From IMG/VR virus record IMGVR_UViG_3300000976_000008, positions 175,223 through 239,222 of that record: a DNA stretch of 64,000 nucleotides; one strand, 5' to 3'. Shown in pieces: positions 1 to 64,000 of this stretch. The notes under the pieces are model-generated. The model saw nothing but the letters and a program-made list of their open reading frames with translations. It was not told the origin of the DNA and did no database searches. How positions within the stretch are numbered: the stretch's first letter is position 1; the number at the start of each line of letters is the position of its first letter. The stretch is from a virus. Lineage: Duplodnaviria > Heunggongvirae > Uroviricota > Caudoviricetes. The translations under genes and the position numbers were made by a program.

Positions 1-1
1 C

Positions 2-313
2 TTCGATTTTCTCAAAGAATTCCGGATCTTTCATCTCAAAGCACACAGCGTCTGAATACTTTTCATCCATTGCAATGTAAAAGTTGTCAATTTCGTCGCA
101 AGAATGAAGGTGAAAAAATAAATTCCCGAAGCGAATTAGCACATAAGATGGGCCATTTGTCAAATAGCCATTCGCCCCTCTATCAAGTTTGCCATGTTGA
201 TGGGCACACGCAAAGTCATCGATCTTATCCAAGCCTTCCGCAACTATTTTCAACAAAGTGTCGGCTTCGTTATCGACTCGGACCCATCTAGGCAATTGTA
301 TTTTGTCAGACAT
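2..313 (-). CDS. Family B small protein (partial, runs off window)
   Basis: Open frame from ATG at 313; motif FEMKDPEFFEKI. Confidence 0.7.
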   Translation of the reverse strand, partial: MSDKIQLPRWVRVDNEADTLLKIVAEGLDKIDDFACAHQHGKLDRGANGYLTNGPSYVLIRFGNLFFHLHSCDEIDNFYIAMDEKYSDAVCFEMKDPEFFEKIE

Positions 314-644
314 CATCATCCTTAACAGGGCAACCAAGCGATATCAACCAATCTTTCAATTTGGTAGAAAACGCCGGAGAAGAAACTTCAAGCTTGAGAT
401 ATGTTGGAATCAATTTGCCACAATCAGTAGTACCAATGAAACCAAGCCCTGGAATTCCCGACAAATTGAAGCCGACTTCAATCTCGCATTGTGCTGCAGC
501 ACAATGCGTCTCATAAAAAGAACACTGAGAGGACGATTGGAGAATTGAAGGATATTGATTCCAACCCATACACTCCAAGGCTTCTCGCACAAATTGAACG
601 ACAGCTTGTTCAGCTAGAGTTGGTCGATGCATCACCCGCCCCAT
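306..644 (-). CDS. Hypothetical protein, family B-like
   Basis: ORF; C-terminal LEVSSPAFSTKLKDWL. Confidence 0.7.
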   Translation of the reverse strand: MGRVMHRPTLAEQAVVQFVREALECMGWNQYPSILQSSSQCSFYETHCAAAQCEIEVGFNLSGIPGLGFIGTTDCGKLIPTYLKLEVSSPAFSTKLKDWLISLGCPVKDDDV

Positions 645-841
645 GGAGCATGTTTGGCAACCAAATCAACTGAGCGGCCTTCAGCACTTTTCACCAACTT
701 ATCATGGCGAACATCAGGCGGGTATTCATCAGTAACAACTACATCGACTCCAGCATTATCCAATGCCGTTCTGATGATCGCAATAATATCACCAAAAGTT
801 CCACCAGGGCCTGAAACCGTAACTGTTACTGGAACTCTCAT
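632..841 (-). CDS. Hypothetical protein
   Basis: ORF coupled to neighbours. Confidence 0.7.
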   Translation of the reverse strand: MRVPVTVTVSGPGGTFGDIIAIIRTALDNAGVDVVVTDEYPPDVRHDKLVKSAEGRSVDLVAKHAPWGG

Positions 842-1113
842 TTGTTCTTCTTACTCATCGTTATTTCAAGAATTCGTTGTAGCGATCCCGGTTCGCACAA
901 ATCAACCGTTTTACTATGGATGTTAGGCATATTGGACACACCCCTGATTTCAACATTCGCCACCGAACCAGTCATCATGATGGTAATAATATGGGTGCGA
1001 CGGAAAACTTGGATATAGCCACTATACAAACTAGCCTGAGTAACAGAAGCTTTCTGAAAATACTCGTAAATGCACTTCAGAAAATCTTTCTCAATAGCAG
1101 TAGCCGACAGCAT
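838..1113 (-). CDS. Family B small protein
   Basis: VDLCEPGSLQRILE. Confidence 0.7.
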   Translation of the reverse strand: MLSATAIEKDFLKCIYEYFQKASVTQASLYSGYIQVFRRTHIITIMMTGSVANVEIRGVSNMPNIHSKTVDLCEPGSLQRILEITMSKKNK

Positions 1114-1322
1114 CTACGTCCTCATCAAACGAGTATCCAAACGCGAAAGCTTTTCCTTAACACTTTCGCCAAGCGACTCCCATTCCACTTTGTCGTTGCA
1201 AAGAGCAGCTTTGATACTCATTAACATGTCTCGACGTCGCTTAAAATTCGCGTTGACCCAAATCTCTTTCGTCACAAATGTGCTTGGCACGGTCTCTCCT
1301 AGAGTAGATTGATTTGCTTAGT

Positions 1323-1349
1323 TGTTGCAAGTACAAATATATACATTAA
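1323..1349 (-). promoter_or_regulatory. Degenerate core promoter-like motif
   Basis: TGTTGCAA-N14-ATTAA, intergenic. Confidence 0.45.
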
Positions 1350-1411
1350 CTTTTGAACTCGCAATGCTCACCAATTAGTTCCCGATACGTTAGCCACTGT
1401 TTTTATTTTGG

Positions 1412-1840
1412 TCATTTAGTAAGCCTCAAGTGGCCATCGGGATTCACGCCACGCATCAAATATTCATGAAGCTCATCGAAAGAATTAGGATCATCCATAA
1501 TGAACGATTTTATTTCTTCAGCACTAGTTTCAAGCAAAGGATAGCCATACGCTTTAGCACAACAATTCAGAATCAACCCATTAGCACTCCTAGAAGTTAA
1601 ATCCATGGGCAGATCCCATTTATTCGATGGTAACCAATCGAACAATCTAACCTCACAACCTGATCGCTTTCCGATTATCTCGCATATTTCATAATACGCC
1701 ATATCTGTTATGAAACTAAGAGGAGCATTAGAAACCACATTACCATATAAATCAGTAATTGGTTTCTCATGGAATAAAGGATGGAAACCCTTTTCCACGA
1801 GGAATTCAAAGGTAGCCGCAATCATCAAACCGCCACGCAT
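1412..1840 (-). CDS. Family B-like protein, tandem paralog of 1840-2250
   Basis: Shared HPLFHE, YYEI/YFEI, CC and DDPNSF/ESPNSL motifs. Confidence 0.8.
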   Translation of the reverse strand: MRGGLMIAATFEFLVEKGFHPLFHEKPITDLYGNVVSNAPLSFITDMAYYEICEIIGKRSGCEVRLFDWLPSNKWDLPMDLTSRSANGLILNCCAKAYGYPLLETSAEEIKSFIMDDPNSFDELHEYLMRGVNPDGHLRLTK

Positions 1841-2250
1841 TATATTCCTCTGACTACATAAGTTTCAATCGCTTCGAGAGAGTTAGGGCTTTCAAAACTA
1901 AAAACTCTACTAGCATGAGGATCAAGACGTATTACAGGTCTCTTGAATTTTTTATAACAGCAGTCGCAGATCACATTATGAGAACTCCTGTGGCTGATCA
2001 TTGGTTGATCATGATCTTCAGCAGGAGTCCAAGGATGAAGCACTATCCGACAACCTCTAGAGCATTCATGGATCTCAAAGTACACCCACTTAGTGATCAG
2101 AGTAATAGGGGCAGTAGTAATAGGATTCCCCACATAATCATAAACCGCTTCTTCGTGGAATAGAGGATGTAAGTTAGCCTCCCTCAAATGCTCATATACC
2201 CCTCGAATAGCATCTCCCCGAGCTTCTACTTTGGCTCTCCTTCTACTCAT
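1840..2250 (-). CDS. Family B-like protein, tandem paralog of 1412-1840
   Basis: HPLFHE; FSFESPNSLEAIE. Confidence 0.8.
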   Translation of the reverse strand: MSRRRAKVEARGDAIRGVYEHLREANLHPLFHEEAVYDYVGNPITTAPITLITKWVYFEIHECSRGCRIVLHPWTPAEDHDQPMISHRSSHNVICDCCYKKFKRPVIRLDPHASRVFSFESPNSLEAIETYVVRGI

Positions 2251-2545
2251 GAATCAGATCGCCCTTGAGGTCGGCCAATCTAACATTAGCCCTTTTCATG
2301 GCCTTCCTCTTTTCTTCCGTGTACTGTTCCCTATAGCTTATATCAACAATCCATTTACCACCAGTTCGCCAGAATTTGGTACCACTACCCATAATGGAAT
2401 TTAGACGATATTCACGAGGAATTCGAGACTTCTGGGCACCTATAAAAGCATCTCTCCCTATCTCGACGGCACAGCCTTCATCAACCAGAATATCATAAAT
2501 CTGGTTCCCTAATTTCTCGTTAATTCGATTCTCAGCCATCGCCAC
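2243..2545 (-). CDS. Hypothetical protein
   Basis: ORF with GGAG RBS. Confidence 0.75.
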   Translation of the reverse strand: MAMAENRINEKLGNQIYDILVDEGCAVEIGRDAFIGAQKSRIPREYRLNSIMGSGTKFWRTGGKWIVDISYREQYTEEKRKAMKRANVRLADLKGDLIHE

Positions 2546-2587
2546 TCCAAATCAACCTTGGGTAAAAGTGTCTTGCGAACAACCATA

Positions 2588-2890
2588 CTAGATACCCCCA
2601 CCATCCCAGAAGCAATGCGGATCAATCAATCCACCACAAGCAGGATCAGCCAAATCGATCGATAGAATCTTGGCCAGATCGGAAACAACATCTAAAAAAG
2701 CAAAACGATGTTTCATGTAAGTGCTTCTATGGCCGCGACGATTCTTATAGACCCTGAAGTTGCCCTCATCATTCATGATAGCTTGATAATGACACGTTTG
2801 CACCAATTTCTTATCGATGCTATATTCTGGGACCACTATGATTACTAGATCATTCGCTTGATTATAAAGGCTCATGGGATCATATTGCAA
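2588..2890 (-). CDS. Hypothetical protein, family B-like tail
   Basis: SIDLADP. Confidence 0.6.
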   Translation of the reverse strand: MQYDPMSLYNQANDLVIIVVPEYSIDKKLVQTCHYQAIMNDEGNFRVYKNRRGHRSTYMKHRFAFLDVVSDLAKILSIDLADPACGGLIDPHCFWDGGGI

Positions 2891-3543
2891 GTGAATTGTT
2901 GTCCAGCAATCACAGATTCCTGGAAAGCTTTCCTCTCGTCCAACCGAGCACGTTCACGTTTTTCGATTTTCATCTTCGCTTCTTCACGAATCCGAAGCTC
3001 ATTTGCGAGATGAACATCATGAGCATCACTGCTCACTTTCGCTAGAGCGACAATCAACTTCGCATTCGGGTATTGTTTCGCGTATTCATACCCAAGTTTC
3101 GCATTCGAGCCACGATGCAAAAAATCACCGTGAGCAACATCAATCGTATGAATGATCTCATACAATTGGTCGCCGATATCCACAAACTGAGATATCGTCT
3201 TTCTCTCAGTGTTTTTGATGCATTTCCTCAACCCAGCGATTTCGGCATCAATGAGGCCCATATCCTCATCAGTCAAGATTACAATTCGATCCATGCGATT
3301 GTAAAAACATGTTTCGCTGGTGCCGTACCAGAATGGAGAGATACGACGGACTTTGCTATATCTGTATTCCTCCGCACTAGTCATCCTAGGAACTACATGA
3401 GGATTCGCCGAACCGAGAGAATTACGACGTTTTAGTTGATGGGAAAGAAACGATTCCTTTCGATGGGGAATATCAAACTCCATCGAAAAGAGGATTCTAA
3501 AGAATTGGTCCCTTGACGGCTGTCTGGTAGCTTCGTCCATCAT
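2872..3543 (-). CDS. Hypothetical protein
   Basis: 223-aa ORF. Confidence 0.75.
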   Translation of the reverse strand: MMDEATRQPSRDQFFRILFSMEFDIPHRKESFLSHQLKRRNSLGSANPHVVPRMTSAEEYRYSKVRRISPFWYGTSETCFYNRMDRIVILTDEDMGLIDAEIAGLRKCIKNTERKTISQFVDIGDQLYEIIHTIDVAHGDFLHRGSNAKLGYEYAKQYPNAKLIVALAKVSSDAHDVHLANELRIREEAKMKIEKRERARLDERKAFQESVIAGQQFTCNMIP

Positions 3544-4306
3544 TTAACCCAACTATCTCATTAGAATGGCCAACGGGGAGTTGAACCTCACTTGGCTCAT
3601 CTTCGAGACTTAGATTCCACTCCATGAAGCAATCATGGGAATTACTAATCTCCGTCCCCGTGTTACCAGATTGTGGGATATAGTTAATTGGCGTAGGTGC
3701 AACAGTAGTAGGGCCAATATGAAAACAAGGGTTCCCGTTCCAATCGTCGCCAAAATCGTCTTCAAGAACTCCATTTGCTGTTGTACGTCCAAGTAACCAC
3801 TCCTCATTACGACTAGGAACAGTCATATCCATACCCATCAATTTGTCAACCAATTCTTGGCGGCTTAGATTTGCTATGTCACTTTCGATCTGATCAACAA
3901 CTGTCGAAGGTATAGACTTCTTTTTCTTTCCCTTCCTCTTCCTCTTTTCCGAGCCAGGCTGCTTATGAGCTTTCTTCTGATGCTCGATCATTTGCTCCTT
4001 CAAATCTCTCAAGTTACCTTGTTTTTCGTTGATTCGTGCCTGCAACTCCTGAACCGCTTTCTTCCGAGCAACCCACTTATCAAAAAGAGGCGAATTCAAC
4101 CAATCCCGAAGATCCTTCAAATCCGAATACCCCAAAGTCACCCGAGGCCCGCCACCACCAGTGTTGACGATATAGACCTCATGAAGACTCAACTCAACGA
4201 AAAAAGGCTTATCAGTGACTTTTTCCTTCACCATGGTAGTACCTTGTGACATAGGTGATGGGTTTCCGACACCCATAATTTTCTCAACTTTGCCGCCAAT
4301 AGTCAT
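3497..4306 (-). CDS. Hypothetical coiled-coil protein
   Basis: 269-aa ORF, coupled start. Confidence 0.75.
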   Translation of the reverse strand: MTIGGKVEKIMGVGNPSPMSQGTTMVKEKVTDKPFFVELSLHEVYIVNTGGGGPRVTLGYSDLKDLRDWLNSPLFDKWVARKKAVQELQARINEKQGNLRDLKEQMIEHQKKAHKQPGSEKRKRKGKKKKSIPSTVVDQIESDIANLSRQELVDKLMGMDMTVPSRNEEWLLGRTTANGVLEDDFGDDWNGNPCFHIGPTTVAPTPINYIPQSGNTGTEISNSHDCFMEWNLSLEDEPSEVQLPVGHSNEIVGLNDGRSYQTAVKGPIL

Positions 4307-4638
4307 TTTTGTTTCTTCTTGTTCGGGATTGGATACTTCTCAACGAACTTTTGTTTGTACCAATCGATTCTGTCAGAAAGAGTCTTGATCCCCAATGATT
4401 CACATGGTTCAAATGGCTCTGGATCATTAAACATAGTACCAGTCGTAGACCAATATTCCAAATAATGACCTCTAATGCAAGAATCGTCCTTACCAACACC
4501 AGCACGAATAGAACCACCAAAATGATGAGTCTTAACCTGGTCGCCAGCCTTGAATTGAGTCGCAAAAACAGGGCGAGCAATCCAACCACCAGCAATAGTC
4601 CAAAGACCAAACTCATCACTCTGAATACCAGCCATCAC
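4303..4638 (-). CDS. Hypothetical protein
   Basis: ORF. Confidence 0.75.
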   Translation of the reverse strand: MMAGIQSDEFGLWTIAGGWIARPVFATQFKAGDQVKTHHFGGSIRAGVGKDDSCIRGHYLEYWSTTGTMFNDPEPFEPCESLGIKTLSDRIDWYKQKFVEKYPIPNKKKQK

Positions 4639-4801
4639 TTCTTCCTACAAGTGCACTTAGCACGATACAACGGAATCTTATCAACATCCCGTTCAAATTT
4701 CATATCATTATGAGTCAATGAAGAACCGTTAATCCAAGCCCCCTCACGAATCCGAACAATTCACTCAAGCTGACCACGTTTCACACACCACTCACATGGC
4801 A

Positions 4802-5098
4802 TCAATGTTCCCTCAAAGACTCATTCTGATGAACAGAAATATCAACACCCCTGCCGGGAAAAGTTGCCAAAATATCCGATTCAGGCCCATCACCATCATC
4901 ATGCATCGGTCCTTCAGTCACCTTCAGACCCGTAATAGCAAACCGTTGATCTTCAGCATGTCCAACGGTGTAATTCTCCCCCTCACCAGCACCATGGTCA
5001 GTCACCGAACAAAGAGAAATCACCATATAAGCAGGAAGCTTCTTATTCTTAACTTTCCCGAGAAGCTTCTCTAAATCGCCAACAGAAATGGAAGACAT
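4802..5098 (-). CDS. Hypothetical protein
   Basis: ORF, TAATG coupling. Confidence 0.7.
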   Translation of the reverse strand: MSSISVGDLEKLLGKVKNKKLPAYMVISLCSVTDHGAGEGENYTVGHAEDQRFAITGLKVTEGPMHDDGDGPESDILATFPGRGVDISVHQNESLREH

Positions 5099-5424
5099 TA
5101 AACTTCCTCTAAAGGACCAACTCGCTCAAGATAATATGAAAGAATCTCATGAGCCTTATTACCAGTATTCCCAAACTTCGGTTCCTCAAAATAGTCTGAA
5201 AAACCAATCATATCAGGAACATCAGAATCACTGAATTCCCAAATGCACTCCACTACCTCCCCACCAAGAGGTAACTTCGACACAATCTCCCGTTCCTCAT
5301 CACTCAGAGGGATGATACCATCATGGGCAAAACGACCAGAAACGAAACAAACAAAATTCCGATCATGAGCCTTACCAACAGAATAAATCATCATCACACT
5401 ACCCAAAAAGGGACGGAGACCCAA
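5098..5424 (-). CDS. Hypothetical protein
   Basis: ORF. Confidence 0.7.
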   Translation of the reverse strand: MGLRPFLGSVMMIYSVGKAHDRNFVCFVSGRFAHDGIIPLSDEEREIVSKLPLGGEVVECIWEFSDSDVPDMIGFSDYFEEPKFGNTGNKAHEILSYYLERVGPLEEV

Positions 5425-5546
5425 GCATTCCTAATCCAATCGGGGAAGATGATGCCGAACCTCCCAATTGGGACGAGGGTCTCCGTCATGTCTCAAAGAT
5501 CGCCAGACCGACCCATATATCCAATACGGCAAACACTGCCACCAAA

Positions 5547-5897
5547 TTATTCCACCGGCAAAGAAGGACGAGAACCACGACGAATCCACATCGCACTACC
5601 CTCAATCAACCGAACCCGACCACCAACACCCTTTTTCGCCACATTGAAGAACTTACGGACCGAATAAGTCAGCTTATCCTTACAGCCAGCCTTATCACTC
5701 GCAATGATCTTAAAAGACCTAGCAGCCACCGATCTAATGGCACCATTCACATAAGTCACAACCTGCATGTAAGTCAACAACAAAACCTGGTCTTGACCCA
5801 AATTACTCGTATCTAGCATCGATATCTCCTGCCATCCTATTACAAACTGATTCACAGCGTTAACAGTAGCACTGATCACAGCACACCAACCCGACAC
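5547..5897 (-). CDS. Hypothetical protein
   Basis: ORF. Confidence 0.6.
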   Translation of the reverse strand: MSGWCAVISATVNAVNQFVIGWQEISMLDTSNLGQDQVLLLTYMQVVTYVNGAIRSVAARSFKIIASDKAGCKDKLTYSVRKFFNVAKKGVGGRVRLIEGSAMWIRRGSRPSLPVE

Positions 5898-6214
5898 TCA
5901 TCAGAATCTCTCGCAAAAGGTTCCTTCTTCGTCACAGCAAGGAAACGGTACACAGGATCACCAGGGGCACCCGGAATAGACGCCGCACCCACATTCCGAA
6001 AATCGATAGCCTCATAATCCTCATCCATATAAGTCAACGACCTCAGATGAATCCCCTCCGAATTCGTCACAACAATCTTATCCTTCGGAGTATCTGGCAA
6101 AATCTCCTCATTCACCAAATGCCAATTATAGTATTCACCCGGCTTGAAGCGATCTACCAAAATGTAATACTTGTGCCTAATAACTGAATTGTGACTCCAC
6201 CACTCTTTGGGCAT
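5876..6214 (-). CDS. Family A small protein
   Basis: WHLVNEEILPDT...LTYMDEDY. Confidence 0.8.
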   Translation of the reverse strand: MPKEWWSHNSVIRHKYYILVDRFKPGEYYNWHLVNEEILPDTPKDKIVVTNSEGIHLRSLTYMDEDYEAIDFRNVGAASIPGAPGDPVYRFLAVTKKEPFARDSDECRVGVL

Positions 6215-6521
6215 GTTCGTAAGCTCTCAAACCGGCTCGATTAATTCGACTACTAATTGTTGCAACTACCTGTTGCGGAAAAGAATTATCATAATAATCA
6301 AAGAAAGCCACTGTGCCATCACAATACAACGAAAGACAACCCTTCTTCCAATCCCCCAAACCACCATACCCCAAATAGTACGTCAAATGCTTAGGAATCA
6401 TCACCAAAAGCACATGATCATTTGATTGAGAACACATGATCGAAGGGAATTCTTTAATAAGAGTCGCCTCCAACTCATCAACAATTAATTGATTCACACC
6501 AAGACGGAAGCTATCACTCAT
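6177..6521 (-). CDS. Hypothetical protein
   Basis: ORF. Confidence 0.7.
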   Translation of the reverse strand: MSDSFRLGVNQLIVDELEATLIKEFPSIMCSQSNDHVLLVMIPKHLTYYLGYGGLGDWKKGCLSLYCDGTVAFFDYYDNSFPQQVVATISSRINRAGLRAYEHAQRVVESQFSY

Positions 6522-6910
6522 AATGGCATCTCGAATTCACTGAACTTCTCGACACACAAATCGAAGAAATCATTCTCATCCAACAACCTCCCCAACATCC
6601 TCGCATACGCTGGAGCATTCATAGGATAGAAAATAATAAAAATCCCCTCATCCAAATCCTGTGTTACAATATGAGCCGAGTGACAAATCTGCGACTGCAA
6701 CCCACCATCCCACCAAGCCTTTGACTTCTCCATCGCCTTAAACTTGGCATTTCTCCTAAAAGTATAAATATCCACACTGAAGAACAACATGGCATTATAA
6801 GAATTAGGACATGGATCTACCCCCTCAATCAGTCCATGCACCGAATCTAACCGACCCAACTGTACAGAATAATTCGAGAATTTTTCCGCAAGATCAGATT
6901 TTTTCGACAT
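6518..6910 (-). CDS. Hypothetical protein
   Basis: ORF. Confidence 0.75.
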   Translation of the reverse strand: MSKKSDLAEKFSNYSVQLGRLDSVHGLIEGVDPCPNSYNAMLFFSVDIYTFRRNAKFKAMEKSKAWWDGGLQSQICHSAHIVTQDLDEGIFIIFYPMNAPAYARMLGRLLDENDFFDLCVEKFSEFEMPL

Positions 6911-7149
6911 ATCACAGACTCAGATACCAGACGTCTTAGCTAGAACCATCACTTGATGGCTAAAAAGGCTCATCAACGCACTAGGCGAAACATAGCAAAA
7001 CCCCCTCAACCGCAAAGCACAAACACCACCCACCACCAGCACACCCATCACCCCAACCAGCACCAACTCAAAAACACCAGACACCAGCCACAACCGCAAG
7101 GACCAACTATTCCTACGGAAAACAACGTCAGAGCGACAACGCTGCAAAC

Positions 7150-7452
7150 TCACAACCACTCCCATTCCCTATTCCGAAAACTATTCAAAACAGGATCAAC
7201 CTTCGTCAAAACAGGAAGCTTAACAGAAGAAGACTCCACAATCATACGACTATCCTCATCATACGATCTATCAAAAACCGAAAAAATCCTATAATCCACC
7301 CCATTATGGGAAAGGAGCTTATGATCAGAACTGATCATAACCACATTTTTCAAATCAACATCCGAAGGCACCACTTCCGGACACTCCAACAACCCCTCAA
7401 TCTGCCCCGATTGCCCCACCTTACCAACTCCCCTCTTCGCCCTCAGTCTCAA
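7150..7452 (-). CDS. Family A small protein
   Basis: VVMISSDHKLLSHNGVDYRI. Confidence 0.65.
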   Translation of the reverse strand: MRLRAKRGVGKVGQSGQIEGLLECPEVVPSDVDLKNVVMISSDHKLLSHNGVDYRIFSVFDRSYDEDSRMIVESSSVKLPVLTKVDPVLNSFRNREWEWL

Positions 7453-7762
7453 TCACGTACCGATCACCACCCATAGAAGTCAACGACGTCACCGCATAAT
7501 CCTCATCATCATGCGTCAATACCTCATCGTAGAAACCACCCCTATTCCGCCTCAACGGATCATCTGGCAACCTGTACGACGTTAGCAAGGCAAAATTGGC
7601 CATATCCGTATCAGGCGTAACCTCAATAATCTCCACCGTCCAACGAATAAATGGCGGATCATGGTTAAATCCCCCATGATGTTTATGAACCACCTTGAAA
7701 TAATTCTGCTTTGACGGCTTCGGCACTTGCCCTCCTTGCCAGCCTTCTATACTATCAACCAC
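7421..7762 (-). CDS. Family A small protein
   Basis: RWTVEIIEVTPDT...LTHDDEDY. Confidence 0.75.
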   Translation of the reverse strand: MVDSIEGWQGGQVPKPSKQNYFKVVHKHHGGFNHDPPFIRWTVEIIEVTPDTDMANFALLTSYRLPDDPLRRNRGGFYDEVLTHDDEDYAVTSLTSMGGDRYVIETEGEEGSW

Positions 7763-7854
7763 TTGCCCATGGCCCCTATGTAAAGAAATACCTTGGTGCC
7801 GGAATCACCCACTCGAAGGCGAAATTTCCCCACTTCTACTGTTTTCCATGTATC

Positions 7855-7894
7855 CCCAACTTCCCAACTTCCCAACTTCCCAACTTCCCCACTT
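7855..7894. repeat. 8-bp tandem repeat (CCCAACTT)x4-5; potential G-quadruplex on minus strand
   Basis: Direct reading; minus strand GGGAAGTT repeats. Confidence 0.85.
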
Positions 7895-8063
7895 TCCCAA
7901 ATGCCCCACTTCCGGGAAGGGGAATAATTCCTATTTGAGCCTTCAACCCGTCCCGCGACGTTTTCGCTCCGGAACGAGGGACCCATATAATAATTCCTAA
8001 TTGAACCTTGGGACGTTCCGAAAAATATCTCAACCGAGAGAGCAACCCGAAGCACCCCCTAAT

Positions 8064-8107
8064 ATTCCCCTCATTTCCCTACCAATACTTAGGGTTTTGA
8101 GGGGAAT
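8064..8107. other. Inverted repeat at strand-skew flip 1
   Basis: ATTCCCCTCA..CCCTA / TAGGG..TGAGGGGAAT. Confidence 0.6.
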
Positions 8108-8180
8108 TCCCTGGGGTCTCTTGGATACCTGAAAGTCCCGCCGCCCGGCAACGCACCGAGCGACGGTCTTCAGGAACGTC

Positions 8181-8429
8181 CTACTCGTCGCCGGATTCGT
8201 CGGCGACTACTGGCTCTGGGGTTTCCTCGACTGGCAGTGGCTCGCCGGTCTCGATGAGGATTGCGGCTTGATCTTCGGTGACTTTGGCTCCTGAGGCGAC
8301 GATCTTGTTGCCGAGGCTTCGGATTTCCATGCCGACGAGTGTGCGGGCTTCGTTCTCGGTGCAGTTTCGTGCTGCGATGATTGCTTTGACGAGTGACTGA
8401 GTGAGGGCGGCGAGTTGCTTCTTGTTCAT
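8181..8429 (-). CDS. Cassette protein, MNKKQL family copy 1
   Basis: Near-identical N-terminus to 14933-15154 and 15273-15488. Confidence 0.9.
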   Translation of the reverse strand: MNKKQLAALTQSLVKAIIAARNCTENEARTLVGMEIRSLGNKIVASGAKVTEDQAAILIETGEPLPVEETPEPVVADESGDE

Positions 8430-8517
8430 GTTCTTCGTTCCTGAAAGTGGGGTTTTTTGAGTGAGGAGTCGTTTGGTCGTCCTCTCTCCCTTTTGTGTTG
8501 CGAGCGGGAGTGGCTCG

Positions 8518-8766
8518 TTAATTCCTAGCTGGCCAGGTGATTGTGATCGTCGAGCCTGCGGAGTGTTCGGTGTTGTCGTCGAAGGTGATGGAACCTTCTT
8601 CAGCTTCGAAGTTGTTGCAGAGGTTGTCTTCGAGTTCGGTGGTTTTTTCGCCTCCGTTGGCGATTTGGTCCCAGATCTGTGAAAGTGTGGCGTCGTCGGC
8701 TACTTCTTGAGCGTAGTTTTCTGTTTCGCCGGAGAAGTGGCCGGTATGTTCGACTTTGACTTGCAT
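8518..8766 (-). CDS. Cassette hypothetical protein (acidic)
   Basis: Start trimmed to ATG after repeat; TAA lies in GTTAA box. Confidence 0.8.
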   Translation of the reverse strand: MQVKVEHTGHFSGETENYAQEVADDATLSQIWDQIANGGEKTTELEDNLCNNFEAEEGSITFDDNTEHSAGSTITITWPARN

Positions 8767-8827
8767 CGTTGTTTCCGCGAGGAATTGGGGAATCGTCTGC
8801 CCTTCTGTTGCGAGCAGACGACTCCCG

Positions 8828-9031
8828 TTAATTCGGGAGTTCGTGGATGCTGTAGACGGTGTCGTTGCCAACGACCCAGAAGGCGGTGAGTGAGTGTTCG
8901 TTCAGTTCTTTGTATTCGGTGACTTCTTGTCCGGCTTCGTTGCGGATGAGGGTTTTGCAGCCTTCGAGGCTTCCTGATCCGAGGATTCGTGCTCCTTGGC
9001 CTGGCTTTTCGATGATGACGATGAGGTTCAT
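8828..9031 (-). CDS. Cassette hypothetical protein
   Basis: AGGA RBS; stop in GTTAA box. Confidence 0.8.
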   Translation of the reverse strand: MNLIVIIEKPGQGARILGSGSLEGCKTLIRNEAGQEVTEYKELNEHSLTAFWVVGNDTVYSIHELPN

Positions 9032-9103
9032 GTTTGTCCTTTTGTGGGAATTGCCTGCCCTTCTGTTGCGAGGGCAGGATTCCCGTTAATCTCGGTCAGG
9101 GGT

Positions 9104-9478
9104 CTATTCCTCTGTTGTCAGCAGGGTCGCTGCTTTCCGTGCTGCCTCTGGGTCTGCGAGGGGTATTCGCCATTCGTCGCCTTCGGGTGAGATTCCGAAG
9201 TATTCCTCGGTTTTCAGGTCCACCGCGAGCCATCCCCAAAAGTCCATGTCGGCATTTCCCCTGGTGAAGTATGGGTAGTTTGCCCAGACGATCGAGAGGG
9301 CGTTTTCTTTGGCGTCGTTGATGTCTGCCCCGATTTCGGCGATCCCTGTTGCCTCGATGTCTTCGAGAGCTTGGAGGGCCAGAGCGAGGGCTGGGTAGCT
9401 TGGTTGATCTTCGGCTCGCCAGTTTTTGGTTTGTTGGCCGTTGTCGTCTTTTCTGATCTTGGCGGTGCTTGTCTTCAT
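9104..9478 (-). CDS. Cassette hypothetical protein
   Basis: AGGAG RBS after repeat. Confidence 0.8.
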   Translation of the reverse strand: MKTSTAKIRKDDNGQQTKNWRAEDQPSYPALALALQALEDIEATGIAEIGADINDAKENALSIVWANYPYFTRGNADMDFWGWLAVDLKTEEYFGISPEGDEWRIPLADPEAARKAATLLTTEE

Positions 9479-9550
9479 TGCCGTGTCTCCTGAGGGATTG
9501 GGGGAATCGTCTGCCCCTCTGTTGCGAGCAGACGAACCCCGTTAATCTCG

Positions 9551-9811
9551 CTATTCCCAATTGACGGAGAGTGGCGTGTCGGTGGCCCAGGCGGTGAGTT
9601 GCACGCAATCTTCGGTAACCAAATCCTCTGGTTCTGTTGAGTCTTCTTTCTCGTAGTCGAACGCTGGATTTGGTCGAGAGTGGGGCAGTTCGCCAATTCT
9701 GACTTCGCCGACATCAGAATTAACGGAATCCCCACCTGCTTCTACTGTGAGGTAAACTGGAAGGTCAGGACCTTCGAGAAGCTCGGCGGCGAGTTGGTGT
9801 GCTGTTTTCAT
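9551..9811 (-). CDS. Cassette hypothetical protein
   Basis: GGAG RBS after repeat. Confidence 0.8.
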   Translation of the reverse strand: MKTAHQLAAELLEGPDLPVYLTVEAGGDSVNSDVGEVRIGELPHSRPNPAFDYEKEDSTEPEDLVTEDCVQLTAWATDTPLSVNWE

Positions 9812-9873
9812 TTTGGTCTCCGAGGATGGGAATCGTCTGCCCCTCTGTTGCGAGGGGCAGATTCCCGTTAACC

Positions 9874-10080
9874 TTAGTCTCGTGGGTCTCGGAAGGCTTC
9901 CGCGATGTCGTTGAGTTCTTGAGGTTCCAGGATTTGAGTGTTCTCTTCGACTTCTCTCGGTGTCGGCGAGGGGTCTTGGAGGCAGTAGCAGTAAGCGTCC
10001 CAGCGAGCTTGTTCCGGGTGGGTGGTAGTGTTTACCTTGATCAGTCGGTGTTGGTCGCCGTTTGTAACCAGGACGAGCAT
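9874..10080 (-). CDS. Cassette hypothetical protein
   Basis: AGGAG RBS after repeat. Confidence 0.8.
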   Translation of the reverse strand: MLVLVTNGDQHRLIKVNTTTHPEQARWDAYCYCLQDPSPTPREVEENTQILEPQELNDIAEAFRDPRD

Positions 10081-10148
10081 TTTTGAACTCCTGAGGAATT
10101 TGGGGGAATCGTCTACCCCTCTGTTGCGAGGGGCAGACTCCCGTTAAT

Positions 10149-10580
10149 TCACGGCCAGTATGGTTCAGGAGCCCGATGGGTTTGCTTCGATCGTTTCCTC
10201 ATTGCGGCGATCTTGGATTGTCGAGCAGCTTCGGAGCGTTCGATTTCGTCTCGGAGGACTTCTCGGAGTTTGCCACAGTGTTCCTGGAGTTGGTGGACTT
10301 GCATGGTTGTGGTCAGTCGAGCGTTGTTTAGCAAGATCTGGTGGACGTGGGTCATGAGACCGACTTGGTAGGTGATCTTGTGTTTATTGGTGTGGTTCGC
10401 GATATCGGAGAGGATGACGACGCAGGCCTGGCGGAGAACTGGTGAGAGTCCGAAGTTGACGACGTGATCGCCTTCGTCGACGAATTGGACGTTTTCGCGG
10501 ATGAGATCCTCGTGGATTTCATCGACTAGCTTGCCGAGTGCTGTGGCGAATTCCGACAAGTGGTTGAATCGAAGGTGCAT
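10149..10580 (-). CDS. Cassette hypothetical protein
   Basis: Start trimmed to MHLRF after CAGGA RBS. Confidence 0.8.
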   Translation of the reverse strand: MHLRFNHLSEFATALGKLVDEIHEDLIRENVQFVDEGDHVVNFGLSPVLRQACVVILSDIANHTNKHKITYQVGLMTHVHQILLNNARLTTTMQVHQLQEHCGKLREVLRDEIERSEAARQSKIAAMRKRSKQTHRAPEPYWP

Positions 10581-10661
10581 TGTTCGTTCCTGAAAAGTTG
10601 GGGGAATCGTCTGCCCTTTTGTTGCGAGCAGACGATCCCCGTAAACTCCACGATTCCCCAA

Positions 10662-10886
10662 TCAGGAGTTTGGATCGAGTCCGAACTGCTTGTTCACTGG
10701 GAACATGGTCCGGATTGCTTCAGCGAGTTCGAGAGCCTGTTCGCAGGAGATCGAGCCTGTGGGATTTGGAAGGCTGATCTGCAGGCGTTCACGGAATGAG
10801 GATTTGGGATCGACTGGTCCGGCATATCGGGTGAAGAGGATTCGACCGTCAATGGCGTCTTCGAATCTGGCGACTTCTGAACTCAT
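10662..10886 (-). CDS. Cassette hypothetical protein
   Basis: CAGGA RBS. Confidence 0.8.
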   Translation of the reverse strand: MSSEVARFEDAIDGRILFTRYAGPVDPKSSFRERLQISLPNPTGSISCEQALELAEAIRTMFPVNKQFGLDPNS

Positions 10887-10890
10887 GGCT

Positions 10891-11445
10891 TCATTCCTGA
10901 AGGAATTGGGGGAATCGTCTGCCCTTCTGTTGCGAAGAGCAGACTCCCGTTAACTCTCCGTCGTTCCACCAAGCGGCACCGTCATCACTGTACGCGTAGA
11001 CAACGATGTAGATTCGGTGTTCGTCTGGACCGTCGCCAGTGTTCAGGTCACGCACCCCAAGTTCTTCGGTGTCGAGGTTTTCTTCGTCGTTGGTGAGTGA
11101 GACCTCACCAGGCGTTCCAGTGTTTGGGTAAGCACCGGCTGCGTTCAACTTGTCTGCAAGAGTCATCTCTGTTTCTCCGAGGATGGTGGGAATCGTCTGC
11201 CCTTCTGTTGCGAAGAGCAGACTCCCGTTAACTCTCACGCGGAAGACCATCGCCATGTTCGCGTGCACAGTGCCTACCGAGACGGTCGTTTCTCCATCTC
11301 GGAATTTCGCTTCCAACTCGGTCGCTTCTCCATCCGAATCGGAGGTCTCGAAGACGAACGTCCCGCCTTGGAGGGAAGATCGGACTTCTGCCGTGAGGGC
11401 TTCTTGGATTGTCGTCTGGTCTGCCTGGGTGCCTGTGAAAGCCAT
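10891..11445 (-). CDS. Two cassette ORFs fused in frame through repeats (second start at 11166)
   Basis: Frame crosses repeats at 11206 and 10928. Confidence 0.7.
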   Translation of the reverse strand: MAFTGTQADQTTIQEALTAEVRSSLQGGTFVFETSDSDGEATELEAKFRDGETTVSVGTVHANMAMVFRVRVNGSLLFATEGQTIPTILGETEMTLADKLNAAGAYPNTGTPGEVSLTNDEENLDTEELGVRDLNTGDGPDEHRIYIVVYAYSDDGAAWWNDGELTGVCSSQQKGRRFPQFLQE

Positions 11446-11517
11446 GGTTCTGTTCCTGAAAGAATGGGGGAATCGTCTGCCCCTCTGTTGCGAGCAGACG
11501 ATTCCCGTTAATTCCGA

Positions 11518-11685
11518 CTAAATCGCGAAAACTTCGATTTCCGATGCCAGATGCGGGAGAACTTCTCCCTCAATCCAAGCCGCGTTAGAGTAATCGCCGA
11601 CGTCCATGCAGCCGTCAAGCTTCTCTGTCCACTCGTCCCAAAGAAGAAGGAGGTTAGTCGCTGAGAGAACTCGTGTCTCTGGCAT
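11518..11685 (-). CDS. Cassette hypothetical protein
   Basis: Trimmed start MPETR. Confidence 0.75.
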   Translation of the reverse strand: MPETRVLSATNLLLLWDEWTEKLDGCMDVGDYSNAAWIEGEVLPHLASEIEVFAI

Positions 11686-11752
11686 TTCGCTGTTCCTGAA
11701 GAGGTTGGGGAATCGTCTGCCCCTCTGTTGCGAGGGGCAGACTCCCGTTAAT

Positions 11753-12013
11753 TCACTCGATCCCATCCCAGGCTTTGGGCGTGCAGGTCGTGAGGATTGT
11801 CGCGTCGTTTCCTTCCAGGTCTTTCAGTCGGATCTCCCAGGAGTCTTCAGTGTAGGGGTCGTGAGCTGGCTCGGTTGCTTTTTTGTGCCATTCTTCGTTG
11901 GCCAGGATCCAGTTGGCAGCTTTCTGGAGAGCGAGTTGCGGGGTTTCGGCCTCCACAATCGTCAGGACTGTTGAATCAGTCGTCAGGCGGAGACTTGCGA
12001 TGATGTGTTGCAT
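11753..12013 (-). CDS. Cassette hypothetical protein
   Basis: GAGGA RBS. Confidence 0.8.
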   Translation of the reverse strand: MQHIIASLRLTTDSTVLTIVEAETPQLALQKAANWILANEEWHKKATEPAHDPYTEDSWEIRLKDLEGNDATILTTCTPKAWDGIE

Positions 12014-12084
12014 TTTTGGTCCTCAAGAGGTTGGGGAATCGTCTACCCTTCTGTTGCGGGCAGACGAACCCCGTTAATTCTCGA

Positions 12085-12342
12085 CTAGCTCACCAGGACG
12101 CGATTGCCGGATGCCGCCAGCATGAAGTTCCAGATGTACATCTGGAGTTTGGCGAGATTCCCGGCATGTCGAGCGAGTTCCTGGTCGAACTTGGCTCGAT
12201 TTGCTCTGGAGAATGCGGTGTCCTCGACGATCTCTTCGACTCGTTCGACGAGGGTCTGCGGGCATGTGATGGCCTGGAGTTCTGCCGAAGCTTCGTTGAG
12301 GGCTGAAGCTGGGTTTCCGGCGACTGCTGTGAGGTCTTGCAT
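12085..12342 (-). CDS. Cassette hypothetical protein
   Basis: Trimmed start MQDLT. Confidence 0.8.
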   Translation of the reverse strand: MQDLTAVAGNPASALNEASAELQAITCPQTLVERVEEIVEDTAFSRANRAKFDQELARHAGNLAKLQMYIWNFMLAASGNRVLVS

Positions 12343-12404
12343 CGTGCTGTTCCTGAAAGAGGGGGAAAATCGTCTGCTCTTCTGTTGCGAAGAGCAGATC
12401 TTCG

Positions 12405-12641
12405 TTAATCTCCGACCGACCACCAACCGCCACCCCGAAGCTCAAGATCCTCGTCGGAAATCTCGAAAGTAAGTGGACCATCCCAAGCAGTGAGGACTGC
12501 TTGTAGAAGGTTCGGATCGCCAGAGACGTCTGTCAACGAGCCATTAGCTCCGAAAGTCGCACTGTGCGTTTGGTCATCTCTTATGACCTCAACCCGATTT
12601 GTCGAATCTGCCACAGAAATCGTGACCGAACTAATCGCCAT
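12405..12641 (-). CDS. Cassette protein, paralog of N-terminus of 63241-63726
   Basis: Shared THSA...AVL.AW.GP..FEISDE.LE..GGGWWS; stop in GTTAA box. Confidence 0.85.
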   Translation of the reverse strand: MAISSVTISVADSTNRVEVIRDDQTHSATFGANGSLTDVSGDPNLLQAVLTAWDGPLTFEISDEDLELRGGGWWSVGD

Positions 12642-12709
12642 AGCTTCGTTCCTGAAAAGAAATGAGGAATCGTCTGCCCCTCTGTTACGAGCAGACGACC
12701 CCAGTAAAA

Positions 12710-12910
12710 TCAGGAGCCTTTGACCGGCTTGTCCATCACGCACCCGTCTGCGTCGTAGTAGCGGGTTCGTGAGAACCGGCCACCGCCTGCTCGATCACTG
12801 TGCGGGCTTTCGAGCTTGGCTTCGATGCACCGGACTCCGTGGATTGTGCGGATTCTTGCCGACTTGACTTCGCTGTCGGCTTTGAGGCGACGTAGGACTT
12901 CTTCGAGCAT
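12710..12910 (-). CDS. Cassette hypothetical protein
   Basis: Trimmed start MLEEV. Confidence 0.75.
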   Translation of the reverse strand: MLEEVLRRLKADSEVKSARIRTIHGVRCIEAKLESPHSDRAGGGRFSRTRYYDADGCVMDKPVKGS

Positions 12911-13007
12911 GGCTTCATTCCTGAAAGAGGGGATTTGTCTGCCCTTCTGTTGCGAAGGGCAGATCTTCGTTAACTCGTCTAGAACTCTTCGGACGAGGCG
13001 ATGAGTT

Positions 13008-13250
13008 CTAGTTTGAACGCGGTGATTCCGATCCCGCGAGTTGGTGCAATCTCTGAGAGCAGTAGAGTGCAGTATCCCGGTAATGGCCAGCTTTGGGATT
13101 TTCCGGCATGGCTTCGATTGCTGCCTTGCAATCGTCTCGGACGAATCGGAGCGACGATTCCGACATCCCCTTGACATGCTTCATGAGTGACTTGTGACAT
13201 GTGAGTCCTGTTTCTCGGCACCATCCTGTGTGATCGAAGTTGGTCGCCAT
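13008..13250 (-). CDS. Cassette hypothetical protein
   Basis: CAGGA RBS. Confidence 0.8.
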   Translation of the reverse strand: MATNFDHTGWCRETGLTCHKSLMKHVKGMSESSLRFVRDDCKAAIEAMPENPKAGHYRDTALYCSQRLHQLAGSESPRSN

Positions 13251-13319
13251 GTTTCTGTTCCTGAAGGAATGGGGGAATCGTCTGCCCCTCTGTTGCGAAG
13301 AGCAGACGTCCGTTAATTC

Positions 13320-13607
13320 CTACTCAACCTCCTCCAAGACCGGAATCGCCAAGAAGATATCGCCGACCATCTGACACTCTTCACTCTTTGCGTATTCCTT
13401 GTTCAGTGTCTCACCTTCGCCTGGGTGATTCACAACCACTAGGTAGGCGAACTTCTGACCAGGTACTGGCGTGTACTCTGTGATGCTGATCTTCCAGTGA
13501 TCGTGCACTGTCGTGTTGATTGTGTGGCAACCCACATTGCCATCGACTCGGAAGTAGTGGTCGAATCCGGTTGAAAGAGCCTCTGCAATGCCGTGCATCA
13601 TGATCAT
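13320..13607 (-). CDS. Cassette hypothetical protein
   Basis: CAGGA RBS. Confidence 0.8.
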   Translation of the reverse strand: MIMMHGIAEALSTGFDHYFRVDGNVGCHTINTTVHDHWKISITEYTPVPGQKFAYLVVVNHPGEGETLNKEYAKSEECQMVGDIFLAIPVLEEVE

Positions 13608-13671
13608 CGTTCCTGAAGGAATGGGGGAATCGTCTGCCCTTCTGTTGCGAAGAGCAGACGTCCGTTAATTC

Positions 13672-13926
13672 CTAGCGATCCCTCAACCATTGAAGCAAGC
13701 TCATCATCGCGAACAAATCGCTGAAGTTCTTCGCTGAAGGGATCGAGGCGAATGCCCGAGAATGGTACTCGAAGAGAATCTTTGTCCGTTCGAGATCGCC
13801 ATCAACCCGGTGCGAAAGCTCTTCGAGAATCGATTCGGCGATTTCGCCATCGCTCTCATCATCACACAAAGTTTGAAGAGTAGTTCCGAGGTTTGTGAGA
13901 CTGGACGTCTGATGTTGTCGCTGCAT
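13672..13926 (-). CDS. Cassette hypothetical protein
   Basis: CAGGA RBS. Confidence 0.8.
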   Translation of the reverse strand: MQRQHQTSSLTNLGTTLQTLCDDESDGEIAESILEELSHRVDGDLERTKILFEYHSRAFASIPSAKNFSDLFAMMSLLQWLRDR

Positions 13927-13998
13927 TTCGCTGTTCCTGAAGGAGTTGGGGGAATCGTCTGCCCCTCTGTTGCGAAGAGCAGACGCCCGTTAACTCGA

Positions 13999-14433
13999 CT
14001 AGCAGGGAGTGAAGCCTGGTGAATGGGTCTCGTCACCCGAAACAGGCTCGTCTTCTGGACGACCGTCCTCACCGATGCGGAACACCTTGCTTCGATAGAC
14101 TCCGAGCGGCGTTTCCAACTCGATGTCCTGAAGAGTAACCGACAGATTCGGGTCGAGGAATACGGTACTCTGCTTGTCGGCAGAACCGGGATCGTCGTTC
14201 TCAAAAAAGCATAGGAACGATAGAATCAGTTCGTCCTCTTCTTCTCCGTACCAACAGATCTTGAAGACCTGAGGCGTCACGAGCCGGAAGCGGTTGCCAG
14301 CTTCGTTGATCTCAACGATCTCTTGCTGTTCGAGATCGCGGGCATCTGGGGTTGCGTCTTCTCCCAGAATACCCCAATGGCCCCATCCAAGACGTCGGAG
14401 GTATCGGACAAGGCGTTCTTGATTCGGGTTCAT
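13999..14433 (-). CDS. Cassette hypothetical protein
   Basis: AGGA RBS. Confidence 0.8.
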   Translation of the reverse strand: MNPNQERLVRYLRRLGWGHWGILGEDATPDARDLEQQEIVEINEAGNRFRLVTPQVFKICWYGEEEDELILSFLCFFENDDPGSADKQSTVFLDPNLSVTLQDIELETPLGVYRSKVFRIGEDGRPEDEPVSGDETHSPGFTPC

Positions 14434-14500
14434 GGTAGGTTCCTAAAAATGAGTGAGGGGATCGTCTACCCACGTGTTGCGAGCAGAGATCCCCCGTTAA

Positions 14501-14835
14501 ACAAGGCGGTTGAGTTCACGACTGGTGCCGTATTTCTTTCGTCTTCCGAGAGCTTTTTCCGGACGAAGAATCTTTTCCGCAGTCCCTGAGGATCTGGGTG
14601 GGATGGCCGATAGCGAATCGCTTCCAGTCCCCAATTCTTCGTTCTGGTGGCAGTTCCGTCTCCGATAGAGTGACCGTTAGCTGCGTGAAAGTCTAGGCTC
14701 TTGTTTCCTCAATCAGGCCAGGTCAAGCCTAGCGGTGGTAGTAACTCATCGTTTGTCTCCCTGCTAGAATGTGAACGGCGGAGCAAAAATCGTGAATCGC
14801 GGACGTCTAAAAAAGGAACAGCGTTAGCTCTTCAT
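14501..14835 (-). pseudogene. Cassette without an intact ORF
   Basis: ATG after RBS stops after 3 codons (MKS*); bounded by repeats. Confidence 0.4.
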
Positions 14836-14932
14836 CGTGATCTCCCTGAAACTTGGAATTGTCTTCTCTTGACTGTTGCGAGGACGGGATGGCGGTTAAT
14901 TCCGCCACCCCAAATCCCCAGGGTGTTGAGTC

Positions 14933-15154
14933 CTAGCTGTCGCTGTCGACTTCTTCGGCAGGAGCGTTGGCGGCGGCGATCAAGTTGCCAGCTTCCTTCT
15001 CATCCACCTTCGCACCAGCGGCGACGATCTTGGCTCCCAATGAACGGATTTCCATCCCGACGAGAGTTCGTGCCTCATTTTCGGTGCAATTGGTCTGAGC
15101 CATGATTGCTTTGACGAGAGACTGAGTGAGGGCGGCGAGTTGCTTCTTGTTCAT
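14933..15154 (-). CDS. Cassette protein, MNKKQL family copy 2
   Basis: Paralogy. Confidence 0.9.
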   Translation of the reverse strand: MNKKQLAALTQSLVKAIMAQTNCTENEARTLVGMEIRSLGAKIVAAGAKVDEKEAGNLIAAANAPAEEVDSDS

Positions 15155-15272
15155 CGTGTCATGTTCCTGAAAGTGGGTTGAGTTGTGTGTGCGATTTCCG
15201 GCTTGGAAATCGGGAGGGGAATCGTCTCCCCTCCCTTCTGTGTTGCGAGCCAGCATGGCCCGTTAATTCCGA

Positions 15273-15488
15273 CTAGTTGGCGTCAGCTTCGGCAGGAGCG
15301 TTGGCAGTGGCGATCAGCTTGGTGGCTTCGTCTTCGGTCACCTTCGCACCAGCGGCGACGATCTTGGCACCAAATGAACGGATTTCCATACCAACCAGAG
15401 TCCGAGCTTCGTTCTCGGTGCAGTTGGTCTGAGCCATGATTGCTTTGACGAGAGACTGAGTCAGAGCAGCGAGTTGTTTCTTGTTCAT
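15273..15488 (-). CDS. Cassette protein, MNKKQL family copy 3
   Basis: Paralogy. Confidence 0.9.
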   Translation of the reverse strand: MNKKQLAALTQSLVKAIMAQTNCTENEARTLVGMEIRSFGAKIVAAGAKVTEDEATKLIATANAPAEADAN

Positions 15489-15580
15489 CGTGTCACGTGT
15501 TCCTGAAAAGGGGGTTTGATTTTGGGACCGAATTGTCCCGTCTTCTCTTTAGTGTTGCGAGCCGAAATGGCCCGTTAACT

Positions 15581-15841
15581 TCAAGCAGCGGCCACCAACC
15601 GAAAACCGATCGGAGCAGCCAGGTTGATCGCACTGAGCGACCGTGCAGTTTTAGGGCAGCAAACAACCTCTGTGTCGCTAACCCCAAAAATCGCCGAATA
15701 AACGGAAAAATCCCCGCAATCCGCACGAACAGCATTCCTCAAGTAAACCGTAGCCTCTTTGACGCACTCGCAGCGTTCCGTATTCGTGAACGTCTTGGAG
15801 TGAAAACGACCGTAAGCAATGAAGCTGATTTCGAGGACCAT
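15581..15841 (-). CDS. Cassette hypothetical protein
   Basis: Fills inter-repeat interval. Confidence 0.7.
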   Translation of the reverse strand: MVLEISFIAYGRFHSKTFTNTERCECVKEATVYLRNAVRADCGDFSVYSAIFGVSDTEVVCCPKTARSLSAINLAAPIGFRLVAAA

Positions 15842-15910
15842 TGTCTCAATCCTGAGTTGGGGGGAAGCGTCTGCCCTTCTGTTGCGAAGAGCAGACCCCC
15901 GTTAACTCGA

Positions 15911-16279
15911 CTAATCCCAGGAAACGACCAACTCACGCCAGCGAGTTCGAGCCAACACGTCCGGATCGTTCATCGTGTCTTTGGGAACGACTCGATACGT
16001 GACTCCCTCACGAGAGAGCCATTCGAGAATCTCGCCATGAACCGAAATCGGCTTCGCAGCATCCTCTTCGTCGATCTTCCCAAGCGAGACAGATCGGGCA
16101 CCCTCTGAAGATGCCGCAACGGCCATCAGGTTAAGGACACGTTCCTGTTCCCGCTCAAAAGCCGGTTGAATCAGAAGAGTCTGCTTCTCGATATCCGCTT
16201 CCTGTGCGGCTTCGATCCGGTCACGAGCAGTCTTTGACAGCACTCGAAGTCGATCGGCAAGAAGGTCTTTGTCAGCCAT
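15911..16279 (-). CDS. Cassette hypothetical protein
   Basis: CAGGA RBS. Confidence 0.8.
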   Translation of the reverse strand: MADKDLLADRLRVLSKTARDRIEAAQEADIEKQTLLIQPAFEREQERVLNLMAVAASSEGARSVSLGKIDEEDAAKPISVHGEILEWLSREGVTYRVVPKDTMNDPDVLARTRWRELVVSWD

Positions 16280-16350
16280 GTCTCTGTTCCTGAAAAAGGG
16301 GAAGAAGCGTCTGCCCTTCTGTTGCGAGCTGCAGACGCCCGTTAACTCGA

Positions 16351-16581
16351 CTAATCAGCATCCACGTTCAGCAACCGAACAGAATCAAGAGTCTGGATCT
16401 CCATCTCCCTGAAAAAGAGATTGGAAGCGTCGCAATCGTCTTCTGAAGTCGGACCTTGACCATCGCAATCGTTATCGACACGCATCTGTTGCCGAATCTC
16501 CGGGCTAATCTCGCCTTCGATCACTGCGGCGAACGTGTCAGCAGACTTGCCATCGTATTTGGTGATTAGGGTAACCAGCAT
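16351..16581 (-). CDS. Cassette hypothetical protein
   Basis: AAGGAG RBS. Confidence 0.8.
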   Translation of the reverse strand: MLVTLITKYDGKSADTFAAVIEGEISPEIRQQMRVDNDCDGQGPTSEDDCDASNLFFREMEIQTLDSVRLLNVDAD

Positions 16582-16638
16582 TCTCTGTCTCCTTAGAAGG
16601 GAATCGTCTGCCCTTCTGTTGCGAGCTACAGACGCCCG

Positions 16639-16791
16639 TTAATCCTCGATCTTCGACATGAGGAACTCGCGAACCTCATCCTCATCGAAGCCCTTCGGCA
16701 TCGCCGTAGCGATGTAGGTCTCGACCTGGTGCGAATCCTCTGGTGGGAATCCACCCGTCCACCGTTTGAAATCACGCAAAATCGAGTCCAT
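16639..16791 (-). CDS. 50-aa cassette protein (below ORF-track cutoff)
   Basis: MDSILRDFKRWTGG...; TAATG coupling; stop in GTTAA box. Confidence 0.7.
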   Translation of the reverse strand: MDSILRDFKRWTGGFPPEDSHQVETYIATAMPKGFDEDEVREFLMSKIED

Positions 16792-17066
16792 TAGCTCACT
16801 TTCTTATCTCGAAACTCGACAAACTCGACGAACTCCTGCAGATCCCTCTCAAGATCCATCAGATCGCCATCAGTGTACGCTGTATCATCATCGATAAGCA
16901 GTAAATCGATCTCAGACTCGTTCGAGATCCTAGCTCGCTCACCAATCCTACGGACAATCCCCGCCAACTCCTCTGGCGTGCCATCCAGCTTCTCAATCTC
17001 CGAATCTGGGAAATCCCAGTAAATCGTGTCGTTCGATTCGATGCTGATGATCATGGATCGCCTCAT
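16791..17066 (-). CDS. Cassette hypothetical protein (acidic)
   Basis: ORF; start may be 17054. Confidence 0.75.
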   Translation of the reverse strand: MRRSMIISIESNDTIYWDFPDSEIEKLDGTPEELAGIVRRIGERARISNESEIDLLLIDDDTAYTDGDLMDLERDLQEFVEFVEFRDKKVS

Positions 17067-17118
17067 TGGGGGAATCGTCTGCCCCTCTGTTGCGAAGGGC
17101 AGACACCCGTTAACCCGA

Positions 17119-17316
17119 CTACTCTGTCAGGAACCTGTACGTCGTCTCAGTGATCGGCTCCGAACGCCAATCACAACCAATAATGATCCCGCGTTCACGG
17201 CACTCGGCCATCACGATCTCTTCCTCGCTCCAAGTATCCGGAACAATCACCGGCATCCTCACAACGCCATTTCGCATCATCGCGGTAATCACAACGTGTC
17301 GGTCTCGTTCTCGCAT
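17119..17316 (-). CDS. Cassette hypothetical protein
   Basis: AGGAG RBS, MRERD. Confidence 0.75.
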   Translation of the reverse strand: MRERDRHVVITAMMRNGVVRMPVIVPDTWSEEEIVMAECRERGIIIGCDWRSEPITETTYRFLTE

Positions 17317-17921
17317 CACTCGCTCCTGTTGGGGGAATCGTCTACCCCTCTGTTGCGAAGGACAGACGCCCACTCTTCAAAACCCTCTTCGAAGTTGTCG
17401 AAATCGAGAAAGAGTTCGTCGAGCGTCATATCGACCATAGTGACTGACTTGCAGGGTTTCCCCTCGTCGTCTCCATAGTCGACTTGTGTAGTGAACCAGT
17501 CCCACGTCACGACCTGGTCTTTGGTTTCTAGCCACTTAGCTTTGAACAACCGACAAAAGTCCACAGTAGTCACATACCACTTGTCTCGACAGTTCCAATC
17601 GTTCAAATGGATGAGTATCTTGTCCACGTTCGTCTCCTGTTGGGGGAATCGTCTACCCCTCTGTTGCGAAGGACAGACGCCCAGCCTCTCCCAGAACGAA
17701 GTCGGTCGTTTCTTCAAATCTGACCAGATCTCGGCATTCACTCGACGAGCAATCGACTCAAAGATCGGACCGAAAACCATCGCCGCGTCCCACTTCAAAG
17801 AATCCGCCTTCTCTTTAGCGATCGCCAGACGAGACTCGAACTCCTCATCGCCCAGGCGTTCCCGATCGTCCGCTTCTCGCTGTTCGGCTTCACTCTTCGA
17901 CTCAATCGTCCATTCTGCCAT
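17316..17921 (-). CDS. Two cassette ORFs fused through truncated repeats (second start GTG 17627)
   Basis: Frame crosses repeats at 17662 and 17351. Confidence 0.7.
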   Translation of the reverse strand: MAEWTIESKSEAEQREADDRERLGDEEFESRLAIAKEKADSLKWDAAMVFGPIFESIARRVNAEIWSDLKKRPTSFWERLGVCPSQQRGRRFPQQETNVDKILIHLNDWNCRDKWYVTTVDFCRLFKAKWLETKDQVVTWDWFTTQVDYGDDEGKPCKSVTMVDMTLDELFLDFDNFEEGFEEWASVLRNRGVDDSPNRSE

Positions 17922-17997
17922 CGTTTCGTCTCCTGCGGGTTGGGGAATCGTCTGCCCCTCTGTTGCGAGCAAACCTCCAACGTTAACCCAACACCAC

Positions 17998-18046
17998 AGA
18001 CTTCTCAAGACTTCTCAAGACTTCTCAAGACTTCTCAAGACTTCTC
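17998..18046. repeat. 10-bp tandem repeat (AGACTTCTCA)x~5
   Basis: Direct reading; lies between divergent motif copies. Confidence 0.9.
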
Positions 18047-18050
18047 CGAA

Positions 18051-18076
18051 TTAACGGACGATTCTCAACCGCAACA
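18051..18076 (+). promoter_or_regulatory. Inverted copy of the core motif preceding a plus-strand gene
   Basis: TTAAC-N13-CCGCAACA, 38 bp upstream of ATG 18114. Confidence 0.8.
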
Positions 18077-18113
18077 GGAAAGCATCGAGATTCCCAAGAA
18101 CACGGAGAAAACG

Positions 18114-18311
18114 ATGAAAACGATCAACGTCACCCGCAAACAATACGACAACCTCGTCACCAGCGGCCAAATCCCACCAGAACCCCTCTGGCGATCCTTC
18201 CTTCGAAACTGGCACATTGGCGGAGTCCGAGTCACCGGAACCACCGACCAAATGCAAGATCTCCAAAAACGCCTAGTCAAAGGAAACCTCATCGCCAACG
18301 GCCAGAACTAA
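18114..18311 (+). CDS. Plus-strand cassette hypothetical protein
   Basis: GGAG RBS, own motif copy, downstream hairpin. Confidence 0.8.
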   Translation: MKTINVTRKQYDNLVTSGQIPPEPLWRSFLRNWHIGGVRVTGTTDQMQDLQKRLVKGNLIANGQN

Positions 18312-18315
18312 AAAG

Positions 18316-18349
18316 GGGTGGTCTCAGAAACCCCTCACCGAGACCACCC
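18316..18349. terminator. Hairpin between convergent genes
   Basis: GGGTGGTCTC / GAGACCACCC. Confidence 0.6.
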
Positions 18350-18364
18350 AAGCTAGTCGCCCAC

Positions 18365-19111
18365 CTAGCTGACCGACCAACGGTCCGCATCAGAAGCACC
18401 CTCCAAGAACTCAGGAGCATCCAACAAAACCGAACGAGTCTCAGCAGCATCAGGCCACCGCACCCCGTAATTCCTCGCACAAACCTTCCCACAACCCGCA
18501 ATCTTCGACTGCACCTGCGTCAAACGAGCCGGGCAATAACAGCACTTCCCCGAAGCTCTCCCAATCTCACTAATCACCCGAGACGGATCAACCGCCACCC
18601 GACGCAACAACGCCTCCACCTTCACATCATAATTCCGCCGACAATCCCACTCATCCCCATTGATGTAACCATAGAAGATCCCACCAAACGAAGGTGAATC
18701 CGACACGCTCAGGGATTTCTTCCGAGTCCAGCGAAGACAAACCGTCACCCCACCCGCCTCAAGCGTAATCGACGGACGCTGCAAAAACTTCGCCGCATTC
18801 GCCACATGATCAGTAATCGCCTGAAACCCCTGGCGAACACTCCCCCGATTTCCTGCTTGGAAACGATCCGGATGATCATGCTTCGCCACATAAAACGCAG
18901 CCCAAGTCTCATGGGACCTCTTCCACCCACCAAACCGCTCATAACCATCAACCAACCGCAACGCATGAGGACCAGAAACCCTCCCAGAAGAAGTCAACTC
19001 CTTCAACCGCCCAAAAAGAGCAGGCTTGTTCGGATGATTGCTGACGAAAGTCACTTTGCCCAAACGACTCGAAACAGTGAACTCATTCTTAGCCGGTGCT
19101 GCAACAGTCAT
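18365..19111 (-). CDS. Protein with C-terminal DUF6011-like zinc-binding motif
   Basis: GKCCYCPARLT...SKIAGCGKVCA. Confidence 0.7.
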   Translation of the reverse strand: MTVAAPAKNEFTVSSRLGKVTFVSNHPNKPALFGRLKELTSSGRVSGPHALRLVDGYERFGGWKRSHETWAAFYVAKHDHPDRFQAGNRGSVRQGFQAITDHVANAAKFLQRPSITLEAGGVTVCLRWTRKKSLSVSDSPSFGGIFYGYINGDEWDCRRNYDVKVEALLRRVAVDPSRVISEIGRASGKCCYCPARLTQVQSKIAGCGKVCARNYGVRWPDAAETRSVLLDAPEFLEGASDADRWSVS

Positions 19112-19223
19112 ACGCTCGATTTCCTGCTTGGAAAAAGGATTGGGGGAATTGTACCCTATTGTTGCAGAGGAATACTCCCCGTTAAATGCACCCCACACGC
19201 CCGATTTCCTGCCTAGAAATCTC

Positions 19224-19478
19224 TCAACCCTCGCTGGGAATATAACTATGCTCCGTGAAATAATAAACCTTAGCAAGAACACCCATCTTCTCGCAAAGAG
19301 AAATTATCCGGTCACACGTTTCCCCAACCCCCTCAGAGAAACCAATACCAAACTCGACTCGGACAATAAACTCCCTATTAGTAGTTGATCCCTCAATAAC
19401 ACTCTGAACCCTCACATTCATCATATTACACAACATCAACTCAATAGCGAGTTTGATAGTCTTATCATCAGCCATCAC
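19224..19478 (-). CDS. Hypothetical protein
   Basis: ORF. Confidence 0.7.
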   Translation of the reverse strand: MMADDKTIKLAIELMLCNMMNVRVQSVIEGSTTNREFIVRVEFGIGFSEGVGETCDRIISLCEKMGVLAKVYYFTEHSYIPSEG

Positions 19479-19559
19479 GCCCGATTTCCCACCTGGAAAT
19501 AAGAGAAGGGGCAGCGTTAACAGTGATCCCCATCACCCGCTGCCCCTCGCAGGAACACA

Positions 19560-20201
19560 CTACTTTTTCTCAAAAACCCGGACCACGTAGTCAGTCACCA
19601 CACCACGCTCGCCCTTCACACCACCATGCGAATCCTCTTCCAACGTCGTGAACCGCTCAACCCCATCAGGCAAGAAATCCAACGTCGATTGAACCCCCTG
19701 CTGATAACCAAACGCCACATCATGAGTCTCAAACCGCTTCTCCAACGCCAACCTCGCAGGCGGATCAGGCAATTCATCCACCAAATCAGCCCACATCTCC
19801 TGCTCAGCCTCCTCAACGCAACTCGAATTCAAACCATGAGTCTGATCCGCCACATCATGCAACCGAGATGCCGCCAACCGACAAAACCGATCCGTCAAAC
19901 GAGGACTATCCGGCTCAATCGAACCCTCCATCACAGCACCAAGATCACCCGCAATCGTCTTCCGAGAAACCGTGGACACCACAAACAACTCATCCGGATC
20001 AAGCCGATTAGACTGAGCTTCCATTGAATCCTCCGAAAACGTAACCCGATCCCATTTACCATCCTCAGTGCTCCACCGCCAAGCCTCCCTAAAACCAGCA
20101 GCCAACACATACCTCTTCTCAGGGAAATAATCCCACTTATTACCAGACACACCAACAGCCCACCGCTGATCAGCAAACTCTTGAAGAGGAGGTCCCGACA
20201 T
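19560..20201 (-). CDS. Cassette hypothetical protein
   Basis: Trimmed start after repeat. Confidence 0.75.
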   Translation of the reverse strand: MSGPPLQEFADQRWAVGVSGNKWDYFPEKRYVLAAGFREAWRWSTEDGKWDRVTFSEDSMEAQSNRLDPDELFVVSTVSRKTIAGDLGAVMEGSIEPDSPRLTDRFCRLAASRLHDVADQTHGLNSSCVEEAEQEMWADLVDELPDPPARLALEKRFETHDVAFGYQQGVQSTLDFLPDGVERFTTLEEDSHGGVKGERGVVTDYVVRVFEKK

Positions 20202-20269
20202 AATCACTGTTCCTGAAAGAATTGGGGAATTGTCTACCAAACTATTGCAAAACAAATGACCCCGTTAAA

Positions 20270-20569
20270 TCAAGCCCCATGATTCCCAGGCAGCAATACA
20301 AGATCCAACTTCAAATCCGTCACCACAGTCCGCTCCTGAACAATCGAACAAGTCGAAAGCCGATGCCCAAAAACCGAACAATCCTCCGGCGACACCAAGG
20401 AATCCCCCGAAAAAGCCTCAAACACCGTCACACCCCCATCCGACTCAAGATGAACATCAATCAAATCGAACAAACCACGCAACGAAAACGCCGTCAACTC
20501 CCCATCCGAATCCCCAATCGTCTCACCAAAATGATCGACCAAAGAAAAAGACTCAACAGTCCTCGACAT
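20270..20569 (-). CDS. Cassette hypothetical protein
   Basis: Trimmed start MSRTV. Confidence 0.7.
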   Translation of the reverse strand: MSRTVESFSLVDHFGETIGDSDGELTAFSLRGLFDLIDVHLESDGGVTVFEAFSGDSLVSPEDCSVFGHRLSTCSIVQERTVVTDLKLDLVLLPGNHGA

Positions 20570-20630
20570 CACTAGGCTCCAACAAAGGGGAATTCTACCA
20601 AACTGTTGCAAAACAAATGACCCCGTTAAA

Positions 20631-20816
20631 TCACTGATTCCCCCTCGCCCAAACCTCCGCAGACTTCACACACTCCGCCAACGAACCATCCTTCGGAGCA
20701 GAAAACGACTTCAACTCCACAGGCACCAACATCCCAGGCTCCGACACAGTAACCATCTCCAAAGCCGGAACAACAGTCACAGTCAACCGACCAACCTTCT
20801 GCGAACCAGGAACCAT
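20631..20816 (-). CDS. Cassette hypothetical protein
   Basis: GGAG RBS. Confidence 0.65.
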   Translation of the reverse strand: MVPGSQKVGRLTVTVVPALEMVTVSEPGMLVPVELKSFSAPKDGSLAECVKSAEVWARGNQ

Positions 20817-20892
20817 CACACCACTCCAAGGAGACCAAAGGGGAATTCTACCCCACTGTTGCAAGGGAATAACCCCCAATTAAATCAAACCC

Positions 20893-21105
20893 TCACGGCT
20901 TCCAAAAAGCCCCAAACCCATCATCCCGATTCGCAGAAAGCAACTCACAAACCCGCTTCCTCAAACCACGATCAGCCGCAGCCAAAGCCTCCGACCTCAA
21001 CTCCTTCCCCTCCAAACCCTCACCAATCAACCGCAATTCCTCAATCTCAACAATCTTCCGATGAGCATCACGAACACCCTGCTCAAAAAACGACATAGCA
21101 TCCAT
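20893..21105 (-). CDS. Hypothetical protein
   Basis: ORF. Confidence 0.65.
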   Translation of the reverse strand: MDAMSFFEQGVRDAHRKIVEIEELRLIGEGLEGKELRSEALAAADRGLRKRVCELLSANRDDGFGAFWKP

Positions 21106-21141
21106 AACACGATTTCCCACTTAGAAACAAAGAAACAGGAA

Positions 21142-21444
21142 TTACTCCCGCTCAACACCCTCCCGCACCTGAACACCATCCGAACCCAACCGAGGAATCA
21201 AATGACCCCCCGACGACTCCAAGTAATGCAAACCAGTCCCATAATCAACCCGAAGCGACAACCCCGACCGACCAACAACCGGATCAGTAGCATCCTTCGC
21301 CACATCCAAAAAATAATGACCAATACCCCACCCAAGCATGAAAAGCACCGACCAAAACACATCCCTGCGAAACTCCCGATAAACCTCCACCACCAACCCT
21401 CCAAACAAAAGAAAAAAGAAACCGGGTACTAGAGGCGGTGTCAC
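21142..21444 (-). CDS. Membrane protein with DUF6440-like motif
   Basis: Hydrophobic segments then VDYGTGLHYL...GGHLIPRLGSDG. Confidence 0.65.
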   Translation of the reverse strand: MTPPLVPGFFFLLFGGLVVEVYREFRRDVFWSVLFMLGWGIGHYFLDVAKDATDPVVGRSGLSLRVDYGTGLHYLESSGGHLIPRLGSDGVQVREGVERE

Positions 21445-21453
21445 CCTTAAACC

Positions 21454-21703
21454 GGGCGTCCTGAAGGAGAGTTACCTCCAACAATCGTCAATTCGCTACC
21501 TCGTTCCCGACACCTACAAACCACGACCCTGATGGTGGAGCAGCTCCATTCTCACCGGGACGACCCTGGGATTACCGAATCCACACACCGCCACAGGCTT
21601 AACATGAGAATACCAACTTGACAATCTCTCACCGCAAGGCCCATCGGAGTCAGCCCCAAAGCTCAATCTCGCCAGCAGTCCAGTCACCCAGAACTACGCC
21701 CCC
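21454..21703 (-). ncRNA. Candidate structured ncRNA
   Basis: No convincing ORF; follows motif copy 21725-21751; 5' GGGCGT pairs with 3' ACGCCC. Confidence 0.4.
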
Positions 21704-21801
21704 ACCAAAATCGTGATAACCAACTGTTGCCACCCAATACCCACCCGTTAAACCCACGCATTTCCCGCCTGGAAATAACCAGGATACATCAAATCGCAAT
21801 A

Positions 21802-22128
21802 TCAGTCTCTTTTAGTTGACAAGCACTCATCTATGTCCTCAAGAACAACAGCACCCTTAGTCATCACACACAACGAATCCCCAAAATCCGTCACACCAGT
21901 CACCTGAAAATCACCATCACAATGAAACAACCTCCCCTCATTCGCAGGAGCCCACAAAGGAGTCCTAACACTATCCCAAACCACCACAACCGGCACCGAA
22001 GACGGAACAAGACCCCTCACAACCCACCAACCAGTAGCCACCCAAAAATGACGCGAATGAACCGAATTCCTCGAAATTAACGAAAACAACTCCCCACGAT
22101 CCAACAAATCACTCCAAGACGCACTCAC
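21802..22128 (-). CDS. Hypothetical protein
   Basis: GTG start after RBS hairpin. Confidence 0.65.
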   Translation of the reverse strand: MSASWSDLLDRGELFSLISRNSVHSRHFWVATGWWVVRGLVPSSVPVVVVWDSVRTPLWAPANEGRLFHCDGDFQVTGVTDFGDSLCVMTKGAVVLEDIDECLSTKRD

Positions 22129-22239
22129 ATTTCCCCCCTGGAAAACCCGCACCAAAAACACACACCAACATATTACACACAAACCCACCCAGTTAAATCC
22201 ACGCACCCCAAGAACCCCCGCATTTCCAACAAGGAAACC

Positions 22240-22428
22240 AAAAACACCCAAAAATAGGAATAATCCCCCACAGAGCCACCAAGAGAAGCCCAGAAACATA
22301 CCCCTCTCCGAGGCTCTCCTTTGCCTTCCCTGAGCCTCTAACTTTCACGCGGCCCAGAGTCCGTGGGAGGGCCTTCTTGCCCTTCCCTTGCGGCACGGGT
22401 TTTTCTTTGGCTATTTTTGGGATATTGT
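22240..22428. other. Strand-skew flip 2, candidate replication origin
   Basis: Abrupt C/A-rich to G/T-rich switch; hairpin 22310-22338. Confidence 0.5.
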
Positions 22429-22737
22429 TTATGGTTTGGACTTTTTGGGCGTGGTTACGTTTTGTGCTGGGGTTATTGTTTTGGGTGGTTTTTCATTGGT
22501 TTGGTTTTCGTTGGTCTTTTTTGCGTAGGCTCGTACGCTTCCCCAGATTGTGGCGGTTAGTGGTGTCATTGTTGAGTGGCATTTTCGGGGTCTTGCCCAT
22601 GTTGTTTTGTTTGTTGTGTAGTCTTCTAGGCATTCTGTGTGGTGGTGTGGGATTGGTTGGCCTTCTGGGATGATTGTCCATCCTTGTGGTGTTTTTGGGA
22701 GTGGTTTTCCTTGGCTGGTTTGGTTGTAGTTGTTCAT
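22429..22737 (-). CDS. Hypothetical protein
   Basis: ORF, ATGA coupling. Confidence 0.7.
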   Translation of the reverse strand: MNNYNQTSQGKPLPKTPQGWTIIPEGQPIPHHHTECLEDYTTNKTTWARPRKCHSTMTPLTATIWGSVRAYAKKTNENQTNEKPPKTITPAQNVTTPKKSKP

Positions 22738-23060
22738 ATTTTGGTTTTTATCCAGTTGCTTATTTGTTGGGGGTAGTTTGGGTTGTTTAGGTCGAATGTT
22801 TGTTCGTGGTATTGTGGGTTGTCGATTTCTTTGGGGTTGGTTTGTTGGGGGTTTTTGGGTGTGCTGATGATTATTTTTATTATTGGTTTGGCTTTTGTGG
22901 TGAGTGCTGCTATTTTGGCGATTAGGTGGTGGTTTTTTGGGTTGTAGATGGTCCAGTTTTTGGTTGTTTGGTTTGTTGTTAGTTGTAGTGGGGCGAGGTC
23001 TTTTGTTAGTTGTTGGTGGGTTAGGTGGATTATTGCTTTTTCTAGGGTTGTTTTGTGCAT
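22734..23060 (-). CDS. Family B small protein
   Basis: FDLNNPNYPQQISNWI. Confidence 0.8.
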   Translation of the reverse strand: MHKTTLEKAIIHLTHQQLTKDLAPLQLTTNQTTKNWTIYNPKNHHLIAKIAALTTKAKPIIKIIISTPKNPQQTNPKEIDNPQYHEQTFDLNNPNYPQQISNWIKTKI

Positions 23061-23296
23061 TGGGTGATTATTCTTATTGTTGTGTCGAGGGTGGGGTCGC
23101 CGCCGAAGATGAGGATTATTTTGTGGTTGGTGTTTTGGTGGGTGAGGGTTGTGTGTTCGGTGTCGATGATTATTAGTGTGTCTGTGTCGGTGTTGGGGGT
23201 TATTTCTATTGGTGTGAGGGTGGCGTGCCAGTGGGTGATTTGTTTTTGGTTGTTGGTTGTGGTGTAGGGGCTTTTTGTGAGTTGGTAGATTCGCAT
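23042..23296 (-). CDS. Family A small protein
   Basis: MRIYQL..W..EITPNT..TLTH. Confidence 0.85.
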   Translation of the reverse strand: MRIYQLTKSPYTTTNNQKQITHWHATLTPIEITPNTDTDTLIIIDTEHTTLTHQNTNHKIILIFGGDPTLDTTIRIITQCTKQP

Positions 23297-23532
23297 TTTG
23301 GTTGGCGGTTTTTGGTGATGATTCTTATTATGCCGGGTTTTGGGTTGAGGATTTTTATTATTTTGTAGTCTTTTTCTTGGTGGGTGAGGGTTTGGTGGTG
23401 GGTGAGGATTACTATTGTGTTGGGGTTTGTTGTTGGTGTGATGTCTGGTGTGAGTTTGAGTTGCCAGTAGTAGACGAGTTGGTGGCCTTGGATGGTGGCG
23501 ACGGGTTGGCTGTGGAGTTGGTGGATTTGCAT
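23206..23532 (-). CDS. Family A small protein
   Basis: W..DITPTT..TLTHQEKDYKI. Confidence 0.8.
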   Translation of the reverse strand: MQIHQLHSQPVATIQGHQLVYYWQLKLTPDITPTTNPNTIVILTHHQTLTHQEKDYKIIKILNPKPGIIRIITKNRQPKCESTNSQKAPTPQPTTKNKSPTGTPPSHQ

Positions 23533-23780
23533 GTTCTTGTGGTGAAGATGTTGATTTGGTTGTTGCGGACTCTGTGTGGGGAGTGGTAGTAGATTTTGTA
23601 GTCTTTGTCTTGGTAGGTGAGGGTTTGTTGGTTTATGAGGATTATTGTTTCGGGGTCGGTTTGTGGGGTTATTTCTATTTCTTTGAGGGTCCAGAAGTAG
23701 GCTTCGTTGGTGGGGGAGTTTGGGGTGGTGTTTTTGTAGTGGGTTGGGTAGGGTGGTCGTTTGAATTGGTAGATTCGCAT
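23412..23780 (-). CDS. Family A small protein
   Basis: Trimmed start MRIYQF; EITPQT..LTYQDKDYKI. Confidence 0.8.
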   Translation of the reverse strand: MRIYQFKRPPYPTHYKNTTPNSPTNEAYFWTLKEIEITPQTDPETIILINQQTLTYQDKDYKIYYHSPHRVRNNQINIFTTRTCKSTNSTANPSPPSKATNSSTTGNSNSHQTSHQQQTPTQ

Positions 23781-24010
23781 TTTGGTCTTTGGTGGGTGTA
23801 GATGGAGAGGCGGTTGGGGACTCCGTCTATGAAGTTGATTATTTTGTAGTCTTTTCCGTTGTTGGTGAGGGTTGTTTGTTCGTTGTTGATGAGGATTATT
23901 GTCGCTGGGTCGGTGGTGGGGGTTATGTCGAGTTTGAGTTGGGCGGTCCAGAAGAAGTAGGCGTGTTTTCTGCCTGGGGTTGGTGGTTTTCGGAGTTGGT
24001 AGATTTCCAT
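23675..24010 (-). CDS. Family A small protein
   Basis: MEIYQL..DITPTT..KDYKI. Confidence 0.8.
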   Translation of the reverse strand: MEIYQLRKPPTPGRKHAYFFWTAQLKLDITPTTDPATIILINNEQTTLTNNGKDYKIINFIDGVPNRLSIYTHQRPKCESTNSNDHPTQPTTKTPPQTPPPTKPTSGPSKK

Positions 24011-24258
24011 AATGGTGTGCGGGCTGTGAGGATTTTGATTGCGTTGCTGCGGGATGCGAGGAATTTGTGGACTCGGTAATCTTTGTCTTGGTGTGTGAGG
24101 ATTGTTCCGTCTTCACTTAGAAGGATGATGTTTGTTAGATCTGTTTCTGGGGTTATTTCTGGGGCTGGTGTGATGATCCAGACGAGGGCGTTTTTGTTGC
24201 CGGTTCCGAACCAGGCTGTTTTCTGGGGGACTTGGTTGAGTTGGTAGAGTTGGTTCAT
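23923..24258 (-). CDS. Family A small protein
   Basis: EITPET..LTHQDKDYRV. Confidence 0.8.
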   Translation of the reverse strand: MNQLYQLNQVPQKTAWFGTGNKNALVWIITPAPEITPETDLTNIILLSEDGTILTHQDKDYRVHKFLASRSNAIKILTARTPLWKSTNSENHQPQAENTPTSSGPPNSNST

Positions 24259-24488
24259 TTGCCGTAGTGTTCGTTGATTCCACCAATGAAGAATTGGTGG
24301 AATCCGATGAGTCCGAGGATGCCCATTGTTGTTCGGAGGAATATGGCGAGTCCTCGTGTTGGTTCGCCGTTTAGCCAGAAGAGACTGAGCAGGAATATGA
24401 GGATTATTGTTCCTGCTGTTATGAGGTAGTTTTTAGTGCTGGCTTTGAGGGGTTTTCTTTTCTTGTTTTTCATGGGGGTTTGTTGCAA
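24255..24488 (-). CDS. Small membrane protein (2 TM)
   Basis: Hydrophobic segments; start probably MKNKK. Confidence 0.7.
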   Translation of the reverse strand: MQQTPMKNKKRKPLKASTKNYLITAGTIILIFLLSLFWLNGEPTRGLAIFLRTTMGILGLIGFHQFFIGGINEHYGK

Positions 24489-24504
24489 GGGAATTATTGT
24501 TTGT

Positions 24505-24747
24505 TTATTTGGTGGTGTAGACGGCTAGTTGGCGGTGTTTGTTGTTTGGGAGTCTTCTGGTTTTGAAGATTTTGTAGTCTTCTTCTTTGTATGTGAGGAT
24601 GTTCTGGTTGCTGTTTATGATGACGATGTCGTTTGGGTCTGTTTCTGGGGTTATTTCTGCGTTTTGGAGGTCCCAGCGGGCGACTTCTGGGTCTTTTGGG
24701 TCTCTTGAGGCTGTGTGGAGTTTTTCTATTAGTTTGTAGAGTTTCAT
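24505..24747 (-). CDS. Family A small protein
   Basis: RWDL..EITPET..LTYKEEDYKI. Confidence 0.85.
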   Translation of the reverse strand: MKLYKLIEKLHTASRDPKDPEVARWDLQNAEITPETDPNDIVIINSNQNILTYKEEDYKIFKTRRLPNNKHRQLAVYTTK

Positions 24748-24977
24748 GGGAATGTATAGGCTGTTGGGCGTTGGCCTTCGACGGTGTTGATGAAGGCTTT
24801 GTAGATTCGGTGATCTTTTTCTTGGTGGGTGAGGGTTGTTTGATCTTCGTCGATGATTATTATTGATGTTGGGTTGGTTTGTGGGGTTATTTCTATTTCT
24901 TTGAAGGTCCAGTGGATGAGTGTTGGGTAATTGTCTGGGTTGGTTTCGGCGATTTGGATTAGTTCGTAGATCCGCAT
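24744..24977 (-). CDS. Family A small protein
   Basis: EITPQT..LTHQEKD. Confidence 0.85.
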   Translation of the reverse strand: MRIYELIQIAETNPDNYPTLIHWTFKEIEITPQTNPTSIIIIDEDQTTLTHQEKDHRIYKAFINTVEGQRPTAYTFP

Positions 24978-25492
24978 TGTTCGTGGATTCTTTGGCTGAT
25001 TTGTTGGGGGAATTGGGGGTCGTTGATGTCGTAGGTGGTTAGGTTGTTTTCTACGAGAACTGTTGCTGGAAGGTTTTCGTCTTGGCGTCGGATGAGTAGG
25101 GCGATTGGGGTACTGTGTTTTTTGATGATTGAGATTGTTATTAGGTAGTCTTCTGTTTGGCCGACGATTTTGTCTTTACTTGGGGATTGGGGGATTATTG
25201 TCCATTCGGCGATGGGGTTGTTGCGTATCAGATGGACGTGGATGAGTTGGAGGGCTGCTCGGATGGCGTCCATTGGTTTCGATCGTGTGTAGAAGACGGG
25301 TTGTTGGTTGATTGGATCTTTTTGGTTTTCTGTTATGTGGTATTCTTCGTCTTGGTGTGTGAGGATTGAGCCGTTGATGAGGACGATTTGTTCTAGGTCA
25401 GTGTCAGGGGTTATTTCTATTTCGTCTGTGACGTCCCAGCGGATTCTGCCTGGTCGAATCTGGTTTACGGTTGTGATTTTGTAGAGTTGCAT
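24959..25492 (-). CDS. Family A-family B fusion protein
   Basis: N-terminal EITPDT..LTH; C-terminal YDINDPQFPQQI. Confidence 0.8.
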   Translation of the reverse strand: MQLYKITTVNQIRPGRIRWDVTDEIEITPDTDLEQIVLINGSILTHQDEEYHITENQKDPINQQPVFYTRSKPMDAIRAALQLIHVHLIRNNPIAEWTIIPQSPSKDKIVGQTEDYLITISIIKKHSTPIALLIRRQDENLPATVLVENNLTTYDINDPQFPQQISQRIHEQCGSTN

Positions 25493-25734
25493 GGATGGGT
25501 GTAGGCAGATTCTGATTGTCTTGAAGTGTAGAAAAGAGTCCGGTTTCTTGTGTAGGCTAGTTCGTAGTCTTTACCTTCGTGGCTGAGTATTCTTTTGGAG
25601 TTGATGATAACGATGTTTTTTGGGTCGGTGTCTGGGGTTATTTCTATCTCTGCTAGTTCCCAACGAATCAATGGTTCATTAGTGCTTGGCCATGATGTGT
25701 GAATAGTTTCTATGAGTTGGTAGACTTCTATCAT
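25465..25734 (-). CDS. Family A small protein
   Basis: RWEL.EIEITPDT. Confidence 0.85.
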   Translation of the reverse strand: MIEVYQLIETIHTSWPSTNEPLIRWELAEIEITPDTDPKNIVIINSKRILSHEGKDYELAYTRNRTLFYTSRQSESAYTHPCNSTKSQP

Positions 25735-26015
25735 CCGAGGACTGCTTTTATTTGTTTAGTCACTTGTTCGGGGAATGTTGGGTCGGTGATTGGGTAGTTG
25801 GTGATGCTGTCGTGGTGGAGTTCATTTGGATTGTACTTGACGATGTAGAGGGTGATTTCTCCGTCTTTGGTGGTGAGGCTGAAACTTCCTGTTTCGGTGG
25901 TTCCGCTTATTCTGGCGGAACTGTGGCCTAATTGTGAGTAGTCTAGGGTTTTGGGATTGTTATCTGTTTTGATTTGGTAGAAGACGAGTTCGGATGCTGC
26001 TCGTGTTGGTGTCAT
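25731..26015 (-). CDS. Family B small protein
   Basis: YPITDPTFPEQV. Confidence 0.85.
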   Translation of the reverse strand: MTPTRAASELVFYQIKTDNNPKTLDYSQLGHSSARISGTTETGSFSLTTKDGEITLYIVKYNPNELHHDSITNYPITDPTFPEQVTKQIKAVLG

Positions 26016-26356
26016 ACGCCTGTGACTTTTTTGATTTCTTGGGCGATATATTGGGGGAATTGTTGGTCGGCGATTTCGTAGTTGCTTATTTGGTCTCGTT
26101 CTGGCCAGTTGTTTTCTGGTTGATCAAAGAAGACGATGTAGAGGGTGAGACAGCTGGTGGCACTGTAGGTTGTTATTGTTATGTCGCAATTGGTGATGGT
26201 GCCTTTAATGACTGTTGGGTAGTGTCCGAATATTCCCGGATATTGCTGTTCGAGATGTTCGAAGGCCATTTCTAGTGCTGCGTCTAGTGCTGTCATCGCT
26301 GGTTGCAAAGCTCTTTGTGCTGCTTGCGTCGTAGTCATTTCTTGATCACGAGCCAT
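26012..26356 (-). CDS. Family B small protein
   Basis: YEIADQQFPQYI. Confidence 0.8.
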   Translation of the reverse strand: MARDQEMTTTQAAQRALQPAMTALDAALEMAFEHLEQQYPGIFGHYPTVIKGTITNCDITITTYSATSCLTLYIVFFDQPENNWPERDQISNYEIADQQFPQYIAQEIKKVTGV

Positions 26357-26622
26357 TTGTTACCTTCCACTTCGATCCATTTTGATGGTACTGCGTTTGT
26401 AATAATCATTTGGGTTTGCTCTTGTGCTTCTGGTGTTGTATTGCGGGAAGCGTAGCGTCTTCTTATTGCGTAGTCTTCGCCTTTGTAAGTGAGTGCACTA
26501 TTCGTAGCAATGACTAGTTCGTCTGATTCTGTGTCAGGCGTTATTTCAGGATCTACAGCGAGTTTCCATGTTCTTTCATTGTATACACTGTCTGAGAATT
26601 GGATTAGTTTGAAGATTCGCAT
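26335..26622 (-). CDS. Family A small protein
   Basis: WKL..EITPDT..LTYKGEDY. Confidence 0.85.
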   Translation of the reverse strand: MRIFKLIQFSDSVYNERTWKLAVDPEITPDTESDELVIATNSALTYKGEDYAIRRRYASRNTTPEAQEQTQMIITNAVPSKWIEVEGNKWLVIKK

Positions 26623-26683
26623 GTGTGCGGCTCTGTGTAAATGATCGGGAATTGAGAATCTAAATTTTTCAACTAGTTCGAGA

Positions 26684-27004
26684 TTATCCGGCTAGGCTGT
26701 CGATTTTCTCTGCGACTTGTTCGTGGAAGTCTGGGTCGGCGATCTTGAAGTGGTATTTGGTGTGGACAGCGTTGCTATTGAAGATGAAGATTGTTATTGT
26801 ATCAGATGTACGCTGTTGGATATTGAAGCTGAATCGAGTGAGTGGATTGTCGAGATTTGCTGATCCGTAGATTGTTAGTTCGTGCTCGTTGATGCTGGTA
26901 GGCGAACCATGTTTAATCCTTTTACGCAGTTCTCGCATAGTCAGTTCAATAACTGCTTTCTCAGTGGGAGTTGGATCTGATTCGTCGTCAAAGCTAACGC
27001 TCAT
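26684..27004 (-). CDS. Family B small protein
   Basis: FKIADPDFHEQV. Confidence 0.85.
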   Translation of the reverse strand: MSVSFDDESDPTPTEKAVIELTMRELRKRIKHGSPTSINEHELTIYGSANLDNPLTRFSFNIQQRTSDTITIFIFNSNAVHTKYHFKIADPDFHEQVAEKIDSLAG

Positions 27005-27021
27005 GGAGCTTTCTAACTGCC

Positions 27022-27360
27022 TTAAAGATCTGCTGGGGGAATTCTGGGTTGTTGATGTCGAAATTGTTTCCTCACTAAGAGTTCTTGCTTCTCTAAGAGT
27101 CGCCGTTGACTCATAGCGTTGTTATTCTCATGTTCAGTGATGAAAAAACAGTGGCTTGGTATTGAATGCTCGGTCGGTGTGCTAGTTATATAATCGTAAG
27201 TGATCCCTTGATAAGTAAGAGTCTCATTTTCTATGTCGATGAGAATCAATAATTCTGTTGGTGTGTCAGGATTTTCGATTCCATTCGAGGTCGTGTGCCA
27301 GAGCGTTGATGTTCCTCCGTCTGTTCGTTGAATTCTTTCTAGAATTTGCGGGGTTATCAT
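27022..27360 (-). CDS. Family A small protein (family B remnant in another frame at 3' end)
   Basis: GIENPDT..LTYQG; off-frame FDINNPEFPQQI. Confidence 0.75.
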   Translation of the reverse strand: MITPQILERIQRTDGGTSTLWHTTSNGIENPDTPTELLILIDIENETLTYQGITYDYITSTPTEHSIPSHCFFITEHENNNAMSQRRLLEKQELLVRKQFRHQQPRIPPADL

Positions 27361-27752
27361 GGTTGTTCTAGTCTGTCACATTTTTCGCGTTCTCGTCCGA
27401 TTTCTTCTTCGAGTTGTGCGATAATCTGTTCTGGGAACTCAGGATCTGCTATACAAAAGATCTTTGGTATATCCTCAATCGCTGGTAGTTGGCCCGGTCC
27501 TGTCAACGTCCAAGAGGGCTTTTCGAATTCGTCAACGTACGTTATTTTGACACCTTCAATCAATAGTCTCTTCTGGATATAAGTGGGAACCTCCGCCGAA
27601 TTGGGATTAATCGCCCAAAGCTCTAGAATATAGTGTTCCGGTGTGACATTATAAACGGAAGGTATCAGGTTCGTACTGCAGATATAACGGTTGTTGAAGT
27701 GCCTATCGATGGCTTGCTTCAAGAGCTTGAGTGCTGCTTCTTCTGCGTTCAT
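27357..27752 (-). CDS. Family B small protein
   Basis: FCIADPEFPEQI. Confidence 0.85.
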   Translation of the reverse strand: MNAEEAALKLLKQAIDRHFNNRYICSTNLIPSVYNVTPEHYILELWAINPNSAEVPTYIQKRLLIEGVKITYVDEFEKPSWTLTGPGQLPAIEDIPKIFCIADPEFPEQIIAQLEEEIGREREKCDRLEQP

Positions 27753-27759
27753 TTAGAAA

Positions 27760-27786
27760 TGTTGCAAAGAGATATATGTGCGTTAA
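27760..27786 (-). promoter_or_regulatory. Core promoter-like motif
   Basis: TGTTGCAA-N14-GTTAA. Confidence 0.6.
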
Positions 27787-27805
27787 TTAGAGTTGTAGAA
27801 AATCC

Positions 27806-28051
27806 TCATTCTTCGATGTCTGTTATGATCGTTACATGAGTTGTTGTTTTACGTTCATGTATGACCTTATATTCAATACCGTTGTGGAGAAGCCTATGAT
27901 CTTTGACTAACACTAATTGTGTCTCATCAGTATCTGGCGTTATTTCAACTCTTGTTAAACGCCACAGAAGTGCTGGTTGGAGAATTGTGCTACTAAGGGG
28001 TCTGTGTCCAGTAGACTTCTTTTCACGGAACTCGTAGATTTCGATTTTCAG
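27806..28051 (-). CDS. Family A protein lacking a canonical start (not in ORF track)
   Basis: IYEF..WRLTRVEITPDT..LLHNGIEYKV; possible CTG start. Confidence 0.55.
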   Translation of the reverse strand: MKIEIYEFREKKSTGHRPLSSTILQPALLWRLTRVEITPDTDETQLVLVKDHRLLHNGIEYKVIHERKTTTHVTIITDIEE

Positions 28052-28283
28052 GCTCCATCATAGTTATTATCGTCCTCGTAACTAATGACGTTTCAGCGTC
28101 GAAAACGATTCTGTAATCTTGGTCTTGATGGGTGAAATACTCTTCGCTAATCAAGACCAGATCTTCTGTGGCGGGAGTTATCTCAGTTTGTTGAACAAAC
28201 CATCTTAAGACTGGCACAATTGCGGAGTTAGGACAACAACGATGACTCGACTCGACCTTCTCTATCAGCTGGTAGATTTCCAC
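28023..28283 (-). CDS. Family A small protein
   Basis: EITPAT..FTHQDQDYRI. Confidence 0.8.
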   Translation of the reverse strand: MEIYQLIEKVESSHRCCPNSAIVPVLRWFVQQTEITPATEDLVLISEEYFTHQDQDYRIVFDAETSLVTRTIITMMEPENRNLRVP

Positions 28284-28358
28284 AGATCTATCCGTTCTGC
28301 CAACTTGTTGACCAATTTGGGACTCTCACCAGTTCTCAGCCAGGCCTGCGTCGTCATA

Positions 28359-28619
28359 CTAATCTGGAGACCTGTTGGTGACGATTAAAAGGATTCTTTC
28401 TTCACCGTTGACCATAGAGCCATGTTCAAGAATCTTGTAAGTTTTGCTATCATGCGTCAGTGTTTTCCGTCGATCCATGATAACGACACGATCAAGATTC
28501 ATATTAGGATCAGCTTCAAGTTCTACAAGCTCCCATTTAATCGCTTTTTGCTTGATGTAGTCGATATTCAATTGCCGCATTGTTTCGTGACGATATCTGA
28601 TTCTAAAAAGGTCTGTCAT
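28359..28619 (-). CDS. Family A small protein
   Basis: KWEL..TLTHDSKTYKI. Confidence 0.8.
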   Translation of the reverse strand: MTDLFRIRYRHETMRQLNIDYIKQKAIKWELVELEADPNMNLDRVVIMDRRKTLTHDSKTYKILEHGSMVNGEERILLIVTNRSPD

Positions 28620-28625
28620 GTTTCT

Positions 28626-29000
28626 TCAGACCTCTCTGTAATATTCGTTGATACTGTCAATCCACCGATTTCTATCGGCAGCGTGATGTTTTGTCTCAAA
28701 TCCAACAGAATACTTTACGTCGTGTATTATAGGATTAACATGATCTAAAAGGCCAATAGTACCGTCTGGGAAGTGAAGACTTCCGTTGGCATAGAGAAGA
28801 CCCATTCTAGCATCTGGACCAGTGAAAACGAATCTCTTAGTGTCAGGGTTCTCGATACCTTCTTTGGTGACAATGATCTCCAACATGGTCCTCTCCGATT
28901 CAGAGTGAATAGTCAAGTGTTCACTAGGAATCTTGCCATAGACATAAACACCGACTGGGTGGAGCAGAATCTTCCATGGAGTCAGCGTTGGTTGTGACAT
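28626..29000 (-). CDS. Family A-like protein
   Basis: EGIENPDT. Confidence 0.7.
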   Translation of the reverse strand: MSQPTLTPWKILLHPVGVYVYGKIPSEHLTIHSESERTMLEIIVTKEGIENPDTKRFVFTGPDARMGLLYANGSLHFPDGTIGLLDHVNPIIHDVKYSVGFETKHHAADRNRWIDSINEYYREV

Positions 29001-29335
29001 GACTGTGTCAATCTTTTCAACTTTTCAGCGATTTGCTCTGGGAAATCAGGATCTGAAATGTGATAGTGAAACTCTCGAATCGGATCTACGGTCTCAGAAA
29101 TGGAAAGAGTGATCGTCCAAACTAGATCTTCGTCATTATGGTCGATGTAAAAGAAAGTTGTTCGGCCTAACTTAGTGATATGCCCAACGATGTCTAGCTT
29201 CGGATCTTGGTGGGCGACCATTGTTTTGATGAATTTCTGATCCAAAGCATCGATAATCAATCTATTGAGAGCCTGCTTTGTCTTTGGATTTGTTGGAGGC
29301 TCAATATCGATCGGTTCAAACATCTTCAAGCTCAA
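28982..29335 (-). CDS. Family B small protein
   Basis: YHISDPDFPEQI. Confidence 0.8.
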   Translation of the reverse strand: MSLKMFEPIDIEPPTNPKTKQALNRLIIDALDQKFIKTMVAHQDPKLDIVGHITKLGRTTFFYIDHNDEDLVWTITLSISETVDPIREFHYHISDPDFPEQIAEKLKRLTQSCHNQR

Positions 29336-29561
29336 TTTGTCTTGGTTCTGATTTGATGCTAGTGATAAATGTCGCAGTCGGCGTGTTCGGATTGAACTCT
29401 ATAAGGAATTCGAAACCGCAATGATAAAGATGCCTTTCATTTTTATCAACCAAGACTATCTCTTTTTCTTCTGTTTCTGGGGTTATTTCCCCACCTTCTG
29501 TAAGATTCCAAACAATACGTTCTATTCCAGAGTGTCTATTATCTAACGTGAAGATTTTCAC
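29316..29561 (-). CDS. Family A small protein
   Basis: Trimmed GTG start; WNL..EITPET. Confidence 0.75.
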   Translation of the reverse strand: MKIFTLDNRHSGIERIVWNLTEGGEITPETEEKEIVLVDKNERHLYHCGFEFLIEFNPNTPTATFITSIKSEPRQIELEDV

Positions 29562-29902
29562 TGTTTTACCCACTCTCCTGAAACCCATTTCCATTCGAGC
29601 TTCATTATTTCGTCTACACGTTCTAGAATGTTCTCGATGAGATTTGGATCGCTCATCGGGAAGTGATGGCGAGTGATCTCTTTGTTGAAAAGGATGCCGG
29701 TTATTGGCACTTCGTCTGGGTTTCTTTGTTCTTGTGGGTGGTCGATCCAATAGAGATCATTGTGCCAATAGAACTCAATGTATGTGATATATGAAAGATG
29801 CCGCCTATCGCCTTCGGGAACAGTTGCGATATTAGCTGTTACTACAGTCAGCCGGTTATAAATGGCTGACTGTAGACTTTGGTGAAAGTCTGCTACGTCC
29901 AT
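29558..29902 (-). CDS. Family B small protein
   Basis: YWIDHP; FPMSDPNL. Confidence 0.8.
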   Translation of the reverse strand: MDVADFHQSLQSAIYNRLTVVTANIATVPEGDRRHLSYITYIEFYWHNDLYWIDHPQEQRNPDEVPITGILFNKEITRHHFPMSDPNLIENILERVDEIMKLEWKWVSGEWVKQ

Positions 29903-29981
29903 GAGGAATCGAATGCGTATAAAAGACTGTTGAACTCAGACAAGAATTCTTTCAGAACCGGGTGGATGTCCTCTTCTTTGA

Positions 29982-30233
29982 CTAACATCTCGGCTTAACA
30001 TCCGTATAAATTGTAACATCGGGGCTAAATCCGACGATTTCAAAAAGTTCATAATCCTTATTATTGTAAGTAAGAAAACCACCGGCAACAACAACTGTCC
30101 CTTCTGGTTCTATGTCAGGTGTCACTTCGATCTCGTAGAGTTTCCATTTCGTCGCTGGTGTGCTTAGCTCCTTAATATTTTGAAAGTTAGGCCAATTGAC
30201 GTTCGAACGTCTTAATAATCGGTAAAAGATCAT
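29982..30233 (-). CDS. Family A small protein
   Basis: WKL..EVTPD..LTYNNKDY. Confidence 0.8.
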   Translation of the reverse strand: MIFYRLLRRSNVNWPNFQNIKELSTPATKWKLYEIEVTPDIEPEGTVVVAGGFLTYNNKDYELFEIVGFSPDVTIYTDVKPRC

Positions 30234-30793
30234 GACCGACGAAGTCTCGCTGTTATGTCTGCTCTTATTTTTCGCAGGCTGTCGGGATCAGCAAGCTCAA
30301 AGACTTTCAAAGAACTAATCGGTTCATCGTGCGTTTGCACTTTGATAGTCCCAGCGTGTGTGTCATAAGTGACGCTTATTCGGTCTGGTCGGTGTCGGTA
30401 TCTCTCATATCTATATTCTTTGCCTTTGATTATCGTTGCCCGATGACGACTCGCGGTATGATAAGTCTTGATTATCGTATGCCTGGAAGGTACTTGTTCG
30501 AGCAGCATCACCAGAACTGGATGGGGTTCTTTACGAAGCTGGTGGAATGGTGACTCTGGATTGATGTTGGTAACAAAGCTGGATTCGTCGTTGTTCTCAC
30601 CATTTCCGCTCGAACTAGCATTGATGCTATATTCGAGGTTCATATGACTCAAAATATTTCTCTTGGTGTCTACAAGTACGACTCTATTCACGTTGGTGCT
30701 GGGATCTACTTCGCCTTGGTCGACAATCCACACGATCCTCTCGTATTCCGAGATTTTGTTTCTGTCAATAATACGATATACTTCAACAGCCAT
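30230..30793 (-). CDS. Family A-family B fusion protein
   Basis: N-terminal EVDPST..LSH; C-terminal FELADPDSL. Confidence 0.8.
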   Translation of the reverse strand: MAVEVYRIIDRNKISEYERIVWIVDQGEVDPSTNVNRVVLVDTKRNILSHMNLEYSINASSSGNGENNDESSFVTNINPESPFHQLRKEPHPVLVMLLEQVPSRHTIIKTYHTASRHRATIIKGKEYRYERYRHRPDRISVTYDTHAGTIKVQTHDEPISSLKVFELADPDSLRKIRADITARLRRS

Positions 30794-30986
30794 GCTTACT
30801 CATCCTAATTGCCCACCGTAACGCTGCCTCCGATTCAATTAACTTCTGCAACTCATTAGCACTCGTTCGCCCGTACCAATCGACCAATTGCCTCTTTACA
30901 GAATTGTAATCGATTTGGGTTTCGTGATGAATAGCCAGGACCCAAGATTTCAACTCTTCGTCACTTACTTCTTGTAGAGGTCGCAT
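30783..30986 (-). CDS. Hypothetical protein
   Basis: ORF. Confidence 0.7.
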   Translation of the reverse strand: MRPLQEVSDEELKSWVLAIHHETQIDYNSVKRQLVDWYGRTSANELQKLIESEAALRWAIRMSKHGC

Positions 30987-31291
30987 AATTCGATGACCTT
31001 ATCGCGGATCTTTTCTGGGAATGATGGGTCGCTTATATCAAAGAAGATTATGTCACATTCGTAAGCTTCTGGCCAATCTCTGATTGAGAAGGGAATCCTG
31101 TTCGGTCTGTCTTCGTTATGCTCTCTGGGATTGTCGATCTGATAATTCTTACCACGATAGTTGAATGAAACAAAATCGTTGTAAGGGAGGTAGCTTCCTG
31201 AGAAAACGTGGTGTTTATCTGCTTTCACTTCTTCTGGTAGGTGTTTTAAGATGAGTTCCTGAATCATTTCGTGTAATTCAGTCGTCGTCAT
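30965..31291 (-). CDS. Family B small protein
   Basis: FDISDPSFPEKI. Confidence 0.85.
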   Translation of the reverse strand: MTTTELHEMIQELILKHLPEEVKADKHHVFSGSYLPYNDFVSFNYRGKNYQIDNPREHNEDRPNRIPFSIRDWPEAYECDIIFFDISDPSFPEKIRDKVIELCDLYKK

Positions 31292-31610
31292 AACCCCTGA
31301 CTCTTGCTGTTGACGTGATATAAATCCTGTTGCCTTTCTTATCGGTGTCGATTCTTGCCACTACATAATCAACGTCCATATGAGTCAGGATTGGATTGTG
31401 AATTTTAGAATTGCCAGTTATGATGACCATTCTCTCTGGATCTAACGGAGTATCGGGTGTGATCTCAACATCGCTAGTCTTCCAACAGAAAACGGTCCCA
31501 TAATGTCTCTTGCGTTTGCGTTTACTCTTCAAACGAAGGAATTCGTGTGACCCGGTTGCCCGTGCTCTCGCTCTCTTGTTGGCGTACATGTTCTTCACAT
31601 GATTATTCAT
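31278..31610 (-). CDS. Family A small protein
   Basis: EITPDT..LTHMDVDY. Confidence 0.8.
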   Translation of the reverse strand: MNNHVKNMYANKRARARATGSHEFLRLKSKRKRKRHYGTVFCWKTSDVEITPDTPLDPERMVIITGNSKIHNPILTHMDVDYVVARIDTDKKGNRIYITSTARVRGYDDD

Positions 31611-32067
31611 CGACTCTGTTCGTTATGAAGACCACTTCACCAAGAGGTAAAATCCCTCTAGTGATGATTGGATAGTCAACGCCTCTAGAAGAAAGGGTGA
31701 ATTCATTTTTATCGACGAGAACTAGCTCCTGAACCGACATTTCTGGGGAGAAATCTTTAGCCAATCGCAATTCCCACCGAATTGCATCTGTGCCACCGTA
31801 GTTAAAGTCAAGTTTTCTTTGTTCAACGTAGACTAACACTTGATTATCGAATCTGGGAAGCTTGGGTCTTTTGGATCGTGTTGCGTGATAATCACACCTT
31901 CTACCGCAAATTACTGCTTTAGTTGTGTCTCCCAAGTAATTCTTGGATTCTTTCGAAGATGAGTTCGGGAAATTGCGGATTACCGGCGTCAAAATACTCG
32001 ATTGCGACCTCAGATTCTCGATTTGTTTGGAAGTAGCACAGAGGGATTCGATACGGTCTTTCATCAT
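31603..32067 (-). CDS. Family A protein (true start likely internal)
   Basis: RWEL..LVLVD..TLSSRGVDY. Confidence 0.6.
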   Translation of the reverse strand: MMKDRIESLCATSKQIENLRSQSSILTPVIRNFPNSSSKESKNYLGDTTKAVICGRRCDYHATRSKRPKLPRFDNQVLVYVEQRKLDFNYGGTDAIRWELRLAKDFSPEMSVQELVLVDKNEFTLSSRGVDYPIITRGILPLGEVVFITNRVDE

Positions 32068-32224
32068 CGTATTGTCTTGGGTGATCGATCCAATAAGTGA
32101 TTCCCCTGTACTCGAAATGGATATGGGTCGTGTGGGCGTCTACTCTCTTCAGAGCTAACCCCAAGACTTCAGGAAGATGCTCCAAAATTAACTCTTGTAC
32201 AGCTGTGTGGAAGCCCTGATTCAT
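31919..32224 (-). CDS. Family B small protein
   Basis: Trimmed start; YWIDHP; FDAGNPQFPELI. Confidence 0.8.
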   Translation of the reverse strand: MNQGFHTAVQELILEHLPEVLGLALKRVDAHTTHIHFEYRGITYWIDHPRQYDDERPYRIPLCYFQTNRESEVAIEYFDAGNPQFPELIFERIQELLGRHN

Positions 32225-32880
32225 TTCTGGATTTCCGGCTCCGGCTCCGGCTCTCTCTCCGTCATGCTCTCCGCCATACTCTCCGAGGCTTTCCTTTGGT
32301 CTTCCTTGGCCTCTAGCCATCCTTTGTGCCATCGAACCCGGTCAGGCTCGTAACTGTACGGGTTGGCTTCCGGTGACGTCTCGTGAGATCCGCTCTTGTA
32401 GCCGAGAACGTAAGATTCGGTCTGAGTTAGAGGAATTGGTGAGATAGGTTCAGGTCCCGCTTGCATGATGAAGAAGATCGCCCCTATAGCAATCAGGAGG
32501 ATAATTCCTGCAATACTTAGGATTGTTGATAGTTTTGGTGGTGTAGCATCGGAATCGTGTGGCATTATTCTTCCTTTCAGCTTTTTCAAGTAGTCTGTTT
32601 CGTCGTCGTTATTGGTTCTTTTGGTGACGACTTCGGTATAGTAAGCTCTCTTTTTCGTTCCGATGACTTTAAATTCTCGGTCATCATGTGTGATTGTGGC
32701 TAATCTTCGACCCTTCTTCAAATCAACATAATGAAGCAAGGCCATTTCTTTCTCGGGAGTGTCAGGTGTTATTTCTTGATCGTCGAGTTCCCAGATAATC
32801 GCAGGAACTGGTCCAATCATTGTGCTGTGGCTGGATTGATGGAGTGTTTCGTTTCTTCTTATAACTCTTTTGATGATCAT
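32221..32880 (-). CDS. Family A domain + TM + RMF-like motif
   Basis: EITPDT; TM; GYKSG..NPY..WHKGW. Confidence 0.7.
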   Translation of the reverse strand: MIIKRVIRRNETLHQSSHSTMIGPVPAIIWELDDQEITPDTPEKEMALLHYVDLKKGRRLATITHDDREFKVIGTKKRAYYTEVVTKRTNNDDETDYLKKLKGRIMPHDSDATPPKLSTILSIAGIILLIAIGAIFFIMQAGPEPISPIPLTQTESYVLGYKSGSHETSPEANPYSYEPDRVRWHKGWLEAKEDQRKASESMAESMTEREPEPEPEIQK

Positions 32881-32898
32881 TATGGCACGTGTAAACCG

Positions 32899-33138
32899 TT
32901 AATTCTGTTTCCATTCTTTCGGTTTATGGAACAGACCAATTTGGACTATCTTCTCACACTTGTCGCACTCCGCGTAGACTTGGACGTGTTCACGTCCGAT
33001 TCCATCAGTATGGCCTCTCTTCTGAACTTTGAAGTAAGGATAACCGTTCTGATATCCAGTGAATTCGTGTTGACATTCTTTCGGGCGTCTTTTCTTAGAC
33101 GAAAGTGATAGAACTCTTTTAATTAGTCGGAGCATCAT
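32899..33138 (-). CDS. Small zinc-ribbon protein
   Basis: CQH...CDKC. Confidence 0.7.
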   Translation of the reverse strand: MMLRLIKRVLSLSSKKRRPKECQHEFTGYQNGYPYFKVQKRGHTDGIGREHVQVYAECDKCEKIVQIGLFHKPKEWKQN

Positions 33139-33290
33139 TCTTCCAGAAATTCGTTGATTTGTTGGATGATCATCGTGAAAGAAGTCCTAGCAGCACTTGG
33201 TGTATCCTTGATTTCTTCAAATCCTTCTTTGGCCCATTTGAGGATAAGTTGCAGTTCTTCTCGACTCATGTGTCTAATACTTCCGAGAGA

Positions 33291-33632
33291 TTAATTCTGA
33301 TTATTCTTCCAAGTCCGGATATAACCCCATCGAGCTTTTCTTGATCCTCGAAGCCCATTCTTATCTGCGGCGATTATCTGATACTCTTCATCGAGATATG
33401 TGAGAGTCACGTACTCATCATCTTCGATTGTAAGAATGATGATATGGTGTTCTGGAGTTTGAGGCGTTATCGCACCGAGATTGTCGATTGCCCATTCATA
33501 ACGCATCTGAGGATCTTTGATATCGATACTCTCATTGTACGTTGTGGGATTATCCGAGTAATCGCATAGAACTAGGTATTCTTGTCGAATCTCAGTCATA
33601 GCGATGGGTGTCCACGCATACCGATAGTCCAT
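33291..33632 (-). CDS. Family A small protein
   Basis: AITPQT..LTYLDEEYQI. Confidence 0.75.
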   Translation of the reverse strand: MDYRYAWTPIAMTEIRQEYLVLCDYSDNPTTYNESIDIKDPQMRYEWAIDNLGAITPQTPEHHIIILTIEDDEYVTLTYLDEEYQIIAADKNGLRGSRKARWGYIRTWKNNQN

Positions 33633-33676
33633 TGAAGCCGCAGATATCGTTCGGGAGAAGTATCCCGCTCGGCAGA

Positions 33677-34360
33677 TTAGACACTCCAGATCTCACTACC
33701 ATCGGTCATCGCGTGCATGTCGAACGCACCGTCTTCGAGTTCGTCGTGGTTGTCCTGCAAATGAGGGATCACACTATCCATCAACACGGTGGCGAGTTCA
33801 TCCGCTGTCATTTCAAAGTATCGTTTTCGATGGTTCGGACCACCCAAGATCTCTTCTTCCAATGCTTCACGGAGGTAGCTGGTGTCATCATTCGATCTGA
33901 GAGAGTAATTGACCCAATTGCTCATAACTTGGAAGAGAACTTCACCTGGAGTGCTGAAGCCAACTCTGTTTACCGACGCCCAAGCCAAAATACCTTCTTT
34001 CGTCACTGGGTCATCTGGTGTGATGTTCTCCAGACTGAAGTACCAATCATCATTCGGAGAATCAGCAGTCCATGAGAACGTCTCTTCAACTGACGTCATA
34101 CTGTCGTCGTAATTTTCCTGATGTATCCAGAAATCGTAGAAGTTAGAAGCCATATCCCGAACGAACTGCTCTTGATCCGCGTTCGGTGTGGTACTCTTGA
34201 GGAAGATCGCTTTGAGCAATTCTTTCACAGCATCGGCTACGTGATAACTTGTGAAACTGTCGATATCAAACAGGTTCACACGGGGCTTCATTTGATCTTT
34301 TGGAGTCCGAACAACTCGTAGCACGTATCGAGTAGCTGGTGTTGTGGAAGTTGTCGCCAT
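33677..34360 (-). CDS. Hypothetical protein (acidic)
   Basis: 227 aa, preceded by motif at 34395. Confidence 0.8.
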   Translation of the reverse strand: MATTSTTPATRYVLRVVRTPKDQMKPRVNLFDIDSFTSYHVADAVKELLKAIFLKSTTPNADQEQFVRDMASNFYDFWIHQENYDDSMTSVEETFSWTADSPNDDWYFSLENITPDDPVTKEGILAWASVNRVGFSTPGEVLFQVMSNWVNYSLRSNDDTSYLREALEEEILGGPNHRKRYFEMTADELATVLMDSVIPHLQDNHDELEDGAFDMHAMTDGSEIWSV

Positions 34361-34394
34361 GTGACAATTCCCCCAACCAGGATCGATACCAAGT

Positions 34395-34420
34395 TGTTGC
34401 GAGAGGGGATTCCCCGTTAA
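34395..34420 (-). promoter_or_regulatory. Core motif copy
   Basis: TGTTGCGA-N13-GTTAA. Confidence 0.75.
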
Positions 34421-34425
34421 ATCCC

Positions 34426-34836
34426 CTATACAACCTTTTTCCGGCTTTCGTAGTTGGCTTTGAGAGCGACGAAATCGCCGATCTTGAAGTCAAGCAATTC
34501 GGGATCTGTTGCAGAGATCACAGCACCGAGAATCTGTAACTGCGATTCTGCAGGCAGCTTCATGAAGTTGACTTTCTGTCGAAGTTCTCCACCCAACGAA
34601 AGAGTGATCGCGTTGATCAAGTTAGGAAGCTTGACCTTGTCACCCTTTCCGAGGTATCCGGTGAAGTTGTCGCAAGGAATCTCTTGCCAGCCAGCTTTGG
34701 TGATGTTGAGACGAGATGTAGCGACTTTGACGCAAAGACAACTTTCGACGAATCGAATCTCTGTCCACTGGATCTTAAGTGCTGCTTCACCGAATCCTTT
34801 GAACTTCTTCTGTCGTTTCTCTCTTGAACGTTTCAT
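34426..34836 (-). CDS. Hypothetical protein
   Basis: ORF. Confidence 0.75.
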   Translation of the reverse strand: MKRSREKRQKKFKGFGEAALKIQWTEIRFVESCLCVKVATSRLNITKAGWQEIPCDNFTGYLGKGDKVKLPNLINAITLSLGGELRQKVNFMKLPAESQLQILGAVISATDPELLDFKIGDFVALKANYESRKKVV

Positions 34837-35324
34837 TACTTCTCCTGTGGGGGCCAGAGGGTTTCGTTGCCTGCAATTGGTAAACCGTTGAGATCTGCGG
34901 ATTCCGCTTGCGATCCCGACAAATCCACCGTAGGGATTCCAAGTCGTTTAGGGACGTCTGACTTTCTCAATTTTCGAGGGATTCCTCGAACTGATTTGGT
35001 CGCCGTCTTCCTGTTATTGTTGACTGCGATGCTTCCTACCGGGTGTCCGTTGTTGTTGATCCTGACGCCGATGAAGAATCGAACAACCTTGTCGTCTAAC
35101 AAGGAGACTTCAATATCGGCAACGTTGGCATCGGTGCCTGCCCCACACATTGATTCGACTTGGTTTCCGTCGATCTTGATGAAAGGGACGTCGCGAGCAG
35201 ATTCGATCTCGACTGTAGTAGAATCGAGAAAATCTGCGATTGGATCTAAGATCTGAGCGAGAGCATCGTCTTCGCCATCCGCTAGGCTTCGGAGAGTTTC
35301 GGCGTGGGTGCGTGCTTGATTCAT
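34836..35324 (-). CDS. Hypothetical protein
   Basis: ORF after motif at 35360. Confidence 0.8.
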   Translation of the reverse strand: MNQARTHAETLRSLADGEDDALAQILDPIADFLDSTTVEIESARDVPFIKIDGNQVESMCGAGTDANVADIEVSLLDDKVVRFFIGVRINNNGHPVGSIAVNNNRKTATKSVRGIPRKLRKSDVPKRLGIPTVDLSGSQAESADLNGLPIAGNETLWPPQEK

Positions 35325-35340
35325 TGATTTGTCCTACCTA

Positions 35341-35385
35341 GGGGAATTGTCTACCTTAGTGTTGCGAGAGAGAATCCCCCGTTAA
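35341..35385 (-). promoter_or_regulatory. Motif copy with partial hairpin
   Basis: GGGGAATTGTCT..TGTTGCGA-N13-GTTAA. Confidence 0.75.
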
Positions 35386-35900
35386 TTCGAGCCTGGACGG
35401 GATTCAAGCTTGAAACTGCCGATATGGTTCGGGAACCAGTATGCACCACCTTCAGTGTACACGTAGTTACCGTGTAGCCAATCTTCTTCCAAGGCAAAAC
35501 CATAGATCTTTTGACCTTTGAACACAACACCATATTCATTCGTGAACGTGACGACGTCACCAGCCTCAAATGGGCATCCCTCAGGCGGGACAGTTGTGTA
35601 ATGATCAGGCTCAAGACGAACTCGATTCATGCGTGGGATTACTGAATCCGCAATTTCACGCAATCGGGTTAGCAAGAGGTCAGCATTGGCTCGCCACTCT
35701 TCAGCAACAGCCGCTCCATCGAAACCAACCAAGAATTGTGCAATATCGTCAAGACTCGTGGCAGGTTGAACGGCTCCATCTGCAAGAATATGGAAGACTG
35801 GCTCATCACATTCTGCCACGACGACGAATTCATCGGTGGCGTGTGCCTGCCAGTGTGCTGGAAGAACTGCGTTCACTGCTTTTTCGATTTCCTGCAACAT
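35382..35900 (-). CDS. Cassette protein, paralog of 41921-42247
   Basis: EIE.A.N..LP.HW; stop in GTTAA box. Confidence 0.8.
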   Translation of the reverse strand: MLQEIEKAVNAVLPAHWQAHATDEFVVVAECDEPVFHILADGAVQPATSLDDIAQFLVGFDGAAVAEEWRANADLLLTRLREIADSVIPRMNRVRLEPDHYTTVPPEGCPFEAGDVVTFTNEYGVVFKGQKIYGFALEEDWLHGNYVYTEGGAYWFPNHIGSFKLESRPGSN

Positions 35901-35938
35901 CGGCAACTCCGGGGATTGGGGAGAATTGTCTACCAAAT

Positions 35939-35964
35939 TGTTGCAAGCGGGGATTCTCCGTTAA
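35939..35964 (-). promoter_or_regulatory. Core motif copy
   Basis: TGTTGCAA-N13-GTTAA. Confidence 0.75.
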
Positions 35965-35965
35965 A

Positions 35966-36526
35966 TCACTTCTCCATATCATCAGTCGTTTGTTTTGCGA
36001 TCTCTTCGAGGAAGAGACTTCCAATACGACCTTCGAAGCTATCGGGATCAAGAACGTCATCATTGAAAGTGGCTACATCTTCCAGCATTCCGTCAATTTC
36101 GTCTGAGAATTGATCGCCCAGCTTCCGACCAAGTTGTGCAAACTTTTCTTTGACGCGATCTCTGAAAGCTCTCTCGAAGTCATGTTGAAGACCACTTTGG
36201 CAACGATCGATAATTTGGCGTTTGAGGGTGATTAAACCCATCAACCGTCTCAATTCTGCGTCAACCACTGGACCGACGATTTCTTCGATCTTCTCCGCTG
36301 TCTTTCTCTTAATAAATCCATTCAGAGCTTCTTCCCGTTTCGAGAAGGTATCAACGTCGTAGCCGTTACCCATTCGTCGAACGCCAATAATCCCTATGAT
36401 TGCATTTTCAACGACATGCTCAACAGTCTTAGGGATCGCTCTCAATTGCTTCTCAAGTTCTAGCTCAACTTGATCCTTCAGTTTGGTCCGCAGAGCAGTT
36501 ACATTGACCTCTTGCTTTTCTACCAT
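35966..36526 (-). CDS. Helical protein, paralog of 57435-58004
   Basis: GIIG; DPDSFEG vs DPNSFDG. Confidence 0.8.
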   Translation of the reverse strand: MVEKQEVNVTALRTKLKDQVELELEKQLRAIPKTVEHVVENAIIGIIGVRRMGNGYDVDTFSKREEALNGFIKRKTAEKIEEIVGPVVDAELRRLMGLITLKRQIIDRCQSGLQHDFERAFRDRVKEKFAQLGRKLGDQFSDEIDGMLEDVATFNDDVLDPDSFEGRIGSLFLEEIAKQTTDDMEK

Positions 36527-36841
36527 TCAAACCTCCGCAATCGTATATTGCATCGTCTCAGATTCTGCAATCCAAGAGACATAACGAACATGATGCGGAC
36601 CGTTCGCACCATCTGAACAAGGAATCGAACCAGGCGATTCTTTCGAGCACTTTGAAGACAAGCACCCTTTAAAATCCAAAGTGCCGGAATCCAGAGTTTC
36701 AGCACGAGATTTGGCCACGTCTAAAGAGGGATAGAGACCAACAACCTCCAAAGTGGAAGTCACATCAATCATGCACCGAACCAAAACAACTTGCTTCTCA
36801 TCCACCAACTCGGTAGCATCCGCTCGTTTTTCCAAACTCAT
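36527..36841 (-). CDS. Hypothetical protein
   Basis: Trimmed start MSLEK. Confidence 0.65.
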   Translation of the reverse strand: MSLEKRADATELVDEKQVVLVRCMIDVTSTLEVVGLYPSLDVAKSRAETLDSGTLDFKGCLSSKCSKESPGSIPCSDGANGPHHVRYVSWIAESETMQYTIAEV

Positions 36842-36973
36842 CAATGGCTCCACCAGTGGCCAATAAACGGAACAAGTACCAAACCACTCCCAGCGACAAC
36901 GCCACACCACCAGATGATCTCAACAAACGATTCGCATGGCACAGGCATCACAAACTCCAAGAATTAAAAAGAA

Positions 36974-37064
36974 GAATCAAGAAAGAGGTATCGAAACCTC
37001 GAATCGCAGCCGACTCCACGGAGATAATCTCTGGCCGTACCCAACCCGCCTAGTTTCTTGATTC
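36974..37064 (-). ncRNA. Degenerate tRNA-like element
   Basis: 11-bp closing stem GAATCAAGAAA/TTTCTTGATTC; T-arm-like GAGGT-TTCGAT-ACCTC. Confidence 0.4.
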
Positions 37065-37073
37065 AGAACGGTG

Positions 37074-37211
37074 CAGTGAGTCAGGGTTTCGAACCCCGTT
37101 CTCCTACCACTCCCGCGATCCAGACTGATCTACCAGACTGTGCAACAAGATGAGGAACTATTAGAATCATCCCTCTGAGTAGGCGACTTAACCACATAAG
37201 TCTAACTCACC
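37074..37211 (-). tRNA. tRNA-like RNA with ~70-nt insert in the anticodon loop
   Basis: Acceptor GGTGAGT/ACTCACT; D stem GACT/AGTC; CCTAC/GTAGG; T arm CGGGG-TTCGAAA-CCCTG. Confidence 0.6.
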
Positions 37212-37224
37212 ATGTATCAAAAAG

Positions 37225-37301
37225 TAGTGCGGGACGGACTCGAACCGCCGACAATCTGGCCGTTTCCAGCGAGATCACTCTTCCAACTGAGCTACCGCAC
37301 C
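37225..37301 (-). tRNA. tRNA-like RNA with atypical anticodon arm (possible GGA/Ser)
   Basis: GGTGCGG/CCGCACT; TAGCTCAGTTGGAAGAG D arm; GGCGG-TTCGAGT-CCGTC T arm. Confidence 0.7.
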
Positions 37302-37307
37302 AATCCA

Positions 37308-37529
37308 CTAAGCCAAAGCTCTGTTTGCACGAGCAGCCAAAATATCCGCTTCTTCACTCACATGAATAGCAATGTATGTTGAGTTACCTTCCTTAGCGAC
37401 CGAGCAGGGTGTGCTGGTTCGAGGAATTACGACGAATGACTTGCCTTCGGCGTTCTTGTAGATGCTTTGAATAGCAGACACAGGAACAAAAGCTTGAACA
37501 TCTGAGTTCGCAATCGTGAATTCAACCAT
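37308..37529 (-). CDS. Hypothetical protein
   Basis: Trimmed start MVEFT, GGAG RBS. Confidence 0.7.
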   Translation of the reverse strand: MVEFTIANSDVQAFVPVSAIQSIYKNAEGKSFVVIPRTSTPCSVAKEGNSTYIAIHVSEEADILAARANRALA

Positions 37530-37609
37530 CGTCGTCTCCGTCTCCGTTGTGAAAAAGAAAGTGGCGTTTAAATAGCGACCCCCATCGCCCGCCACCTTCG
37601 CAGGAATTT

Positions 37610-38008
37610 CTAGTTTTCGTCTGTCTCTTCTGGATTTATCCAACGCTCGCCGTCGTAGAAAGCGAAATCACCATTCTTCTTATAGGCACAAGGAACTTCC
37701 ACATCATTACGCCTGTATATTGCACTCCCTGCTGGTTGAAACTGAACTTCGTCCAATTCATCCACGTTGGCCAATCTAGATTCGACATTAGAATCAGGAT
37801 TGGAGAAGACCAAAGAAACCGCACCTTTCTCAGTTACGTGCGGTTTCAGATGGCGATCATTCAATTCATCTGCGAAAGAACGCTTCTCGTCTTCTGGAGG
37901 ACTCCAAGAAGTTGAACATTCACTACAGTAGAGTCTACCTCCAGAACGACGCAATTCAGGTGACCCACATTTGTTGCAAACGCACGGATTCATCTGTTTC
38001 TGCCTCAT
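37610..38008 (-). CDS. Zinc-ribbon protein
   Basis: CNKCGS...YCSEC; follows motif at 38031. Confidence 0.75.
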   Translation of the reverse strand: MRQKQMNPCVCNKCGSPELRRSGGRLYCSECSTSWSPPEDEKRSFADELNDRHLKPHVTEKGAVSLVFSNPDSNVESRLANVDELDEVQFQPAGSAIYRRNDVEVPCAYKKNGDFAFYDGERWINPEETDEN

Positions 38009-38080
38009 TTGGAGGAATTGTCTAACTATTTGTTGCGAAAGAATGACCCCCGTTAATTTGGATCACCAACAGGAGTTGTT

Positions 38081-38440
38081 TCATGCCTGACTTTGTGCGT
38101 TGCTCAAACCGCCACGGAGAAACCCTGCGACATCAAACTCATCCCCAAATTTCTCTGCAATCGCTGGCAGTCGTTCATCTTCCAACATAGCTTGTAGGAT
38201 CACGATTTGTGCCTGCGGAGTCCATGGAAAGTCCATGTAGAAGTCGGTGGTCCAAGAAGAGAGCCAATTCCCGTCGTTATAGCAATCTGGCAGACCGTTC
38301 TCGGCGACATGTTCAAGAGTGAGGATCTGTGTCTCCACAGTCCAAGCTGGAGTAGAGAAATCATGTAACTTTGAAGCAGCAGTATCCCGTTCTGCCTTCA
38401 TGCGACGGGATTCTGTGACGTTGTGTGAGTAAAATCGCAT
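38081..38440 (-). CDS. Cassette hypothetical protein
   Basis: Between motifs at 38031 and 38480. Confidence 0.8.
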   Translation of the reverse strand: MRFYSHNVTESRRMKAERDTAASKLHDFSTPAWTVETQILTLEHVAENGLPDCYNDGNWLSSWTTDFYMDFPWTPQAQIVILQAMLEDERLPAIAEKFGDEFDVAGFLRGGLSNAQSQA

Positions 38441-38501
38441 GTCTGGCTTCTCCTACAACAAGGGGGAATTGTACCCCCTTGTTGCAAGCGAAGGGTATTA
38501 G

Positions 38502-38936
38502 TTAAATCGAGTCCCGAATTTTCATCAAAATTCGACCCAAGTTGTTTTGACCCTTGCCGGTCTTCAAACTCACTCCCCAAACAGTATCGTTCCAGTTGTT
38601 GCCTTCTTGCAATTCTTGGTCGCCCGTGGATCTCAGCAATTCCGCAAGTTCCGGAATTGCAAATTTCAGGCGGCAAACCTGTTCCATCACATCCAGTTTT
38701 CTGGCTTCCCATGCGGACTGGTCAAAATCGGGCAGAATCCCGCGTCGGCCTCCGGCACGTTTAGCTTTTCCGGGTGTGTCTTTGGCTGCGATCAGTTTTC
38801 TAGTTTCTTGGTCATTCGTCTTAGCAGCTTGGAACGCATGTTCAACAGTCGGGTAGTCTATACCTTCGTAGTGAATCGGACTTGGGTGGAAATTTGATAG
38901 GAATGCGTACGGACCTTTGAACTGTGCAATCATCAT
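38502..38936 (-). CDS. ybiA: NADAR (YbiA-like) family protein
   Basis: FLSNF..YPTVEHAFQAAK..LQEGNNWNDTVWG..GQNNLGRILMKIR. Confidence 0.92.
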   Translation of the reverse strand: MMIAQFKGPYAFLSNFHPSPIHYEGIDYPTVEHAFQAAKTNDQETRKLIAAKDTPGKAKRAGGRRGILPDFDQSAWEARKLDVMEQVCRLKFAIPELAELLRSTGDQELQEGNNWNDTVWGVSLKTGKGQNNLGRILMKIRDSI

Positions 38937-38991
38937 AAACTCCAAAATTTCGGGAATCGTATGCTGATTTGTTACAGGTAGAGACTATCCG

Positions 38992-39297
38992 TTAATTTGA
39001 TCGACCAAAATAGTCATCGCCTTCGCAAGCTTCCGCAATCAACTTTCCGAGATCGACTCCAGTTGGGATCTTCCGCAGAATCTCAAGGGTTTGAAGAACC
39101 CGATTATCGATCCTATCTCGGATGTTGGGAATTTGACTGTTACCTTGCAAGTAACGTAGACGCAACGCGAGGACAGCACTACGAACTGTAGCCTCTCGCT
39201 CTTGGGTCATGCGACTCTTCTTAGGGCGGGATTTCAAAGTTTCGAGCAGTCGCTCGCCTATGAACTTCGCCAGATCTTCTCGGTCATCTTTAGCCAT
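38992..39297 (-). CDS. Hypothetical protein
   Basis: AGGAG RBS; stop in GTTAA box. Confidence 0.75.
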   Translation of the reverse strand: MAKDDREDLAKFIGERLLETLKSRPKKSRMTQEREATVRSAVLALRLRYLQGNSQIPNIRDRIDNRVLQTLEILRKIPTGVDLGKLIAEACEGDDYFGRSN

Positions 39298-39314
39298 TTG
39301 TTATTCTCCTACAC

Positions 39315-39341
39315 CTGAAGCCGGGACTTGCCCGGCTTCAG
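39315..39341. terminator. Perfect 11-bp hairpin
   Basis: CTGAAGCCGGG / CCCGGCTTCAG. Confidence 0.55.
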
Positions 39342-39574
39342 TAAACGTATGCTCTCAAAAAATACAGCGACTCACTTAACCATATTGACTTGGCTTTTGG
39401 CGTGGCTTGACGCTTGCCCCACACTGGCTGTTTGATTTGCCACCGACTTTGTCGGTATCGCTGAGTGATCGTTCTTCACTGTGGTCCTGGTATCGCAGAC
39501 CAAGCATCATGACGATCGTGAAAATTGACGAGAACACGTTTGCGTTTCCTGTTTGGAAAATTCGAGAGAGGGTA

Positions 39575-39682
39575 CTAGTCGTCGAGATAATTATCGAGGG
39601 TGCAACACCAGCAGTAACCATCGGTCAGATCATCACTGTTAACGGGATCACTACAACCCGGACAAATCGTGTCTTTTTCCAT
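39575..39682 (-). CDS. 35-aa Cys-rich peptide (below cutoff)
   Basis: MEKDTICPGC...GYCWCC; follows motif at 39707. Confidence 0.55.
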   Translation of the reverse strand: MEKDTICPGCSDPVNSDDLTDGYCWCCTLDNYLDD

Positions 39683-39868
39683 CTCTTCAACCCTTTCTTA
39701 CCTATTTGTTGCGAACCGAGTGGGGGTAGTTAAATCTGGGTCACTCGTTTTTTCAGGTTCATCGTGGACGTCGGAAAGATGGTGGAGCAAGGTGATCTGT
39801 CTCTTCAGAGCATGTTTCACATATCTGGTCAACGAACTCTATTGTGTAGTGCAATGGTCGCCTATTGT

Positions 39869-40459
39869 TCACACTTCACCTGCTTTCGGACAATCTCGAT
39901 TGACGAGGATTTGGTTCGCCGTGTCAACGGGAATATCGACAGATCCATTATCGAACACGACAATGACAACACGTTCGGATTTGTGTAGAAACGAACCCAA
40001 ACGTGGCGAAGACATCGCTTGATAATGATCTTCTGTGAGCACCAACTCTTCGAAGATACCAACGACAAGCTCCATATCATCGAGAAGTTCGAATTCGCTC
40101 TTGTGGGATTCCACATGCTCTCGCAGAACGAGGTCTTGATGTGGCCCCAACTCGACGTAATTCGAGTCGCCCCCTTGGGCTTCGACTGGATCTTGTTTGC
40201 TATCGTCGAATTGCAATGGTGGTTTGTGGTTCGCGTCCAAGATGATGTCGATGGAGAATTGACTGTAGAAGACTTCGTCGCCAGTAGTGCGATCTTCTAC
40301 AGTGACTTTACCGCATTTGAGATCCACTCTCACTGACTGAGAAAGCGGATCATCTACACAGTTAGCAAAAGCTTGGTTGATCAATGCTTTACCACTATGT
40401 GTTGCCTCCAGCAACTCAAAAAGCCTAGCGAAACCGCATCGGAATCTTGGGTCGTTCAT
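39869..40459 (-). CDS. Hypothetical protein
   Basis: 196-aa ORF. Confidence 0.75.
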   Translation of the reverse strand: MNDPRFRCGFARLFELLEATHSGKALINQAFANCVDDPLSQSVRVDLKCGKVTVEDRTTGDEVFYSQFSIDIILDANHKPPLQFDDSKQDPVEAQGGDSNYVELGPHQDLVLREHVESHKSEFELLDDMELVVGIFEELVLTEDHYQAMSSPRLGSFLHKSERVVIVVFDNGSVDIPVDTANQILVNRDCPKAGEV

Positions 40460-40728
40460 TTACTCATCCTGTCGAGTTGTCGATTTACTAGGGCGATCCA
40501 TCGTCCCACTGGAACCTTTTCCATCTTCTCGAATTGCTCCGGTTCAAGATGGCTAGCAATGATCGCTTCAAATTGTGGCAAGTAGACCAGTTTGGCTTTC
40601 CAGTCTCTGTTAGGAAGCGACGCTGCTTTTTCGTGTGCTATTCTCTTGCGTCGAAACCATTCTTTCTGGCCCCATTTCTCCGCCATTTCAGTATCGCGTG
40701 ATGCTTCGGACTTGATTGTGAAGGCCAT
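40456..40728 (-). CDS. Hypothetical protein
   Basis: CAGGA RBS. Confidence 0.75.
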   Translation of the reverse strand: MAFTIKSEASRDTEMAEKWGQKEWFRRKRIAHEKAASLPNRDWKAKLVYLPQFEAIIASHLEPEQFEKMEKVPVGRWIALVNRQLDRMSK

Positions 40729-40873
40729 CGTTCATTCCTGGATTGGGGGACAGTGTTAGCAGACTTGCGGATATTCGGGATGACTTTGCGTTTCATCAGT
40801 GCCCGCCGCTTCTAAAGCAACAAGCCGCCTGCCAGAACCTTTCAGGGTATCCCCTTAGTTGTGTGCCTATTTG

Positions 40874-41161
40874 TTACGAAACAACACCCTCAGTTAATTT
40901 CTCTCTCTTCTTTCTCAGAAGTCTATTGAGTTCTCCTTCGATACGCATCACAACTCCCTCAGCATCGTCGGGATCTATGATATAGAACCCCCAATTCCCA
41001 TTAATTCCAGCGTGTGTAGGATGCAAACGAGAATCCGTGTTCGAAGCAGGATCTGTGATTCTTTCGATAACGCTCTTGACCTGTTCAGGAGTGATCCCAG
41101 CGTTCATGTATTTTTCGGCACTAAGAACAACCTTAGTCCACAGATCATAGCTGAGCATCAC
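40874..41161 (-). CDS. Hypothetical protein
   Basis: ORF; 3' end overlaps motif 40872-40897. Confidence 0.7.
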   Translation of the reverse strand: MMLSYDLWTKVVLSAEKYMNAGITPEQVKSVIERITDPASNTDSRLHPTHAGINGNWGFYIIDPDDAEGVVMRIEGELNRLLRKKREKLTEGVVS

Positions 41162-41358
41162 ACAAAATCCTCAGGATCTTTACCGCGACGACAAATCTGC
41201 CTGTCAGCTTCGTTCACGATCTTTATAGCTGTCTGGACTGAGGATCTAACCAATGCTACATTGCAGTTTCGACCATCACCAATCAAAGATGCAGCTATTA
41301 GTGAAACCATCTGCACTTTCGCAAGATGTTGTAATGGGTCGTGATCATCTCGCGACAT
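41158..41358 (-). CDS. Hypothetical protein
   Basis: ORF. Confidence 0.65.
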   Translation of the reverse strand: MSRDDHDPLQHLAKVQMVSLIAASLIGDGRNCNVALVRSSVQTAIKIVNEADRQICRRGKDPEDFV

Positions 41359-41809
41359 GTGGGTGGCCTTTTAGAAGATCATCGAGCATCGAAAGATGCA
41401 AAACGAGTTGTTTCATTTGTGGGAGTGCCCAATCTTGTGGTCGGATATAAGTCGTCTGTTGGACATTGCCAGTAACATCTAGGCGAGGTCTATCGGACAA
41501 TACGACTGTCATGTCAGTTTTCTCAAGCTCTGGAAGAATGCAAGCGGTCTTAGTGTCGCCACCACCCAGAGTCAAATCAATCGTATCCTCGATAGGATGA
41601 TTCGGTCCGAATGGTCGAGTCAACAGAATCGCTTCATCGTAGTAGAAAACTCTACCAACAGCATATCTGTCGAAAAGTCCTAGAAGAAGCTCACCACGAT
41701 TACCTCGTTCATAAAGACGACGACAAGATCCGCTAAAATCAACACAAAGAATCACGTCTTCATCTCCAAAATGAGAAACCCCGGCCCAGCACAACCTTCC
41801 ACCCAACAT
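41345..41809 (-). CDS. VWA-like domain protein
   Basis: MIDAS-like CVDFSGS, GGGDT, VVLSD. Confidence 0.6.
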   Translation of the reverse strand: MLGGRLCWAGVSHFGDEDVILCVDFSGSCRRLYERGNRGELLLGLFDRYAVGRVFYYDEAILLTRPFGPNHPIEDTIDLTLGGGDTKTACILPELEKTDMTVVLSDRPRLDVTGNVQQTTYIRPQDWALPQMKQLVLHLSMLDDLLKGHPHVAR

Positions 41810-41920
41810 CAGTTAGCACGTCAGCTTTGACGCACAGGTCGTGTTACTCGGACCGATCATCGGGAACGTCGGGGTAACCCCGATCAATTGTACTTTCTTA
41901 TTGCGAGAGCCAACTTGCCG

Positions 41921-42247
41921 TTAAATTCGACCCATTGGCAACGGTGGTTCGTTCGCCATTCTACCAACCAATGCTTCAACTGGTTCAGGGTTAGAAATGC
42001 AAGCCAAGTCTGTCTCATACTGGCTAGCCATCTTCACCCATTCATCAGCGACGCATGGTGTCATGTGTTCGCAGAGGTAAGAATGGACCTCATTGAAATC
42101 GACGAGTCTGCTCACGACACCTTCAACAGAAATCGTAAAAACCGGATCGTCACCTTCAAAGATTGAAATCAATCCACAATGTTCACTAGCAGACCAATGA
42201 CTTGGTAAGATTGTGTTCGCAGCAGCTTCGATTTCAGAGAGAATCAT
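41921..42247 (-). CDS. Cassette protein, paralog of 35382-35900
   Basis: Stop in GTTAA box of motif at 41899. Confidence 0.8.
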   Translation of the reverse strand: MILSEIEAAANTILPSHWSASEHCGLISIFEGDDPVFTISVEGVVSRLVDFNEVHSYLCEHMTPCVADEWVKMASQYETDLACISNPEPVEALVGRMANEPPLPMGRI

Positions 42248-42366
42248 AATCTTGTCCCAAGAAGCCACTCGACCCAATCACAACAAGGTAATAACCTTGA
42301 GATATCAAGCCGAGTGGAGCAGGCTTCTGAATTGTCTATCCCTCTGTTACAAGACAAGGCATCCAG

Positions 42367-42663
42367 TTAAATGAAGTCCTTCCTAGGGGCTGGATATGTC
42401 TCGATTTCTAAAGAATCGCCAGCAAACTGGATCATGCTTATACGATAATCAGTGTCCATGTAAATCAATGTATCACTCTTAGTAATCTGTTCGGATTCAC
42501 TCAAACTAATTATGACCCAACATTTTGGGGGAGTCTCTGGAGTGATCTCGACTTCTTTGCAAAACCAAGTGATTCCGCCATCTTTCCGAAACTTTCTCTT
42601 TTCAAGTTGATGGTAAGATAGACGTTTAGGCACGTGCGTTTCCAATTTGGAAATCCTCTTCAA
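42367..42663 (-). CDS. Family A small protein
   Basis: EITPET..LIYMDTDYRI. Confidence 0.8.
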   Translation of the reverse strand: MKRISKLETHVPKRLSYHQLEKRKFRKDGGITWFCKEVEITPETPPKCWVIISLSESEQITKSDTLIYMDTDYRISMIQFAGDSLEIETYPAPRKDFI

Positions 42664-43255
42664 ATTTGAGTATTTCTCTCAGTATCTCATTGTGAACATC
42701 ATTATCGCCGAGATAATAATTCATATGATGGATTCGTGGTGCGGGTGCATCTTCTTTTCTTGGAATATCGAGCCTATCTTCCAAGATTAGTAACACAGTC
42801 GGTGGTTTTACGTCATATGTCATCGAGAGGATTATGGAGCTAGTTCGAGTTTGATAACATAAGTCATCGTTGCGGCGGTGAACGTTAGGACCTGGTTTGA
42901 GGCCAAGAATTTTTCTCTTTAGATGAGAAGTAAGCATGAAACGAGCATAAGTTCGATCCATTGCAATCTCATGTAATTTGTTCGCAACATTGTGTTCGAA
43001 ATTCGGTTCAGAAATCAAGAATTTATAGGTCGTCTGTGTATACTCACCATCTATTACAAGTTCTGCGACTTCTCCTTCTACGTCGATAAAATAGGTCGTA
43101 GATCCAAATGGTGTTTTAATTCCACCTTTGTGAAAATCTCCTCTGCTTGTGTCAAGATATTTAGCAGCAGCGATCACGTGATATGGACATATTCGCATGA
43201 TCGCCTCTATGATCAACGCTTTAGCAACTTTTTCGATATCTCTACTTTGGGTCAT
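42626..43255 (-). CDS. Tandem two-domain family B protein
   Basis: FLISEPNF and YYLGDND. Confidence 0.75.
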   Translation of the reverse strand: MTQSRDIEKVAKALIIEAIMRICPYHVIAAAKYLDTSRGDFHKGGIKTPFGSTTYFIDVEGEVAELVIDGEYTQTTYKFLISEPNFEHNVANKLHEIAMDRTYARFMLTSHLKRKILGLKPGPNVHRRNDDLCYQTRTSSIILSMTYDVKPPTVLLILEDRLDIPRKEDAPAPRIHHMNYYLGDNDVHNEILREILKFEEDFQIGNARA

Positions 43256-43847
43256 GTTCTCGTATTAATCTTACGATTTTCTGTTTCAGCTCTGGATCAG
43301 ACAATTTGTAAGTTTCAATATGTGAGTATATCCGAGCGTTATCTCTTCGGTTGACTATAAAAACTTGCACTTCATCCCTATCATAATTAATATTAATATG
43401 AATGTATTTGTGAAGAGTCTTTAGTTGGATGTCACACGGATTCGCTATAATATCCTCTCTTTCAGAGAGGTATTCAACCCGATTGATCAAGTAAGAAGTT
43501 ATCCTCGATTGTCTTCTCGGTCGATTGATGGCTAATATGTAGAGTTTTTTCGCCAAAGCCACATGAAAGTCAGGGTCGGATAGGTAGAATTTATTCTGGG
43601 CATTTCTACTCCCGATACTTAGATAGATAGTGTCATCTGGATCATTGCAACCTTTCGGCTGCATATAATCGATGAAATAATTCTCAGATCTCGCGTGATC
43701 TCCCACACATCCTTGTATGTAATGACCATGGTCGACGATCGCGTGTTCCGGCAACCTATCTCTAATCGCTTCCATAATTATCGCACTGGAAGCCTTCCAT
43801 AATGTGTTCGATATTATGTCAGTGTCGTTATCATGACGTCCGTCCAT
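43242..43847 (-). CDS. Tandem two-domain family B protein
   Basis: FYLSDPDF and YKLSDPEL. Confidence 0.8.
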   Translation of the reverse strand: MDGRHDNDTDIISNTLWKASSAIIMEAIRDRLPEHAIVDHGHYIQGCVGDHARSENYFIDYMQPKGCNDPDDTIYLSIGSRNAQNKFYLSDPDFHVALAKKLYILAINRPRRQSRITSYLINRVEYLSEREDIIANPCDIQLKTLHKYIHININYDRDEVQVFIVNRRDNARIYSHIETYKLSDPELKQKIVRLIREHDPK

Positions 43848-44137
43848 TTGGTGTTTACGCTTTCAGTCGTTATGACTCTTTTTCGCTTTTTGTTCTTAGC
43901 TAATCTCTTACTAATTCTATGAGGTACTCCCTGTGGTAGAGTGCCAATTCTAGTGTGAAGGATCATGAACTCTTGATCTTGATGAACCAGGACTTTTTGC
44001 TTATGTCCACTTCCAAATGTCACAACTAGATCATCAGATTCCGTCTCTGGAGTTATTTCATCCTTGAATAGAAGCCAACAGATATTGCCATCCATGACCC
44101 ATCTGTCGAATAATTTGTAAGCCTTATAATCTTTCAC
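43814..44137 (-). CDS. Family A small protein
   Basis: EITPET..LVHQDQEF. Confidence 0.8.
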   Translation of the reverse strand: MKDYKAYKLFDRWVMDGNICWLLFKDEITPETESDDLVVTFGSGHKQKVLVHQDQEFMILHTRIGTLPQGVPHRISKRLAKNKKRKRVITTESVNTKWTDVMITTLT

Positions 44138-44322
44138 CGATTATTGCAACCTTCTCCGTTGCAAGAGATGCATTTGACCCAGAAATAACTCATCCACTCA
44201 CATCGTTCACAACCGGATTCACAACACCGTTGTTGGATCTCTCCATATGAACAATTTGGGTCAGGTTCAATTTCTTTTCTCTTAGACATTACGACAATAC
44301 TCCAACACAGCATCGATAGCAT
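44134..44322 (-). CDS. Small Cys-rich protein
   Basis: Several CxxC. Confidence 0.6.
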   Translation of the reverse strand: MLSMLCWSIVVMSKRKEIEPDPNCSYGEIQQRCCESGCERCEWMSYFWVKCISCNGEGCNNR

Positions 44323-44358
44323 TTTGAGGAAACTTCGGGTCCGCTATATCGTCGTCAG

Positions 44359-44646
44359 TCAAGGGATCGTCATCTCATTCACGAAGGTTTGGGCGAAAAT
44401 CTGCGTCTTGATGGATAGATGCTTAGCACCTTTTATAACACCAAGAACATCATAATTCATGATCCTATAGAACAAGTGTGGATTAGACATCGTGCTAAGT
44501 GTTCTATTTTCAAGATCTACAAAGATCACTCTTCGAGAGTCGAGATCAGGATCTTCAAGACCACTGTCTGTAAGACGCCAAGAGAGTTGTGTATTACCTG
44601 ATCTGTCTTTCAGGTTCTGCACATCTATAGCAAGTCTATAAATCAT
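44359..44646 (-). CDS. Family A small protein
   Basis: WRLT..GLEDPD. Confidence 0.8.
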   Translation of the reverse strand: MIYRLAIDVQNLKDRSGNTQLSWRLTDSGLEDPDLDSRRVIFVDLENRTLSTMSNPHLFYRIMNYDVLGVIKGAKHLSIKTQIFAQTFVNEMTIP

Positions 44647-44930
44647 TGTGGGAATGGTCTCATAAGCTGGGTTGGTTGCAATTCAGTTTTGACATAAGCT
44701 GGATAGTTATCACCAGCTACAATATGTTCGAAGATTTTGAAACCCAAATCCCCCCGCCACAACACGCCGTTCTTCGTTACAACCATCTCACTGGGATCTG
44801 CATCAGGATCATCAATTCCAATTGAACTAAGATTCCAATGGAGCATTGATCGCGGCTCATTCTCGTAAGGGCTGGTAACCCTCAGGATCTTCTTGCTGGT
44901 AACCAAGTAAATTCTAGTGACAACGTCCAT
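44643..44930 (-). CDS. Family A small protein
   Basis: WNLS..GIDDPD. Confidence 0.8.
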   Translation of the reverse strand: MDVVTRIYLVTSKKILRVTSPYENEPRSMLHWNLSSIGIDDPDADPSEMVVTKNGVLWRGDLGFKIFEHIVAGDNYPAYVKTELQPTQLMRPFPQ

Positions 44931-45283
44931 TATGATGCACTAGCAAGGATTAATGCGGCGATCCCGGCTATAGATGACACGATCAGTAGAGAAATGAACC
45001 AGCATTCGATGATCTCTCCAACAAAAGTGTTTTTATCTTTACTGAGAAGTTCTTTGAGGCGAAGAATCGCATGGTTTAGACTATTGGGGTGAGTCAGATC
45101 GTAAATCTCATCCTCTGCACCATCGATAAACGCAGCAATGATCAAAGAGCGACCTTTGATATTGATCATCGCAGATTTATCTGCCCGTTTCAGTAGAGCA
45201 GAGTTTTTGCCATACTTTTCAACTACAGTGCTTTGCGTGGCTATAGCAATCTCAGAGATCACAGCTTTCGATATATCAGTCAT
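44930..45283 (-). CDS. Family B protein with C-terminal TM
   Basis: YDLTHPNSL. Confidence 0.75.
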   Translation of the reverse strand: MTDISKAVISEIAIATQSTVVEKYGKNSALLKRADKSAMINIKGRSLIIAAFIDGAEDEIYDLTHPNSLNHAILRLKELLSKDKNTFVGEIIECWFISLLIVSSIAGIAALILASAS

Positions 45284-45524
45284 TTTGCGAAAAAGCTTTC
45301 CTAGTCACTACAAATCTGTCACTCGCTCCAGATCTTAAATCAGAGACAATCTCATATACACAATCATTATGAGTTAACATACCTCTTTCAGTATACGGAT
45401 TGTCTTCTATGGTGACGAACTCGGCTTTGGGAGATTCCAAGCCATTTTGACTTATCAGCCAAGTGTACTGTTTACTCTTTGGAGACGTTGTCGTAGGGCC
45501 TTTCTTAATTCTGTAGATTCTCAC
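45276..45524 (-). CDS. Family A small protein
   Basis: GLESP..LTHND..YEI. Confidence 0.8.
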   Translation of the reverse strand: MRIYRIKKGPTTTSPKSKQYTWLISQNGLESPKAEFVTIEDNPYTERGMLTHNDCVYEIVSDLRSGASDRFVVTRKAFSQND

Positions 45525-45817
45525 ATGAACTCCGGGAATCTGTCATGTTTGTGATATTCGAATCGCTTTCGTTCTTTCTTGCGATACTTGAAGTAATCCT
45601 GAGATTCTACAGATGACCAGGTCGTGATCGTCCCGATATCGGAATTAATGTTGACAATGTAAAACTTCTCACCTTCATAAGTGAGTATGTTATTACCGCC
45701 AGATAACGCTATGATCCCTAGATGATCTATGTCGGGATTTGCGAGATCTTCGTTATATTCCCATTTGATTACACACCCATTTGTGTTCGGCAAGCTTTTT
45801 AACGTGAAGTATTGCAT
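45521..45817 (-). CDS. Family A small protein
   Basis: DLANPD..LTYEGEKF. Confidence 0.75.
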   Translation of the reverse strand: MQYFTLKSLPNTNGCVIKWEYNEDLANPDIDHLGIIALSGGNNILTYEGEKFYIVNINSDIGTITTWSSVESQDYFKYRKKERKRFEYHKHDRFPEFM

Positions 45818-46128
45818 TCCCGATTTGCCGTTGCGTGTGAGTAAAGAGTAAAGTGTGTCGTGCTGCTATGGTCAAGATAGATTAGCTTAAAATCCACGTC
45901 TTCATGCGTTATGAGATCTGGTAAAGCCGCTTCTTCAGGATTTTCAGTATCTTGTAGCGTGACAAGTATCAACTCTCTAGACGGCGTTGTAGGAACAATA
46001 TCAAAGGTCAGATCCACCAACCAAACAAAACGATCATTGATTCTAGTTGGCGGTTCAGCCAGTCTATAGAACTCTTGAGTAGCCATTTGATTCAACCAAG
46101 TAGAAAGTGTGCATCTTTTTCGGGTCAA
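45799..46128 (-). CDS. Family A small protein
   Basis: DIVPTT..ITHEDVDF. Confidence 0.7.
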   Translation of the reverse strand: MTRKRCTLSTWLNQMATQEFYRLAEPPTRINDRFVWLVDLTFDIVPTTPSRELILVTLQDTENPEEAALPDLITHEDVDFKLIYLDHSSTTHFTLYSHATANRECNTSR

Positions 46129-46705
46129 TCATAGCCAGATCGCCTTTCTTACCATCACGAAAGTCTTCAAGAAGCTCGACTAACCATATGTTATTCCTAC
46201 TTTCTGAATCATAATGGTAGTCAGAAACAATACCCGTATAGAGCTTCTCGGTGAGCTTAAAGCCATATTGGTCAGTAGAAGGTGAATTTTCGTCTAGTTT
46301 GTAGCAAAAGGCTACTCTATCACGATGGTCCCAGACAATTTCTCCATCTCTAGTGAAGTGTGTCACTTCGAGAGGATCAACATAATCATGTTCACCAATT
46401 ATATCAGTTTTACAACAAATCCGTTCGCCACGCACATGATGAACTCTATATCCCTTCCGCTGTGTGAAATACTGGAATCCAGTGCGGGAATATTGCCTCT
46501 GCTTAATGCCGTAAACAAGATCTCCTGTGCGTATTGTGGCTAATACGCATCTTTCTCGTTCTGCGATCTCTTTGAGAATTTGGTCGACTTCATCGAGAGC
46601 AGGATCTGAGCAATTCATTTCTCGACTGATGAGAGGTCGGGCGTATCTTTTCTTCTCATCGTATTTTCTTCTCTTCTCGTCCTCAGTCATCTTTCGCAAC
46701 TCCAA
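46064..46705 (-). CDS. Hypothetical protein
   Basis: 213-aa ORF. Confidence 0.75.
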   Translation of the reverse strand: MELRKMTEDEKRRKYDEKKRYARPLISREMNCSDPALDEVDQILKEIAERERCVLATIRTGDLVYGIKQRQYSRTGFQYFTQRKGYRVHHVRGERICCKTDIIGEHDYVDPLEVTHFTRDGEIVWDHRDRVAFCYKLDENSPSTDQYGFKLTEKLYTGIVSDYHYDSESRNNIWLVELLEDFRDGKKGDLAMIDPKKMHTFYLVESNGYSRVL

Positions 46706-46910
46706 CAGTCATCACCCTGAAAGTGGCTTTTTGGGGTGGAGCATCAGCTGCTACGTATACGACGTCCTTGAAGAACAAGCGATTGCCTTCTATCCCGACT
46801 ATCTGATCTTCTCGGGTTTCAGGATTTTCGATACCAATCTCAGTTAGATTCCACAATATACGATCCATGAATGTACCGCTGACCCGATTTATCAATCTCA
46901 CGAATCTCAT
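46683..46910 (-). CDS. Family A small protein
   Basis: WNLT..GIENPET. Confidence 0.8.
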   Translation of the reverse strand: MRFVRLINRVSGTFMDRILWNLTEIGIENPETREDQIVGIEGNRLFFKDVVYVAADAPPQKATFRVMTVGVAKDD

Positions 46911-46940
46911 GGTTTGATGTTACGGAATGAGAATGCCAGG

Positions 46941-47288
46941 TTAATAAGGATCTACAGGAGTCTTCACAACCATCATGTTTCTTGGGATGTCCGTTTGATA
47001 CACGATAGGTTGCACGCCACTTTGAAGGATCTTGTATCTGAACTTGTTCCCATCAGAGTAAAGATGATCACCATCTATCAACACGAAGTTTGTGGTATTC
47101 TTGGGATCTTCTAACCCGTCATGCATTAGAAACCACAACAGAGAATTCTCAAGGTCCAACCCTTTTATTTGTCTATCAAGCATAGTCTTGACGATTGAAT
47201 AGGCTTCAGCCATATTAGATCTCTTATCGTGAGTGCTATCTTCTCTGGATGCTCTGGATCGGCGATATCGTAGAAAGTATATCTGCAA
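46941..47288 (-). CDS. Family A protein (start likely internal, MAEAY)
   Basis: GLEDPK. Confidence 0.7.
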   Translation of the reverse strand: MQIYFLRYRRSRASREDSTHDKRSNMAEAYSIVKTMLDRQIKGLDLENSLLWFLMHDGLEDPKNTTNFVLIDGDHLYSDGNKFRYKILQSGVQPIVYQTDIPRNMMVVKTPVDPY

Positions 47289-47515
47289 CCATCTATACTT
47301 ACAGCAAGTCTATCATCCTTGGGATCGATATACATTGTTAGAACATGTACGCCATCTCGGAAAAATGACCAGTTGTTGTACTTGGGTGATCTGCGGCATT
47401 TGACGTCTTGATCAAACTCTTTAGCGTAATTTACTATTCGAGATTCAACAGCCTCGTAAATCACATTATAAATCGCCGCATAAAAAGCGGGATTTTCACT
47501 TTCTTGCTTGTTCAC
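47165..47515 (-). CDS. Family B small protein
   Basis: YDIADPEHPEKI. Confidence 0.8.
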   Translation of the reverse strand: MNKQESENPAFYAAIYNVIYEAVESRIVNYAKEFDQDVKCRRSPKYNNWSFFRDGVHVLTMYIDPKDDRLAVSIDGCRYTFYDIADPEHPEKIALTIRDLIWLKPIQSSRLCLIDK

Positions 47516-47765
47516 TCGAAAATCCTTGTGGCTTGCAGTGATAAATCCAATCTTTGCTAGTAGTTTTATACCTACCCGTTATCCTATAAGAAATGCCTTT
47601 GTGAAACAGGATCATATCTGTGAGGTTGACCAGAATTAATCGATTCTCCGACGTACTGGGATCAGATATTAAATGTTGATCATTTTCATCAACAAAAACT
47701 GTCAAGTTGAGAGAAGCGTAAGTCACTGTATTGGCGACAATTGGAACGAATTTGCTAGATATCAT
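47496..47765 (-). CDS. Family A small protein
   Basis: ISDPST..LFHKGISYRI. Confidence 0.75.
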   Translation of the reverse strand: MISSKFVPIVANTVTYASLNLTVFVDENDQHLISDPSTSENRLILVNLTDMILFHKGISYRITGRYKTTSKDWIYHCKPQGFSSEQARK

Positions 47766-48039
47766 AATATGTGGATTCCAGCCATTCTGATTTTATTTCG
47801 GCAACCGGTTTTCCCTCTATTATCCTCAAATTGCCATGAACGTAACCAGTGCATCGATAAGCTCGATCACAATAATAAAAGACTTCTCCTTGAACTAGAA
47901 GTATCTTATTATAAGGGATTGCAGGATAATCGATACCTTCGGAAGTCACTGATAATGCCACTGATCCGTCAGTATGTTCGATCGCTTCTAGTATTATGAA
48001 TGCTTTTTCTACCACCAAGTATTTTTCGTAACAATGCAA
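47755..48039 (-). CDS. Family A small protein
   Basis: EGIDYP. Confidence 0.65.
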   Translation of the reverse strand: MHCYEKYLVVEKAFIILEAIEHTDGSVALSVTSEGIDYPAIPYNKILLVQGEVFYYCDRAYRCTGYVHGNLRIIEGKPVAEIKSEWLESTYYDI

Positions 48040-48527
48040 GCAGATCCGTCATCACTAGTATTTGTTCTCAACACTCTGTAGAGTCTATTATGATACTTGA
48101 GTGTATTCTGATCTTCGCCTTCAATCACTATTGCGGTATCTGGTCCAATTTTGGAATCTTCTATCGAAACTGTCCAATAAACTTCTTCTAGACCATTGGA
48201 TAATTGAGTGCTAGCAACGTTATAGACTCCTATTATTCTGTGATGGGGATCGCGTTGAGTCCAAATCGTCAGAACATCATGACCACGCACATTCATAACA
48301 GATGACTTAGTAATCCTCCAATCCCTATCTCCGTGAGATAGAGTATTAGTATTGATTATCACTAAATCAGAATCTTTAAGATCTGGACTTTCTAAACCTC
48401 GTTCATCTAGAGTCCAATATGTCGTTGTTGATTGTTTTCTTTTGTTTCGCAACTTGAAGACTTGATTCTTGCTTTGGTCAAGAAATCTACGTCCGAGCCA
48501 ATCATCCATCTCTGCATTCCTTGACAT
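48009..48527 (-). CDS. Tandem two-domain family A protein
   Basis: GLESPD and KIGPDT units. Confidence 0.8.
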   Translation of the reverse strand: MSRNAEMDDWLGRRFLDQSKNQVFKLRNKRKQSTTTYWTLDERGLESPDLKDSDLVIINTNTLSHGDRDWRITKSSVMNVRGHDVLTIWTQRDPHHRIIGVYNVASTQLSNGLEEVYWTVSIEDSKIGPDTAIVIEGEDQNTLKYHNRLYRVLRTNTSDDGSACIVTKNTWW

Positions 48528-48590
48528 CAGTGACTGTCCAGATTATGTAAGATTGAGCTTGCATCATGCACTTTGAGACTTGATAAAAGT

Positions 48591-48893
48591 TCATGTGTCT
48601 ATTGAAGCCCTTATTTCAGTATAACAACCGACGTCATTCTTTTGACTGCGTTCCTTGCGGAAGAACTTGATTTGAAATTTCAATCCACAATGGAGAACGA
48701 ATCGTTTATCGACAACAGCTATATCAGTCTCTTTCAAGTCAGGATCGTTCAATCCTTCCTCATTCAACAACCAAAAACGATAGCCATGTGCTTTATCGAT
48801 TGATACTTGAATCACCTTATAGACTTCCACGCTCAAATCGTTATGTCCATATTGCGAACAACGAAAGACATTGTTCCGTCGTCTTTTTCCCAA
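48591..48893 (-). CDS. Family A small protein
   Basis: GLNDPD. Confidence 0.7.
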   Translation of the reverse strand: MGKRRRNNVFRCSQYGHNDLSVEVYKVIQVSIDKAHGYRFWLLNEEGLNDPDLKETDIAVVDKRFVLHCGLKFQIKFFRKERSQKNDVGCYTEIRASIDT

Positions 48894-49075
48894 GTTAGAT
48901 CGGCGATGAAGAATTTCCCACTCGTATGGTTAAGTGTTCGATCTTCTTCAATCATCACAAGATCTTCTTCAGAGAGATCAGGATCTTCTAGACCATGAGG
49001 ACACACTGTCCATTGTGAATATGTGCCACTTGATGTCTTTGAAATCAAACGGTACAAACCAGCTTTACCGTACAT
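48833..49075 (-). CDS. Family A small protein
   Basis: GLEDPD..TLNH. Confidence 0.8.
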   Translation of the reverse strand: MYGKAGLYRLISKTSSGTYSQWTVCPHGLEDPDLSEEDLVMIEEDRTLNHTSGKFFIADLTWEKDDGTMSFVVRNMDITI

Positions 49076-49283
49076 CGGTTCCAGTCATTGCGACGTAACA
49101 ATTCTTGGAGACACGCAACTTACCGATAGAGGTTATGTCGTAAATGCCTCCGTTATGATGTAATTCTTTCTGGTCAATGATCACAAGATCAGAACAAGAA
49201 TCAGGATTTTCCAAATCTTCAGTAGTCACAAACCACGAACGAGTTTGACTACTCTCAGACATATGAACGAGTTTGAATATCAT
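49065..49283 (-). CDS. Family A small protein
   Basis: DLENPD..LHHNG..YDI. Confidence 0.8.
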   Translation of the reverse strand: MIFKLVHMSESSQTRSWFVTTEDLENPDSCSDLVIIDQKELHHNGGIYDITSIGKLRVSKNCYVAMTGTDVR

Positions 49284-49666
49284 GATGATAAAATTCTCAT
49301 GATTGCTGCTTGAGCTAGAAAAGTAATCGCGATAAGAACGACTATTCTCTTAGCGAAGTGGTCGAAAGTCGTCTCAGTGTCAACATAGGTGAGACCCATG
49401 CATTCTTTACCGTCTTCTTCATCGAAATGCTGGACATGAGATAAGACATTCCACTTTCTTTTGAACCATTTGAAATGCCGTGGTTCTCTATAGAGGTGAT
49501 CCTTGAACACCGTCACTATTTCGCAATTTGGCTTCGCCAGATCTTGTTCCAAATCGCTCAACACCCACTTCCACGAGTTACCAAGTTTTCTGATTTCCAA
49601 AAGTGAGAAATGGTGTGGTTCTGCACATTCTACGAGTTTCATCCTGTTGATAACTGACATAGTCAT
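49280..49666 (-). CDS. Family A-like protein with C-terminal TM
   Basis: WVL..DLAKP. Confidence 0.7.
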   Translation of the reverse strand: MTMSVINRMKLVECAEPHHFSLLEIRKLGNSWKWVLSDLEQDLAKPNCEIVTVFKDHLYREPRHFKWFKRKWNVLSHVQHFDEEDGKECMGLTYVDTETTFDHFAKRIVVLIAITFLAQAAIMRILSS

Positions 49667-49960
49667 TTATTGCGAGTCCTGAGTATGCGTAAATTCGTCA
49701 TCAATTAGGAATCCATTTACGACTTCGATAAACTGTTCAAGCGAATGTGGATTAGTAATATCGAAGATTTCAAGACATCTATTGACCAATAGTATTCCCT
49801 CATCTGGGATATATGTTAATACGACTCTAGAATTATCTATTCTCGTTTGAAAGACCTCCTTATTATTCCCATCAGTATACTGATGATTGATGGTTATAGA
49901 ATTGGGTGCGACCTCTGCGACGACCATTTCTAAAGTCGGATGGGTTGACGGGATACTCAC
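49667..49960 (-). CDS. Family B small protein
   Basis: FDITNPHSL. Confidence 0.75.
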   Translation of the reverse strand: MSIPSTHPTLEMVVAEVAPNSITINHQYTDGNNKEVFQTRIDNSRVVLTYIPDEGILLVNRCLEIFDITNPHSLEQFIEVVNGFLIDDEFTHTQDSQ

Positions 49961-50316
49961 GAAAGCCCCTCCTTTTGCTTTTCTTGATCTCTGGTCATAT
50001 CGAGAATAGTCTGGGCCGCATCGAGAGAGAAACCCTTCCGTGATATGTCAAAAGCATTCGTGGTAGGCCACACTGTAAAGCCCTGGGTGAGATCATTACT
50101 GTACATGCCTATATGGAGTTTTGATCCGTTGGTCGTCAAAACGAAACCGATCTGAGCATTCTCACCAGAAACATTAACTTGCACCTGGTACAAATCAAGG
50201 TTTGGGCCTCCACGTTCAGTAGAGATTATTGTCTCGAACTTAGTAGTACCAAAAAGTTGGTTGACATCTCTCATTACTAATCTGAGTGCCGCCTCCCTCA
50301 CAGATATTGTCATCAA
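49957..50316 (-). CDS. Family B-like protein
   Basis: EAALRL..FDISRKGF. Confidence 0.7.
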   Translation of the reverse strand: MMTISVREAALRLVMRDVNQLFGTTKFETIISTERGGPNLDLYQVQVNVSGENAQIGFVLTTNGSKLHIGMYSNDLTQGFTVWPTTNAFDISRKGFSLDAAQTILDMTRDQEKQKEGLS

Positions 50317-50627
50317 GACTCACCCATTATCCGGCCATAGACATAAGCAGCAATTATGTCTGGATAATTCTTATCGACGAGAGCATATTGCTTCTCTTCT
50401 ATTATCGAAGCTGAATCAAGGCTGAATCTTTGGAGCAACTGTTGAATCTTTATCGTCTCTCCATCAACGAAAATCCTAAAAGCGGTTGATAGTTTAGTCG
50501 TTAATCCTCCAATTCTATGAATAGTCCACATATTGTTCCTAGAATAAACACGGAAGTCCGTTTTGTGGAATGCTACATCAACCATGTCTTTAGCTATTTT
50601 AATAGCCGCTTCTTCGAGATCATCCAT
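50313..50627 (-). CDS. Family B-like protein
   Basis: YALVDKNYPDII. Confidence 0.7.
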   Translation of the reverse strand: MDDLEEAAIKIAKDMVDVAFHKTDFRVYSRNNMWTIHRIGGLTTKLSTAFRIFVDGETIKIQQLLQRFSLDSASIIEEKQYALVDKNYPDIIAAYVYGRIMGES

Positions 50628-50628
50628 T

Positions 50629-50946
50629 CTACCATTTTTCGATATAGGATGAAAGAGTCAAGATTACAATTGCCATCACCACAACCACACAACCTATTAT
50701 GAAAGTATGCTTATACTTGCCCCAAAAAGTGGGTGCAGTTTCGATCATTTTGATTTCGCCATTGCCAAAGATCATATCTTTATCGATTTTGATCTTCTCA
50801 TCTCTGTAGATGAGATAAGTGAAATCTTCGGCAACAAATACTAAATCATCGGGACCTAGATTTGGATCATCAAGATCATTGGTTGTCAACATCCATGATC
50901 GTGCATTCACGAGATCGTATATCTTATCAACTCTGTATATGGGCAT
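50629..50946 (-). CDS. Family A protein with C-terminal TM
   Basis: DLDDPN. Confidence 0.8.
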   Translation of the reverse strand: MPIYRVDKIYDLVNARSWMLTTNDLDDPNLGPDDLVFVAEDFTYLIYRDEKIKIDKDMIFGNGEIKMIETAPTFWGKYKHTFIIGCVVVVMAIVILTLSSYIEKW

Positions 50947-51487
50947 ATGGCTGGTTCTGAGTCTTGAATATGCAACCTAAAGATGTTGACTTTGTCTGTA
51001 TCAAATACCTATCTGTTTCGTGGATAAGATGAAATCCCTTCTCTACCACAATTATTGGTAACTCACTATGGGGATTATCTAACTCGGCTGTCGTCACATT
51101 CCACATGAAAGATGTAGGTGTAATTCGCCGATGGACGAGAGAAAAATATTCTTGATGGGATCTTGAAGAATAAGGATGTAGACTCGTAACGACTCGCAAT
51201 AAGCCAATACGCCTATTAGTTTCAATTATTCGGTACACTTGGCAACAATTAGTCAAATCCTTGCCACATATGGAAACTACGTCGTATTCACCAGCTTCAC
51301 TCGGGATCTCTTTAAGGGACCATGTGACGATGGGTTCACTACCGTCATGTCCCACCTTCCTAGATTTAATCTGAAAGTTTCTGATCACGAACTCGTCCCA
51401 TACATGTGAAACAAAGGCGAACAGAGCAACGGTTTCCATCAAGTTGAAAGATTGGATCACATGGATCTTCGCAGAAATTACAATCAC
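50927..51487 (-). CDS. Tandem family A protein (start likely internal)
   Basis: Two W...P...Y.I units. Confidence 0.65.
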   Translation of the reverse strand: MIVISAKIHVIQSFNLMETVALFAFVSHVWDEFVIRNFQIKSRKVGHDGSEPIVTWSLKEIPSEAGEYDVVSICGKDLTNCCQVYRIIETNRRIGLLRVVTSLHPYSSRSHQEYFSLVHRRITPTSFMWNVTTAELDNPHSELPIIVVEKGFHLIHETDRYLIQTKSTSLGCIFKTQNQPYAHIQS

Positions 51488-51581
51488 CGATAGTGTCGAT
51501 TCTACCTTTGGTGATCTGAAATTTCAATCTCCTAGCTGGCGGGAGATCATTCCCTCTGCTACCCATAGCATCTCGCATCAT
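51366..51581 (-). CDS. Small zinc-finger protein
   Basis: CNFC...CFTC. Confidence 0.65.
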   Translation of the reverse strand: MMRDAMGSRGNDLPPARRLKFQITKGRIDTIGDCNFCEDPCDPIFQLDGNRCSVRLCFTCMGRVRDQKLSD

Positions 51582-51904
51582 AATTCCGCCAACGCCTTTC
51601 GAATAACAGCAATTACTTGATCTCGATTGGTGAAATCAATAGGCCAGCCAACTTTCCCATTCGGCCTTTTAGTGAATTCTTCTGTCTCAGGGTTGAAGAA
51701 GGCATGCCGTGATCCTCTTCTACCCTTCGTCGTCGAGTTTATCGTTTGGATATCGCAACGCACCTTTATGTAAGGTTTCGTGTTAGGAGTTGCCAAATCA
51801 CCAACTAAGAATACCTCAATATTCTTAGCTATCACGAATCCATTCTCACCTTTAAGGAAGTCGTCCCGCAATATGCTAATTTCTTCGAGTTGTGGCTTAG
51901 GCAT
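51578..51904 (-). CDS. Hypothetical protein
   Basis: ORF. Confidence 0.75.
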   Translation of the reverse strand: MPKPQLEEISILRDDFLKGENGFVIAKNIEVFLVGDLATPNTKPYIKVRCDIQTINSTTKGRRGSRHAFFNPETEEFTKRPNGKVGWPIDFTNRDQVIAVIRKALAEL

Positions 51905-52454
51905 GATCTCTTTCTAAAGATTCGTGGCAATAACGATTGAACTCGAATTGCTGCCTTTTCGAAACCACGAAATTGATCCTGCGAAATTGCTTCAGGATCT
52001 TCGGTAGAAATTCTGGGTCGGCTATCTCAATAGCGACATCTCCGGATAAGTTAGTTTCAGTCGTTATCTCCGTAGAGACTCGAACATCATCCACTAACAT
52101 CCATTTTATCCTGACATTGGCTACAGCATTATTAGGCCATTGTATTGTATCGGCATCGATAGCATGAGTTTCTATGCCATTATCGAGCAAGAATTGTTGA
52201 AGACCTTGCATGGCTGGATTCAAATGATGCGAAACCTCTTGCTTAGTCCCTGGTATAATCAGTCTACGACGACCAACCTGAATCCATTGTGCGATGAACA
52301 TTGGAACAATATAGTCCGCATACTGTTCGACACATTCTTTAAAGGCTCCCTGGGGGTTATCTGATTCGTATACAGGATACCAATGACGCTCATATTCGAT
52401 AGGATTATCAGTTTCTATGCCGTAACCCCAACCCATCTTACTCATTGGTATCAC
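51897..52454 (-). CDS. Protein with C-terminal family B domain
   Basis: IEIADPEFLPKI. Confidence 0.75.
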   Translation of the reverse strand: MIPMSKMGWGYGIETDNPIEYERHWYPVYESDNPQGAFKECVEQYADYIVPMFIAQWIQVGRRRLIIPGTKQEVSHHLNPAMQGLQQFLLDNGIETHAIDADTIQWPNNAVANVRIKWMLVDDVRVSTEITTETNLSGDVAIEIADPEFLPKILKQFRRINFVVSKRQQFEFNRYCHESLERDHA

Positions 52455-52765
52455 CCCTGCTGGAGTATTCTGTGGTACTTATCTGGTTTGCGGCGGGTTC
52501 GAACAATTGTAGAACCCTCACCGTCATCGCTAACACGCAAGACAGTATACTCGGAGTTTTTGTGGATCAGAGTCCCATGTTCAGGAGAAAGAATAACCAA
52601 ATCATCCTTGATCTCACGATTAGGATCAGTCATCCCATTGACAGTAACTCTCCATTCGATAACGTTCTGTCCTAAAATCAAGCTAGTTTTCTCTTCGGCT
52701 AGCAAGTAATACTCAAGAATTATTTGAACGCTGCTTCGTGGAACTTTAGTGTCGTTTTCCGCCAT
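52451..52765 (-). CDS. Family A small protein
   Basis: GMTDPN..LIHKNSEY. Confidence 0.8.
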   Translation of the reverse strand: MAENDTKVPRSSVQIILEYYLLAEEKTSLILGQNVIEWRVTVNGMTDPNREIKDDLVILSPEHGTLIHKNSEYTVLRVSDDGEGSTIVRTRRKPDKYHRILQQG

Positions 52766-53025
52766 CCTTCCAATGTGTCCTTATCTTCCGCTTCGTCGAA
52801 TTTGCCAGCATCTATCTCCGCTTGCAGTTCCTTGCCGATCTCCATGAACCTATCGACGTCTCGATCTTCCACCATCTCCATTAAAAGCCACTGACCTGAT
52901 ATCCGACGAAAGCGGCCTGAATCGAAGATCACATGCTCTAGAACGGACTCACTGTCTGACTGACACAACGGCAATCGGCCAACGCAGTGTTTCACATCGT
53001 CTGCTGACTCACGGTCAACAATCAC
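52720..53025 (-). CDS. Hypothetical protein
   Basis: ORF. Confidence 0.65.
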   Translation of the reverse strand: MIVDRESADDVKHCVGRLPLCQSDSESVLEHVIFDSGRFRRISGQWLLMEMVEDRDVDRFMEIGKELQAEIDAGKFDEAEDKDTLEGWRKTTLKFHEAAFK

Positions 53026-53056
53026 AGCTTGAGTTGCTCAGAATATCACGAAACGT

Positions 53057-53416
53057 TTAGTTTTCATCACTTCCCCAAATGAGTATGTTACAAAACTTTC
53101 GTTTTGTTACAACAAAGATTGAATCGTCTGGCAAATGGGGAAGCCAACTCGCTTTTTTGATCTCTAACCCTGAAGTTGGGCTGCCAATTATCTCGTATTC
53201 TTCTTCGCTCTCACAATGGACCAGAGTCTTGTAATGTCGCGAGACCATCACAATTTCTGATTTTGCAGCATCAGACTCGATATCAGTTGTCAGATACCAA
53301 TTGGTGAGGTCTGCACCAACATTCTTCTGATTAATCCGATAGCATTTGAATTTTGCTGGATCTACGAACATGATTGAGAAAATTACTCGAAGAACGGAGA
53401 ATCTTCGACGATGCAA
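53057..53416 (-). CDS. Family A small protein
   Basis: WYLT..TLVH..YEI. Confidence 0.7.
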   Translation of the reverse strand: MHRRRFSVLRVIFSIMFVDPAKFKCYRINQKNVGADLTNWYLTTDIESDAAKSEIVMVSRHYKTLVHCESEEEYEIIGSPTSGLEIKKASWLPHLPDDSIFVVTKRKFCNILIWGSDEN

Positions 53417-53637
53417 TCAACTTGAAATTCGACTTCGTCGTAGATGTAAGTGATGTTGTCGGCTAAGTTCCCATAGACTTCGACTTGAGCCACACCCTCT
53501 GTATGGTTCATTTCTGTAACAATACAATCGCCGACTTGGGGACCACTCCTAGCAACAGCTTCTCGAATGTTGTCGACAGCATCTTCTTCGCTTGTGGCGT
53601 TCTTGAAATCGACTTGGTAGATTGTGGGATTATTCAT
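53383..53637 (-). CDS. Hypothetical protein (acidic)
   Basis: Follows motif at 53681. Confidence 0.75.
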   Translation of the reverse strand: MNNPTIYQVDFKNATSEEDAVDNIREAVARSGPQVGDCIVTEMNHTEGVAQVEVYGNLADNITYIYDEVEFQVDCIVEDSPFFE

Positions 53638-53680
53638 TGTTCTCTCAGTTCTCTCAGTGGGGGTTAGGATTATACCTATA

Positions 53681-53707
53681 TGTTGCGGGCAAAGATTCCC
53701 TAGTTAA
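53681..53707 (-). promoter_or_regulatory. Core motif copy
   Basis: TGTTGCGG-N14-GTTAA. Confidence 0.7.
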
Positions 53708-53710
53708 TAC

Positions 53711-53746
53711 GTTTGAAGGGGTCTAGTAGTTCTAGCCCCTTCAAAC
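53711..53746 (-). terminator. Hairpin downstream of DUF932-like gene
   Basis: GTTTGAAGGGG / CCCCTTCAAAC. Confidence 0.6.
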
Positions 53747-53767
53747 TCCACGTTTGGAGAACGTGTG

Positions 53768-55048
53768 TTACTTCTCCATGTCGGTGTGGAAGTCAGCGAA
53801 CTCACCGAATCGTTCCTTCGTGCCTTCCATGTCGAATTCACCACTGATCAGAGTTCCGACCATGCCGTTCAGTTTTCTGGCACCAGCAGTTGTAGCGTAG
53901 TGAGTGGCCACCTCGGTTGCGAAGTTGATCATATCGTAGACGGTGCACTTGACGGGTAGTGCTCTCTGACGCTTTGCAGAGAGAGCATCGATGTTTGCCA
54001 GACCATATGTGTGATTGACGTCTCCAGTCATCCGGTGGAAGGCAGAGACGATCGGGCTTCCGATTCCATCAGATTCTTCTTCCATTTCGGTGTGTGAAGC
54101 TGTTTGATCAAGTCCCGACAGTCGCTTCAAGTCGACACCGCGAGCCAAGCGAGAATCTGCCTTGCGGAGGCCGTTGCTGTTGTGCAGTTTGATTAGAAGC
54201 TTGTATAGAATCTGTGATTCGTGGACACTTGCCCAACTTGTCGAAGCTGATGCCATTCGCTGCCGAAGTGCTGTGAATCCCTCGTCGTTGTTGAACCCGT
54301 CCAGTGCACGAGTGATTGTCGGCATCACATCGTCTGATGCCTTTCCGAGATTCAACGAACTTCGGAAGACTTTGGCGTAACCCACAAGACCGTTCTGGCA
54401 AATGTGACGCAAGAGTGACAGGTAGAAACTTGGTGCACCATAGCCGTCAATCGGAGTCGTCATCAAGAATCGATTCGAGAACATGTCTCCAGCGACCTTG
54501 AAATCTGCACCACCGATTCGCGGTGAGTGAGTCGAGTAGACCTCACCATTATTATAGGCGATATCCTGCCCATTGTACTTTTCAAGTGCACCGACTAGGT
54601 CTTCGTGCTGGACGATCGGCTTCGTTGGATTGCTGACAGCCATCAGAGTGCTGGTGACCTTACCGTTTTCGTCCGTGTGACGTTCAACGCACAATCGCAT
54701 TTGATCTGCTGACTCTCGCTGAGCAATTCGCTGGAAGACCTCGGCGTGGTCGAAATACTTGAAGAATGCCTTGTTGAACCCGTAGCGAGCGTAAAGGCTT
54801 GTCCAGAACCGCTGTGAAGGCTTGATTGGCTCGTCTTTGACGAGCATAGCATCCACGATTGGCTTCCCATTCTGGGTGTTCGTGCCCATCTTCACTTCGA
54901 GATCGCCGATTGGTGCGAACTGGTACTCGAATCGAGTGGTTCCCGGCTTACCTGCTGGCACCACAATTGTCTGTTGAGATGTTGGAATCATTGTCATTGG
55001 GGGTGTTGCTGCTGGGGCTGCTGGGGCTGCTGGGGATACTGTAGTCAT
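53768..55048 (-). CDS. DUF932-like protein
   Basis: 426 aa; LLRHICQNGLVG (R..C.NG) and YDMINFATEVATH. Confidence 0.6.
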   Translation of the reverse strand: MTTVSPAAPAAPAATPPMTMIPTSQQTIVVPAGKPGTTRFEYQFAPIGDLEVKMGTNTQNGKPIVDAMLVKDEPIKPSQRFWTSLYARYGFNKAFFKYFDHAEVFQRIAQRESADQMRLCVERHTDENGKVTSTLMAVSNPTKPIVQHEDLVGALEKYNGQDIAYNNGEVYSTHSPRIGGADFKVAGDMFSNRFLMTTPIDGYGAPSFYLSLLRHICQNGLVGYAKVFRSSLNLGKASDDVMPTITRALDGFNNDEGFTALRQRMASASTSWASVHESQILYKLLIKLHNSNGLRKADSRLARGVDLKRLSGLDQTASHTEMEEESDGIGSPIVSAFHRMTGDVNHTYGLANIDALSAKRQRALPVKCTVYDMINFATEVATHYATTAGARKLNGMVGTLISGEFDMEGTKERFGEFADFHTDMEK

Positions 55049-55098
55049 GTCGTCTCCAAGATTGTTGTTTCGGAGGACCAAATTCCCCCATATTATCC

Positions 55099-55124
55099 TG
55101 TTGCGAGAAAATATAGTATGTTAA
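55099..55124 (-). promoter_or_regulatory. Core motif copy
   Basis: TGTTGCGA-N13-GTTAA. Confidence 0.75.
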
Positions 55125-55174
55125 TACTGGGGATTATCCTGAAAGATACGATTCCATGTTTTTGAGCAGTCGAA

Positions 55175-55786
55175 ATGATCCTATTCGTTGAGTATTACGA
55201 CTCTGGTGATGATCAGAGACAAGAAGAAATCTTAAAATGCCTCAAGATCAATATAGAAAATCCTGCTTTCTCCAAGGTGGTTGTGTTCTCAGAACAAAAA
55301 GAAGGCATCGATTCCTTAGACGTCGAAATCGTTTTTTCTAAGAGATTAAAATTCTCCGATGTTCTTAGAAAGGGGTCCGAATCATCAGAGACGCTTGTTC
55401 TGGCTAATTCTGATATCGCGTTTGATGATTCCGCGAGTCTGCTTGATGAAGTTCCAAATAATGTTGCCTATTGTGTGAGCAGAATTGATATTCTCGCGGA
55501 CGGTGGATCTCAACCATTCTTCAGACCAGACAGTCAAGATGTTTGGGCTTTCAAACTGAATGGTGAGACTGACTTCGAAGCAGTTGACTTCTATCTAGGT
55601 GTACCAGGTTGTGATAATTCCTTCGCTTTTCACTTGAGCGAGAGTTTCGGATTTGAGTTGGCGAATCCTTGTCTTTCAATAAACTGCTTTCACCACCATT
55701 TGAGCAACTTTAGATCTTACGATATTGACAACGTTGACAGAGTGCCACCACCTTATCTGCACGTTTATCCAAGTAAAGTGATATAA
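55175..55786 (+). CDS. Putative glycosyltransferase-like protein
   Basis: LANSDI, SQDVW and GVPGCDN motifs. Confidence 0.55.
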   Translation: MILFVEYYDSGDDQRQEEILKCLKINIENPAFSKVVVFSEQKEGIDSLDVEIVFSKRLKFSDVLRKGSESSETLVLANSDIAFDDSASLLDEVPNNVAYCVSRIDILADGGSQPFFRPDSQDVWAFKLNGETDFEAVDFYLGVPGCDNSFAFHLSESFGFELANPCLSINCFHHHLSNFRSYDIDNVDRVPPPYLHVYPSKVI

Positions 55787-55791
55787 AAGAA

Positions 55792-55826
55792 AGGGTGGCC
55801 ACCGTTTCGACAGTAATGGCCACCCT
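55792..55826. terminator. Hairpin between convergent genes
   Basis: AGGGTGGCCA / TGGCCACCCT. Confidence 0.65.
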
Positions 55827-55843
55827 CTCGGCACAGAGATCTC

Positions 55844-57082
55844 TTAGAAACGAATTTGACGTGCCCTCTTACCTTTAGCATTCTTGGTGATGAAGTCAGG
55901 CATTGAGACTTCAGTAGTCGCGATTGCTTGCCTTGCTCGACCATTGATTTCGGCCAAGTAAGGATTGACAGTCAGAGAACGCCATTCTTGACCCTTCCAA
56001 AGGTACTGCTGCTCTGGAAGGGCAGTCTTGAGCATGGGGTGCTTGGTCATCTTCGATTGGATGATGTTCTTCACTGGAAGACTTGCGAACTTTCGAAACG
56101 CACGGCCAGCCATTTGCATCGTTGGACCACGACCTGAATCTCGAACCCAAGCACTTTGAAGACTTGGATCATCGAAGCCTTCTGTCAGAACCATGCAATT
56201 GATCAGCTTGTCAGTGTCATTGTTCAAGTAAGCTTCAAGTTGAGCTTCTCGGTTGCTAGATCCGGTAATCACTGGATCGAGTGCATCCATGCCCTTCTTA
56301 TCGCCATCTCTGCAGGCTTTCTGCCATCGTGCGAAGTGCCCACGTTTGCAAAGAATATCTCGTTGGGCGATGCAATCTACATGGGTCAACCAGTAGAAGA
56401 TCGATCGTCCCCAACGTTCAGGGTCTGCACAGTATTGGTCAGAGACTGTCTGAGGGTCCCACTTCGGGATCGTGTAGTGATCATATCGGCTCAAGTAGCC
56501 GTCTTGAATCAACTGGTGGATTCCAGCATCCTTGACGACCTTGTCGAAGCACAATTTGACTCGATCCGTTCGGAAAGGTGTCGCTGTGAGTCCGAGAATC
56601 TTGTCTGGTTCGATGATATTGTGCAAGTGGGCCATCGAATTGGCTGCATCGTGCTGTGCCTCATCGACCACCAAGAGAATATCGCGACCGTCTTTACGAG
56701 CTTGGACAAGTCCCTCTGGATTCTTGTCAAACATGCTGACGTACTCGATATCAGGTACATTCAGGCCAAGTTCTTTATTGGCTTTGGCCGCTTGACGGAG
56801 TAGGTCACGACGCATCGCACACCATCCGATGGCCAGATTTGGATTCTCCTTCTTGAGAATGGCTGCAGTCATGAAGCCCATGACAGTCTTCCCACTGCCT
56901 GTGGGGCTCTCGACCATAACACTGCGTGCGGCGGTTTCGCGGTCACCACCACCGTTTACGTAGTCTCCATTGAACATGTTGACCGACTTGCCAACGATCG
57001 TGCGTTGGTAAGGTCGTGGCTCGATTATCGAACCCTTGATGATCTCGTCGATACGGGCTGTAGCATCTGGTGTAGCAATCAT
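55844..57082 (-). CDS. Superfamily 2 (DExD/H-like) helicase
   Basis: SPTGSGKT, VVDEAQH, GLTATP, LTEGFD, QMAGRAFR. Confidence 0.92.
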   Translation of the reverse strand: MIATPDATARIDEIIKGSIIEPRPYQRTIVGKSVNMFNGDYVNGGGDRETAARSVMVESPTGSGKTVMGFMTAAILKKENPNLAIGWCAMRRDLLRQAAKANKELGLNVPDIEYVSMFDKNPEGLVQARKDGRDILLVVDEAQHDAANSMAHLHNIIEPDKILGLTATPFRTDRVKLCFDKVVKDAGIHQLIQDGYLSRYDHYTIPKWDPQTVSDQYCADPERWGRSIFYWLTHVDCIAQRDILCKRGHFARWQKACRDGDKKGMDALDPVITGSSNREAQLEAYLNNDTDKLINCMVLTEGFDDPSLQSAWVRDSGRGPTMQMAGRAFRKFASLPVKNIIQSKMTKHPMLKTALPEQQYLWKGQEWRSLTVNPYLAEINGRARQAIATTEVSMPDFITKNAKGKRARQIRF

Positions 57083-57135
57083 AATTACCTCTGTGCTAGG
57101 TGTTCAGGAGGGGCTGTCGTCCCCTCATACCTCCT

Positions 57136-57161
57136 TGTTGCGAACATATGGGATGGGTTAA
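57136..57161 (-). promoter_or_regulatory. Core motif copy
   Basis: TGTTGCGA-N13-GTTAA. Confidence 0.75.
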
Positions 57162-57200
57162 ATCTACTATCCGGATTCCGCTTTCTTCCTAGGCGAATCT

Positions 57201-57419
57201 CTAAAATCCTGCCCGCATCAGGTAATGAATTGTGTGAAGCCCAGGATGTACTGGATCTGCCCAACCATCCCTGAAACTGTTGGCTAGTTTAGAACAAATG
57301 AAACGCATTTCTTCATCAGTAGAAGGTGATGCGACGAATGGAACTTTTGGACCATCTTTTCCATAAGTAGCAATTTGGATTCCTTCATCTACGAAAGGTT
57401 CAGGGTCCATCATAACCAT
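57201..57419 (-). CDS. Hypothetical protein
   Basis: ORF. Confidence 0.65.
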   Translation of the reverse strand: MVMMDPEPFVDEGIQIATYGKDGPKVPFVASPSTDEEMRFICSKLANSFRDGWADPVHPGLHTIHYLMRAGF

Positions 57420-57434
57420 ATCTTTCCAATACAG

Positions 57435-58004
57435 TCAAGGGGATTGTGCGGACGATTTAGCTTCTGTTACATCGATACCTAACTCATTCTTGACCTTCCG
57501 TTGCAACATTGGATCGCCTAGAGGGCCATCGAAGCTATTAGGATCATCCATGTCCGCACTTTTAGGCCCCAAGACAATATCCTCCAAAGGATTATTCTTG
57601 AAGAATTCGGCAACGTCGAATTGAGCTTGTGCACGTGCCTGACTATTTAATTGGCTCCTGAGTTCTCTCTTGTAGATTTCGAGAGCCTCATCTTGCATGC
57701 CTTTATGGATGGGTTCGTATTGCGAAAGAGTGGGGATATAGGCTTTCACTACTGATTCGATTTGTTTTTTCGCACTATCCGTGACATTTTCACGAATCAA
57801 TTCACCAATTAAACCTCTGTTACCGTTACAATGATCGATTCGAACTCTATGACCTTCGTCAGACAACCCGATAATCCCAGCAACACCTTTGTTGAGTAAC
57901 TTGCTGACTTTGCAAGGCAAATCTGCGATGAATTGAGCGACCGCGTTATCAATAGCATTCTTGATTTCGGTCCGTTGCGTGTCTGTTAGATCTTCTGGTT
58001 TCAT
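57435..58004 (-). CDS. Helical protein, paralog of 35966-36526
   Basis: Trimmed start MKPED. Confidence 0.8.
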   Translation of the reverse strand: MKPEDLTDTQRTEIKNAIDNAVAQFIADLPCKVSKLLNKGVAGIIGLSDEGHRVRIDHCNGNRGLIGELIRENVTDSAKKQIESVVKAYIPTLSQYEPIHKGMQDEALEIYKRELRSQLNSQARAQAQFDVAEFFKNNPLEDIVLGPKSADMDDPNSFDGPLGDPMLQRKVKNELGIDVTEAKSSAQSP

Positions 58005-58279
58005 GGTTGTACTCTGATGAATCCTGGAGGGATTATTGCGGACATTTTCTTCTCTGTTTCGGTGATGCAAGATTCATGACGTTCTGCGAAAACTTCGCCA
58101 ACGTCTATACCGTTCAATCTGGCTTCATGCATCGCCGAATTACCAATCCTCTTGATCGTAATTTCACCAAGAACATTGGAGACCTCATATAGACCTTCTT
58201 CAAGACTTCCATCTATGGGCAAGAACAGGCCAGCTATCTTACCTTTACGAACTAGAATTCTACCAACTGGTCTCATCAT
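58001..58279 (-). CDS. Hypothetical protein
   Basis: Coupled ORF. Confidence 0.75.
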   Translation of the reverse strand: MMRPVGRILVRKGKIAGLFLPIDGSLEEGLYEVSNVLGEITIKRIGNSAMHEARLNGIDVGEVFAERHESCITETEKKMSAIIPPGFIRVQP

Positions 58280-58842
58280 GCAACCAACTCATCGAAAATC
58301 GGGACTTCCAGTTTGAAGGTACCATCGTACGTCTCGTATTCAACGAACTGATCTTCGATCTCAAGAGTTTTAACAGATTCTAGTAGGAACCATAACTTGT
58401 AGACTCCTCGCAAATCGTCGATTGGTTGATCACTTACGATCATTGCGGTAGTGCCGTCAGCGTATTTGCTCCCATCGGTTGATGCAGTGAAAAATTCCAC
58501 GTGCAATTGAGCCATCTTCAAGTGTTGTTTCAAACCTTCGAGAAGACTGCTCTCTTCATAAGTGCCAACGGTTTGGAAGTCACCATGTTCAGAAGCGATC
58601 AAGGTGATACCAAATTCCTTGACAACCGCGTTGTATCCCTCTTGGTACCATGGTTTGGCAACAAGTTGAGTCCATTCTTGCCAAGTGAGAACTCGCAAAC
58701 CTTCTTCGGTCGCTGCCATCGTCTTCTGATCGGCGGATTTTTCGACAGTGTAATTGTCATAATCCGCAGTAGGGAGTGCGACGATTTTGACTGGAACCAT
58801 GCTCTTGGTGAACATGACGATTTGGCCTTCGGAGTATTTCAT
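58276..58842 (-). CDS. Hypothetical protein
   Basis: Coupled ORF. Confidence 0.8.
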   Translation of the reverse strand: MKYSEGQIVMFTKSMVPVKIVALPTADYDNYTVEKSADQKTMAATEEGLRVLTWQEWTQLVAKPWYQEGYNAVVKEFGITLIASEHGDFQTVGTYEESSLLEGLKQHLKMAQLHVEFFTASTDGSKYADGTTAMIVSDQPIDDLRGVYKLWFLLESVKTLEIEDQFVEYETYDGTFKLEVPIFDELVA

Positions 58843-59243
58843 TGTTCCTGCGATTCCTTGAAGTGTTTCGAGTTGATGAGGGCTTGGTGAATCTTGTCGG
58901 CGAATTTCGGAACTGTTGCTTCGAGGAATTCGCGGTGTGTTTCGGCTGACGCTCCGACACTGAATCCCGCTGTCATTAATTCCAGAGCATAACGAGTTCT
59001 AATTGTTGGTGCACCTGGTTCTGTGGCATAATCGCCCAAAATATCTGTTACCCAACCTGCTATACTGGGTAAATCTGTGAGGAAAGCATTCGCAAGTCTT
59101 GGTTTACCAGTCCTGATAGTTGTATGTCGCCAATGGATGAAAATAACGTCATCAACAGCAACAGCGACCGTTCCTGGAAGTATCGGACAAATCGGCACCC
59201 CCGTTTGACAGGCAATCAAGAAAGTCTCATTTGGGTGGTGCAT
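58839..59243 (-). CDS. Hypothetical protein
   Basis: Trimmed start after motif 59262-59288. Confidence 0.7.
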   Translation of the reverse strand: MHHPNETFLIACQTGVPICPILPGTVAVAVDDVIFIHWRHTTIRTGKPRLANAFLTDLPSIAGWVTDILGDYATEPGAPTIRTRYALELMTAGFSVGASAETHREFLEATVPKFADKIHQALINSKHFKESQEQ

Positions 59244-59271
59244 CAAAATCCTCTGCCTATATGTTGCGAGC

Positions 59272-59493
59272 CTAAGTAATATCGTTAACTGTGTATTTGG
59301 GATTGCCAAGCTTGATTTTAGCGTGCCATGCTTTCATCCACACTTGATTACCAGCTTTCAAGAAAGCGATTGCTTTATCCCTGCGAGCAGAAGGTTCACA
59401 ACTCTGTAAGAAATAGAGGGTGTCTGAATAATCATTGAAGTAATCAAAATTCTCCAACAATTTGAAATCACTCAAAACTGCTCGGACAATCAC
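59272..59493 (-). CDS. Hypothetical protein
   Basis: ORF. Confidence 0.7.
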   Translation of the reverse strand: MIVRAVLSDFKLLENFDYFNDYSDTLYFLQSCEPSARRDKAIAFLKAGNQVWMKAWHAKIKLGNPKYTVNDIT

Positions 59494-59921
59494 TTGTCGC
59501 TCCCCGACAAGTCGTCAGCGATCATCGTAATATGATCCATGAATGCGAGAGCAGAAATATCGCCAGGTAGTCGTGGCATGTCTTCGTCAAGATAAGCCAA
59601 GGCAATCGCAGTAGTTCCGCCTTTGATTTCGGGATCACTCTCTATCGCGTCAAAGGCTCGCCTCCAGCCATCCACTTTAGAGCGAATCCATGCAACTGTG
59701 ATTTCATTCAGTTCTCTTGCTCTAGAAGGGCTGTAAACTGGATGACGCTTGTTGAAATCCCTCAGACGGTCTGGGATATCATCCTGATCGATTCCCACTT
59801 CCAACGTAGCCCCATCGGATCGTTGGAACGTGACGAGATCAGGATTGATGCTGACCGCAGTCCACTGTGGTGTGATCTCTTCACAAAATCGATTTGCTCT
59901 ATTTTGCAACACTTCGTTCAT
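59490..59921 (-). CDS. Hypothetical protein
   Basis: ORF. Confidence 0.75.
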   Translation of the reverse strand: MNEVLQNRANRFCEEITPQWTAVSINPDLVTFQRSDGATLEVGIDQDDIPDRLRDFNKRHPVYSPSRARELNEITVAWIRSKVDGWRRAFDAIESDPEIKGGTTAIALAYLDEDMPRLPGDISALAFMDHITMIADDLSGSDK

Positions 59922-60292
59922 TTCGAATCTCTCACGTACAAGACCATATCACGAGCAGTCGTGTGGTCACCATGTGGTTTGGTCATCTCTCTGATCATTT
60001 CATCAAAATTCTGTCTGTGATTAACTCTTGTGTTCCGTTTTTCTCTTTTAGAGAAGGCTCTCACAATCGCCTCAACGATATAGATCCTATCACCGTGTAA
60101 GACCTTCCCAGGTCCCCACCATTTTCCAATCATCTGGTATTCGGTCAATACGACAATATCGCTATCTGGATCATCAAGACATCTACTATTGAGAGTCATC
60201 TCATAATTAGAGATCCCATTTGATGCACCGGTTCGAACATTCTCGATTAGGCACATCAAATAGGAAGCAGCCTTAGCCATTATTTCCAGCAC
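59918..60292 (-). CDS. Family A-like protein
   Basis: CLDDPD..VLHGDRIYIV. Confidence 0.7.
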   Translation of the reverse strand: MLEIMAKAASYLMCLIENVRTGASNGISNYEMTLNSRCLDDPDSDIVVLTEYQMIGKWWGPGKVLHGDRIYIVEAIVRAFSKREKRNTRVNHRQNFDEMIREMTKPHGDHTTARDMVLYVRDSK

Positions 60293-61812
60293 CAGTTGAA
60301 GTCTTTACGGCGATCAAGGACCTTAGAGAGCATGTCGGTCAACTTTCCGGCATACTCTTCGTCGTGGATATCGTAACCGAGACCGTGGACGAATTCGTGG
60401 AGTGCGAGAGAAAGCATTCGATTCCGGTCAGTTAGCTTGAACCTCTTCTTCCAAGACTTGCTGTAAGTCCCTCTCTGTTCAACCACTTCCGCCGCAGCAA
60501 GGTAATAGATCTTCCCATAGTCCCCTTCCTCATATTCGGCCACAGTATCATCGGAGAAGATGAATCCAATAGCGAATGAGGCTTCATGTTCGAACGTGCG
60601 GTGCAGTTGGAGCATAAGACGCCCCCAAATCCTCGCTAGTTTCTTGCTGTAAGTTGAGAATTCTTCACTGTCCGGTTTGTAGTATTCCGGAACGACAAGA
60701 TCCGTTTCGTTCTTGATGACGAATTCTTCGTTGATCGCAACATCGACGTACTCTACATGTGGTGCAGAACCATGAGACGGTGCTTTTGCTGATGGTCGAG
60801 TAAGAGTGGCTACACTCTCCCCATTTTCAGCATGACCTCCATCGTACCCACCTTGAACAATTGACGTCAGTATTGGACGTTCTGCAATGATTGTTTCACC
60901 GTCTGTTGCATCAGAATCAGGAACAGTTGCTGTAGTCGTAGCAGTATTCCCCATGATGGTACTAGTAGTAGCTGATACCTTCGAATGAGATATTTTCTGA
61001 CCAGCATAGTGAATGTACCGTTCCTGTCGAGGCTTCAAAGCCGAACGCTTGTCAACTGAGATTTCAGTAACGAACGTTGACAATTCTTGGCGGTATTGCC
61101 AAGCGAGACCGTCACGATTTGCTGTCAGAACATCGATGGAAGCACCATCCAATTCGAGGACGACGCATCGATCAAGACCACAACTTTGGATGAACATCGG
61201 TTGACCATTGATGCGAACAACCAGTTTGTATTCTGTGGATTTGTTCGTATAAACCTGGCCGAACCCAAGGTGTCGTCGTGGAGTTCCCTTACGCATGTTT
61301 GCGTAACATTCTTCCCCATTGTACGAGAAGACACCCTTCCACTGTGCGTAAAAGCAAAACTCGTTGAATTGATGCTTCAGAGAGCTACGAACATCGCCTT
61401 TCATGACGACTGTTGTCTTTGTGCCATCGAGAAATTCGGCGTGTTCGTCAAGTTCGTAACTTCCGCCAGAGCCTTCCGCGACGTAATTGGCTGTGTGAAC
61501 ACGCCATGATAGATGCGTGAACAGAAGCAATTCTTTGGCTTTTCCGAAACCGCCGACCGAACCTTCACAGTTCTTGCCAGAAGAACCAAGTGATAGTAAC
61601 TTGTTGACGAGGATATCGCGAGTCATTGGCGATCCATCATTCGTCACTTCTACGAGCGTGTTTCCTTGATCGTTCAAGGATACCACGTAATCGATGCTCC
61701 CGGAACCGGCGTCCATCGAGTTCTGATTAATTTCGCGAATCCACGCCCACTGCCAGTTGTTGTAATCGTTGATTGCTTTGGAAAAGAACTCGGGACCAAT
61801 TGCGACCTGCAT
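60280..61812 (-). CDS. GHKL (HATPase/Hsp90-like) ATPase with C-terminal HExxH motif
   Basis: REINQNSMDA, NDGSPM, GGFGKAK, GTK; LHEFVH..HD. Confidence 0.85.
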   Translation of the reverse strand: MQVAIGPEFFSKAINDYNNWQWAWIREINQNSMDAGSGSIDYVVSLNDQGNTLVEVTNDGSPMTRDILVNKLLSLGSSGKNCEGSVGGFGKAKELLLFTHLSWRVHTANYVAEGSGGSYELDEHAEFLDGTKTTVVMKGDVRSSLKHQFNEFCFYAQWKGVFSYNGEECYANMRKGTPRRHLGFGQVYTNKSTEYKLVVRINGQPMFIQSCGLDRCVVLELDGASIDVLTANRDGLAWQYRQELSTFVTEISVDKRSALKPRQERYIHYAGQKISHSKVSATTSTIMGNTATTTATVPDSDATDGETIIAERPILTSIVQGGYDGGHAENGESVATLTRPSAKAPSHGSAPHVEYVDVAINEEFVIKNETDLVVPEYYKPDSEEFSTYSKKLARIWGRLMLQLHRTFEHEASFAIGFIFSDDTVAEYEEGDYGKIYYLAAAEVVEQRGTYSKSWKKRFKLTDRNRMLSLALHEFVHGLGYDIHDEEYAGKLTDMLSKVLDRRKDFNWCWK

Positions 61813-61928
61813 GGCAAACTCCTGGGGATAGAGGAGAGACTATCGAGCATTGGCTGATGTTACCACTTCAGTGACTCGATTGCGGGTGCTGAGCAACTTA
61901 ATTGCACCCTATCTCTCTGACCCTATTA

Positions 61929-61955
61929 TGTTGCGAATTACCCTGTATTAGTTAA
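61929..61955 (-). promoter_or_regulatory. Core motif copy
   Basis: TGTTGCGA-N14-GTTAA. Confidence 0.75.
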
Positions 61956-61966
61956 TTTCGAGGGTA

Positions 61967-62452
61967 TTATTTCTTCAGTGCTGTTATCTCTTTTTCGAGT
62001 CTCTTCTGTTCTTTCTTACAAGACTTCAGCTCAGAAGATAACTCTGAAACGAGATTATCTATGGCTTCTTGTTCAGTAGCCCACCCGACACAATGTTCAT
62101 CTGTGACATACTTATCATCCCAAGTCTTACCAACGATTCTCGCCACTTGTTGACTACTGGATTCGACTTTGCATCGGACACTCCATAAATTGGCGGCTAT
62201 GCATCCCGCACAATCACACGCATCAACAGGCTTGACTCCTGCTGGCTTCAGAAGCTCCGCATCAATTACAGTGATTTTCACGACAGCTTGCTTGCAAGTC
62301 TGCCAGAACGATTGACCAACCAGGTCGGTATCAGGCGAAAATTTGAAGGTGAAGGGCTGCATGATGTTCCTTGAGAAGGGTGGGCCAATAGTTGTTGCAA
62401 ACCTGACCTGGGTCATAAATGGCCGACCCTTCTCGCGGTTCCTTTGTTTCAA
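61967..62452 (-). CDS. Hypothetical protein
   Basis: ORF. Confidence 0.7.
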   Translation of the reverse strand: MKQRNREKGRPFMTQVRFATTIGPPFSRNIMQPFTFKFSPDTDLVGQSFWQTCKQAVVKITVIDAELLKPAGVKPVDACDCAGCIAANLWSVRCKVESSSQQVARIVGKTWDDKYVTDEHCVGWATEQEAIDNLVSELSSELKSCKKEQKRLEKEITALKK

Positions 62453-62640
62453 ACAGATGGGAGTAGTGAACTGATGAACTCTAATAAGAATCCGATCACA
62501 ATAAGCAGCAAGTGTAATCCGTAGTAGAGAGCCGTTGAGAAAACCACAATTCCAAGAGACAGTTTCACCTTATCCTTTCGATAAGGTGATTCCAACATAT
62601 CCTTGATCCAAATGGCTATTTTCGAAGTGTACTTTACCAT
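62449..62640 (-). CDS. Small membrane protein
   Basis: Hydrophobic C-terminus. Confidence 0.65.
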   Translation of the reverse strand: MVKYTSKIAIWIKDMLESPYRKDKVKLSLGIVVFSTALYYGLHLLLIVIGFLLEFISSLLPSV

Positions 62641-63032
62641 TCGAACTTAGCATCCTTTTCGCCTTGGGCACGCCTCTGACCAAGCTTTCTAGCCTCCAAC
62701 ACACCTTCTCTGAAAATTTCACCAATCTCTCTGGTCAAGTTTGGTTTATTGGGTTCGTTTGCGATGTATCTCATAATTCCGAACACATGGAGTTCGATAG
62801 TGCCGACAGAAACCAAAACGATGCACGATAGCATCCCGCCAGCAACATTGCTAGGTATGCAAGTCTTAATCCGAATGGAGTCACGATCGAATGAAGCCTC
62901 AATTGCTCGACTAGTTCTGAAACGACCAATAGTGGCCTCGAATATGTCCGTAGCTTGAGCTAAGAGAACATCAGAGCCAACTTTTTCGGCAATAAAAGAA
63001 AGTGTATCCATCAGTATGAATCCAACAAGCAA
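62634..63032 (-). CDS. Hypothetical protein
   Basis: ORF. Confidence 0.7.
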   Translation of the reverse strand: MLVGFILMDTLSFIAEKVGSDVLLAQATDIFEATIGRFRTSRAIEASFDRDSIRIKTCIPSNVAGGMLSCIVLVSVGTIELHVFGIMRYIANEPNKPNLTREIGEIFREGVLEARKLGQRRAQGEKDAKFEW

Positions 63033-63244
63033 AGTTTGCGAACCTCATCCCGAAAAGGACGATAAGACGCTGCCCAAATTTCGACACGTCCACGACCAGT
63101 TGTTAATTGGTCTATGATCCATTGGTTTATGCGATGGAAGCTGGAACGATGGAAGAATTCCAATTGTCCACCCACAGAGACAAGTTTTCCAGTGACCCAA
63201 AAGGATCGTCGATTCTTCGGAGGACGTTTGGTTACTATCCTCAT
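63011..63244 (-). CDS. Hypothetical protein
   Basis: ORF. Confidence 0.65.
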   Translation of the reverse strand: MRIVTKRPPKNRRSFWVTGKLVSVGGQLEFFHRSSFHRINQWIIDQLTTGRGRVEIWAASYRPFRDEVRKLCLLDSY

Positions 63245-63726
63245 TTGGAGATCCCAGGGGCTGTAGCAGCGGGGTCTGACATGTATGCGATCTCAGCAGA
63301 TCGATCAGCTAGACGTCCAAAGATTTCTCTGACTTCATCTTCGCTCAAACGGTTCAGAAGCTCAAGGTAACTCGGACCCTCTCCCATTCGTTCATCGTGC
63401 GTCGTTTCAGATGCGAGAGCATCCCAAAGTGTTTGGAGATCTCCCTCAACTCGTTCGAGAGCTTTAGCGGCTTCTGACTTTTCAGCGGGTTCCTTGGCTT
63501 CTGGAAGATCTGGAGACCACCATCCGCCACCATTGTTTTCGAGTTCTTCGTCTGAGATCTCGAATACTTCTGGACCCTCCCAAGCGACCAGAACAGCACG
63601 GAGAATAAATTCATCCCCCCGCAAATCCTGGAGTGGTTCGTCATCATTCGTCCAAATTGCAGAGTGAGTAAAACCGTCTCGGACGACGGTAACAGTGTGA
63701 TCGGCGACGTTGATTGTTACTTTCAT
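63241..63726 (-). CDS. Protein with N-terminal domain paralogous to cassette 12405-12641
   Basis: FEISDEELE..GGGWWS. Confidence 0.8.
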   Translation of the reverse strand: MKVTINVADHTVTVVRDGFTHSAIWTNDDEPLQDLRGDEFILRAVLVAWEGPEVFEISDEELENNGGGWWSPDLPEAKEPAEKSEAAKALERVEGDLQTLWDALASETTHDERMGEGPSYLELLNRLSEDEVREIFGRLADRSAEIAYMSDPAATAPGISK

Positions 63727-63968
63727 GCTGCTACACCCAACTGTTCAAGTTTACCATCCCAGAGAAGACCCAACTCAGTGTGCCACTGATCTTGGAGCTT
63801 GCAGAAAACGTCATCGCATCTATCAGCGATATTGCTACCCATTGATTCTTGGTACTCTTCGTCCCAATCCCAGCCATCTTCTTCGATGTACTCGGCGAAT
63901 TTAGCGATCAGGGCAACGATCTGCTTGCCTGTCTCGGTGCGGTCAAGAGCAGTGACAATTGTCTCCAA
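63723..63968 (-). CDS. Hypothetical protein
   Basis: ORF. Confidence 0.65.
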   Translation of the reverse strand: METIVTALDRTETGKQIVALIAKFAEYIEEDGWDWDEEYQESMGSNIADRCDDVFCKLQDQWHTELGLLWDGKLEQLGVAA

Positions 63969-64000
63969 CAGTTTTGGAGTGCAGTAGCCATTATCGACCC

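Follow-up and report, generated by a model that had tools for sequence, protein, structure and literature searches.

Phages that redirect the host core RNA polymerase with sigma factors of their own include SPO1 (gp28 and gp33/34), T4 (gp55) and phiEco32 (gp36), while the virion polymerase of N4 uses promoters with required hairpins (stems of 5-7 bp, loops of 3 nt). The "group 2" jumbo phages carry sigma factors and no polymerase (PMC7824862). In AR9, the non-virion polymerase (gp226 with split beta/beta' subunits) recognises uracil-containing DNA by its template strand, at promoters with AACA at -11 to -8, N6 and TA at -1/+1, a -35 box being unnecessary (PMC9209446). On the bacterial side, the consensus of Caulobacter RpoD is TTGaCgS / GCtANAWC (PMC8144410). 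For huge phages that have not been cultured, sequence is nearly the only source of knowledge, and little is understood of their gene control. In one of them (G000, 408 kb) and in its uncultured relatives a bipartite motif was distinguished which, judged from sequence, is likely to be the main non-late promoter class.

In the window (the whole stretch of 64,000 nt analysed, part of G000), TTAAC-N13/14-TCGCAACA is matched exactly 32 times, each time on the minus strand, and never in 100 shuffled sequences, which confirms the bipartite motif proposed in the first-pass annotation. In its relaxed form (TTAAC-N13/14-TYGCAACA, at most one mismatch) the motif is found 49 times in the window, of which the array zone (8.2-18.1 kb) accounts for 27 and the remainder of the window for 22, and the earlier estimate of about 54 is about right when copies with two mismatches are included. 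The whole genome (408,349 bp) carries 75 relaxed copies (68 minus, 7 plus), against one for the reversed-pattern control. The spacer is 13 or 14 nt long in every copy, with no copies at 12 or 15. As had been claimed, the copies lie upstream of starts in gene orientation: 57 of the 75 fall between genes, where 8 would be expected, 50 have a same-strand start 10-70 nt downstream (5.2 expected) and, with a second criterion and inspection by eye added, about 66 precede a same-strand gene start or tRNA; plus-strand copies likewise face plus-strand genes. The motif was absent from 80 unrelated phage sigma loci (0.9 Mb searched), and no other recurrent bipartite motif was found in the upstream regions.

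The array itself (8496..17986, minus strand) comprises 27 copies with at most one mismatch, a promoter-like repeat placed between small ORFs, such that the preceding ORF ends 5-8 nt ahead of a copy and the following start codon comes about 34-41 nt after it. Back to back with its last copy lies a one-mismatch copy on the plus strand (CCGCAACA, 18051..18076), facing the plus-strand start at 18115, and between the two are 4.5 copies of a 10-bp repeat, CAAGACTTCT. All other window copies described here are on the minus strand. They include (i) an N14 copy with TTAAT (one mismatch; 1323..1349), 32 nt before a start codon; (ii) a copy CTGCAACA (19160..19185) upstream of a 248-aa gene whose G001 orthologue also has the motif; (iii) three copies upstream of small ORFs, with the outer stem partly kept (20243-20268, 20604-20629 and 20857-20883); (iv) three copies followed by a start codon after 34-38 nt (34395-34420, 35360-35385 and 35939-35964), in which the outer stem GGGGAAT/ATTCCCC is retained, with the compensatory change GGAGAAT/ATTCTCC; (v) four copies at 38031-38056, 38480-38505, 38970-38995 and 39707-39733 (N14); (vi) one-mismatch copies at 40872-40897 (TCGTAACA), 41899-41924 (TCGCAATA) and 42345-42370 (TTGTAACA); (vii) an N14 copy CCGCAACA (53681..53707), 43 nt before a start codon; and (viii) an exact N14 copy (59262..59288), with a start codon 18 nt on. 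Of the 18 coordinates outside the array given previously, 17 hold at no more than one mismatch, while the copy at 38970 has two (CTGTAACA), yet is followed by a Shine-Dalgarno site and an ATG. The copies at 18051 (plus strand), 19160, 20243, 20604 and 20857 were not in that list.

Counting from ACA, a pyrimidine-purine step is conserved at one offset alone, +7/+8: 40 of the 48 non-array copies and 23 of the 27 array copies have it, as do 81 of the 99 copies from 13 metagenome loci. We read this step as the start site, since start codons fall on it and tRNA 5' ends and 5' hairpins follow it. An ATG opening an ORF of at least 40 aa lies exactly on the purine in 11 cases, compared with no more than 3 for each other offset from 0 to 15; leaderless mRNAs are accordingly predicted for the copy at 24481..24507 (ATG at 24473) and for the exact N14 copy at 27760..27786 (131-aa ORF, ATG at 27752), both on the minus strand. 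The 5' end of a G000 tRNA lies 12 nt after ACA, an arrangement repeated in L294, so that tRNA 5' ends are found 4-5 nt past the predicted start, and 5' hairpins begin 2-4 nt past it. The purine 8 nt after ACA is therefore probably the transcription start, as far as sequence can indicate, and the full form of the promoter would be (ga)TT(A/T)AC - N13/14 - nnG-N-N-ACA - N6 - Y-R.

In the four related viral contigs (G001-G004) orthologous genes (helicase, GHKL, DUF932 and others) are preceded by both boxes at the same spacing, with diverged spacer sequences, and the same holds upstream of orthologous genes in the 13 metagenome loci (105.6 kb), where 94 sense and 5 antisense copies were counted (reversed control, 9). 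The GC content of the relatives keeping the boxes ranges from 40 to 64%. The DUF932-like gene has its copy at a distance of 50 nt upstream (55099..55124, minus strand), and the motif or a lineage variant of it accompanies the orthologues in G001, G002, G004 and the 13 metagenome loci. At the SF2 helicase, whose copy lies 53 nt upstream (57136..57161, minus strand), both boxes are kept in G001 with a diverged spacer, and the helicase leader has a conserved stem-loop beginning 2-3 nt past the predicted +1. The exact N14 copy located 116 nt upstream of the GHKL-like 510-aa gene (61929..61955, minus strand) corresponds to TTTAC-N14-TCGCAACA upstream of the G001 orthologue. The second box varies by lineage (GCAACA, GTCACA/GTAACA, GCTACA/GTTACA, GCCACA), and its third, -12-equivalent base is A or C in most lineages and differs between related phages. 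Position, orientation, fixed spacing, conservation at orthologues and three indirect start-site markers together support the promoter reading.

The motif had been described as non-sigma70, a label its layout contradicts: with TTAACN as the putative -35 hexamer and NACANN, preceded by a conserved G, as the putative -10 hexamer, the arithmetic of the motif gives a sigma-70-type spacing of 16 bp (N13) or 17 bp (N14), and the pyrimidine-purine step falls where a start would be expected. A or T is found at the third -35 position, never G. A canonical -10 (TAnnnT) is not present, the -10 hexamer in most lineages having no T at its first or last position, (A/C/T)ACAnn. An ECF promoter was considered separately: the AAC core is present, while neither a CGT-type -10 nor a two-domain ECF sigma (regions 2 + 4_2, about 200 aa) was found. 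The earlier proposal of an ECF-like sigma also disagrees with the sole small sigma of the phage, which is RpoD-like and 290 aa long, and with the CG of TCGCA, which is unconserved (TTGC or CTGC stands there in relatives and in many G000 copies).

A genome search for sigma and polymerase genes, as had been suggested, returned the former and not the latter. No T7-like enzyme, beta/beta' domain or DFDGD was detected in the genome, which speaks against a promoter for a phage RNA polymerase. The single-subunit polymerase profile PF00940 gave no match, in a search whose controls were also silent; PF00623 and PF00562 gave none, with controls positive in 14 of 14 genomes; and the DFDGD catalytic motif was absent from every G000 reading frame. 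The 2912-aa protein had no virion-polymerase PHROG match, and the scanned large proteins (Pfam or PHROGs) showed tail-related, Ig-like or vWA matches only, or nothing informative. With no phage polymerase recognised, transcription is proposed to be carried out by the host core RNA polymerase, and the motif is probably read by a sigma factor that the phage itself encodes, to go by the sequences. The 290-aa protein, the sole recognisable small sigma, contains Sigma70_r2 and Sigma70_r4, has RpoD-like models as its best matches and keeps the canonical -35-reading helix (RERIRQ), whereas W433, W434, Q437 and T440 of the -10-reading region are lost. The comparison of sigma with box covers two genomes, G000 and G003: RERIRQ is found in both sigmas, region 2.3/2.4 differs from the canonical one and between the two, and both genes are located in motif-headed operons. 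Favouring G at the third -35 position is a property of R588 of E. coli sigma-70, and its equivalent is present in both small sigmas, which counts against their reading A or T there. The 290-aa sigma may be named as the reader tentatively, at somewhat less than an even chance, and the divergent 639-aa sigma is a less likely candidate. Were the 290-aa sigma the reader, and a motif promoter the sole source of its own mRNA, the cycle would have to be set going by other means.

The alternative which survives best, although we consider it doubtful, is a phage early promoter read by the host primary sigma, perhaps with a phage co-factor, the boxes being the host's consensus (e.g., alphaproteobacterial). 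The genome has no separate canonical promoter class able to start infection, TTGACA/TATAAT not being in excess in upstream regions (21 sense, 17 antisense, 23.5 in shuffles). T4 early promoters systematically replace the third -35 base (GTTTAC), and host sigma-70 still reads them. The motif fits the Caulobacter RpoD consensus TTGaCgS / GCtANAWC at 6/7 and 5/6 positions (PMC8144410). However, the optimal TTGAC is essentially unused (one of the 75 copies, intragenic), and the -12-equivalent base is mostly A or C where primary sigmas prefer T, and it varies between related phages. Region 2.4 of primary sigmas is, to our knowledge, nearly invariant throughout bacteria, and the phage sigma has its nearest homologues outside the alphaproteobacteria.

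It is improbable that TTAAC is instead the site of a host or phage transcription factor (CtrA-like or OmpR-like), with only the second box as core promoter. TTAAC is a half-site of CtrA-type regulators and the inter-box distance is fixed, but there is no partner TTAA 7 nt upstream and no CCAT extension in the flank, and for a lone 5-bp box at exactly -35 with a 16/17-bp spacer, contact with sigma region 4 is the simpler explanation. In a comparison with the CtrA-type site itself (TTAA-N7-TTAAC or half-site TTAACCAT), nothing conserved was seen 11 nt upstream, and the bases following TTAAC are GG in G000 and variable in other genomes.

Most array copies sit inside an inverted repeat of 12-13 pairs with a 6-9 nt loop, CGCAACA(GA). 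A sense-favoured hairpin would hold the promoter, with its 5' arm between the boxes, the second box in the loop and the 3' arm covering about -7 to +9. We give very little credence to the view that the element acts mainly at the RNA level, as a leader or intercistronic stem-loop (processing site, terminator/stabiliser or translational operator). It draws on the second box of the array lying in the loop of a strong hairpin, on the better folding of the sense strand (-24.0 vs -20.0 kcal/mol for antisense; better in 18 of 23 copies, worse in 2), on 31 G-T wobble pairs in the array stems and on compensatory changes in the arms. Yet the stem spanning the box is kept in roughly a third of the 48 non-array copies, which bears out the earlier remark on loss of the hairpin from most copies beyond the array, and the majority of copies in relatives are hairpin-free while retaining the boxes, exact spacing and Y-R step. 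Moreover, start codons follow at anything from 7 to more than 100 nt, one copy stands 12 nt before a tRNA, no T run follows the stem, and in an Rfam scan of the window the sole match above the gathering score was one tRNA, with no family matching the hairpin. The hairpin is an add-on of one motif subclass, dispensable for the core motif. Its sense-favoured arms include sequence upstream of the predicted start, so it cannot form in the RNA of the same promoter; most likely it acts on the read-through RNA of the upstream cassette (as a 3'-end/stability structure) or modulates promoter opening.

An equally remote reading takes the repeats for attC-like recombination sites assembling a cassette array, with an incidental promoter look: short cassettes, about 27 in number, make up the array and have imperfect hairpins as their boundaries, but the same boxes without hairpins precede single-copy orthologous genes and tRNAs across the lineage, and the Y-R step and the start codons at +1 are left unexplained. 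Recombination between repeated promoters could nevertheless have built the array. Hardest to credit is the promoter of a phage-encoded RNA polymerase (T7-like, N4-like or phiKZ/AR9-like split multisubunit), for which the hairpin promoters of N4 offer a precedent, though those are required and have 3-nt loops. The G000 form AACA-N6-TA has the exact geometry of the AR9 non-virion polymerase promoter, but a -35 box is absent from AR9 promoters and the first A of AACA is replaced in the relatives (PMC9209446).

Returning to the preferred reading, a phage sigma acting on host core polymerase, the clade may, though we consider it unlikely, use an orthogonal sigma/promoter pair of RpoD-type origin with a fixed -35 and a co-evolving -10 and region 2.4. 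TTAAC would then be read by the RERIRQ helix, and GCAACA, GCCACA, GTCACA and GCTACA would track the rebuilt region 2.4; within the array, one stretch of 50 bp would double as the 3' hairpin of an mRNA and as promoter for the one that follows or, alternatively, an extruded hairpin would present the -10 box as single-stranded DNA. With the motif, transcription can be mapped and start sites predicted for about 75 units here and many more in relatives, and the block of small unknown genes, the suppressor tRNA and the helicase/GHKL/DUF932 group are marked out as a single class under common control. Paired with candidate phage sigmas, it is testable in vitro without host culture, and if the pairing is true it would provide a natural set of orthogonal sigma/promoter variants in which promoter and sigma evolve together.

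Like SPO1, T4, phiEco32 and the group 2 phages, this phage encodes sigma-70-family proteins and no polymerase of its own, and has one sharp consensus, absent from unrelated phages, before a large gene block; unlike in those systems, the boxes match none of their consensuses, the factor is a candidate only, the -35 half is near-normal while the -10 half drifts between related phages, and one subclass of copies is embedded in a hairpin. With alphaproteobacterial primary-sigma promoters it shares a TTnACGG -35, a GCnAnA -10, the lack of T at -7 and an equivalent spacing, and differs from Caulobacter RpoD in the third base of each box (A/T, never G, in the -35; A or C in most lineages in the -10). 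As in AR9/phiKZ-type late promoters, AACA-N6-TA of G000 is identical and the start is predicted at A, whereas none of the AR9 polymerase proteins is detectable here and the -35-like box is obligatory. As in N4, the array promoter core lies in an inverted repeat able to extrude the recognition sequence as single-stranded DNA, in contrast to N4 with a 12-13-pair stem and a 6-9 nt loop, with no N4-like polymerase found, and with most copies hairpin-free.

The bipartite motif TTAAC-N13/14-TYGCAACA, composed of a -35-like first box and a -10-like second box, was found in its strict form 32 times in the window, always on the minus strand, and in none of 100 shuffles, which bears out the recurrent motif reported by the first-pass annotation. 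With up to one mismatch, 49 copies were identified in the window, 27 of them in the array (8496-17986, minus strand) and 22 outside it, and 75 in the whole genome (G000), where the reversed pattern gave a single match. The spacer of the genomic copies is 13 or 14 nt long, never 12 or 15. The copies are concentrated at approximately 169-302 kb of the genome, with lone gene-facing ones at 33, 41, 128 and 359 kb. Their placement is not random: 57 of the 75 are intergenic (8 expected), 50 are followed by a same-strand start within 10-70 nt (5.2 expected, based on rough gene calls) and, by a second criterion combined with inspection by eye, approximately 66 lie ahead of a same-strand start or a tRNA. 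Start codons most commonly follow ACA at 34-41 nt, within a total range of 7 to over 100 nt. A collection-wide scan for TTAACG-N12-TCGCAACA gave, among the matches listed, never more than one per contig, and we take these as chance.

The motif extends further than described in the first-pass annotation, up to a pyrimidine-purine (Y-R) step, mostly TA or CA, located exactly 6 nt past ACA in 40 of the 48 non-array and 23 of the 27 array copies; neighbouring offsets show no comparable step. We strongly infer promoter function and a transcription start at the purine of this step. Three independent features (ATG positions, tRNA 5' ends and leader stem-loops) place the start there. Counting ORFs of 40 codons or more in all genomes studied, the ATG coincides exactly with this purine in 11 cases, and no other offset between 0 and 15 yields more than three. 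Such ATGs, lacking a Shine-Dalgarno site, are found at window positions 24473 (copy 24481) and 27752 (copy 27760), elsewhere in G000 at 277014, 280950 and 251643, and in the related viral contigs G001 (133471) and G002 (161284 and 169208). Genes of this type are probably expressed from leaderless mRNAs, in a phage otherwise using strong Shine-Dalgarno sites. In G000, one motif copy stops 12 nt short of the mature 5' terminus of an opal-suppressor tRNA, and the same arrangement precedes another tRNA in a related locus (L294). In several leaders, e.g. that of the helicase gene, a stem-loop opens 2-4 nt after the Y-R step. An alternative reading, in which the TA located 6 nt after ACA begins a TAnnnT -10 box, was rejected, as the start would then fall inside tRNAs and leaderless ORFs.

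Several further elements accompany the motif. In G000 287439-287650 (outside the window) it is placed between two tRNAs with UCA anticodons (opal suppressors), which gives the second tRNA a promoter of this class to itself; the region upstream of the first one is different. About a dozen leaders of G000, G001 and locus L290 carry a stem-loop with the conserved loop (A/G)CGACAG, e.g. GGGGACGACAGCCCC, including those at window positions 57100-57130 (helicase), G001 139389 and 141023, and L290 7986, 9661 and 14736; this structure, which begins 2-4 nt past the predicted start, may stabilise the 5' end or bind a protein. The first transcribed bases of the array repeats, TAG(A/G)C(A/G)ATTCC(C/G)CC, are kept in loci L288, L289, L290 and L293 even where the spacer is non-pairing, which suggests a leader element independent of the hairpin. 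The array edge (window 17961-18115) resembles a divergent control region: the final minus-strand promoter of the array and a plus-strand copy facing an ATG at 18115 point away from each other, and between them lie 4.5 units of a 10-bp repeat, CAAGACTTCT, each unit equal to one helical turn.

The window covers bases 175,223-239,222 of a single 408,349-bp IMG/VR genome (rated complete by CheckV; GC content 43%). The gene products of this genome include a two-part DnaE-like polymerase, a helicase resembling DnaB, SbcCD-like nucleases and tail proteins, and it also carries many tRNAs. Megablast of 9 kb of G000 found no match in cultured phages, and the phage relatives of the DnaE-like polymerase are distant only. 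Searches that used the two motif-linked proteins, helicase and DUF932-like, as queries identified four related viral contigs, G001-G004 (146-275 kb, 41-70% complete), and 13 metagenome loci (105.6 kb in total), some of them marine; a helicase alignment search found no further close relative. G001 is syntenic with G000 across 81-242 kb, with 45-80% protein identity. The orthologues of the helicase, GHKL-like, DUF932-like and several further genes are preceded by both boxes at the conserved spacing and by the Y-R step, with spacers that differ in sequence. In the metagenome loci, 94 copies are on the gene strand and five on the other one (reversed control, nine), and 81 of these 99 have the Y-R step. 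Across relatives, which span 40-64% GC, the first box invariably reads TTAAC or TTTAC, and the preferred second box varies by lineage: GCAACA in G000, G001, G004 and L290, GTCACA or GTAACA in G002, GCTACA or GTTACA in G003, and GCCACA in most metagenome loci. An alignment-based sigma scan retrieved 80 unrelated phage sigma-encoding loci (0.9 Mb) with no motif copy, and therefore the motif family is specific to this clade. The element is strongly inferred to be a real promoter class conserved across the clade. Upstream of the DUF932-like gene, tandem motif pairs 71-77 nt apart are conserved in loci L287 and L291-L296 (e.g. L291 6146 and 6223); the first copy of each pair would yield only a short hairpin RNA (ACCGGC...GCCGGT).

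Nearly all genes of the window are small and encoded on the minus strand. The array-bearing region of small ORFs occupies approximately 56 kb in G000 (172-228 kb), whereas its syntenic counterpart in G001 (125-137 kb) extends over approximately 12 kb; the cassette array has expanded recently and in a lineage-specific manner. In the array hairpins (predicted stability of -19 to -30 kcal/mol), the spacer forms the 5' arm, the loop contains the second box, and positions from approximately -7 to +9 make up the 3' arm. As initially proposed, the hairpin is mostly lost outside the array: a stem spanning the box is present in roughly a third of the 48 copies, often reduced to the outer GGGGAAT/ATTCCCC pairs. 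Many relatives carry the motif without any stem, which makes the hairpin an add-on to the core promoter. The mean fold energy is -24.0 kcal/mol for the sense and -20.0 kcal/mol for the antisense strand (sense better in 18 of 23 cases, worse in two), and the array stems contain 31 G-T wobble pairs. The predicted start falls downstream of the 5' arm, so a transcript initiated at the same promoter is unable to form the hairpin; it can be formed by read-through RNA of the previous cassette, and also by the non-template DNA strand. We favour a dual use, in which the hairpin would form the 3'-terminal structure of the mRNA from one cassette and the underlying DNA would serve as the promoter of the next. 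No T run follows the array stems and no Rfam family matches the hairpin. A speculative alternative is an extruded loop presenting the -10 box as single-stranded DNA.

With TTAACN as the -35 and NACANN as the -10 hexamer, the spacer is 16 or 17 bp and the predicted start is the sixth base past the -10 hexamer. This is a sigma-70-family layout, so the earlier label "non-sigma70" is not the best description, although the sequence itself differs from TTGACA/TATAAT. A sigma-54 reading was rejected (no GG 10 nt upstream of GC). In G000 upstream regions, canonical TTGACA-N17-TATAAT shows no excess (21 sense, 17 antisense, 23.5 in shuffles), and the remaining upstream regions contain no second bipartite motif. 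Only one further signal recurs, the single box CAAAnnTA, with 58 of 186 copies at most 80 nt upstream of same-strand starts. GTATTTGA, considered as a second promoter class, was rejected as weak in G000 (seven of 26 copies upstream of genes). The form GTATTTGA(GG) precedes several motif-headed genes by 60-120 nt in G001 (helicase, DUF932-like and g157306) and G004, is found once in G000 (359139, before the sigma operon), and also lies at approximately 5880 of locus L157.

The promoter class is probably tied to phage-encoded sigma factors. A 290-aa phage protein contains sigma regions 2 and 4, with RpoD-type models as best matches; a search of 5.8 billion proteins yielded no close relative (best identity 36%), and a single-sequence scan of viral contigs found none. 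By elimination, the only bipartite class pairs best with this only sigma having both DNA-reading regions. Its alignment with primary sigmas shows that the -35-recognition helix RERIRQ is kept and that V, A, R and R replace W433, W434, Q437 and T440 (E. coli sigma-70 numbering). A 240-aa sigma of G003 has the same helix and another replacement set (T, Q, G, Y), and both genes lie in motif-headed operons (G000 359,078; G003 16,353). In these two genomes, the sigma half that is conserved would pair with the conserved promoter half, and the two variable halves with each other. Two points count against the 290-aa protein: its retained R588 equivalent should favour G at the third -35 base, where the motif has A or T, and a sigma made solely from its own promoter would need another starter. 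The start of the cycle could be supplied by an injected second candidate, a very divergent 639-aa sigma-like protein with homologues in G004 and G003, or by weak recognition by the host sigma. Among the candidate readers of the motif, we give the 290-aa sigma the greatest weight, still below even odds, ahead of the host primary sigma and then the 639-aa protein. The DUF932-like gene (window 53768-55081) has a paralogue heading the 290-aa sigma operon (G000 357853-359016), and in G003 the sigma and DUF932-like genes are approximately 9 kb apart; this association may be meaningful. A phage RNA polymerase, also proposed at first, is not borne out: the genome check revealed the two sigma candidates and no T7-like polymerase, beta/beta' domain or DFDGD loop, and the large proteins scanned (Pfam or PHROGs) gave only tail-related, Ig-like, vWA or no informative matches.

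Among known systems, the second half of the motif in G000 coincides with the promoter of the AR9 non-virion polymerase, AACA-N6-TA (PMC9209446); unlike in AR9, the genes of such an enzyme were not found in G000, and relatives alter the first A of AACA. The motif also agrees at 6/7 and 5/6 positions with the Caulobacter RpoD consensus TTGaCgS / GCtANAWC (PMC8144410). The literature searched contains no description of the present consensus. The element has a known architecture and a new consensus, part of which drifts by lineage.

Follow-up and report, generated by a model that had tools for sequence, protein, structure and literature searches.

A dense array of probable PeSL-type gene cassettes with unusual promoter-like boxes in the hyperplastic region of an uncultured 408-kb phage

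Background

The closest described systems are the promoter-early stem-loops (PeSLs) of the T4-type phages RB49/phi1, T4/PST and KVP40/nt-1, units that run from the stop codon of one gene through a -35 box, a stem-loop with G-T pairs lying between or over the boxes, a -10 box and a Shine-Dalgarno sequence to the ATG of the next (Arbiol et al. 2010, PMC2839356; Comeau et al. 2014, PMC4122927). Their promoters follow the host sigma-70 consensus (-35 TTGACA, -10 TATAAT) with an AT-rich upstream region, their stem-loops acted as terminators, and experiments on RB49/phi1 established both promoter and terminator activity and revealed mini-circles as well as PeSL-to-PeSL exchanges (PMC2839356; PMC4122927).

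The array described here has the identical order of parts from upstream stop through ATG, with a stable stem-loop that overlaps or adjoins the boxes and contains frequent G.U pairs. It is likewise concentrated in a hyperplastic region before small ORFans, with a few copies elsewhere and hints of indels at the repeats, in a phage whose capsid protein is of the T4 type and whose recombinase belongs to the RecA family. A resemblance to PeSLs had been proposed in a sequence-only reading of this DNA, and it holds for the framing by stop, Shine-Dalgarno and ATG, for the stem-loop over the boxes and for the hyperplastic setting; it does not extend to a sigma-70 promoter, because the boxes here are TTAAC-N15-GCAACA and lack an AT-rich upstream element. 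The array also differs in being denser and more uniform (35 units in 14 kb) within a GC-rich island, in belonging to an uncultured phage type with a 408-kb genome, and in being known from sequence alone, whereas the activities of the RB49/phi1 PeSLs were shown by experiment.

Results

Extent and gene content of the array

Coordinates are positions within the window, the whole 64,000-nt stretch of DNA analyzed, which belongs to the 408-kb genome of the uncultured phage, rated 100% complete. A motif scan (TT[AT]A[CT]-N15-G[CT]AA[CT]A) combined with a repeat search places 35 repeat units on the minus strand between 8.5 and 22.2 kb, 33 of them intact and 2 truncated, each with one small ORFan downstream, which bears out the approximately 35 repeat-headed cassettes first read from the sequence. 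The repeat search returned families of 26-27 copies with a unit of 32-82 nt and a spacing of 240-507 bp. The recurrence of the repeat was correctly recognized, but not its length: the full conserved unit, from upstream stop to next ATG, measures 56-82 nt rather than ~45 bp. The parts of the array are as follows.

8470..18000, minus strand: main array (part A), 27 intact and 2 truncated units, each before one ORF of 55-144 aa
8521, 8831, 9089, 9545, 9871, 10147, 10645, 10953, 11231, 11511, minus strand: part A intact units 1-10 (motif scan)
11751, 12077, 12408, 12708, 12973, 13316, 13668, 13993, 14500, 14899, minus strand: part A intact units 11-20 (motif scan)
15266, 15578, 15905, 16345, 16642, 17113, 17986, minus strand: part A intact units 21-27 (motif scan)
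17329..17371, minus strand: truncated unit without TTAAC, its homology ending at the hairpin base; the upstream ORF reads through
17640..17682, minus strand: second truncated unit without TTAAC, near-identical to the first
18051..18076, plus strand: the lone plus-strand box copy of the window, 37 nt upstream of a plus-strand ATG
18365..22300, minus strand: part B, 6 units, more degenerate and AT-richer
19185, 20268, 20629, 20883, 21751, 22196, minus strand: part B units, first T of each (motif scan)
8181..8429, minus strand: last cassette of the array
10891..11445, minus strand: 184-aa frame spanning two intact units (11231, 10953)

Part A has a GC content of 53-55%, against 43% genome-wide, and the ORFs behind the part B units have a strongly G/T-rich coding strand. 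The plus-strand copy at 18051..18076 and unit 17986 diverge across a tandem repeat of five 10-bp copies (17998-18047). The array sits within an island of ~60 kb; the genes that flank it are conserved in relative G001, the content of the island is not.

The ORFs between units are mutually unrelated, as had been claimed, with the exception of one paralog trio formed by 8181..8429, 14933-15154 and 15273-15488. The cassettes had been read as possible host-takeover or anti-defense effectors; none of their ORFs matches any Pfam family at the curated cut-off, and two cassette proteins searched among 5.8 billion proteins found no homolog. Two cassettes lack a stop codon, and the 184-aa frame arises by read-through of such upstream cassettes.

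Anatomy of the repeat unit

The order of parts within a unit is stop, TTAAC, 15 nt, GCAACA, hairpin 3' arm, AGGA and ATG, in agreement with the layout originally described (TTAAC, hairpin with GCAACA loop, CAGGA ribosome binding site, ATG); the ribosome binding site reads (TTC)AGGA(AC). One representative unit is resolved as follows.

11443..11522, minus strand: full unit, from the upstream TAG stop (11520-11518) to the ATG (11445-11443)
11507..11511, minus strand: box 1, TTAAC, proposed -35-like element
11468..11506, minus strand: hairpin, its 5' arm being the promoter spacer of the proposed signal and its constant 3' arm, GCAGACGATTCCC, following box 2
11486..11491, minus strand: box 2, GCAACA, proposed -10-like element, always 15 nt past box 1 and here in the hairpin loop
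11454..11457, minus strand: Shine-Dalgarno AGGA, inside a conserved TTCAGGAAC

The boxes begin 0-10 nt past the upstream stop, or on it (in many units the TAA inside box 1 doubles as the stop codon of the upstream gene), and end 30-48 nt ahead of the start codon. Although two registers of pairing occur between the 5' arm and the constant 3' arm, alignment of 26 copies is free of gaps from TTAAC to GCAACA. The hairpin is maintained: its stems are 11-15 bp long, its folding energies lie between -13 and -30 kcal/mol with z-scores of -5 to -7 against shuffled sequences, in-register pairing holds in 93.7% of cells versus at most 69% when the partners are slid, and box 2 lies in the stem loop in all 29 part A copies. 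G.U pairs stabilize the coding strand in 23 of 26 copies (means -23.6 versus -19.2 kcal/mol). The hairpin has no U-tract and hence is not a textbook intrinsic terminator.

Use of the box pair across the genome

The core of the repeat is the bipartite box TTAAC-N15-GCAACA and not the hairpin. Across the whole genome the minus strand has 44 copies of this motif in its strict form and the plus strand has 4, where 0.2 per strand are expected. About 20 of these 48 copies lie outside the array, the majority directly ahead of a gene, and 3 of the 4 plus-strand copies precede plus-strand ORFs; placement relative to stop and start codons is alike in the array and elsewhere. Copies outside the array within the window include the following.

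35360..35385, minus strand: box pair 35 nt ahead of a 162-aa gene
34420, 35964, 38056, 38505, 55124, 57161, minus strand: other box pairs, first T of each

Genes behind the boxes include those for a helicase, a DUF2201/AAA pair, and WGR, NADAR and DUF350 proteins, with no virion genes among those served. Outside the array the box pair persists even at sites with a weak hairpin or none (z = 0.3 at 34420). At one site it stops 12 nt short of the 5' end of tRNA(UCA), a suppressor tRNA. This indicates that the signal is not for translation and that transcription would have to start within those 12 nt, which fits GCAACA as the -10 box and excludes a downstream TAGACAAT-like box from that role. The array holds one sigma-70 consensus site against 5.9 expected and such sites show no enrichment genome-wide, nor is TATAAATA enriched. 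The original suggestion that the repeat serves as an expression signal thus gains support from the boxes found before ~20 other genes and one tRNA, as well as from their conservation in a relative.

Conservation in related phages

The phage is assigned to the T4 type by a gp23-type capsid protein match (E 3e-80), and its capsid protein is less than 38% identical to that of any GenBank phage. A 354-kb relative has a capsid protein 86% identical and core proteins ~50% identical. It carries the boxes as TT(T/G/A)AC-N15-GCCACA, at 54 forward and 7 reverse sites compared with 0-1 in a control, and these occupy a syntenic island ahead of small ORFs. The second box differs from GCAACA by one letter, there is no conservation downstream of it, and the hairpin of the relative (GGCGGG-TTGAGG-CCCGCC) falls within the spacer, leaving the second box outside the loop with the 15-nt spacing kept. 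A contig from a third relative begins with the same boxes. Sigma-like genes of the 354-kb relative are 24-29% identical to the 290-aa sigma of the phage, and no sigma could be tied to the boxes.

Evidence bearing on recombination at the repeats

The genome encodes RecA (E 1e-101), and with 35 head-to-tail copies of a 60-80-nt sequence, homologous recombination should delete, duplicate and swap single cassettes. The phage was found in one sequencing run and in no RNA run, and contigs of that one run were compared with the array. At three repeats (10958, 17367, 17682) these same-sample contigs part from the reference precisely at the TTAAC edge and continue into sequence that is absent from the genome; same-sample contigs also show alternative junctions at units 11231 and 10953, both within the 184-aa frame. 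The depth of the variant contigs (27-36) is close to that of the reference array contigs (~31), so they may represent cassettes lost from the reference assembly or a co-occurring strain rather than recombinants. Contigs yielded no circle junctions, a comparison that cannot reveal rare forms. Neighboring repeats resemble each other no more closely than widely separated ones do (permutation p = 0.14), and hence show no trace of recent local conversion or duplication. Of ~33 cassettes, 1-2 are shared with the syntenic island of the relative, but given the distance between the two genomes, this turnover is no proof that the repeats caused it.

RecA, the truncated copies, the contig divergence at the TTAAC edge and the almost complete gene turnover in the relative together make recombination at the repeats, as supposed in the first reading of the array, plausible, and they do no more than suggest it.

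Discussion

We consider it probable that the locus is a PeSL-type array of promoter, terminator-hairpin and ribosome binding site cassettes, that it forms the densest portion of the hyperplastic region of the phage, and that its promoter is specific to the clade rather than sigma-70-like. Four elements would be packed into ~80 nt straight after the stop of the preceding gene, namely promoter, hairpin, Shine-Dalgarno sequence and ATG, so that each tiny gene would be insulated and driven separately. TTAAC would act as a -35-like and GCAACA, exactly 15 nt on, as a -10-like element of a bipartite promoter, with transcription probably starting at a conserved C-A or T-A 7-8 nt past GCAACA; in the representative unit the predicted start is the C-A near 11478. 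The GC-rich hairpin would coincide with the promoter spacer and the first transcribed bases and would form only in RNA reading in from upstream, where it most likely ends, attenuates or stabilizes the read-in transcript. Exchange of cassettes would involve no site-specific recombinase. The sequences directly show the anatomy, the boxes in use across the genome and conserved in a relative, the upkeep of the hairpin and the lack of integrases; promoter activity, start site, reading sigma, terminator role and recombination at the repeats are what we infer.

A different account would place the whole function at the RNA level, with one or a few long RNAs made from an upstream promoter, hairpins that are cut or that protect 3' or 5' ends, and TTAAC and the GCAACA loop as recognition points for an RNase or RNA-binding protein. 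The hairpin does stand exactly between cistrons, presents GCAACA in its loop in all part A copies and has G.U pairs that favor the transcribed strand, and the array has no recognizable consensus promoter. Phage T7 has RNase III processing hairpins between its early genes, and the hairpins here are similarly stable, lie between consecutive small early cistrons and could define 3' ends and stabilize messages; unlike the T7 sites they overlap a conserved bipartite box with DNA-like fixed spacing, and their 11-15 bp stems are without internal loops. We judge a purely RNA-level element unlikely, however, as the boxes outside the array persist where the hairpin is weak or absent, the 15-nt spacing is constant across two pairing registers, and the relative keeps that spacing even though its hairpin has moved into the spacer and its second box has left the loop, which a bipartite signal read in DNA predicts and an RNA loop does not. 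The same scattered copies and the same displaced stem, along with the greater stability of the hairpin on the non-template strand (its G.U pairs would be mismatches on the other strand), make it very improbable that a hairpin or cruciform is itself what is recognized, with the -10 box displayed single-stranded for a sigma or polymerase of the phage in the manner of the N4 hairpin early promoters, which a virion T7-like single-subunit RNA polymerase reads. That reading would account for a second box held in the loop of a very stable stem in 29 of 29 part A copies, with the stem kept through two registers, but no T7/N4-type single-subunit polymerase was found in the genome, a weak negative inasmuch as PF00940 matched none of the control genomes either.

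Two further readings treat the repeat as a mobile element or its target. Many near-identical copies in one region, with two structural subtypes interleaved among unrelated genes, might be expected of a selfish MITE- or REP-like miniature repeat, one that colonized the intergenic spaces and does nothing for the phage. This is hard to credit of units that strictly follow gene orientation, sit exactly after a stop and 30-48 nt ahead of a start, include a Shine-Dalgarno sequence, lack terminal inverted repeats and target duplications, and keep their boxes in another phage even though the rest of the repeat differs there. Least probable of all is integron-like or other site-specific capture (the array was initially likened to integrons), in which the hairpin would be a folded recombination site at which a dedicated recombinase excises and inserts one-gene circles. 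The likeness to integron arrays is in one-directional, head-to-tail single-gene units with imperfect palindromes between them, in accessory genes that are unrelated ORFans, and in breakpoints, which lie at the hairpin base where two copies are truncated and at the TTAAC edge where same-sample contigs diverge. Integrons, by contrast, have the tyrosine recombinase IntI encoded beside the array, attI and attC sites, and promoterless cassettes expressed from a single Pc. The tyrosine recombinase family PF00589, which matches in 14 of 14 control genomes, finds nothing in the 408-kb genome at E <= 1, and serine recombinases are likewise absent from the 408 kb, which extends to the whole genome the earlier remark that the window holds no integrase. 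An attC R''/R' pair (inverse core RYYYAAC plus core GTTRRRY) is absent from the repeat alignment: GTTAACG departs from the core GTTRRRY at the sixth letter and has no inverse core partner, and the 3' side of the palindrome ends in GATTCCCC, without a core site. Instead of one Pc, every cassette has its own promoter-like boxes, the same that precede ordinary genes and a tRNA genome-wide, and contigs show no circle junction, though rare forms are invisible in them. Integron identity was rejected on the missing recombinase, the missing attC pair and the boxes of each cassette.

Under the favored reading of PeSL-type cassettes, the boxes are probably read by a sigma with a different specificity, which may be encoded by the phage or be an unusual sigma of the host. 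No -10 element that could be named with confidence resembles GCAACA or GCCACA. Among promoters of alternative sigma factors, those of sigma-28/FliA (TAAA-N15-GCCGATAA) likewise consist of two short boxes 15 nt apart, the second of which starts with GC(C), but the second box matches at 3 of 8 letters only, and no FliA-type sigma was identified in the phage, whose 290-aa sigma reaches the cut-off only for the generic sigma-70 superfamily model. It is possible, if on balance doubtful, that TTnAC-N15-GCmACA forms a separate class of promoter, confined to one clade of huge uncultured phages and read by a phage-encoded sigma rather than the host primary sigma; the reader may be the 290-aa sigma or a giant, possibly virion-delivered sigma of the genome.

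What is new relative to known PeSLs is the unusual pair of promoter boxes, common to a related phage. Should the boxes prove to be such a private class, the second box would drift with the sigma between related phages, as in GCAACA versus GCCACA, and the array would be a self-sufficient platform on which any gene recombined between repeats comes at once under phage control.

The repeat array and its cassettes

A repeat search between 8.5 and 22.2 kb of the window recovered 26-27 copies of a 32-82 nt unit, spaced 240-507 bp apart, and a motif scan of the same array found 33 full units and two lacking TTAAC, 35 in total, so that the array of about 35 repeats, each with its short ORF, described in the sequence-only reading is confirmed. 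All array genes are on the minus strand, with one ORF per interval (55-144 aa in part A, the main array at 8470-18000, which is followed by the degenerate, AT-richer units of part B at 18365-22300), and the island has a GC content of 52-55%, compared with 43% for the genome. Each unit, read on the minus strand, has the following order:

upstream stop codon, often within TAGTCGAG
TTAAC (proposed -35-like box), then 15 nt, then GCAACA (proposed -10-like box)
about 7 nt, then (C/T)AGAC(G/A)ATTCCCC
about 10 nt, then (TTC)AGGA(AC), about 7 nt, and ATG

The ORFs between repeats had been described as unrelated, and all-against-all BLASTP agrees save for a single paralogue trio (8181-8429, 14933-15154, 15273-15488), the remaining apparent similarities arising from frames that run on across the repeat. 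Pfam, at its curated cut-off, assigns no family to any of 30 cassette proteins; a PHROGs scan of 10 of these matched one part-B protein to three families of unknown function and gave no significant match for the other nine; and two cassettes searched against 5.8 billion proteins matched only this genome's own copies. Many of the cassette proteins are acidic. A 10 bp tandem repeat, AGACTTCTCA x5 (17998-18047), separates the last part-A unit (17986, minus) from the window's one plus-strand unit (18051) and lies at the border between the GC-rich and G/T-skewed parts of the array.

The hairpin and the bipartite box

Each copy folds into a hairpin with a 13-15 bp stem (-13 to -30 kcal/mol); for representative copies the z-score is -5.2 to -7.4, and 200 shuffles gave no fold as stable. 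Its 3' arm is nearly constant, while the 5' arm occurs in two versions that pair in different registers (a 13 bp stem with a 13 nt loop, or an 11+3-4 bp stem with a 6 nt loop), even though the alignment from TTAAC to GCAACA is gap-free. Because RNAalifold on an ungapped alignment is unsuited to two pairing registers, structure was assessed by single folds and a fixed-structure count. Among register-B copies 93.7% of cells pair, compared with at most 69% when the partners are slid, changes on both sides are seen at three pairs, and G.U substitutions are numerous. The coding strand is more stable than its complement in 23 of 26 copies (means -23.6 and -19.2 kcal/mol), which together with the retained pairing argues that the structure is selected in sense-strand RNA or single-stranded DNA. 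The repeat matches no Rfam family. Outside the array the hairpin is weaker (z = -3.1 at 35385) or absent (z = +0.3 at 34420).

Divergent copies (8521, 14899, 15266, 15578 and those of part B) have other stems or none and keep TTAAC, the 15 nt gap and (C)TCGCAACA; the core of the repeat is thus the bipartite box rather than the hairpin. Across the genome, the minus strand has 44 strict copies of TTAAC-N15-GCAACA and the plus strand 4, where 0.2 per strand are expected. About 20 of these 48 copies are outside the array, mostly intergenic in the same fashion, with the box starting on the upstream stop or 0-10 nt past it and ending 30-48 nt before an SD-bearing start codon; three of the four plus-strand copies precede plus-strand ORFs. 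Genes behind boxes include a ResIII helicase, a DUF932-like protein, a DUF2201 peptidase/VWA and AAA pair, and WGR, NADAR and DUF350 proteins, with no virion genes among them.

Related phages and the hyperplastic region

The window covers bases 175,223-239,222 of a single virus record of 408,349 bp (43% GC) that CheckV rates as complete. The major capsid protein of this phage is of the T4 type (PF07068, E 3e-80), with less than 38% identity to that of any GenBank phage, the nearest being an uncultured 595-kb phage; at the DNA level, searches of GenBank phages found no match. Many IMG/VR contigs carry a related capsid protein (73-91% identity), and several such contigs measure 340-395 kb. The exact TTAAC-N15-GCAACA motif is absent among these capsid relatives, and in scans that may leave out records very near the window, exact patterns of the array repeat were found neither in IMG/VR nor in JGI metagenome contigs, while a longer box pattern gave 7 single chance-level matches; these searches yielded no close relative.

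A variant of the motif is present in G001, a related 354-kb phage record whose capsid protein is 86% and core proteins about 45-65% identical to those of the phage. TT(T/G/A)AC-N15-GCCACA occurs there 54 times forward and 7 times in reverse, compared with 0-1 for a control pattern, and the sites span about 209-277 kb, are on the strand of the genes and precede small ORFs by 21-47 nt. The contig of a third relative opens with four TTAAC-N15-GCCACA sites. The commonest hairpin in G001, GGCGGG-TTGAGG-CCCGCC, falls within the spacer, and nothing downstream of the second box is conserved. Since G001 keeps the boxes and has its hairpin elsewhere, the two boxes with their 15 nt spacing are the conserved signal, and the hairpin, whose place varies between relatives, is a movable add-on. 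Published subclasses of the promoter-early stem-loop (PeSL) cassettes of T4-type phages likewise have the stem-loop between the boxes or over the -10 (PMC2839356), matching the fixed boxes and differing hairpin positions of these two phages.

The same conserved flanking genes bound an island at 168-229 kb in the phage and at 234.7-291 kb in G001, whose island is likewise GC-rich and has segments of extreme strand skew on either side. Only 1-2 of about 33 cassettes have a homologue in the G001 island, at 34-39% identity and in opposite relative order. The comparison of cassette order raised in the sequence-only reading therefore reveals turnover of content, within the scope of one distant relative and so few common cassettes. 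The architecture of the island is conserved in G001 and its genes are not; the region is hyperplastic in the sense of the T4 literature (PMC4122927).

Other features recur in both islands. The skewed segments (window 4000-8100 and 18000-26000; G001 238-244 kb and 276-280 kb) reach a GC skew of +/-0.5 with opposite AT skew, and all their genes are still on one strand. G/T-rich tandem-like repeats occupy the plus strand at one island edge (window 22700-24000; G001 277.5-279.4 kb), with a period of about 240 nt in the window and about 60 nt in G001 (TTGGTAGTTGTCTTGTTGGG...). A second conserved motif, the palindrome (C)GATTTCC-N5-GGAAATCG, has 12 copies in each phage (about 0.4 expected), among them those at 15195, 18849, 19120, 19485, 21761, 22130, 22223, 39545 and 42639 in the window and those at 213-276 kb in G001. 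Most copies are in 5' leaders within the hyperplastic island, and the motif looks like a candidate operator of a dimeric regulator common to both phages.

The box as a putative promoter

At genome 287,439-287,650, 48 kb past the window end (locus L119), a TTAAC-N15-GCAACA copy lies in the 58 nt spacer between tandem tRNA(UCA) opal-suppressor genes and ends 12 nt 5' of the second, which thus seems to have its own copy of the array's putative promoter. A box so placed ahead of a tRNA does not serve translation and, if it is a promoter, transcription would start within those 12 nt; this fits GCAACA as a -10-like box followed, after 7-8 nt, by a start at the conserved T-A or C-A. An alternative in which the downstream TAGACAAT / CAGACGAT box is a sigma-70-like -10, assisted by activator boxes upstream, was rejected because the start would fall inside the tRNA and because that box is absent in G001. 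None of the G001 tRNA genes is preceded by the motif, so the tRNA argument comes from one case.

Sigma-70-consensus sites number 1 in the array, compared with 5.9 expected, and 53 and 76 per strand genome-wide, compared with about 73 in shuffles. A sigma-54 reading was dropped for want of a -24/-12 fit by eye, appropriation of the MotA/AsiA type because neither protein has a match in the genome, and a T7-like polymerase because the genome has no RNA_pol match, in a search that matched no control genome either. The genome encodes a 290 aa sigma factor with regions 2 and 4, which as a query for related loci found no relative; neither it nor any other candidate sigma could be tied to the boxes. 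G001 has two sigma-like genes (267,759-268,382, minus; 208,651-209,139, plus) whose products are 24-29% identical to the 290 aa sigma, and one of them is inside the cassette island on the opposite strand.

The genome has fewer copies than expected of TATAAATA, the T4 late motif. The 7-mer most enriched upstream of ORFs genome-wide is GTA(A/G)ATA, found 15-31 nt ahead of several large genes (genome 26174, 97625, 107543, 378666, 401761 and others), and it may be the phage's late promoter instead of TATAAATA.

Possible recombination at the repeats

An integron-like origin had been proposed for the array and is rejected. Neither PF00589 nor PF00239 has a match in the whole genome, although control genomes do match, which extends to the genome the absence of an integrase noted for the window; the attC R' box had been noted as lacking, and in the alignment GTTAACG does not fit the attC core and has no partner core. 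Unlike integron cassettes, moreover, each unit of this array carries its own expression signal. Origin by tandem duplication of neighbours was rejected as well, because the ORFs are not related to each other and neighboring repeats resemble each other no more than distant ones do (p = 0.14).

Homologous exchange is to be expected, since the phage encodes a RecA-family protein (E 1e-101) and its 35 repeats, of 60-80 nt, are in direct orientation. At 17329-17371 and 17640-17682 are two almost identical copies whose homology ends exactly at the hairpin base; they lack TTAAC and the upstream stop, giving a 201 aa fused frame, and two further cassettes without stops form a 184 aa frame (10891-11445). 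Two stem registers are interleaved among unrelated genes. The only public run holding the phage is a 2016 algae metagenome (run X1), probably its source sample, and no RNA run is listed. Contigs from this run match the repeat at 10958, 17367 and 17682, beyond which they run into sequence absent from the 408-kb genome, the junctions having an intact GTTAA and a CTAGTC-type cassette end. Truncated copies, variant contigs and interleaved registers are hints of recombination at the repeats. Depth does not set the variant contigs (27-36) apart from the reference array contigs (about 31), and hence they may be cassettes dropped by the assembly or a co-occurring strain. Within window 7000-24000, array contigs have a k-mer depth of 29.6-33.6 and long flank contigs 21-23.3, a 1.4x difference that could come from GC bias, from another strain with the array in common, or from additional (e.g. 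circular) copies. Run contigs, which cannot show rare forms, contain no circle or deletion joints inside the array. The proposal that the repeat is a recombination point is thus suggested by the junctions and truncated copies, and weakened by the lack of circles among contigs and of greater similarity between neighbors.

Discussion

On the best reading, the repeat is a composite cassette of the PeSL type at the head of each gene of a hyperplastic region; it would combine a promoter, an overlapping hairpin and a ribosome-binding site, and the hairpin would act on read-through RNA. The likeness to PeSL modules drawn from the sequence holds in the order of stop, boxes, hairpin, SD and ATG before these genes, and the proposed role as an expression signal is strengthened by boxes ahead of genes and a tRNA genome-wide and by their retention in G001. 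From these patterns we infer promoter activity, a box-reading sigma factor, a terminator role and exchange at the repeats. In contrast to known PeSL cassettes, the boxes do not resemble those of sigma-70 and are restricted to one clade of huge uncultured phages, the hairpin position varies between the phage and G001, and the array stands out for its length and uniformity.

Knowledge of huge uncultured phages comes almost entirely from sequence. The 35 aligned copies, and 54 in G001, represent what is most likely their main non-late promoter, a set that gives a ready consensus, a predicted start site and candidate sigma factors. Since every cassette is a complete ORFan, the array also marks out a region in which to seek new host-takeover or counter-defence proteins. 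The PeSL idea, that repeated promoter-terminator units insulate accessory genes and serve as seams for swapping, is here carried beyond classical T4-type coliphages and vibriophages into a 400-kb lineage that is very distant from them and has another promoter specificity; this suggests that the design is general and independent of the sigma factor used.

Follow-up and report, generated by a model that had tools for sequence, protein, structure and literature searches.

Two abrupt strand-composition flips located on conserved non-coding elements in a 408-kb uncultured phage genome

Genes and strand composition around the two flips

The window analyzed here is a stretch of 64,000 nt from the 408-kb genome of an uncultured phage. 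It contains an array of ~33 hairpin-repeat gene cassettes on the minus strand (8428..20886), with a GC content of 50-55% against ~42% in the rest of the genome. This 14-kb array is bracketed by two points of abrupt compositional change with the same polarity, flip 1 at 8.08 kb and flip 2 at 22.35 kb. In the left arm of flip 1 (4400..7762, minus strand), which includes three family A paralogs, the minus strand is G+T-rich, and in its right arm (8201..13000, plus strand) the plus strand is G+T-rich, more weakly than at flip 2. The left arm of flip 2 (18000..22299, minus strand) has a G+T-rich minus (coding) strand and proteins rich in G/V/W/F/L; it also carries decayed copies of the array hairpin repeat and a conserved 305-aa ORF (18365-19282), whose protein start is more likely 19111 according to the ortholog alignment. 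In the right arm of flip 2 (22401..27800, plus strand) the plus strand is G+T-rich, and minus-strand family A/B paralogs are recoded to A+C, with proteins rich in T/P/N/K/Q/H. The real genes flanking flip 2 are all on the minus strand, on both sides. The genes hit by the bias are orphan phage ORFs of 75-300 aa, none of which matches a Pfam family.

Across flip 2, the plus-strand GC skew changes from -0.47 (21.0-21.5 kb) to +0.69 (23.0-23.5 kb) and the AT skew from +0.42 to -0.60 (the same 500-bp bins). In 50-bp bins, the keto skew is -0.52 to -0.72 at 22151-22300, ~0 at 22301-22400 and +0.64 to +0.76 at 22401-22500, which confines the switch point to 22301-22400. The bias peaks at codon position 3, where coding-strand A+C is 0.03-0.14 on the left and 0.91-0.98 on the right. 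Fourfold sites on the coding (minus) strand pass from 92% G+T left of 22.35 kb (A 0.05, C 0.03, G 0.45, T 0.47) to 92% A+C right of it (A 0.45, C 0.47, G 0.02, T 0.06). The purine fraction stays at 0.48-0.50 across the flip, and both classes of twofold sites shift (C/(C+T) from 0.12 to 0.96, A/(A+G) from 0.08 to 0.95). The bias at flip 2 is therefore a pure A>G and C>T bias on the strand running 5' to 3' outward from the center.

The proteins follow the same switch. Residues G, V, W, F, C and L together make up 48% of the proteins left of flip 2 and 15% right of it, while T, P, N, K, Q and H rise from 16% to 56%, the family A and B paralogs included. The mutational footprint is strong enough to rewrite adjacent proteins. 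The fade with distance is not a simple exponential: the bias stays near saturation for ~3 kb and then drops along a sigmoid whose midpoint lies at 3.7-4.2 kb for three of the four arms of flips 1 and 2, and background composition is regained 4-5.5 kb from the flip center on each side. In a scan of the whole genome for skew jumps (threshold 0.35, sd 0.089), only two jumps of origin polarity above 0.35 were found, in windows 8078 (0.55) and 22378 (1.05), and no abrupt jump of opposite polarity was detected. Between the two flips the skew changes sign gradually, as between converging forks.

Much of this had been anticipated in an earlier note on this DNA, made from the sequence alone. The coordinates and direction that it gave for the plus-strand reversal at ~22.35 kb are correct in both 500-bp and 50-bp bins, and the same-strand protein shift that it described, paralogs of families A and B included, is borne out by the residue classes above. 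The whole-genome skew count that it asked for gave two sites in 408 kb, in agreement with its view of two flips of equal polarity bracketing the array ~14 kb apart. Its distance-decaying bias holds as a fade over several kb, but not as simple exponential decay, given the plateau and sigmoid fall.

Conserved elements at the flips and their counterparts in a relative

The exact switch point of flip 2 is a non-coding element of neutral composition, E2 (22295..22399, minus strand), which scores 92 bits by nhmmer in both this phage and a relative. In gene direction, the 5' half of E2 occurs nowhere else in the genome, and the 3' half, which resembles a 5'UTR that includes a ribosome-binding site, carries a hairpin, Shine-Dalgarno-like sequences rich in purines and the start codon (ATG) of the downstream ORF. 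At flip 1 lies E1 (7980..8201, minus strand), with a conserved core, the palindrome GGAATTATTCC and a stem-loop maintained through compensatory changes. A tandem 8-mer (CCCAACTT) in five to six copies (7853..7913, plus strand), which resembles an iteron array and is missing from the relative, adjoins E1. E1 has no resemblance to E2, and no initiator site common to the two is evident. Neither center has a sigma-70-type promoter (the one consensus scanned, which may differ from that of the host or of phage middle-mode promoters), DnaA-type features, a match to Rfam families or a clear A+T-rich unwinding element; the core of E2 is rich in G+C, and E1 includes short stretches rich in A+T.

The earlier note had placed a hairpin and a repeated motif at the center of flip 2, and both are present: GAGGCTC and GAGCCTC arms at 22310 and 22332 around a 15-nt loop (22310..22338), and TTGCC(C)TTCCCT at 22321 and 22377 (22321..22388, plus strand), with one more exact copy in the genome 3.5 kb ahead of the window. 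However, the activity probably does not lie in them. The stem of the hairpin is lost in the relative while the loop sequence is kept, the hairpin's fold is no better than that of shuffled sequences (z -0.84 as DNA, -1.95 as RNA), and the half of E2 that bears it recurs elsewhere in the genome without a flip.

The relative, the only one found, comes from another metagenome and has a helicase 68% identical to that of this phage. It keeps both elements with a flip at each, in the same polarity as here: E2 aligns with L001:2675-2778 and E1 with L001:13820-14059 of the relative. Third-position coding-strand A+C in the relative passes from 0.82-0.92 to 0.21-0.30 at E2 and from ~0.6 to 0.01-0.10 at E1; its two arms within the E2-E1 interval are weak. 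The neighborhood of E2 differs, lying upstream of the helicase block in the relative and 31 kb downstream of it here, and the spacing between E1 and E2 is 14.3 kb here and 11.2 kb in the relative. GC3 in the arms moves toward 50-60% from opposite starts, ~40% here and ~85% in the relative, as would follow from a shift of purine sites to G and of pyrimidine sites to T. Each flip sits on a distinct conserved non-coding element that is kept together with its flip in the relative, a finding new to this analysis.

To compare orthologs between the two phages, third-position A+C was calculated at identical amino acids. For the 305-aa gene, which lies downstream of E2 in this phage and upstream of E1 in the relative, the values are 0.13 and 0.66, respectively. 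A second ortholog, 1 kb from E1 in the relative and 7 kb away here, has 0.00 and 0.32, respectively; similarly, a third has 0.25 in the relative, beside E2, and 0.53 here, far from any element. Because orthologs adopt the skew of the nearby element at identical amino acids, amino-acid selection and misassembly are excluded. The bias is mutational, not selective, and it follows the elements, not the genes.

Origin-like sites and the competing explanations

Our best explanation, to which we give about an even chance, is that E2 and E1 act as origin-like sites, which DNA synthesis leaves in both directions and around which it imprints transitions locally; the initiation of DNA synthesis as the anchored process, and the chemical step that mutates, are both what we infer. 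In this phage, which has a T4-like terminase, synthesis would start at the fixed sites E2 and E1 and proceed outward both ways, with mutations arising on one strand over the first few kb. The displaced parental strand might stay single-stranded and deaminate (C>U, A>hypoxanthine), or low-fidelity initiating synthesis might leave G.T wobble mispairs; by both routes, G and T would be enriched on the strand running 5' to 3' outward. Over generations, the footprint would saturate silent sites and then pull amino-acid composition. The observed bias is symmetric, with a G+T content of 92% at fourfold sites of the outward 5' to 3' strand on both sides of E2, though all genes read one way. Bidirectional origins had been proposed in the earlier note; the origin polarity stands, but no sigma-70-type promoter, DnaA-type or Rfam feature was found at the centers. 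By our own derivation, a double-strand break that is resected 5' to 3' and whose 3' tail deaminates would give the opposite polarity.

The flips share with bacterial GC/keto skew and human skew N-domains a G+T-rich strand leaving the site 5' to 3' on both sides and a skew that jumps upward abruptly at the site, changes sign gradually between neighboring sites and is independent of gene direction. The phage sites, which are putative origins, differ in a ~10-fold larger amplitude, in equal A>G and C>T, and in a reach of 4-5.5 kb of 408 kb, so that the skew is lost by 5-5.5 kb and does not persist to a genome-scale terminus. Ordinary origins, to our knowledge, show weak genome-wide skew and not a bias of ~92% that ends after 5 kb, and we know of no extreme skew in T4 itself or at its origins. 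No published description of such flips was found. T4 oriF and oriG (R-loop primed) and oriE are likewise ~100 bp non-coding elements in a phage with this terminase type (minimal origins ~100 bp), with point-primed synthesis that later becomes bidirectional, a reach of only ~2.5 kb without helicase, and sub-genomic nascent DNA that builds up early in infection (PMC3016281); E1 and E2 differ in having no recognized promoter or A+T-rich unwinding element. In the gradient of the vertebrate mitochondrial H-strand, A>G and C>T likewise accumulate on the strand left single-stranded, graded with the distance from the synthesis start, and reshape codon and amino-acid usage (PMC3269012). Here the same two changes are found on one strand, graded with distance from the center, but as a local two-sided footprint in a double-stranded 408-kb genome. 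Spontaneous deamination alone should favor C>T in large excess (PMC3269012), so the near equality of A>G and C>T counts against it as the sole cause.

A mechanism may also be shared with GRINS, which were described in 2021 as regions of >500 bp duplicated at >80% identity within one gene cluster, in assembly-line synthase genes, linked to gene conversion, with mean absolute GC and TA skews >0.15 that are positively correlated (PMC8256042). The intense correlated skews, strongest at codon position 3, and the shifts between Gly/Val/Cys/Trp and Pro/Thr/His/Gln are alike, and the GC skew here reaches 0.69 with a sign-matched TA skew. The phage skew, however, forms mirror arms around one point, and the genes are orphan phage ORFs rather than assembly-line synthase genes under gene conversion. 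A self-BLAST of 4-28 kb against the whole genome returned only matches of 160-270 bp with 76-86% identity, confined to the array interior and absent from the strong arms, far from the duplications of GRINS.

It is unlikely, by comparison with origin-like sites, that E1 and E2 are the edges of a ~14.3-kb long direct terminal repeat carrying early host-takeover cassettes and collapsed to one copy by the assembly. The inner arms would then reflect nick-primed strand-displacement synthesis duplicating the repeat, and the outer arms end-invasion-primed synthesis outward, with which all four arm polarities are compatible by our own derivation. The pairing of two sites of one polarity, each with its own conserved element and separated by 14.3 kb here and by 11.2 kb in the relative, fits such edges around early-type genes, and the block between the flips contains small early-type cassettes, like those of SPO1's 13-kb repeat. 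Jumbo myoviruses are known with long repeats of 22-66 kb (PMC5852040). The Logan contigs inside the array (8.4-17.1 kb) have a depth of 30-33 against 21-23 in the flanks, but the ratio is 1.4-1.5 rather than 2 and could come from repeated k-mers or GC bias, and the part at 18.0-22.35 kb lies in a contig of depth 21. The large terminase best matches gp17-type terminases of T4-like cyanophages and vibriophages, a type with headful packaging without fixed ends, which at ~26% identity argues weakly against a repeat. Moreover, the keto-skew flip is absent at the mapped repeat edges of T5 and SPO1, and at the repeat edge of XacN1 it is weak (about +-0.15) and confounded by divergent genes.

Quite unlikely is the alternative that E1 and E2 are very strong divergent promoters, at which transcription and R-loops expose the non-template strand to deamination, sense in the downstream arm and antisense in the upstream arm. 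Its polarity equals that of an origin, the coding strand is G+T-rich in the downstream arms as transcription-associated mutagenesis predicts, and the 5'UTR-like 3' half of E2 would suit it. However, the arms of E2 are symmetric at 92% each, so antisense transcription would have to match sense in strength and reach over 4-5 kb. The promoter scan described above was negative at both centers, with the same caution about the consensus, and the array interior, although heavily studded with promoters, has little skew. We know of no transcription-linked skew of such size.

Very unlikely, in our estimate, is a programmed mutator: an error-prone polymerase or DNA-modifying enzyme recruited to E1 and E2 to diversify the accessory genes around them, which would be nature's equivalent of the laboratory mutators that are tethered to nicks or polymerases. 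A near-saturating, tightly local bias anchored on specific conserved elements would suit it, as would the affected genes, which are orphan, fast-turning-over paralog families and cassettes without Pfam match. The similar extent of A>G and C>T suits polymerase G.T mispairing better than spontaneous deamination. At the ColE1 origin, the footprint of error-prone Pol I reportedly fades with distance as the initiating polymerase hands over to the replicase. This laboratory analogue likewise has a mutation footprint beginning at the origin (PMC3167613), but it uses an engineered polymerase and is one-directional, while the phage footprint is natural, two-sided and at evolutionary equilibrium. Against a mutator, no candidate enzyme is tied to E1 or E2, the sole deaminase-family match being an ordinary dCMP-deaminase-like gene far off; there is no 5'-neighbor context signature of APOBEC type (TC or CC); and a fixed directional bias lowers sequence diversity, the opposite of a diversifier's job.

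Finally, nothing supports an artifact (misassembly, inversion or sequencing damage) or amino-acid or codon-usage selection, and either is extremely improbable: the DNA is present in one sequencing run only, probably that of the source sample, but 46-kb and 28-kb contigs of a second assembler span both flips with zero differences, so that the refutation foreseen in the earlier note, a junction not spanned by reads, fails; the elements and flips recur in the relative, which comes from a different metagenome; per-gene coding-strand composition is independent of assembly orientation; and the opposite, position-dependent skews of orthologs at identical amino acids, strongest at fourfold sites, dispose of the other refutation foreseen there, amino-acid selection alone.

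Meaning for giant phages

Mutation acting locally can prevail over codon usage as well as amino-acid composition, here taking proteins from 48% G/V/W/F/C/L to 56% T/P/N/K/Q/H within 200 bp, with consequences for homology searches, for models of phage gene birth and decay, and for gene calling, in which stop-poor strands yield long false ORFs. The mechanism can be tested directly, since A>G and C>T shift almost equally and the skew accompanies a 100-base element from one phage to the other. A broader and rather improbable proposal is that giant phages carry small conserved non-coding elements that anchor extreme one-strand transition mutagenesis for ~4-5 kb both ways, as local hypermutation zones. 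If so, their early accessory genes, probably for host takeover or anti-defense, would evolve far faster than the remaining genome, under a natural element-targeted mutator distinct from diversity-generating retroelements. If the flips mark starts of DNA synthesis, the origins (or genome ends) of uncultured giant phages would be readable from sequence alone.

Strand bias around the skew flips

Analysis of the plus strand revealed that, at position 22.35 kb of the window (flip 2), GC skew switches from −0.47 to +0.69 and the AT skew, +0.42 before this point, is −0.60 after it (500-bp bins), a switch that 50-bp bins limit to 22301–22400. Purines make up about 0.49 of the bases to the left and to the right; the asymmetry is thus entirely one of keto (G+T) against amino (A+C) bases, and hence one of transitions. 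Codon periodicity places all genes flanking flip 2 on the minus strand, where they form short, tightly packed ORFs without Pfam families (a search with the proteins of the arms, the biased stretches on each side of a flip, matched none). The bias is strongest at the third codon position, with coding-strand A+C of 0.91–0.98 to the right and 0.03–0.14 to the left. At fourfold sites, the coding-strand frequencies of A, C, G and T are 0.45, 0.47, 0.02 and 0.06 on the right and 0.05, 0.03, 0.45 and 0.47 on the left; at twofold sites, C/(C+T) is 0.12 on the left and 0.96 on the right, and A/(A+G) is 0.08 and 0.95. Codon positions 1 and 2 shift likewise. G, V, W, F, C and L make up 48% of residues on the left and 15% on the right, against 16% and 56% for T, P, N, K, Q and H; the paralogs of family A, an orphan ORF family, exist as G+T-coded, A+C-coded and neutral versions. 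The extreme strand bias centred near 22.35 kb and the accompanying shift of same-strand proteins, family A included, which an earlier note had read from the sequence, are both borne out by these values.

The bias is near saturation for about 3 kb outward, then declines roughly linearly on the log-odds scale and reaches background at 5–5.5 kb; three arms have sigmoid midpoints of 3.7–4.2 kb and the fourth has one of about 2 kb. A left/right skew comparison across the genome, a single contig of 408,349 bp in which the window spans bases 175223–239222, found only two jumps above 0.35 (sd 0.089), at 8078 (flip 1, 0.55) and 22378 (flip 2, 1.05) of the window, both with the polarity of an origin, and no abrupt jump of opposite sign. 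The whole-genome count proposed earlier thus gives two such sites of equal polarity, bracketing the 14-kb array of hairpin-repeat cassettes (8428–20886), inside which the skew changes sign gradually. Decayed array repeats near flip 2 show clear G>A on the plus strand, at 45% of the G positions of the consensus; because these copies align noisily, the substitution spectrum was taken from codon sites. Both contig ends (G000:C1:1–120 and 408250–408349) lie in one 18-nt tandem repeat of a coding region, at which a circle, or a collapsed concatemer, was probably broken in assembly.

At 23042–24258, the four family A copies closest to flip 2 share about 90 nt with one another, versus the usual 4-nt ATGA overlap, and have C-terminal tails that continue into the following gene. 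Stop triplets on the T-poor coding strand are there at half the background density (0.025 vs. 0.046), and the overlapping copies fit an erosion of stop codons through T>C. The ORF starting inside E2, the conserved non-coding element at flip 2, has 165 aa here (21802–22299) versus five codons (MFFAR) in a related phage (L001:2768–2785). Because stop codons are rare on the A-poor strand, much of this 165-aa frame may be no real gene; the plus-strand ORFs right of flip 2 are similar composition artefacts.

Dependence of the bias on position

An assembly artefact is ruled out by contigs crossing both flips and, more tellingly, by the presence of flips in a relative from another metagenome. The search for data sets containing this DNA listed one sequencing run and none of RNA. 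A different assembler, applied to that run, yielded a 28-kb contig (covering 5500–8424) across flip 1 and a 46-kb contig (covering 18017–25000) across flip 2, each with zero differences. The relative, IMGVR_UViG_3300027987_000382 (L001), is a 146.8-kb fragment of about 60% GC with a helicase 68% identical to the one here; synteny with the window covers the helicase, a DUF932-like gene and a conserved 305-aa gene that lies here in the left arm of flip 2. It lacks the 31-kb family A/B block (window 22400–53700 vs. L001:10166–12500) and most array cassettes, and family A was not found in its record. The relative has two skew flips, each on a non-coding stretch aligning with one centre here, namely L001:2675–2778 with E2 (22295–22399, minus strand) and L001:13820–14059 with E1, the element at flip 1 (7980–8201, minus strand). 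Coding-strand third-position A+C changes from 0.82–0.92 to 0.21–0.30 at its E2 and from about 0.6 to 0.01–0.10 at its E1 (fourfold G+T 94–97%). A family B-like gene (ending ...ADPDFPD...) lies directly downstream of its E1 (L001:14118–14411). The gene neighbourhood is conserved for E1 and changed for E2, which in the relative lies upstream of the helicase block, beside homologs of genes at 64–66 kb here that show no skew in this genome.

Orthologs were compared only at codons with an identical amino acid in both phages. Third-position A+C of the 305-aa gene is 0.13 here, 3–4 kb downstream of E2, versus 0.66 in the relative, where the gene is upstream of E1. The value is 0.00 for a gene lying 1 kb downstream of E1 in the relative and 0.32 for its ortholog here, 7 kb from E1; for another gene, lying 1.9 kb downstream of E2 in the relative, it is 0.25 versus 0.53 here, and the helicase values in the two phages are 0.38 and 0.51. 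Since skew depends on position at identical amino acids, amino-acid selection is ruled out and the bias is tied to the elements. Both doubts that the earlier note had attached to the flip, an unspanned junction and amino-acid selection alone, fall with the crossing contigs and these orthologs. The arms also shift GC3 toward 50–60% from opposite sides (about 40% here, about 85% in the relative), as would follow from a drift of purine sites to G and of pyrimidine sites to T; such drift also explains the raised GC between the flips. The earlier observation is confirmed, and extended in that the bias is anchored in the elements and follows the element's position between two phages.

Searches for further relatives with the single 305-aa and 231-aa proteins gave no match in viral contigs, and among cultured phages the 305-aa protein had one weak partial match only (Tunturiibacter phage, 29% identity). 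Homologs of family A, whose alignment is too variable for scanning, were found neither in a set of 5.8 billion proteins nor in cultured phages. E1 and E2 patterns and the 305-aa alignment yielded this one relative only from viral contigs and none from metagenome contigs; a plasmid search gave no match.

Make-up of the two elements

E1 and E2 are dissimilar. The 3' half of E2 (gene direction) contains a hairpin, a purine-rich loop, Shine-Dalgarno-like sequences and a start codon, and is probably a 5'UTR. This is the hairpin that had been noticed at the centre; in the relative its loop sequence is kept and its stem is not, and other places in the genome carry weak copies of this half without having a flip. 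The 5' half occurs once in the genome, and the fold of E2 is unexceptional compared with shuffled sequences. E1 holds a stem-loop preserved by compensatory changes, a conserved core and the palindrome GGAATTATTCC; tandem copies of CCCAACTT, five to six in number, are special to this phage. A strong stem-loop (−31 and −40 kcal/mol) lies at its upstream edge (window 8125–8175; L001:13845–13900), where the stem sequence differs between the phages and the pairing is kept. The loop of this E1 stem-loop reads TGCGTTG or GGTGTT, a GTTAA box comes next, and the two together resemble the hairpin-repeat unit of the array in inverted form. The centres have the short motifs ATwATTCCTAwTT and GGGAAG in common, too few to judge; an Rfam search of both returned sub-threshold chance matches only, and no sigma-70-type promoter was found at E1 or E2.

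A second small hairpin family, TTTCY-N4-8-RGAAATCG, occurs on the minus strand at 15192, 18846, 19117, 19202, 19482 and 21110 of the window, nearly restricted to the E2-proximal part of the array. The relative has 10 copies (L001:2833–3158, 10731–11025 and 12467–12725), four of them directly downstream of E2.

Proposed origin-like starts and their rivals

On both sides of an element, the strand gaining G+T is the one running 5'→3' away from it, as DNA synthesis that begins at the element and moves outward would predict. Our best reading is that E1 and E2 are origin-like starts of such synthesis, and we give it about an even chance. The main rival places E1 and E2 at either edge of a long terminal repeat: the paired sites lie 11–14 kb apart around early-type genes, and nick-primed repeat duplication with end invasion can be derived to yield the polarities of all four arms. 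The array has 1.4–1.5 times the depth of its flanks, which is suggestive of such a repeat (in contigs of the second assembler, word depth is 30–33 in window 8400–17100 vs. 21–23 in long flanking contigs, and the breaks in this range are all at hairpin repeats); however, the excess is not twofold and could be caused by repeated words or GC. The large terminase is of the T4-like gp17 type, which also argues, weakly at about 26% identity, against a terminal repeat, as do the mapped repeat edges of T5 and SPO1, which unlike E1 and E2 carry no flip, and the flip of XacN1, which is weak and confounded.

Divergent transcription from E1 and E2 could expose the strands as well, but it requires antisense transcription as strong and long as sense, and sense transcription by itself would make the coding strand G+T-rich throughout, with no flip. 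A programmed mutator targeting the elements is without a candidate enzyme; an APOBEC-type enzyme is disfavoured by near-equal A>G and C>T and by the 5'-neighbour sequences, in which no APOBEC-like context was found. GRINS, defined by a duplication of >500 bp at >80% identity inside synthase genes (PMC8256042), have the skew phenotype in common with the flips here, but the defining duplication is absent and membership was rejected. A double-strand break resected 5'→3' would give the opposite polarity and was rejected. Literature searches turned up no account of local flips of this kind in phages.

Among replication genes, a Pfam family B DNA polymerase had no match in the genome, nor had gp59, for which the control search was also empty. 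A weak family A polymerase (PolA)-like match in a 450-aa frame (G000:C1:95393–95764) and an ordinary dCMP-deaminase-like gene of 176 aa (G000:C1:133221–133553) were detected, neither linked to E1 or E2.

Under the origin-like reading, synthesis would start at the element and proceed outward, and damage might fall either on the displaced parental strand by ssDNA deamination, to which the mitochondrial H strand is likened (PMC3269012), or on the nascent strand by G.T wobble misincorporation. From the near-equal A>G and C>T without context, we infer that polymerase mispairing fits somewhat better than spontaneous deamination. In T4, origins of about 100 bp are primed by R-loops, about 2.5 kb of leading-strand synthesis is helicase-free and sub-genomic nascent DNA accumulates early (PMC3016281), a scale that matches the present one.
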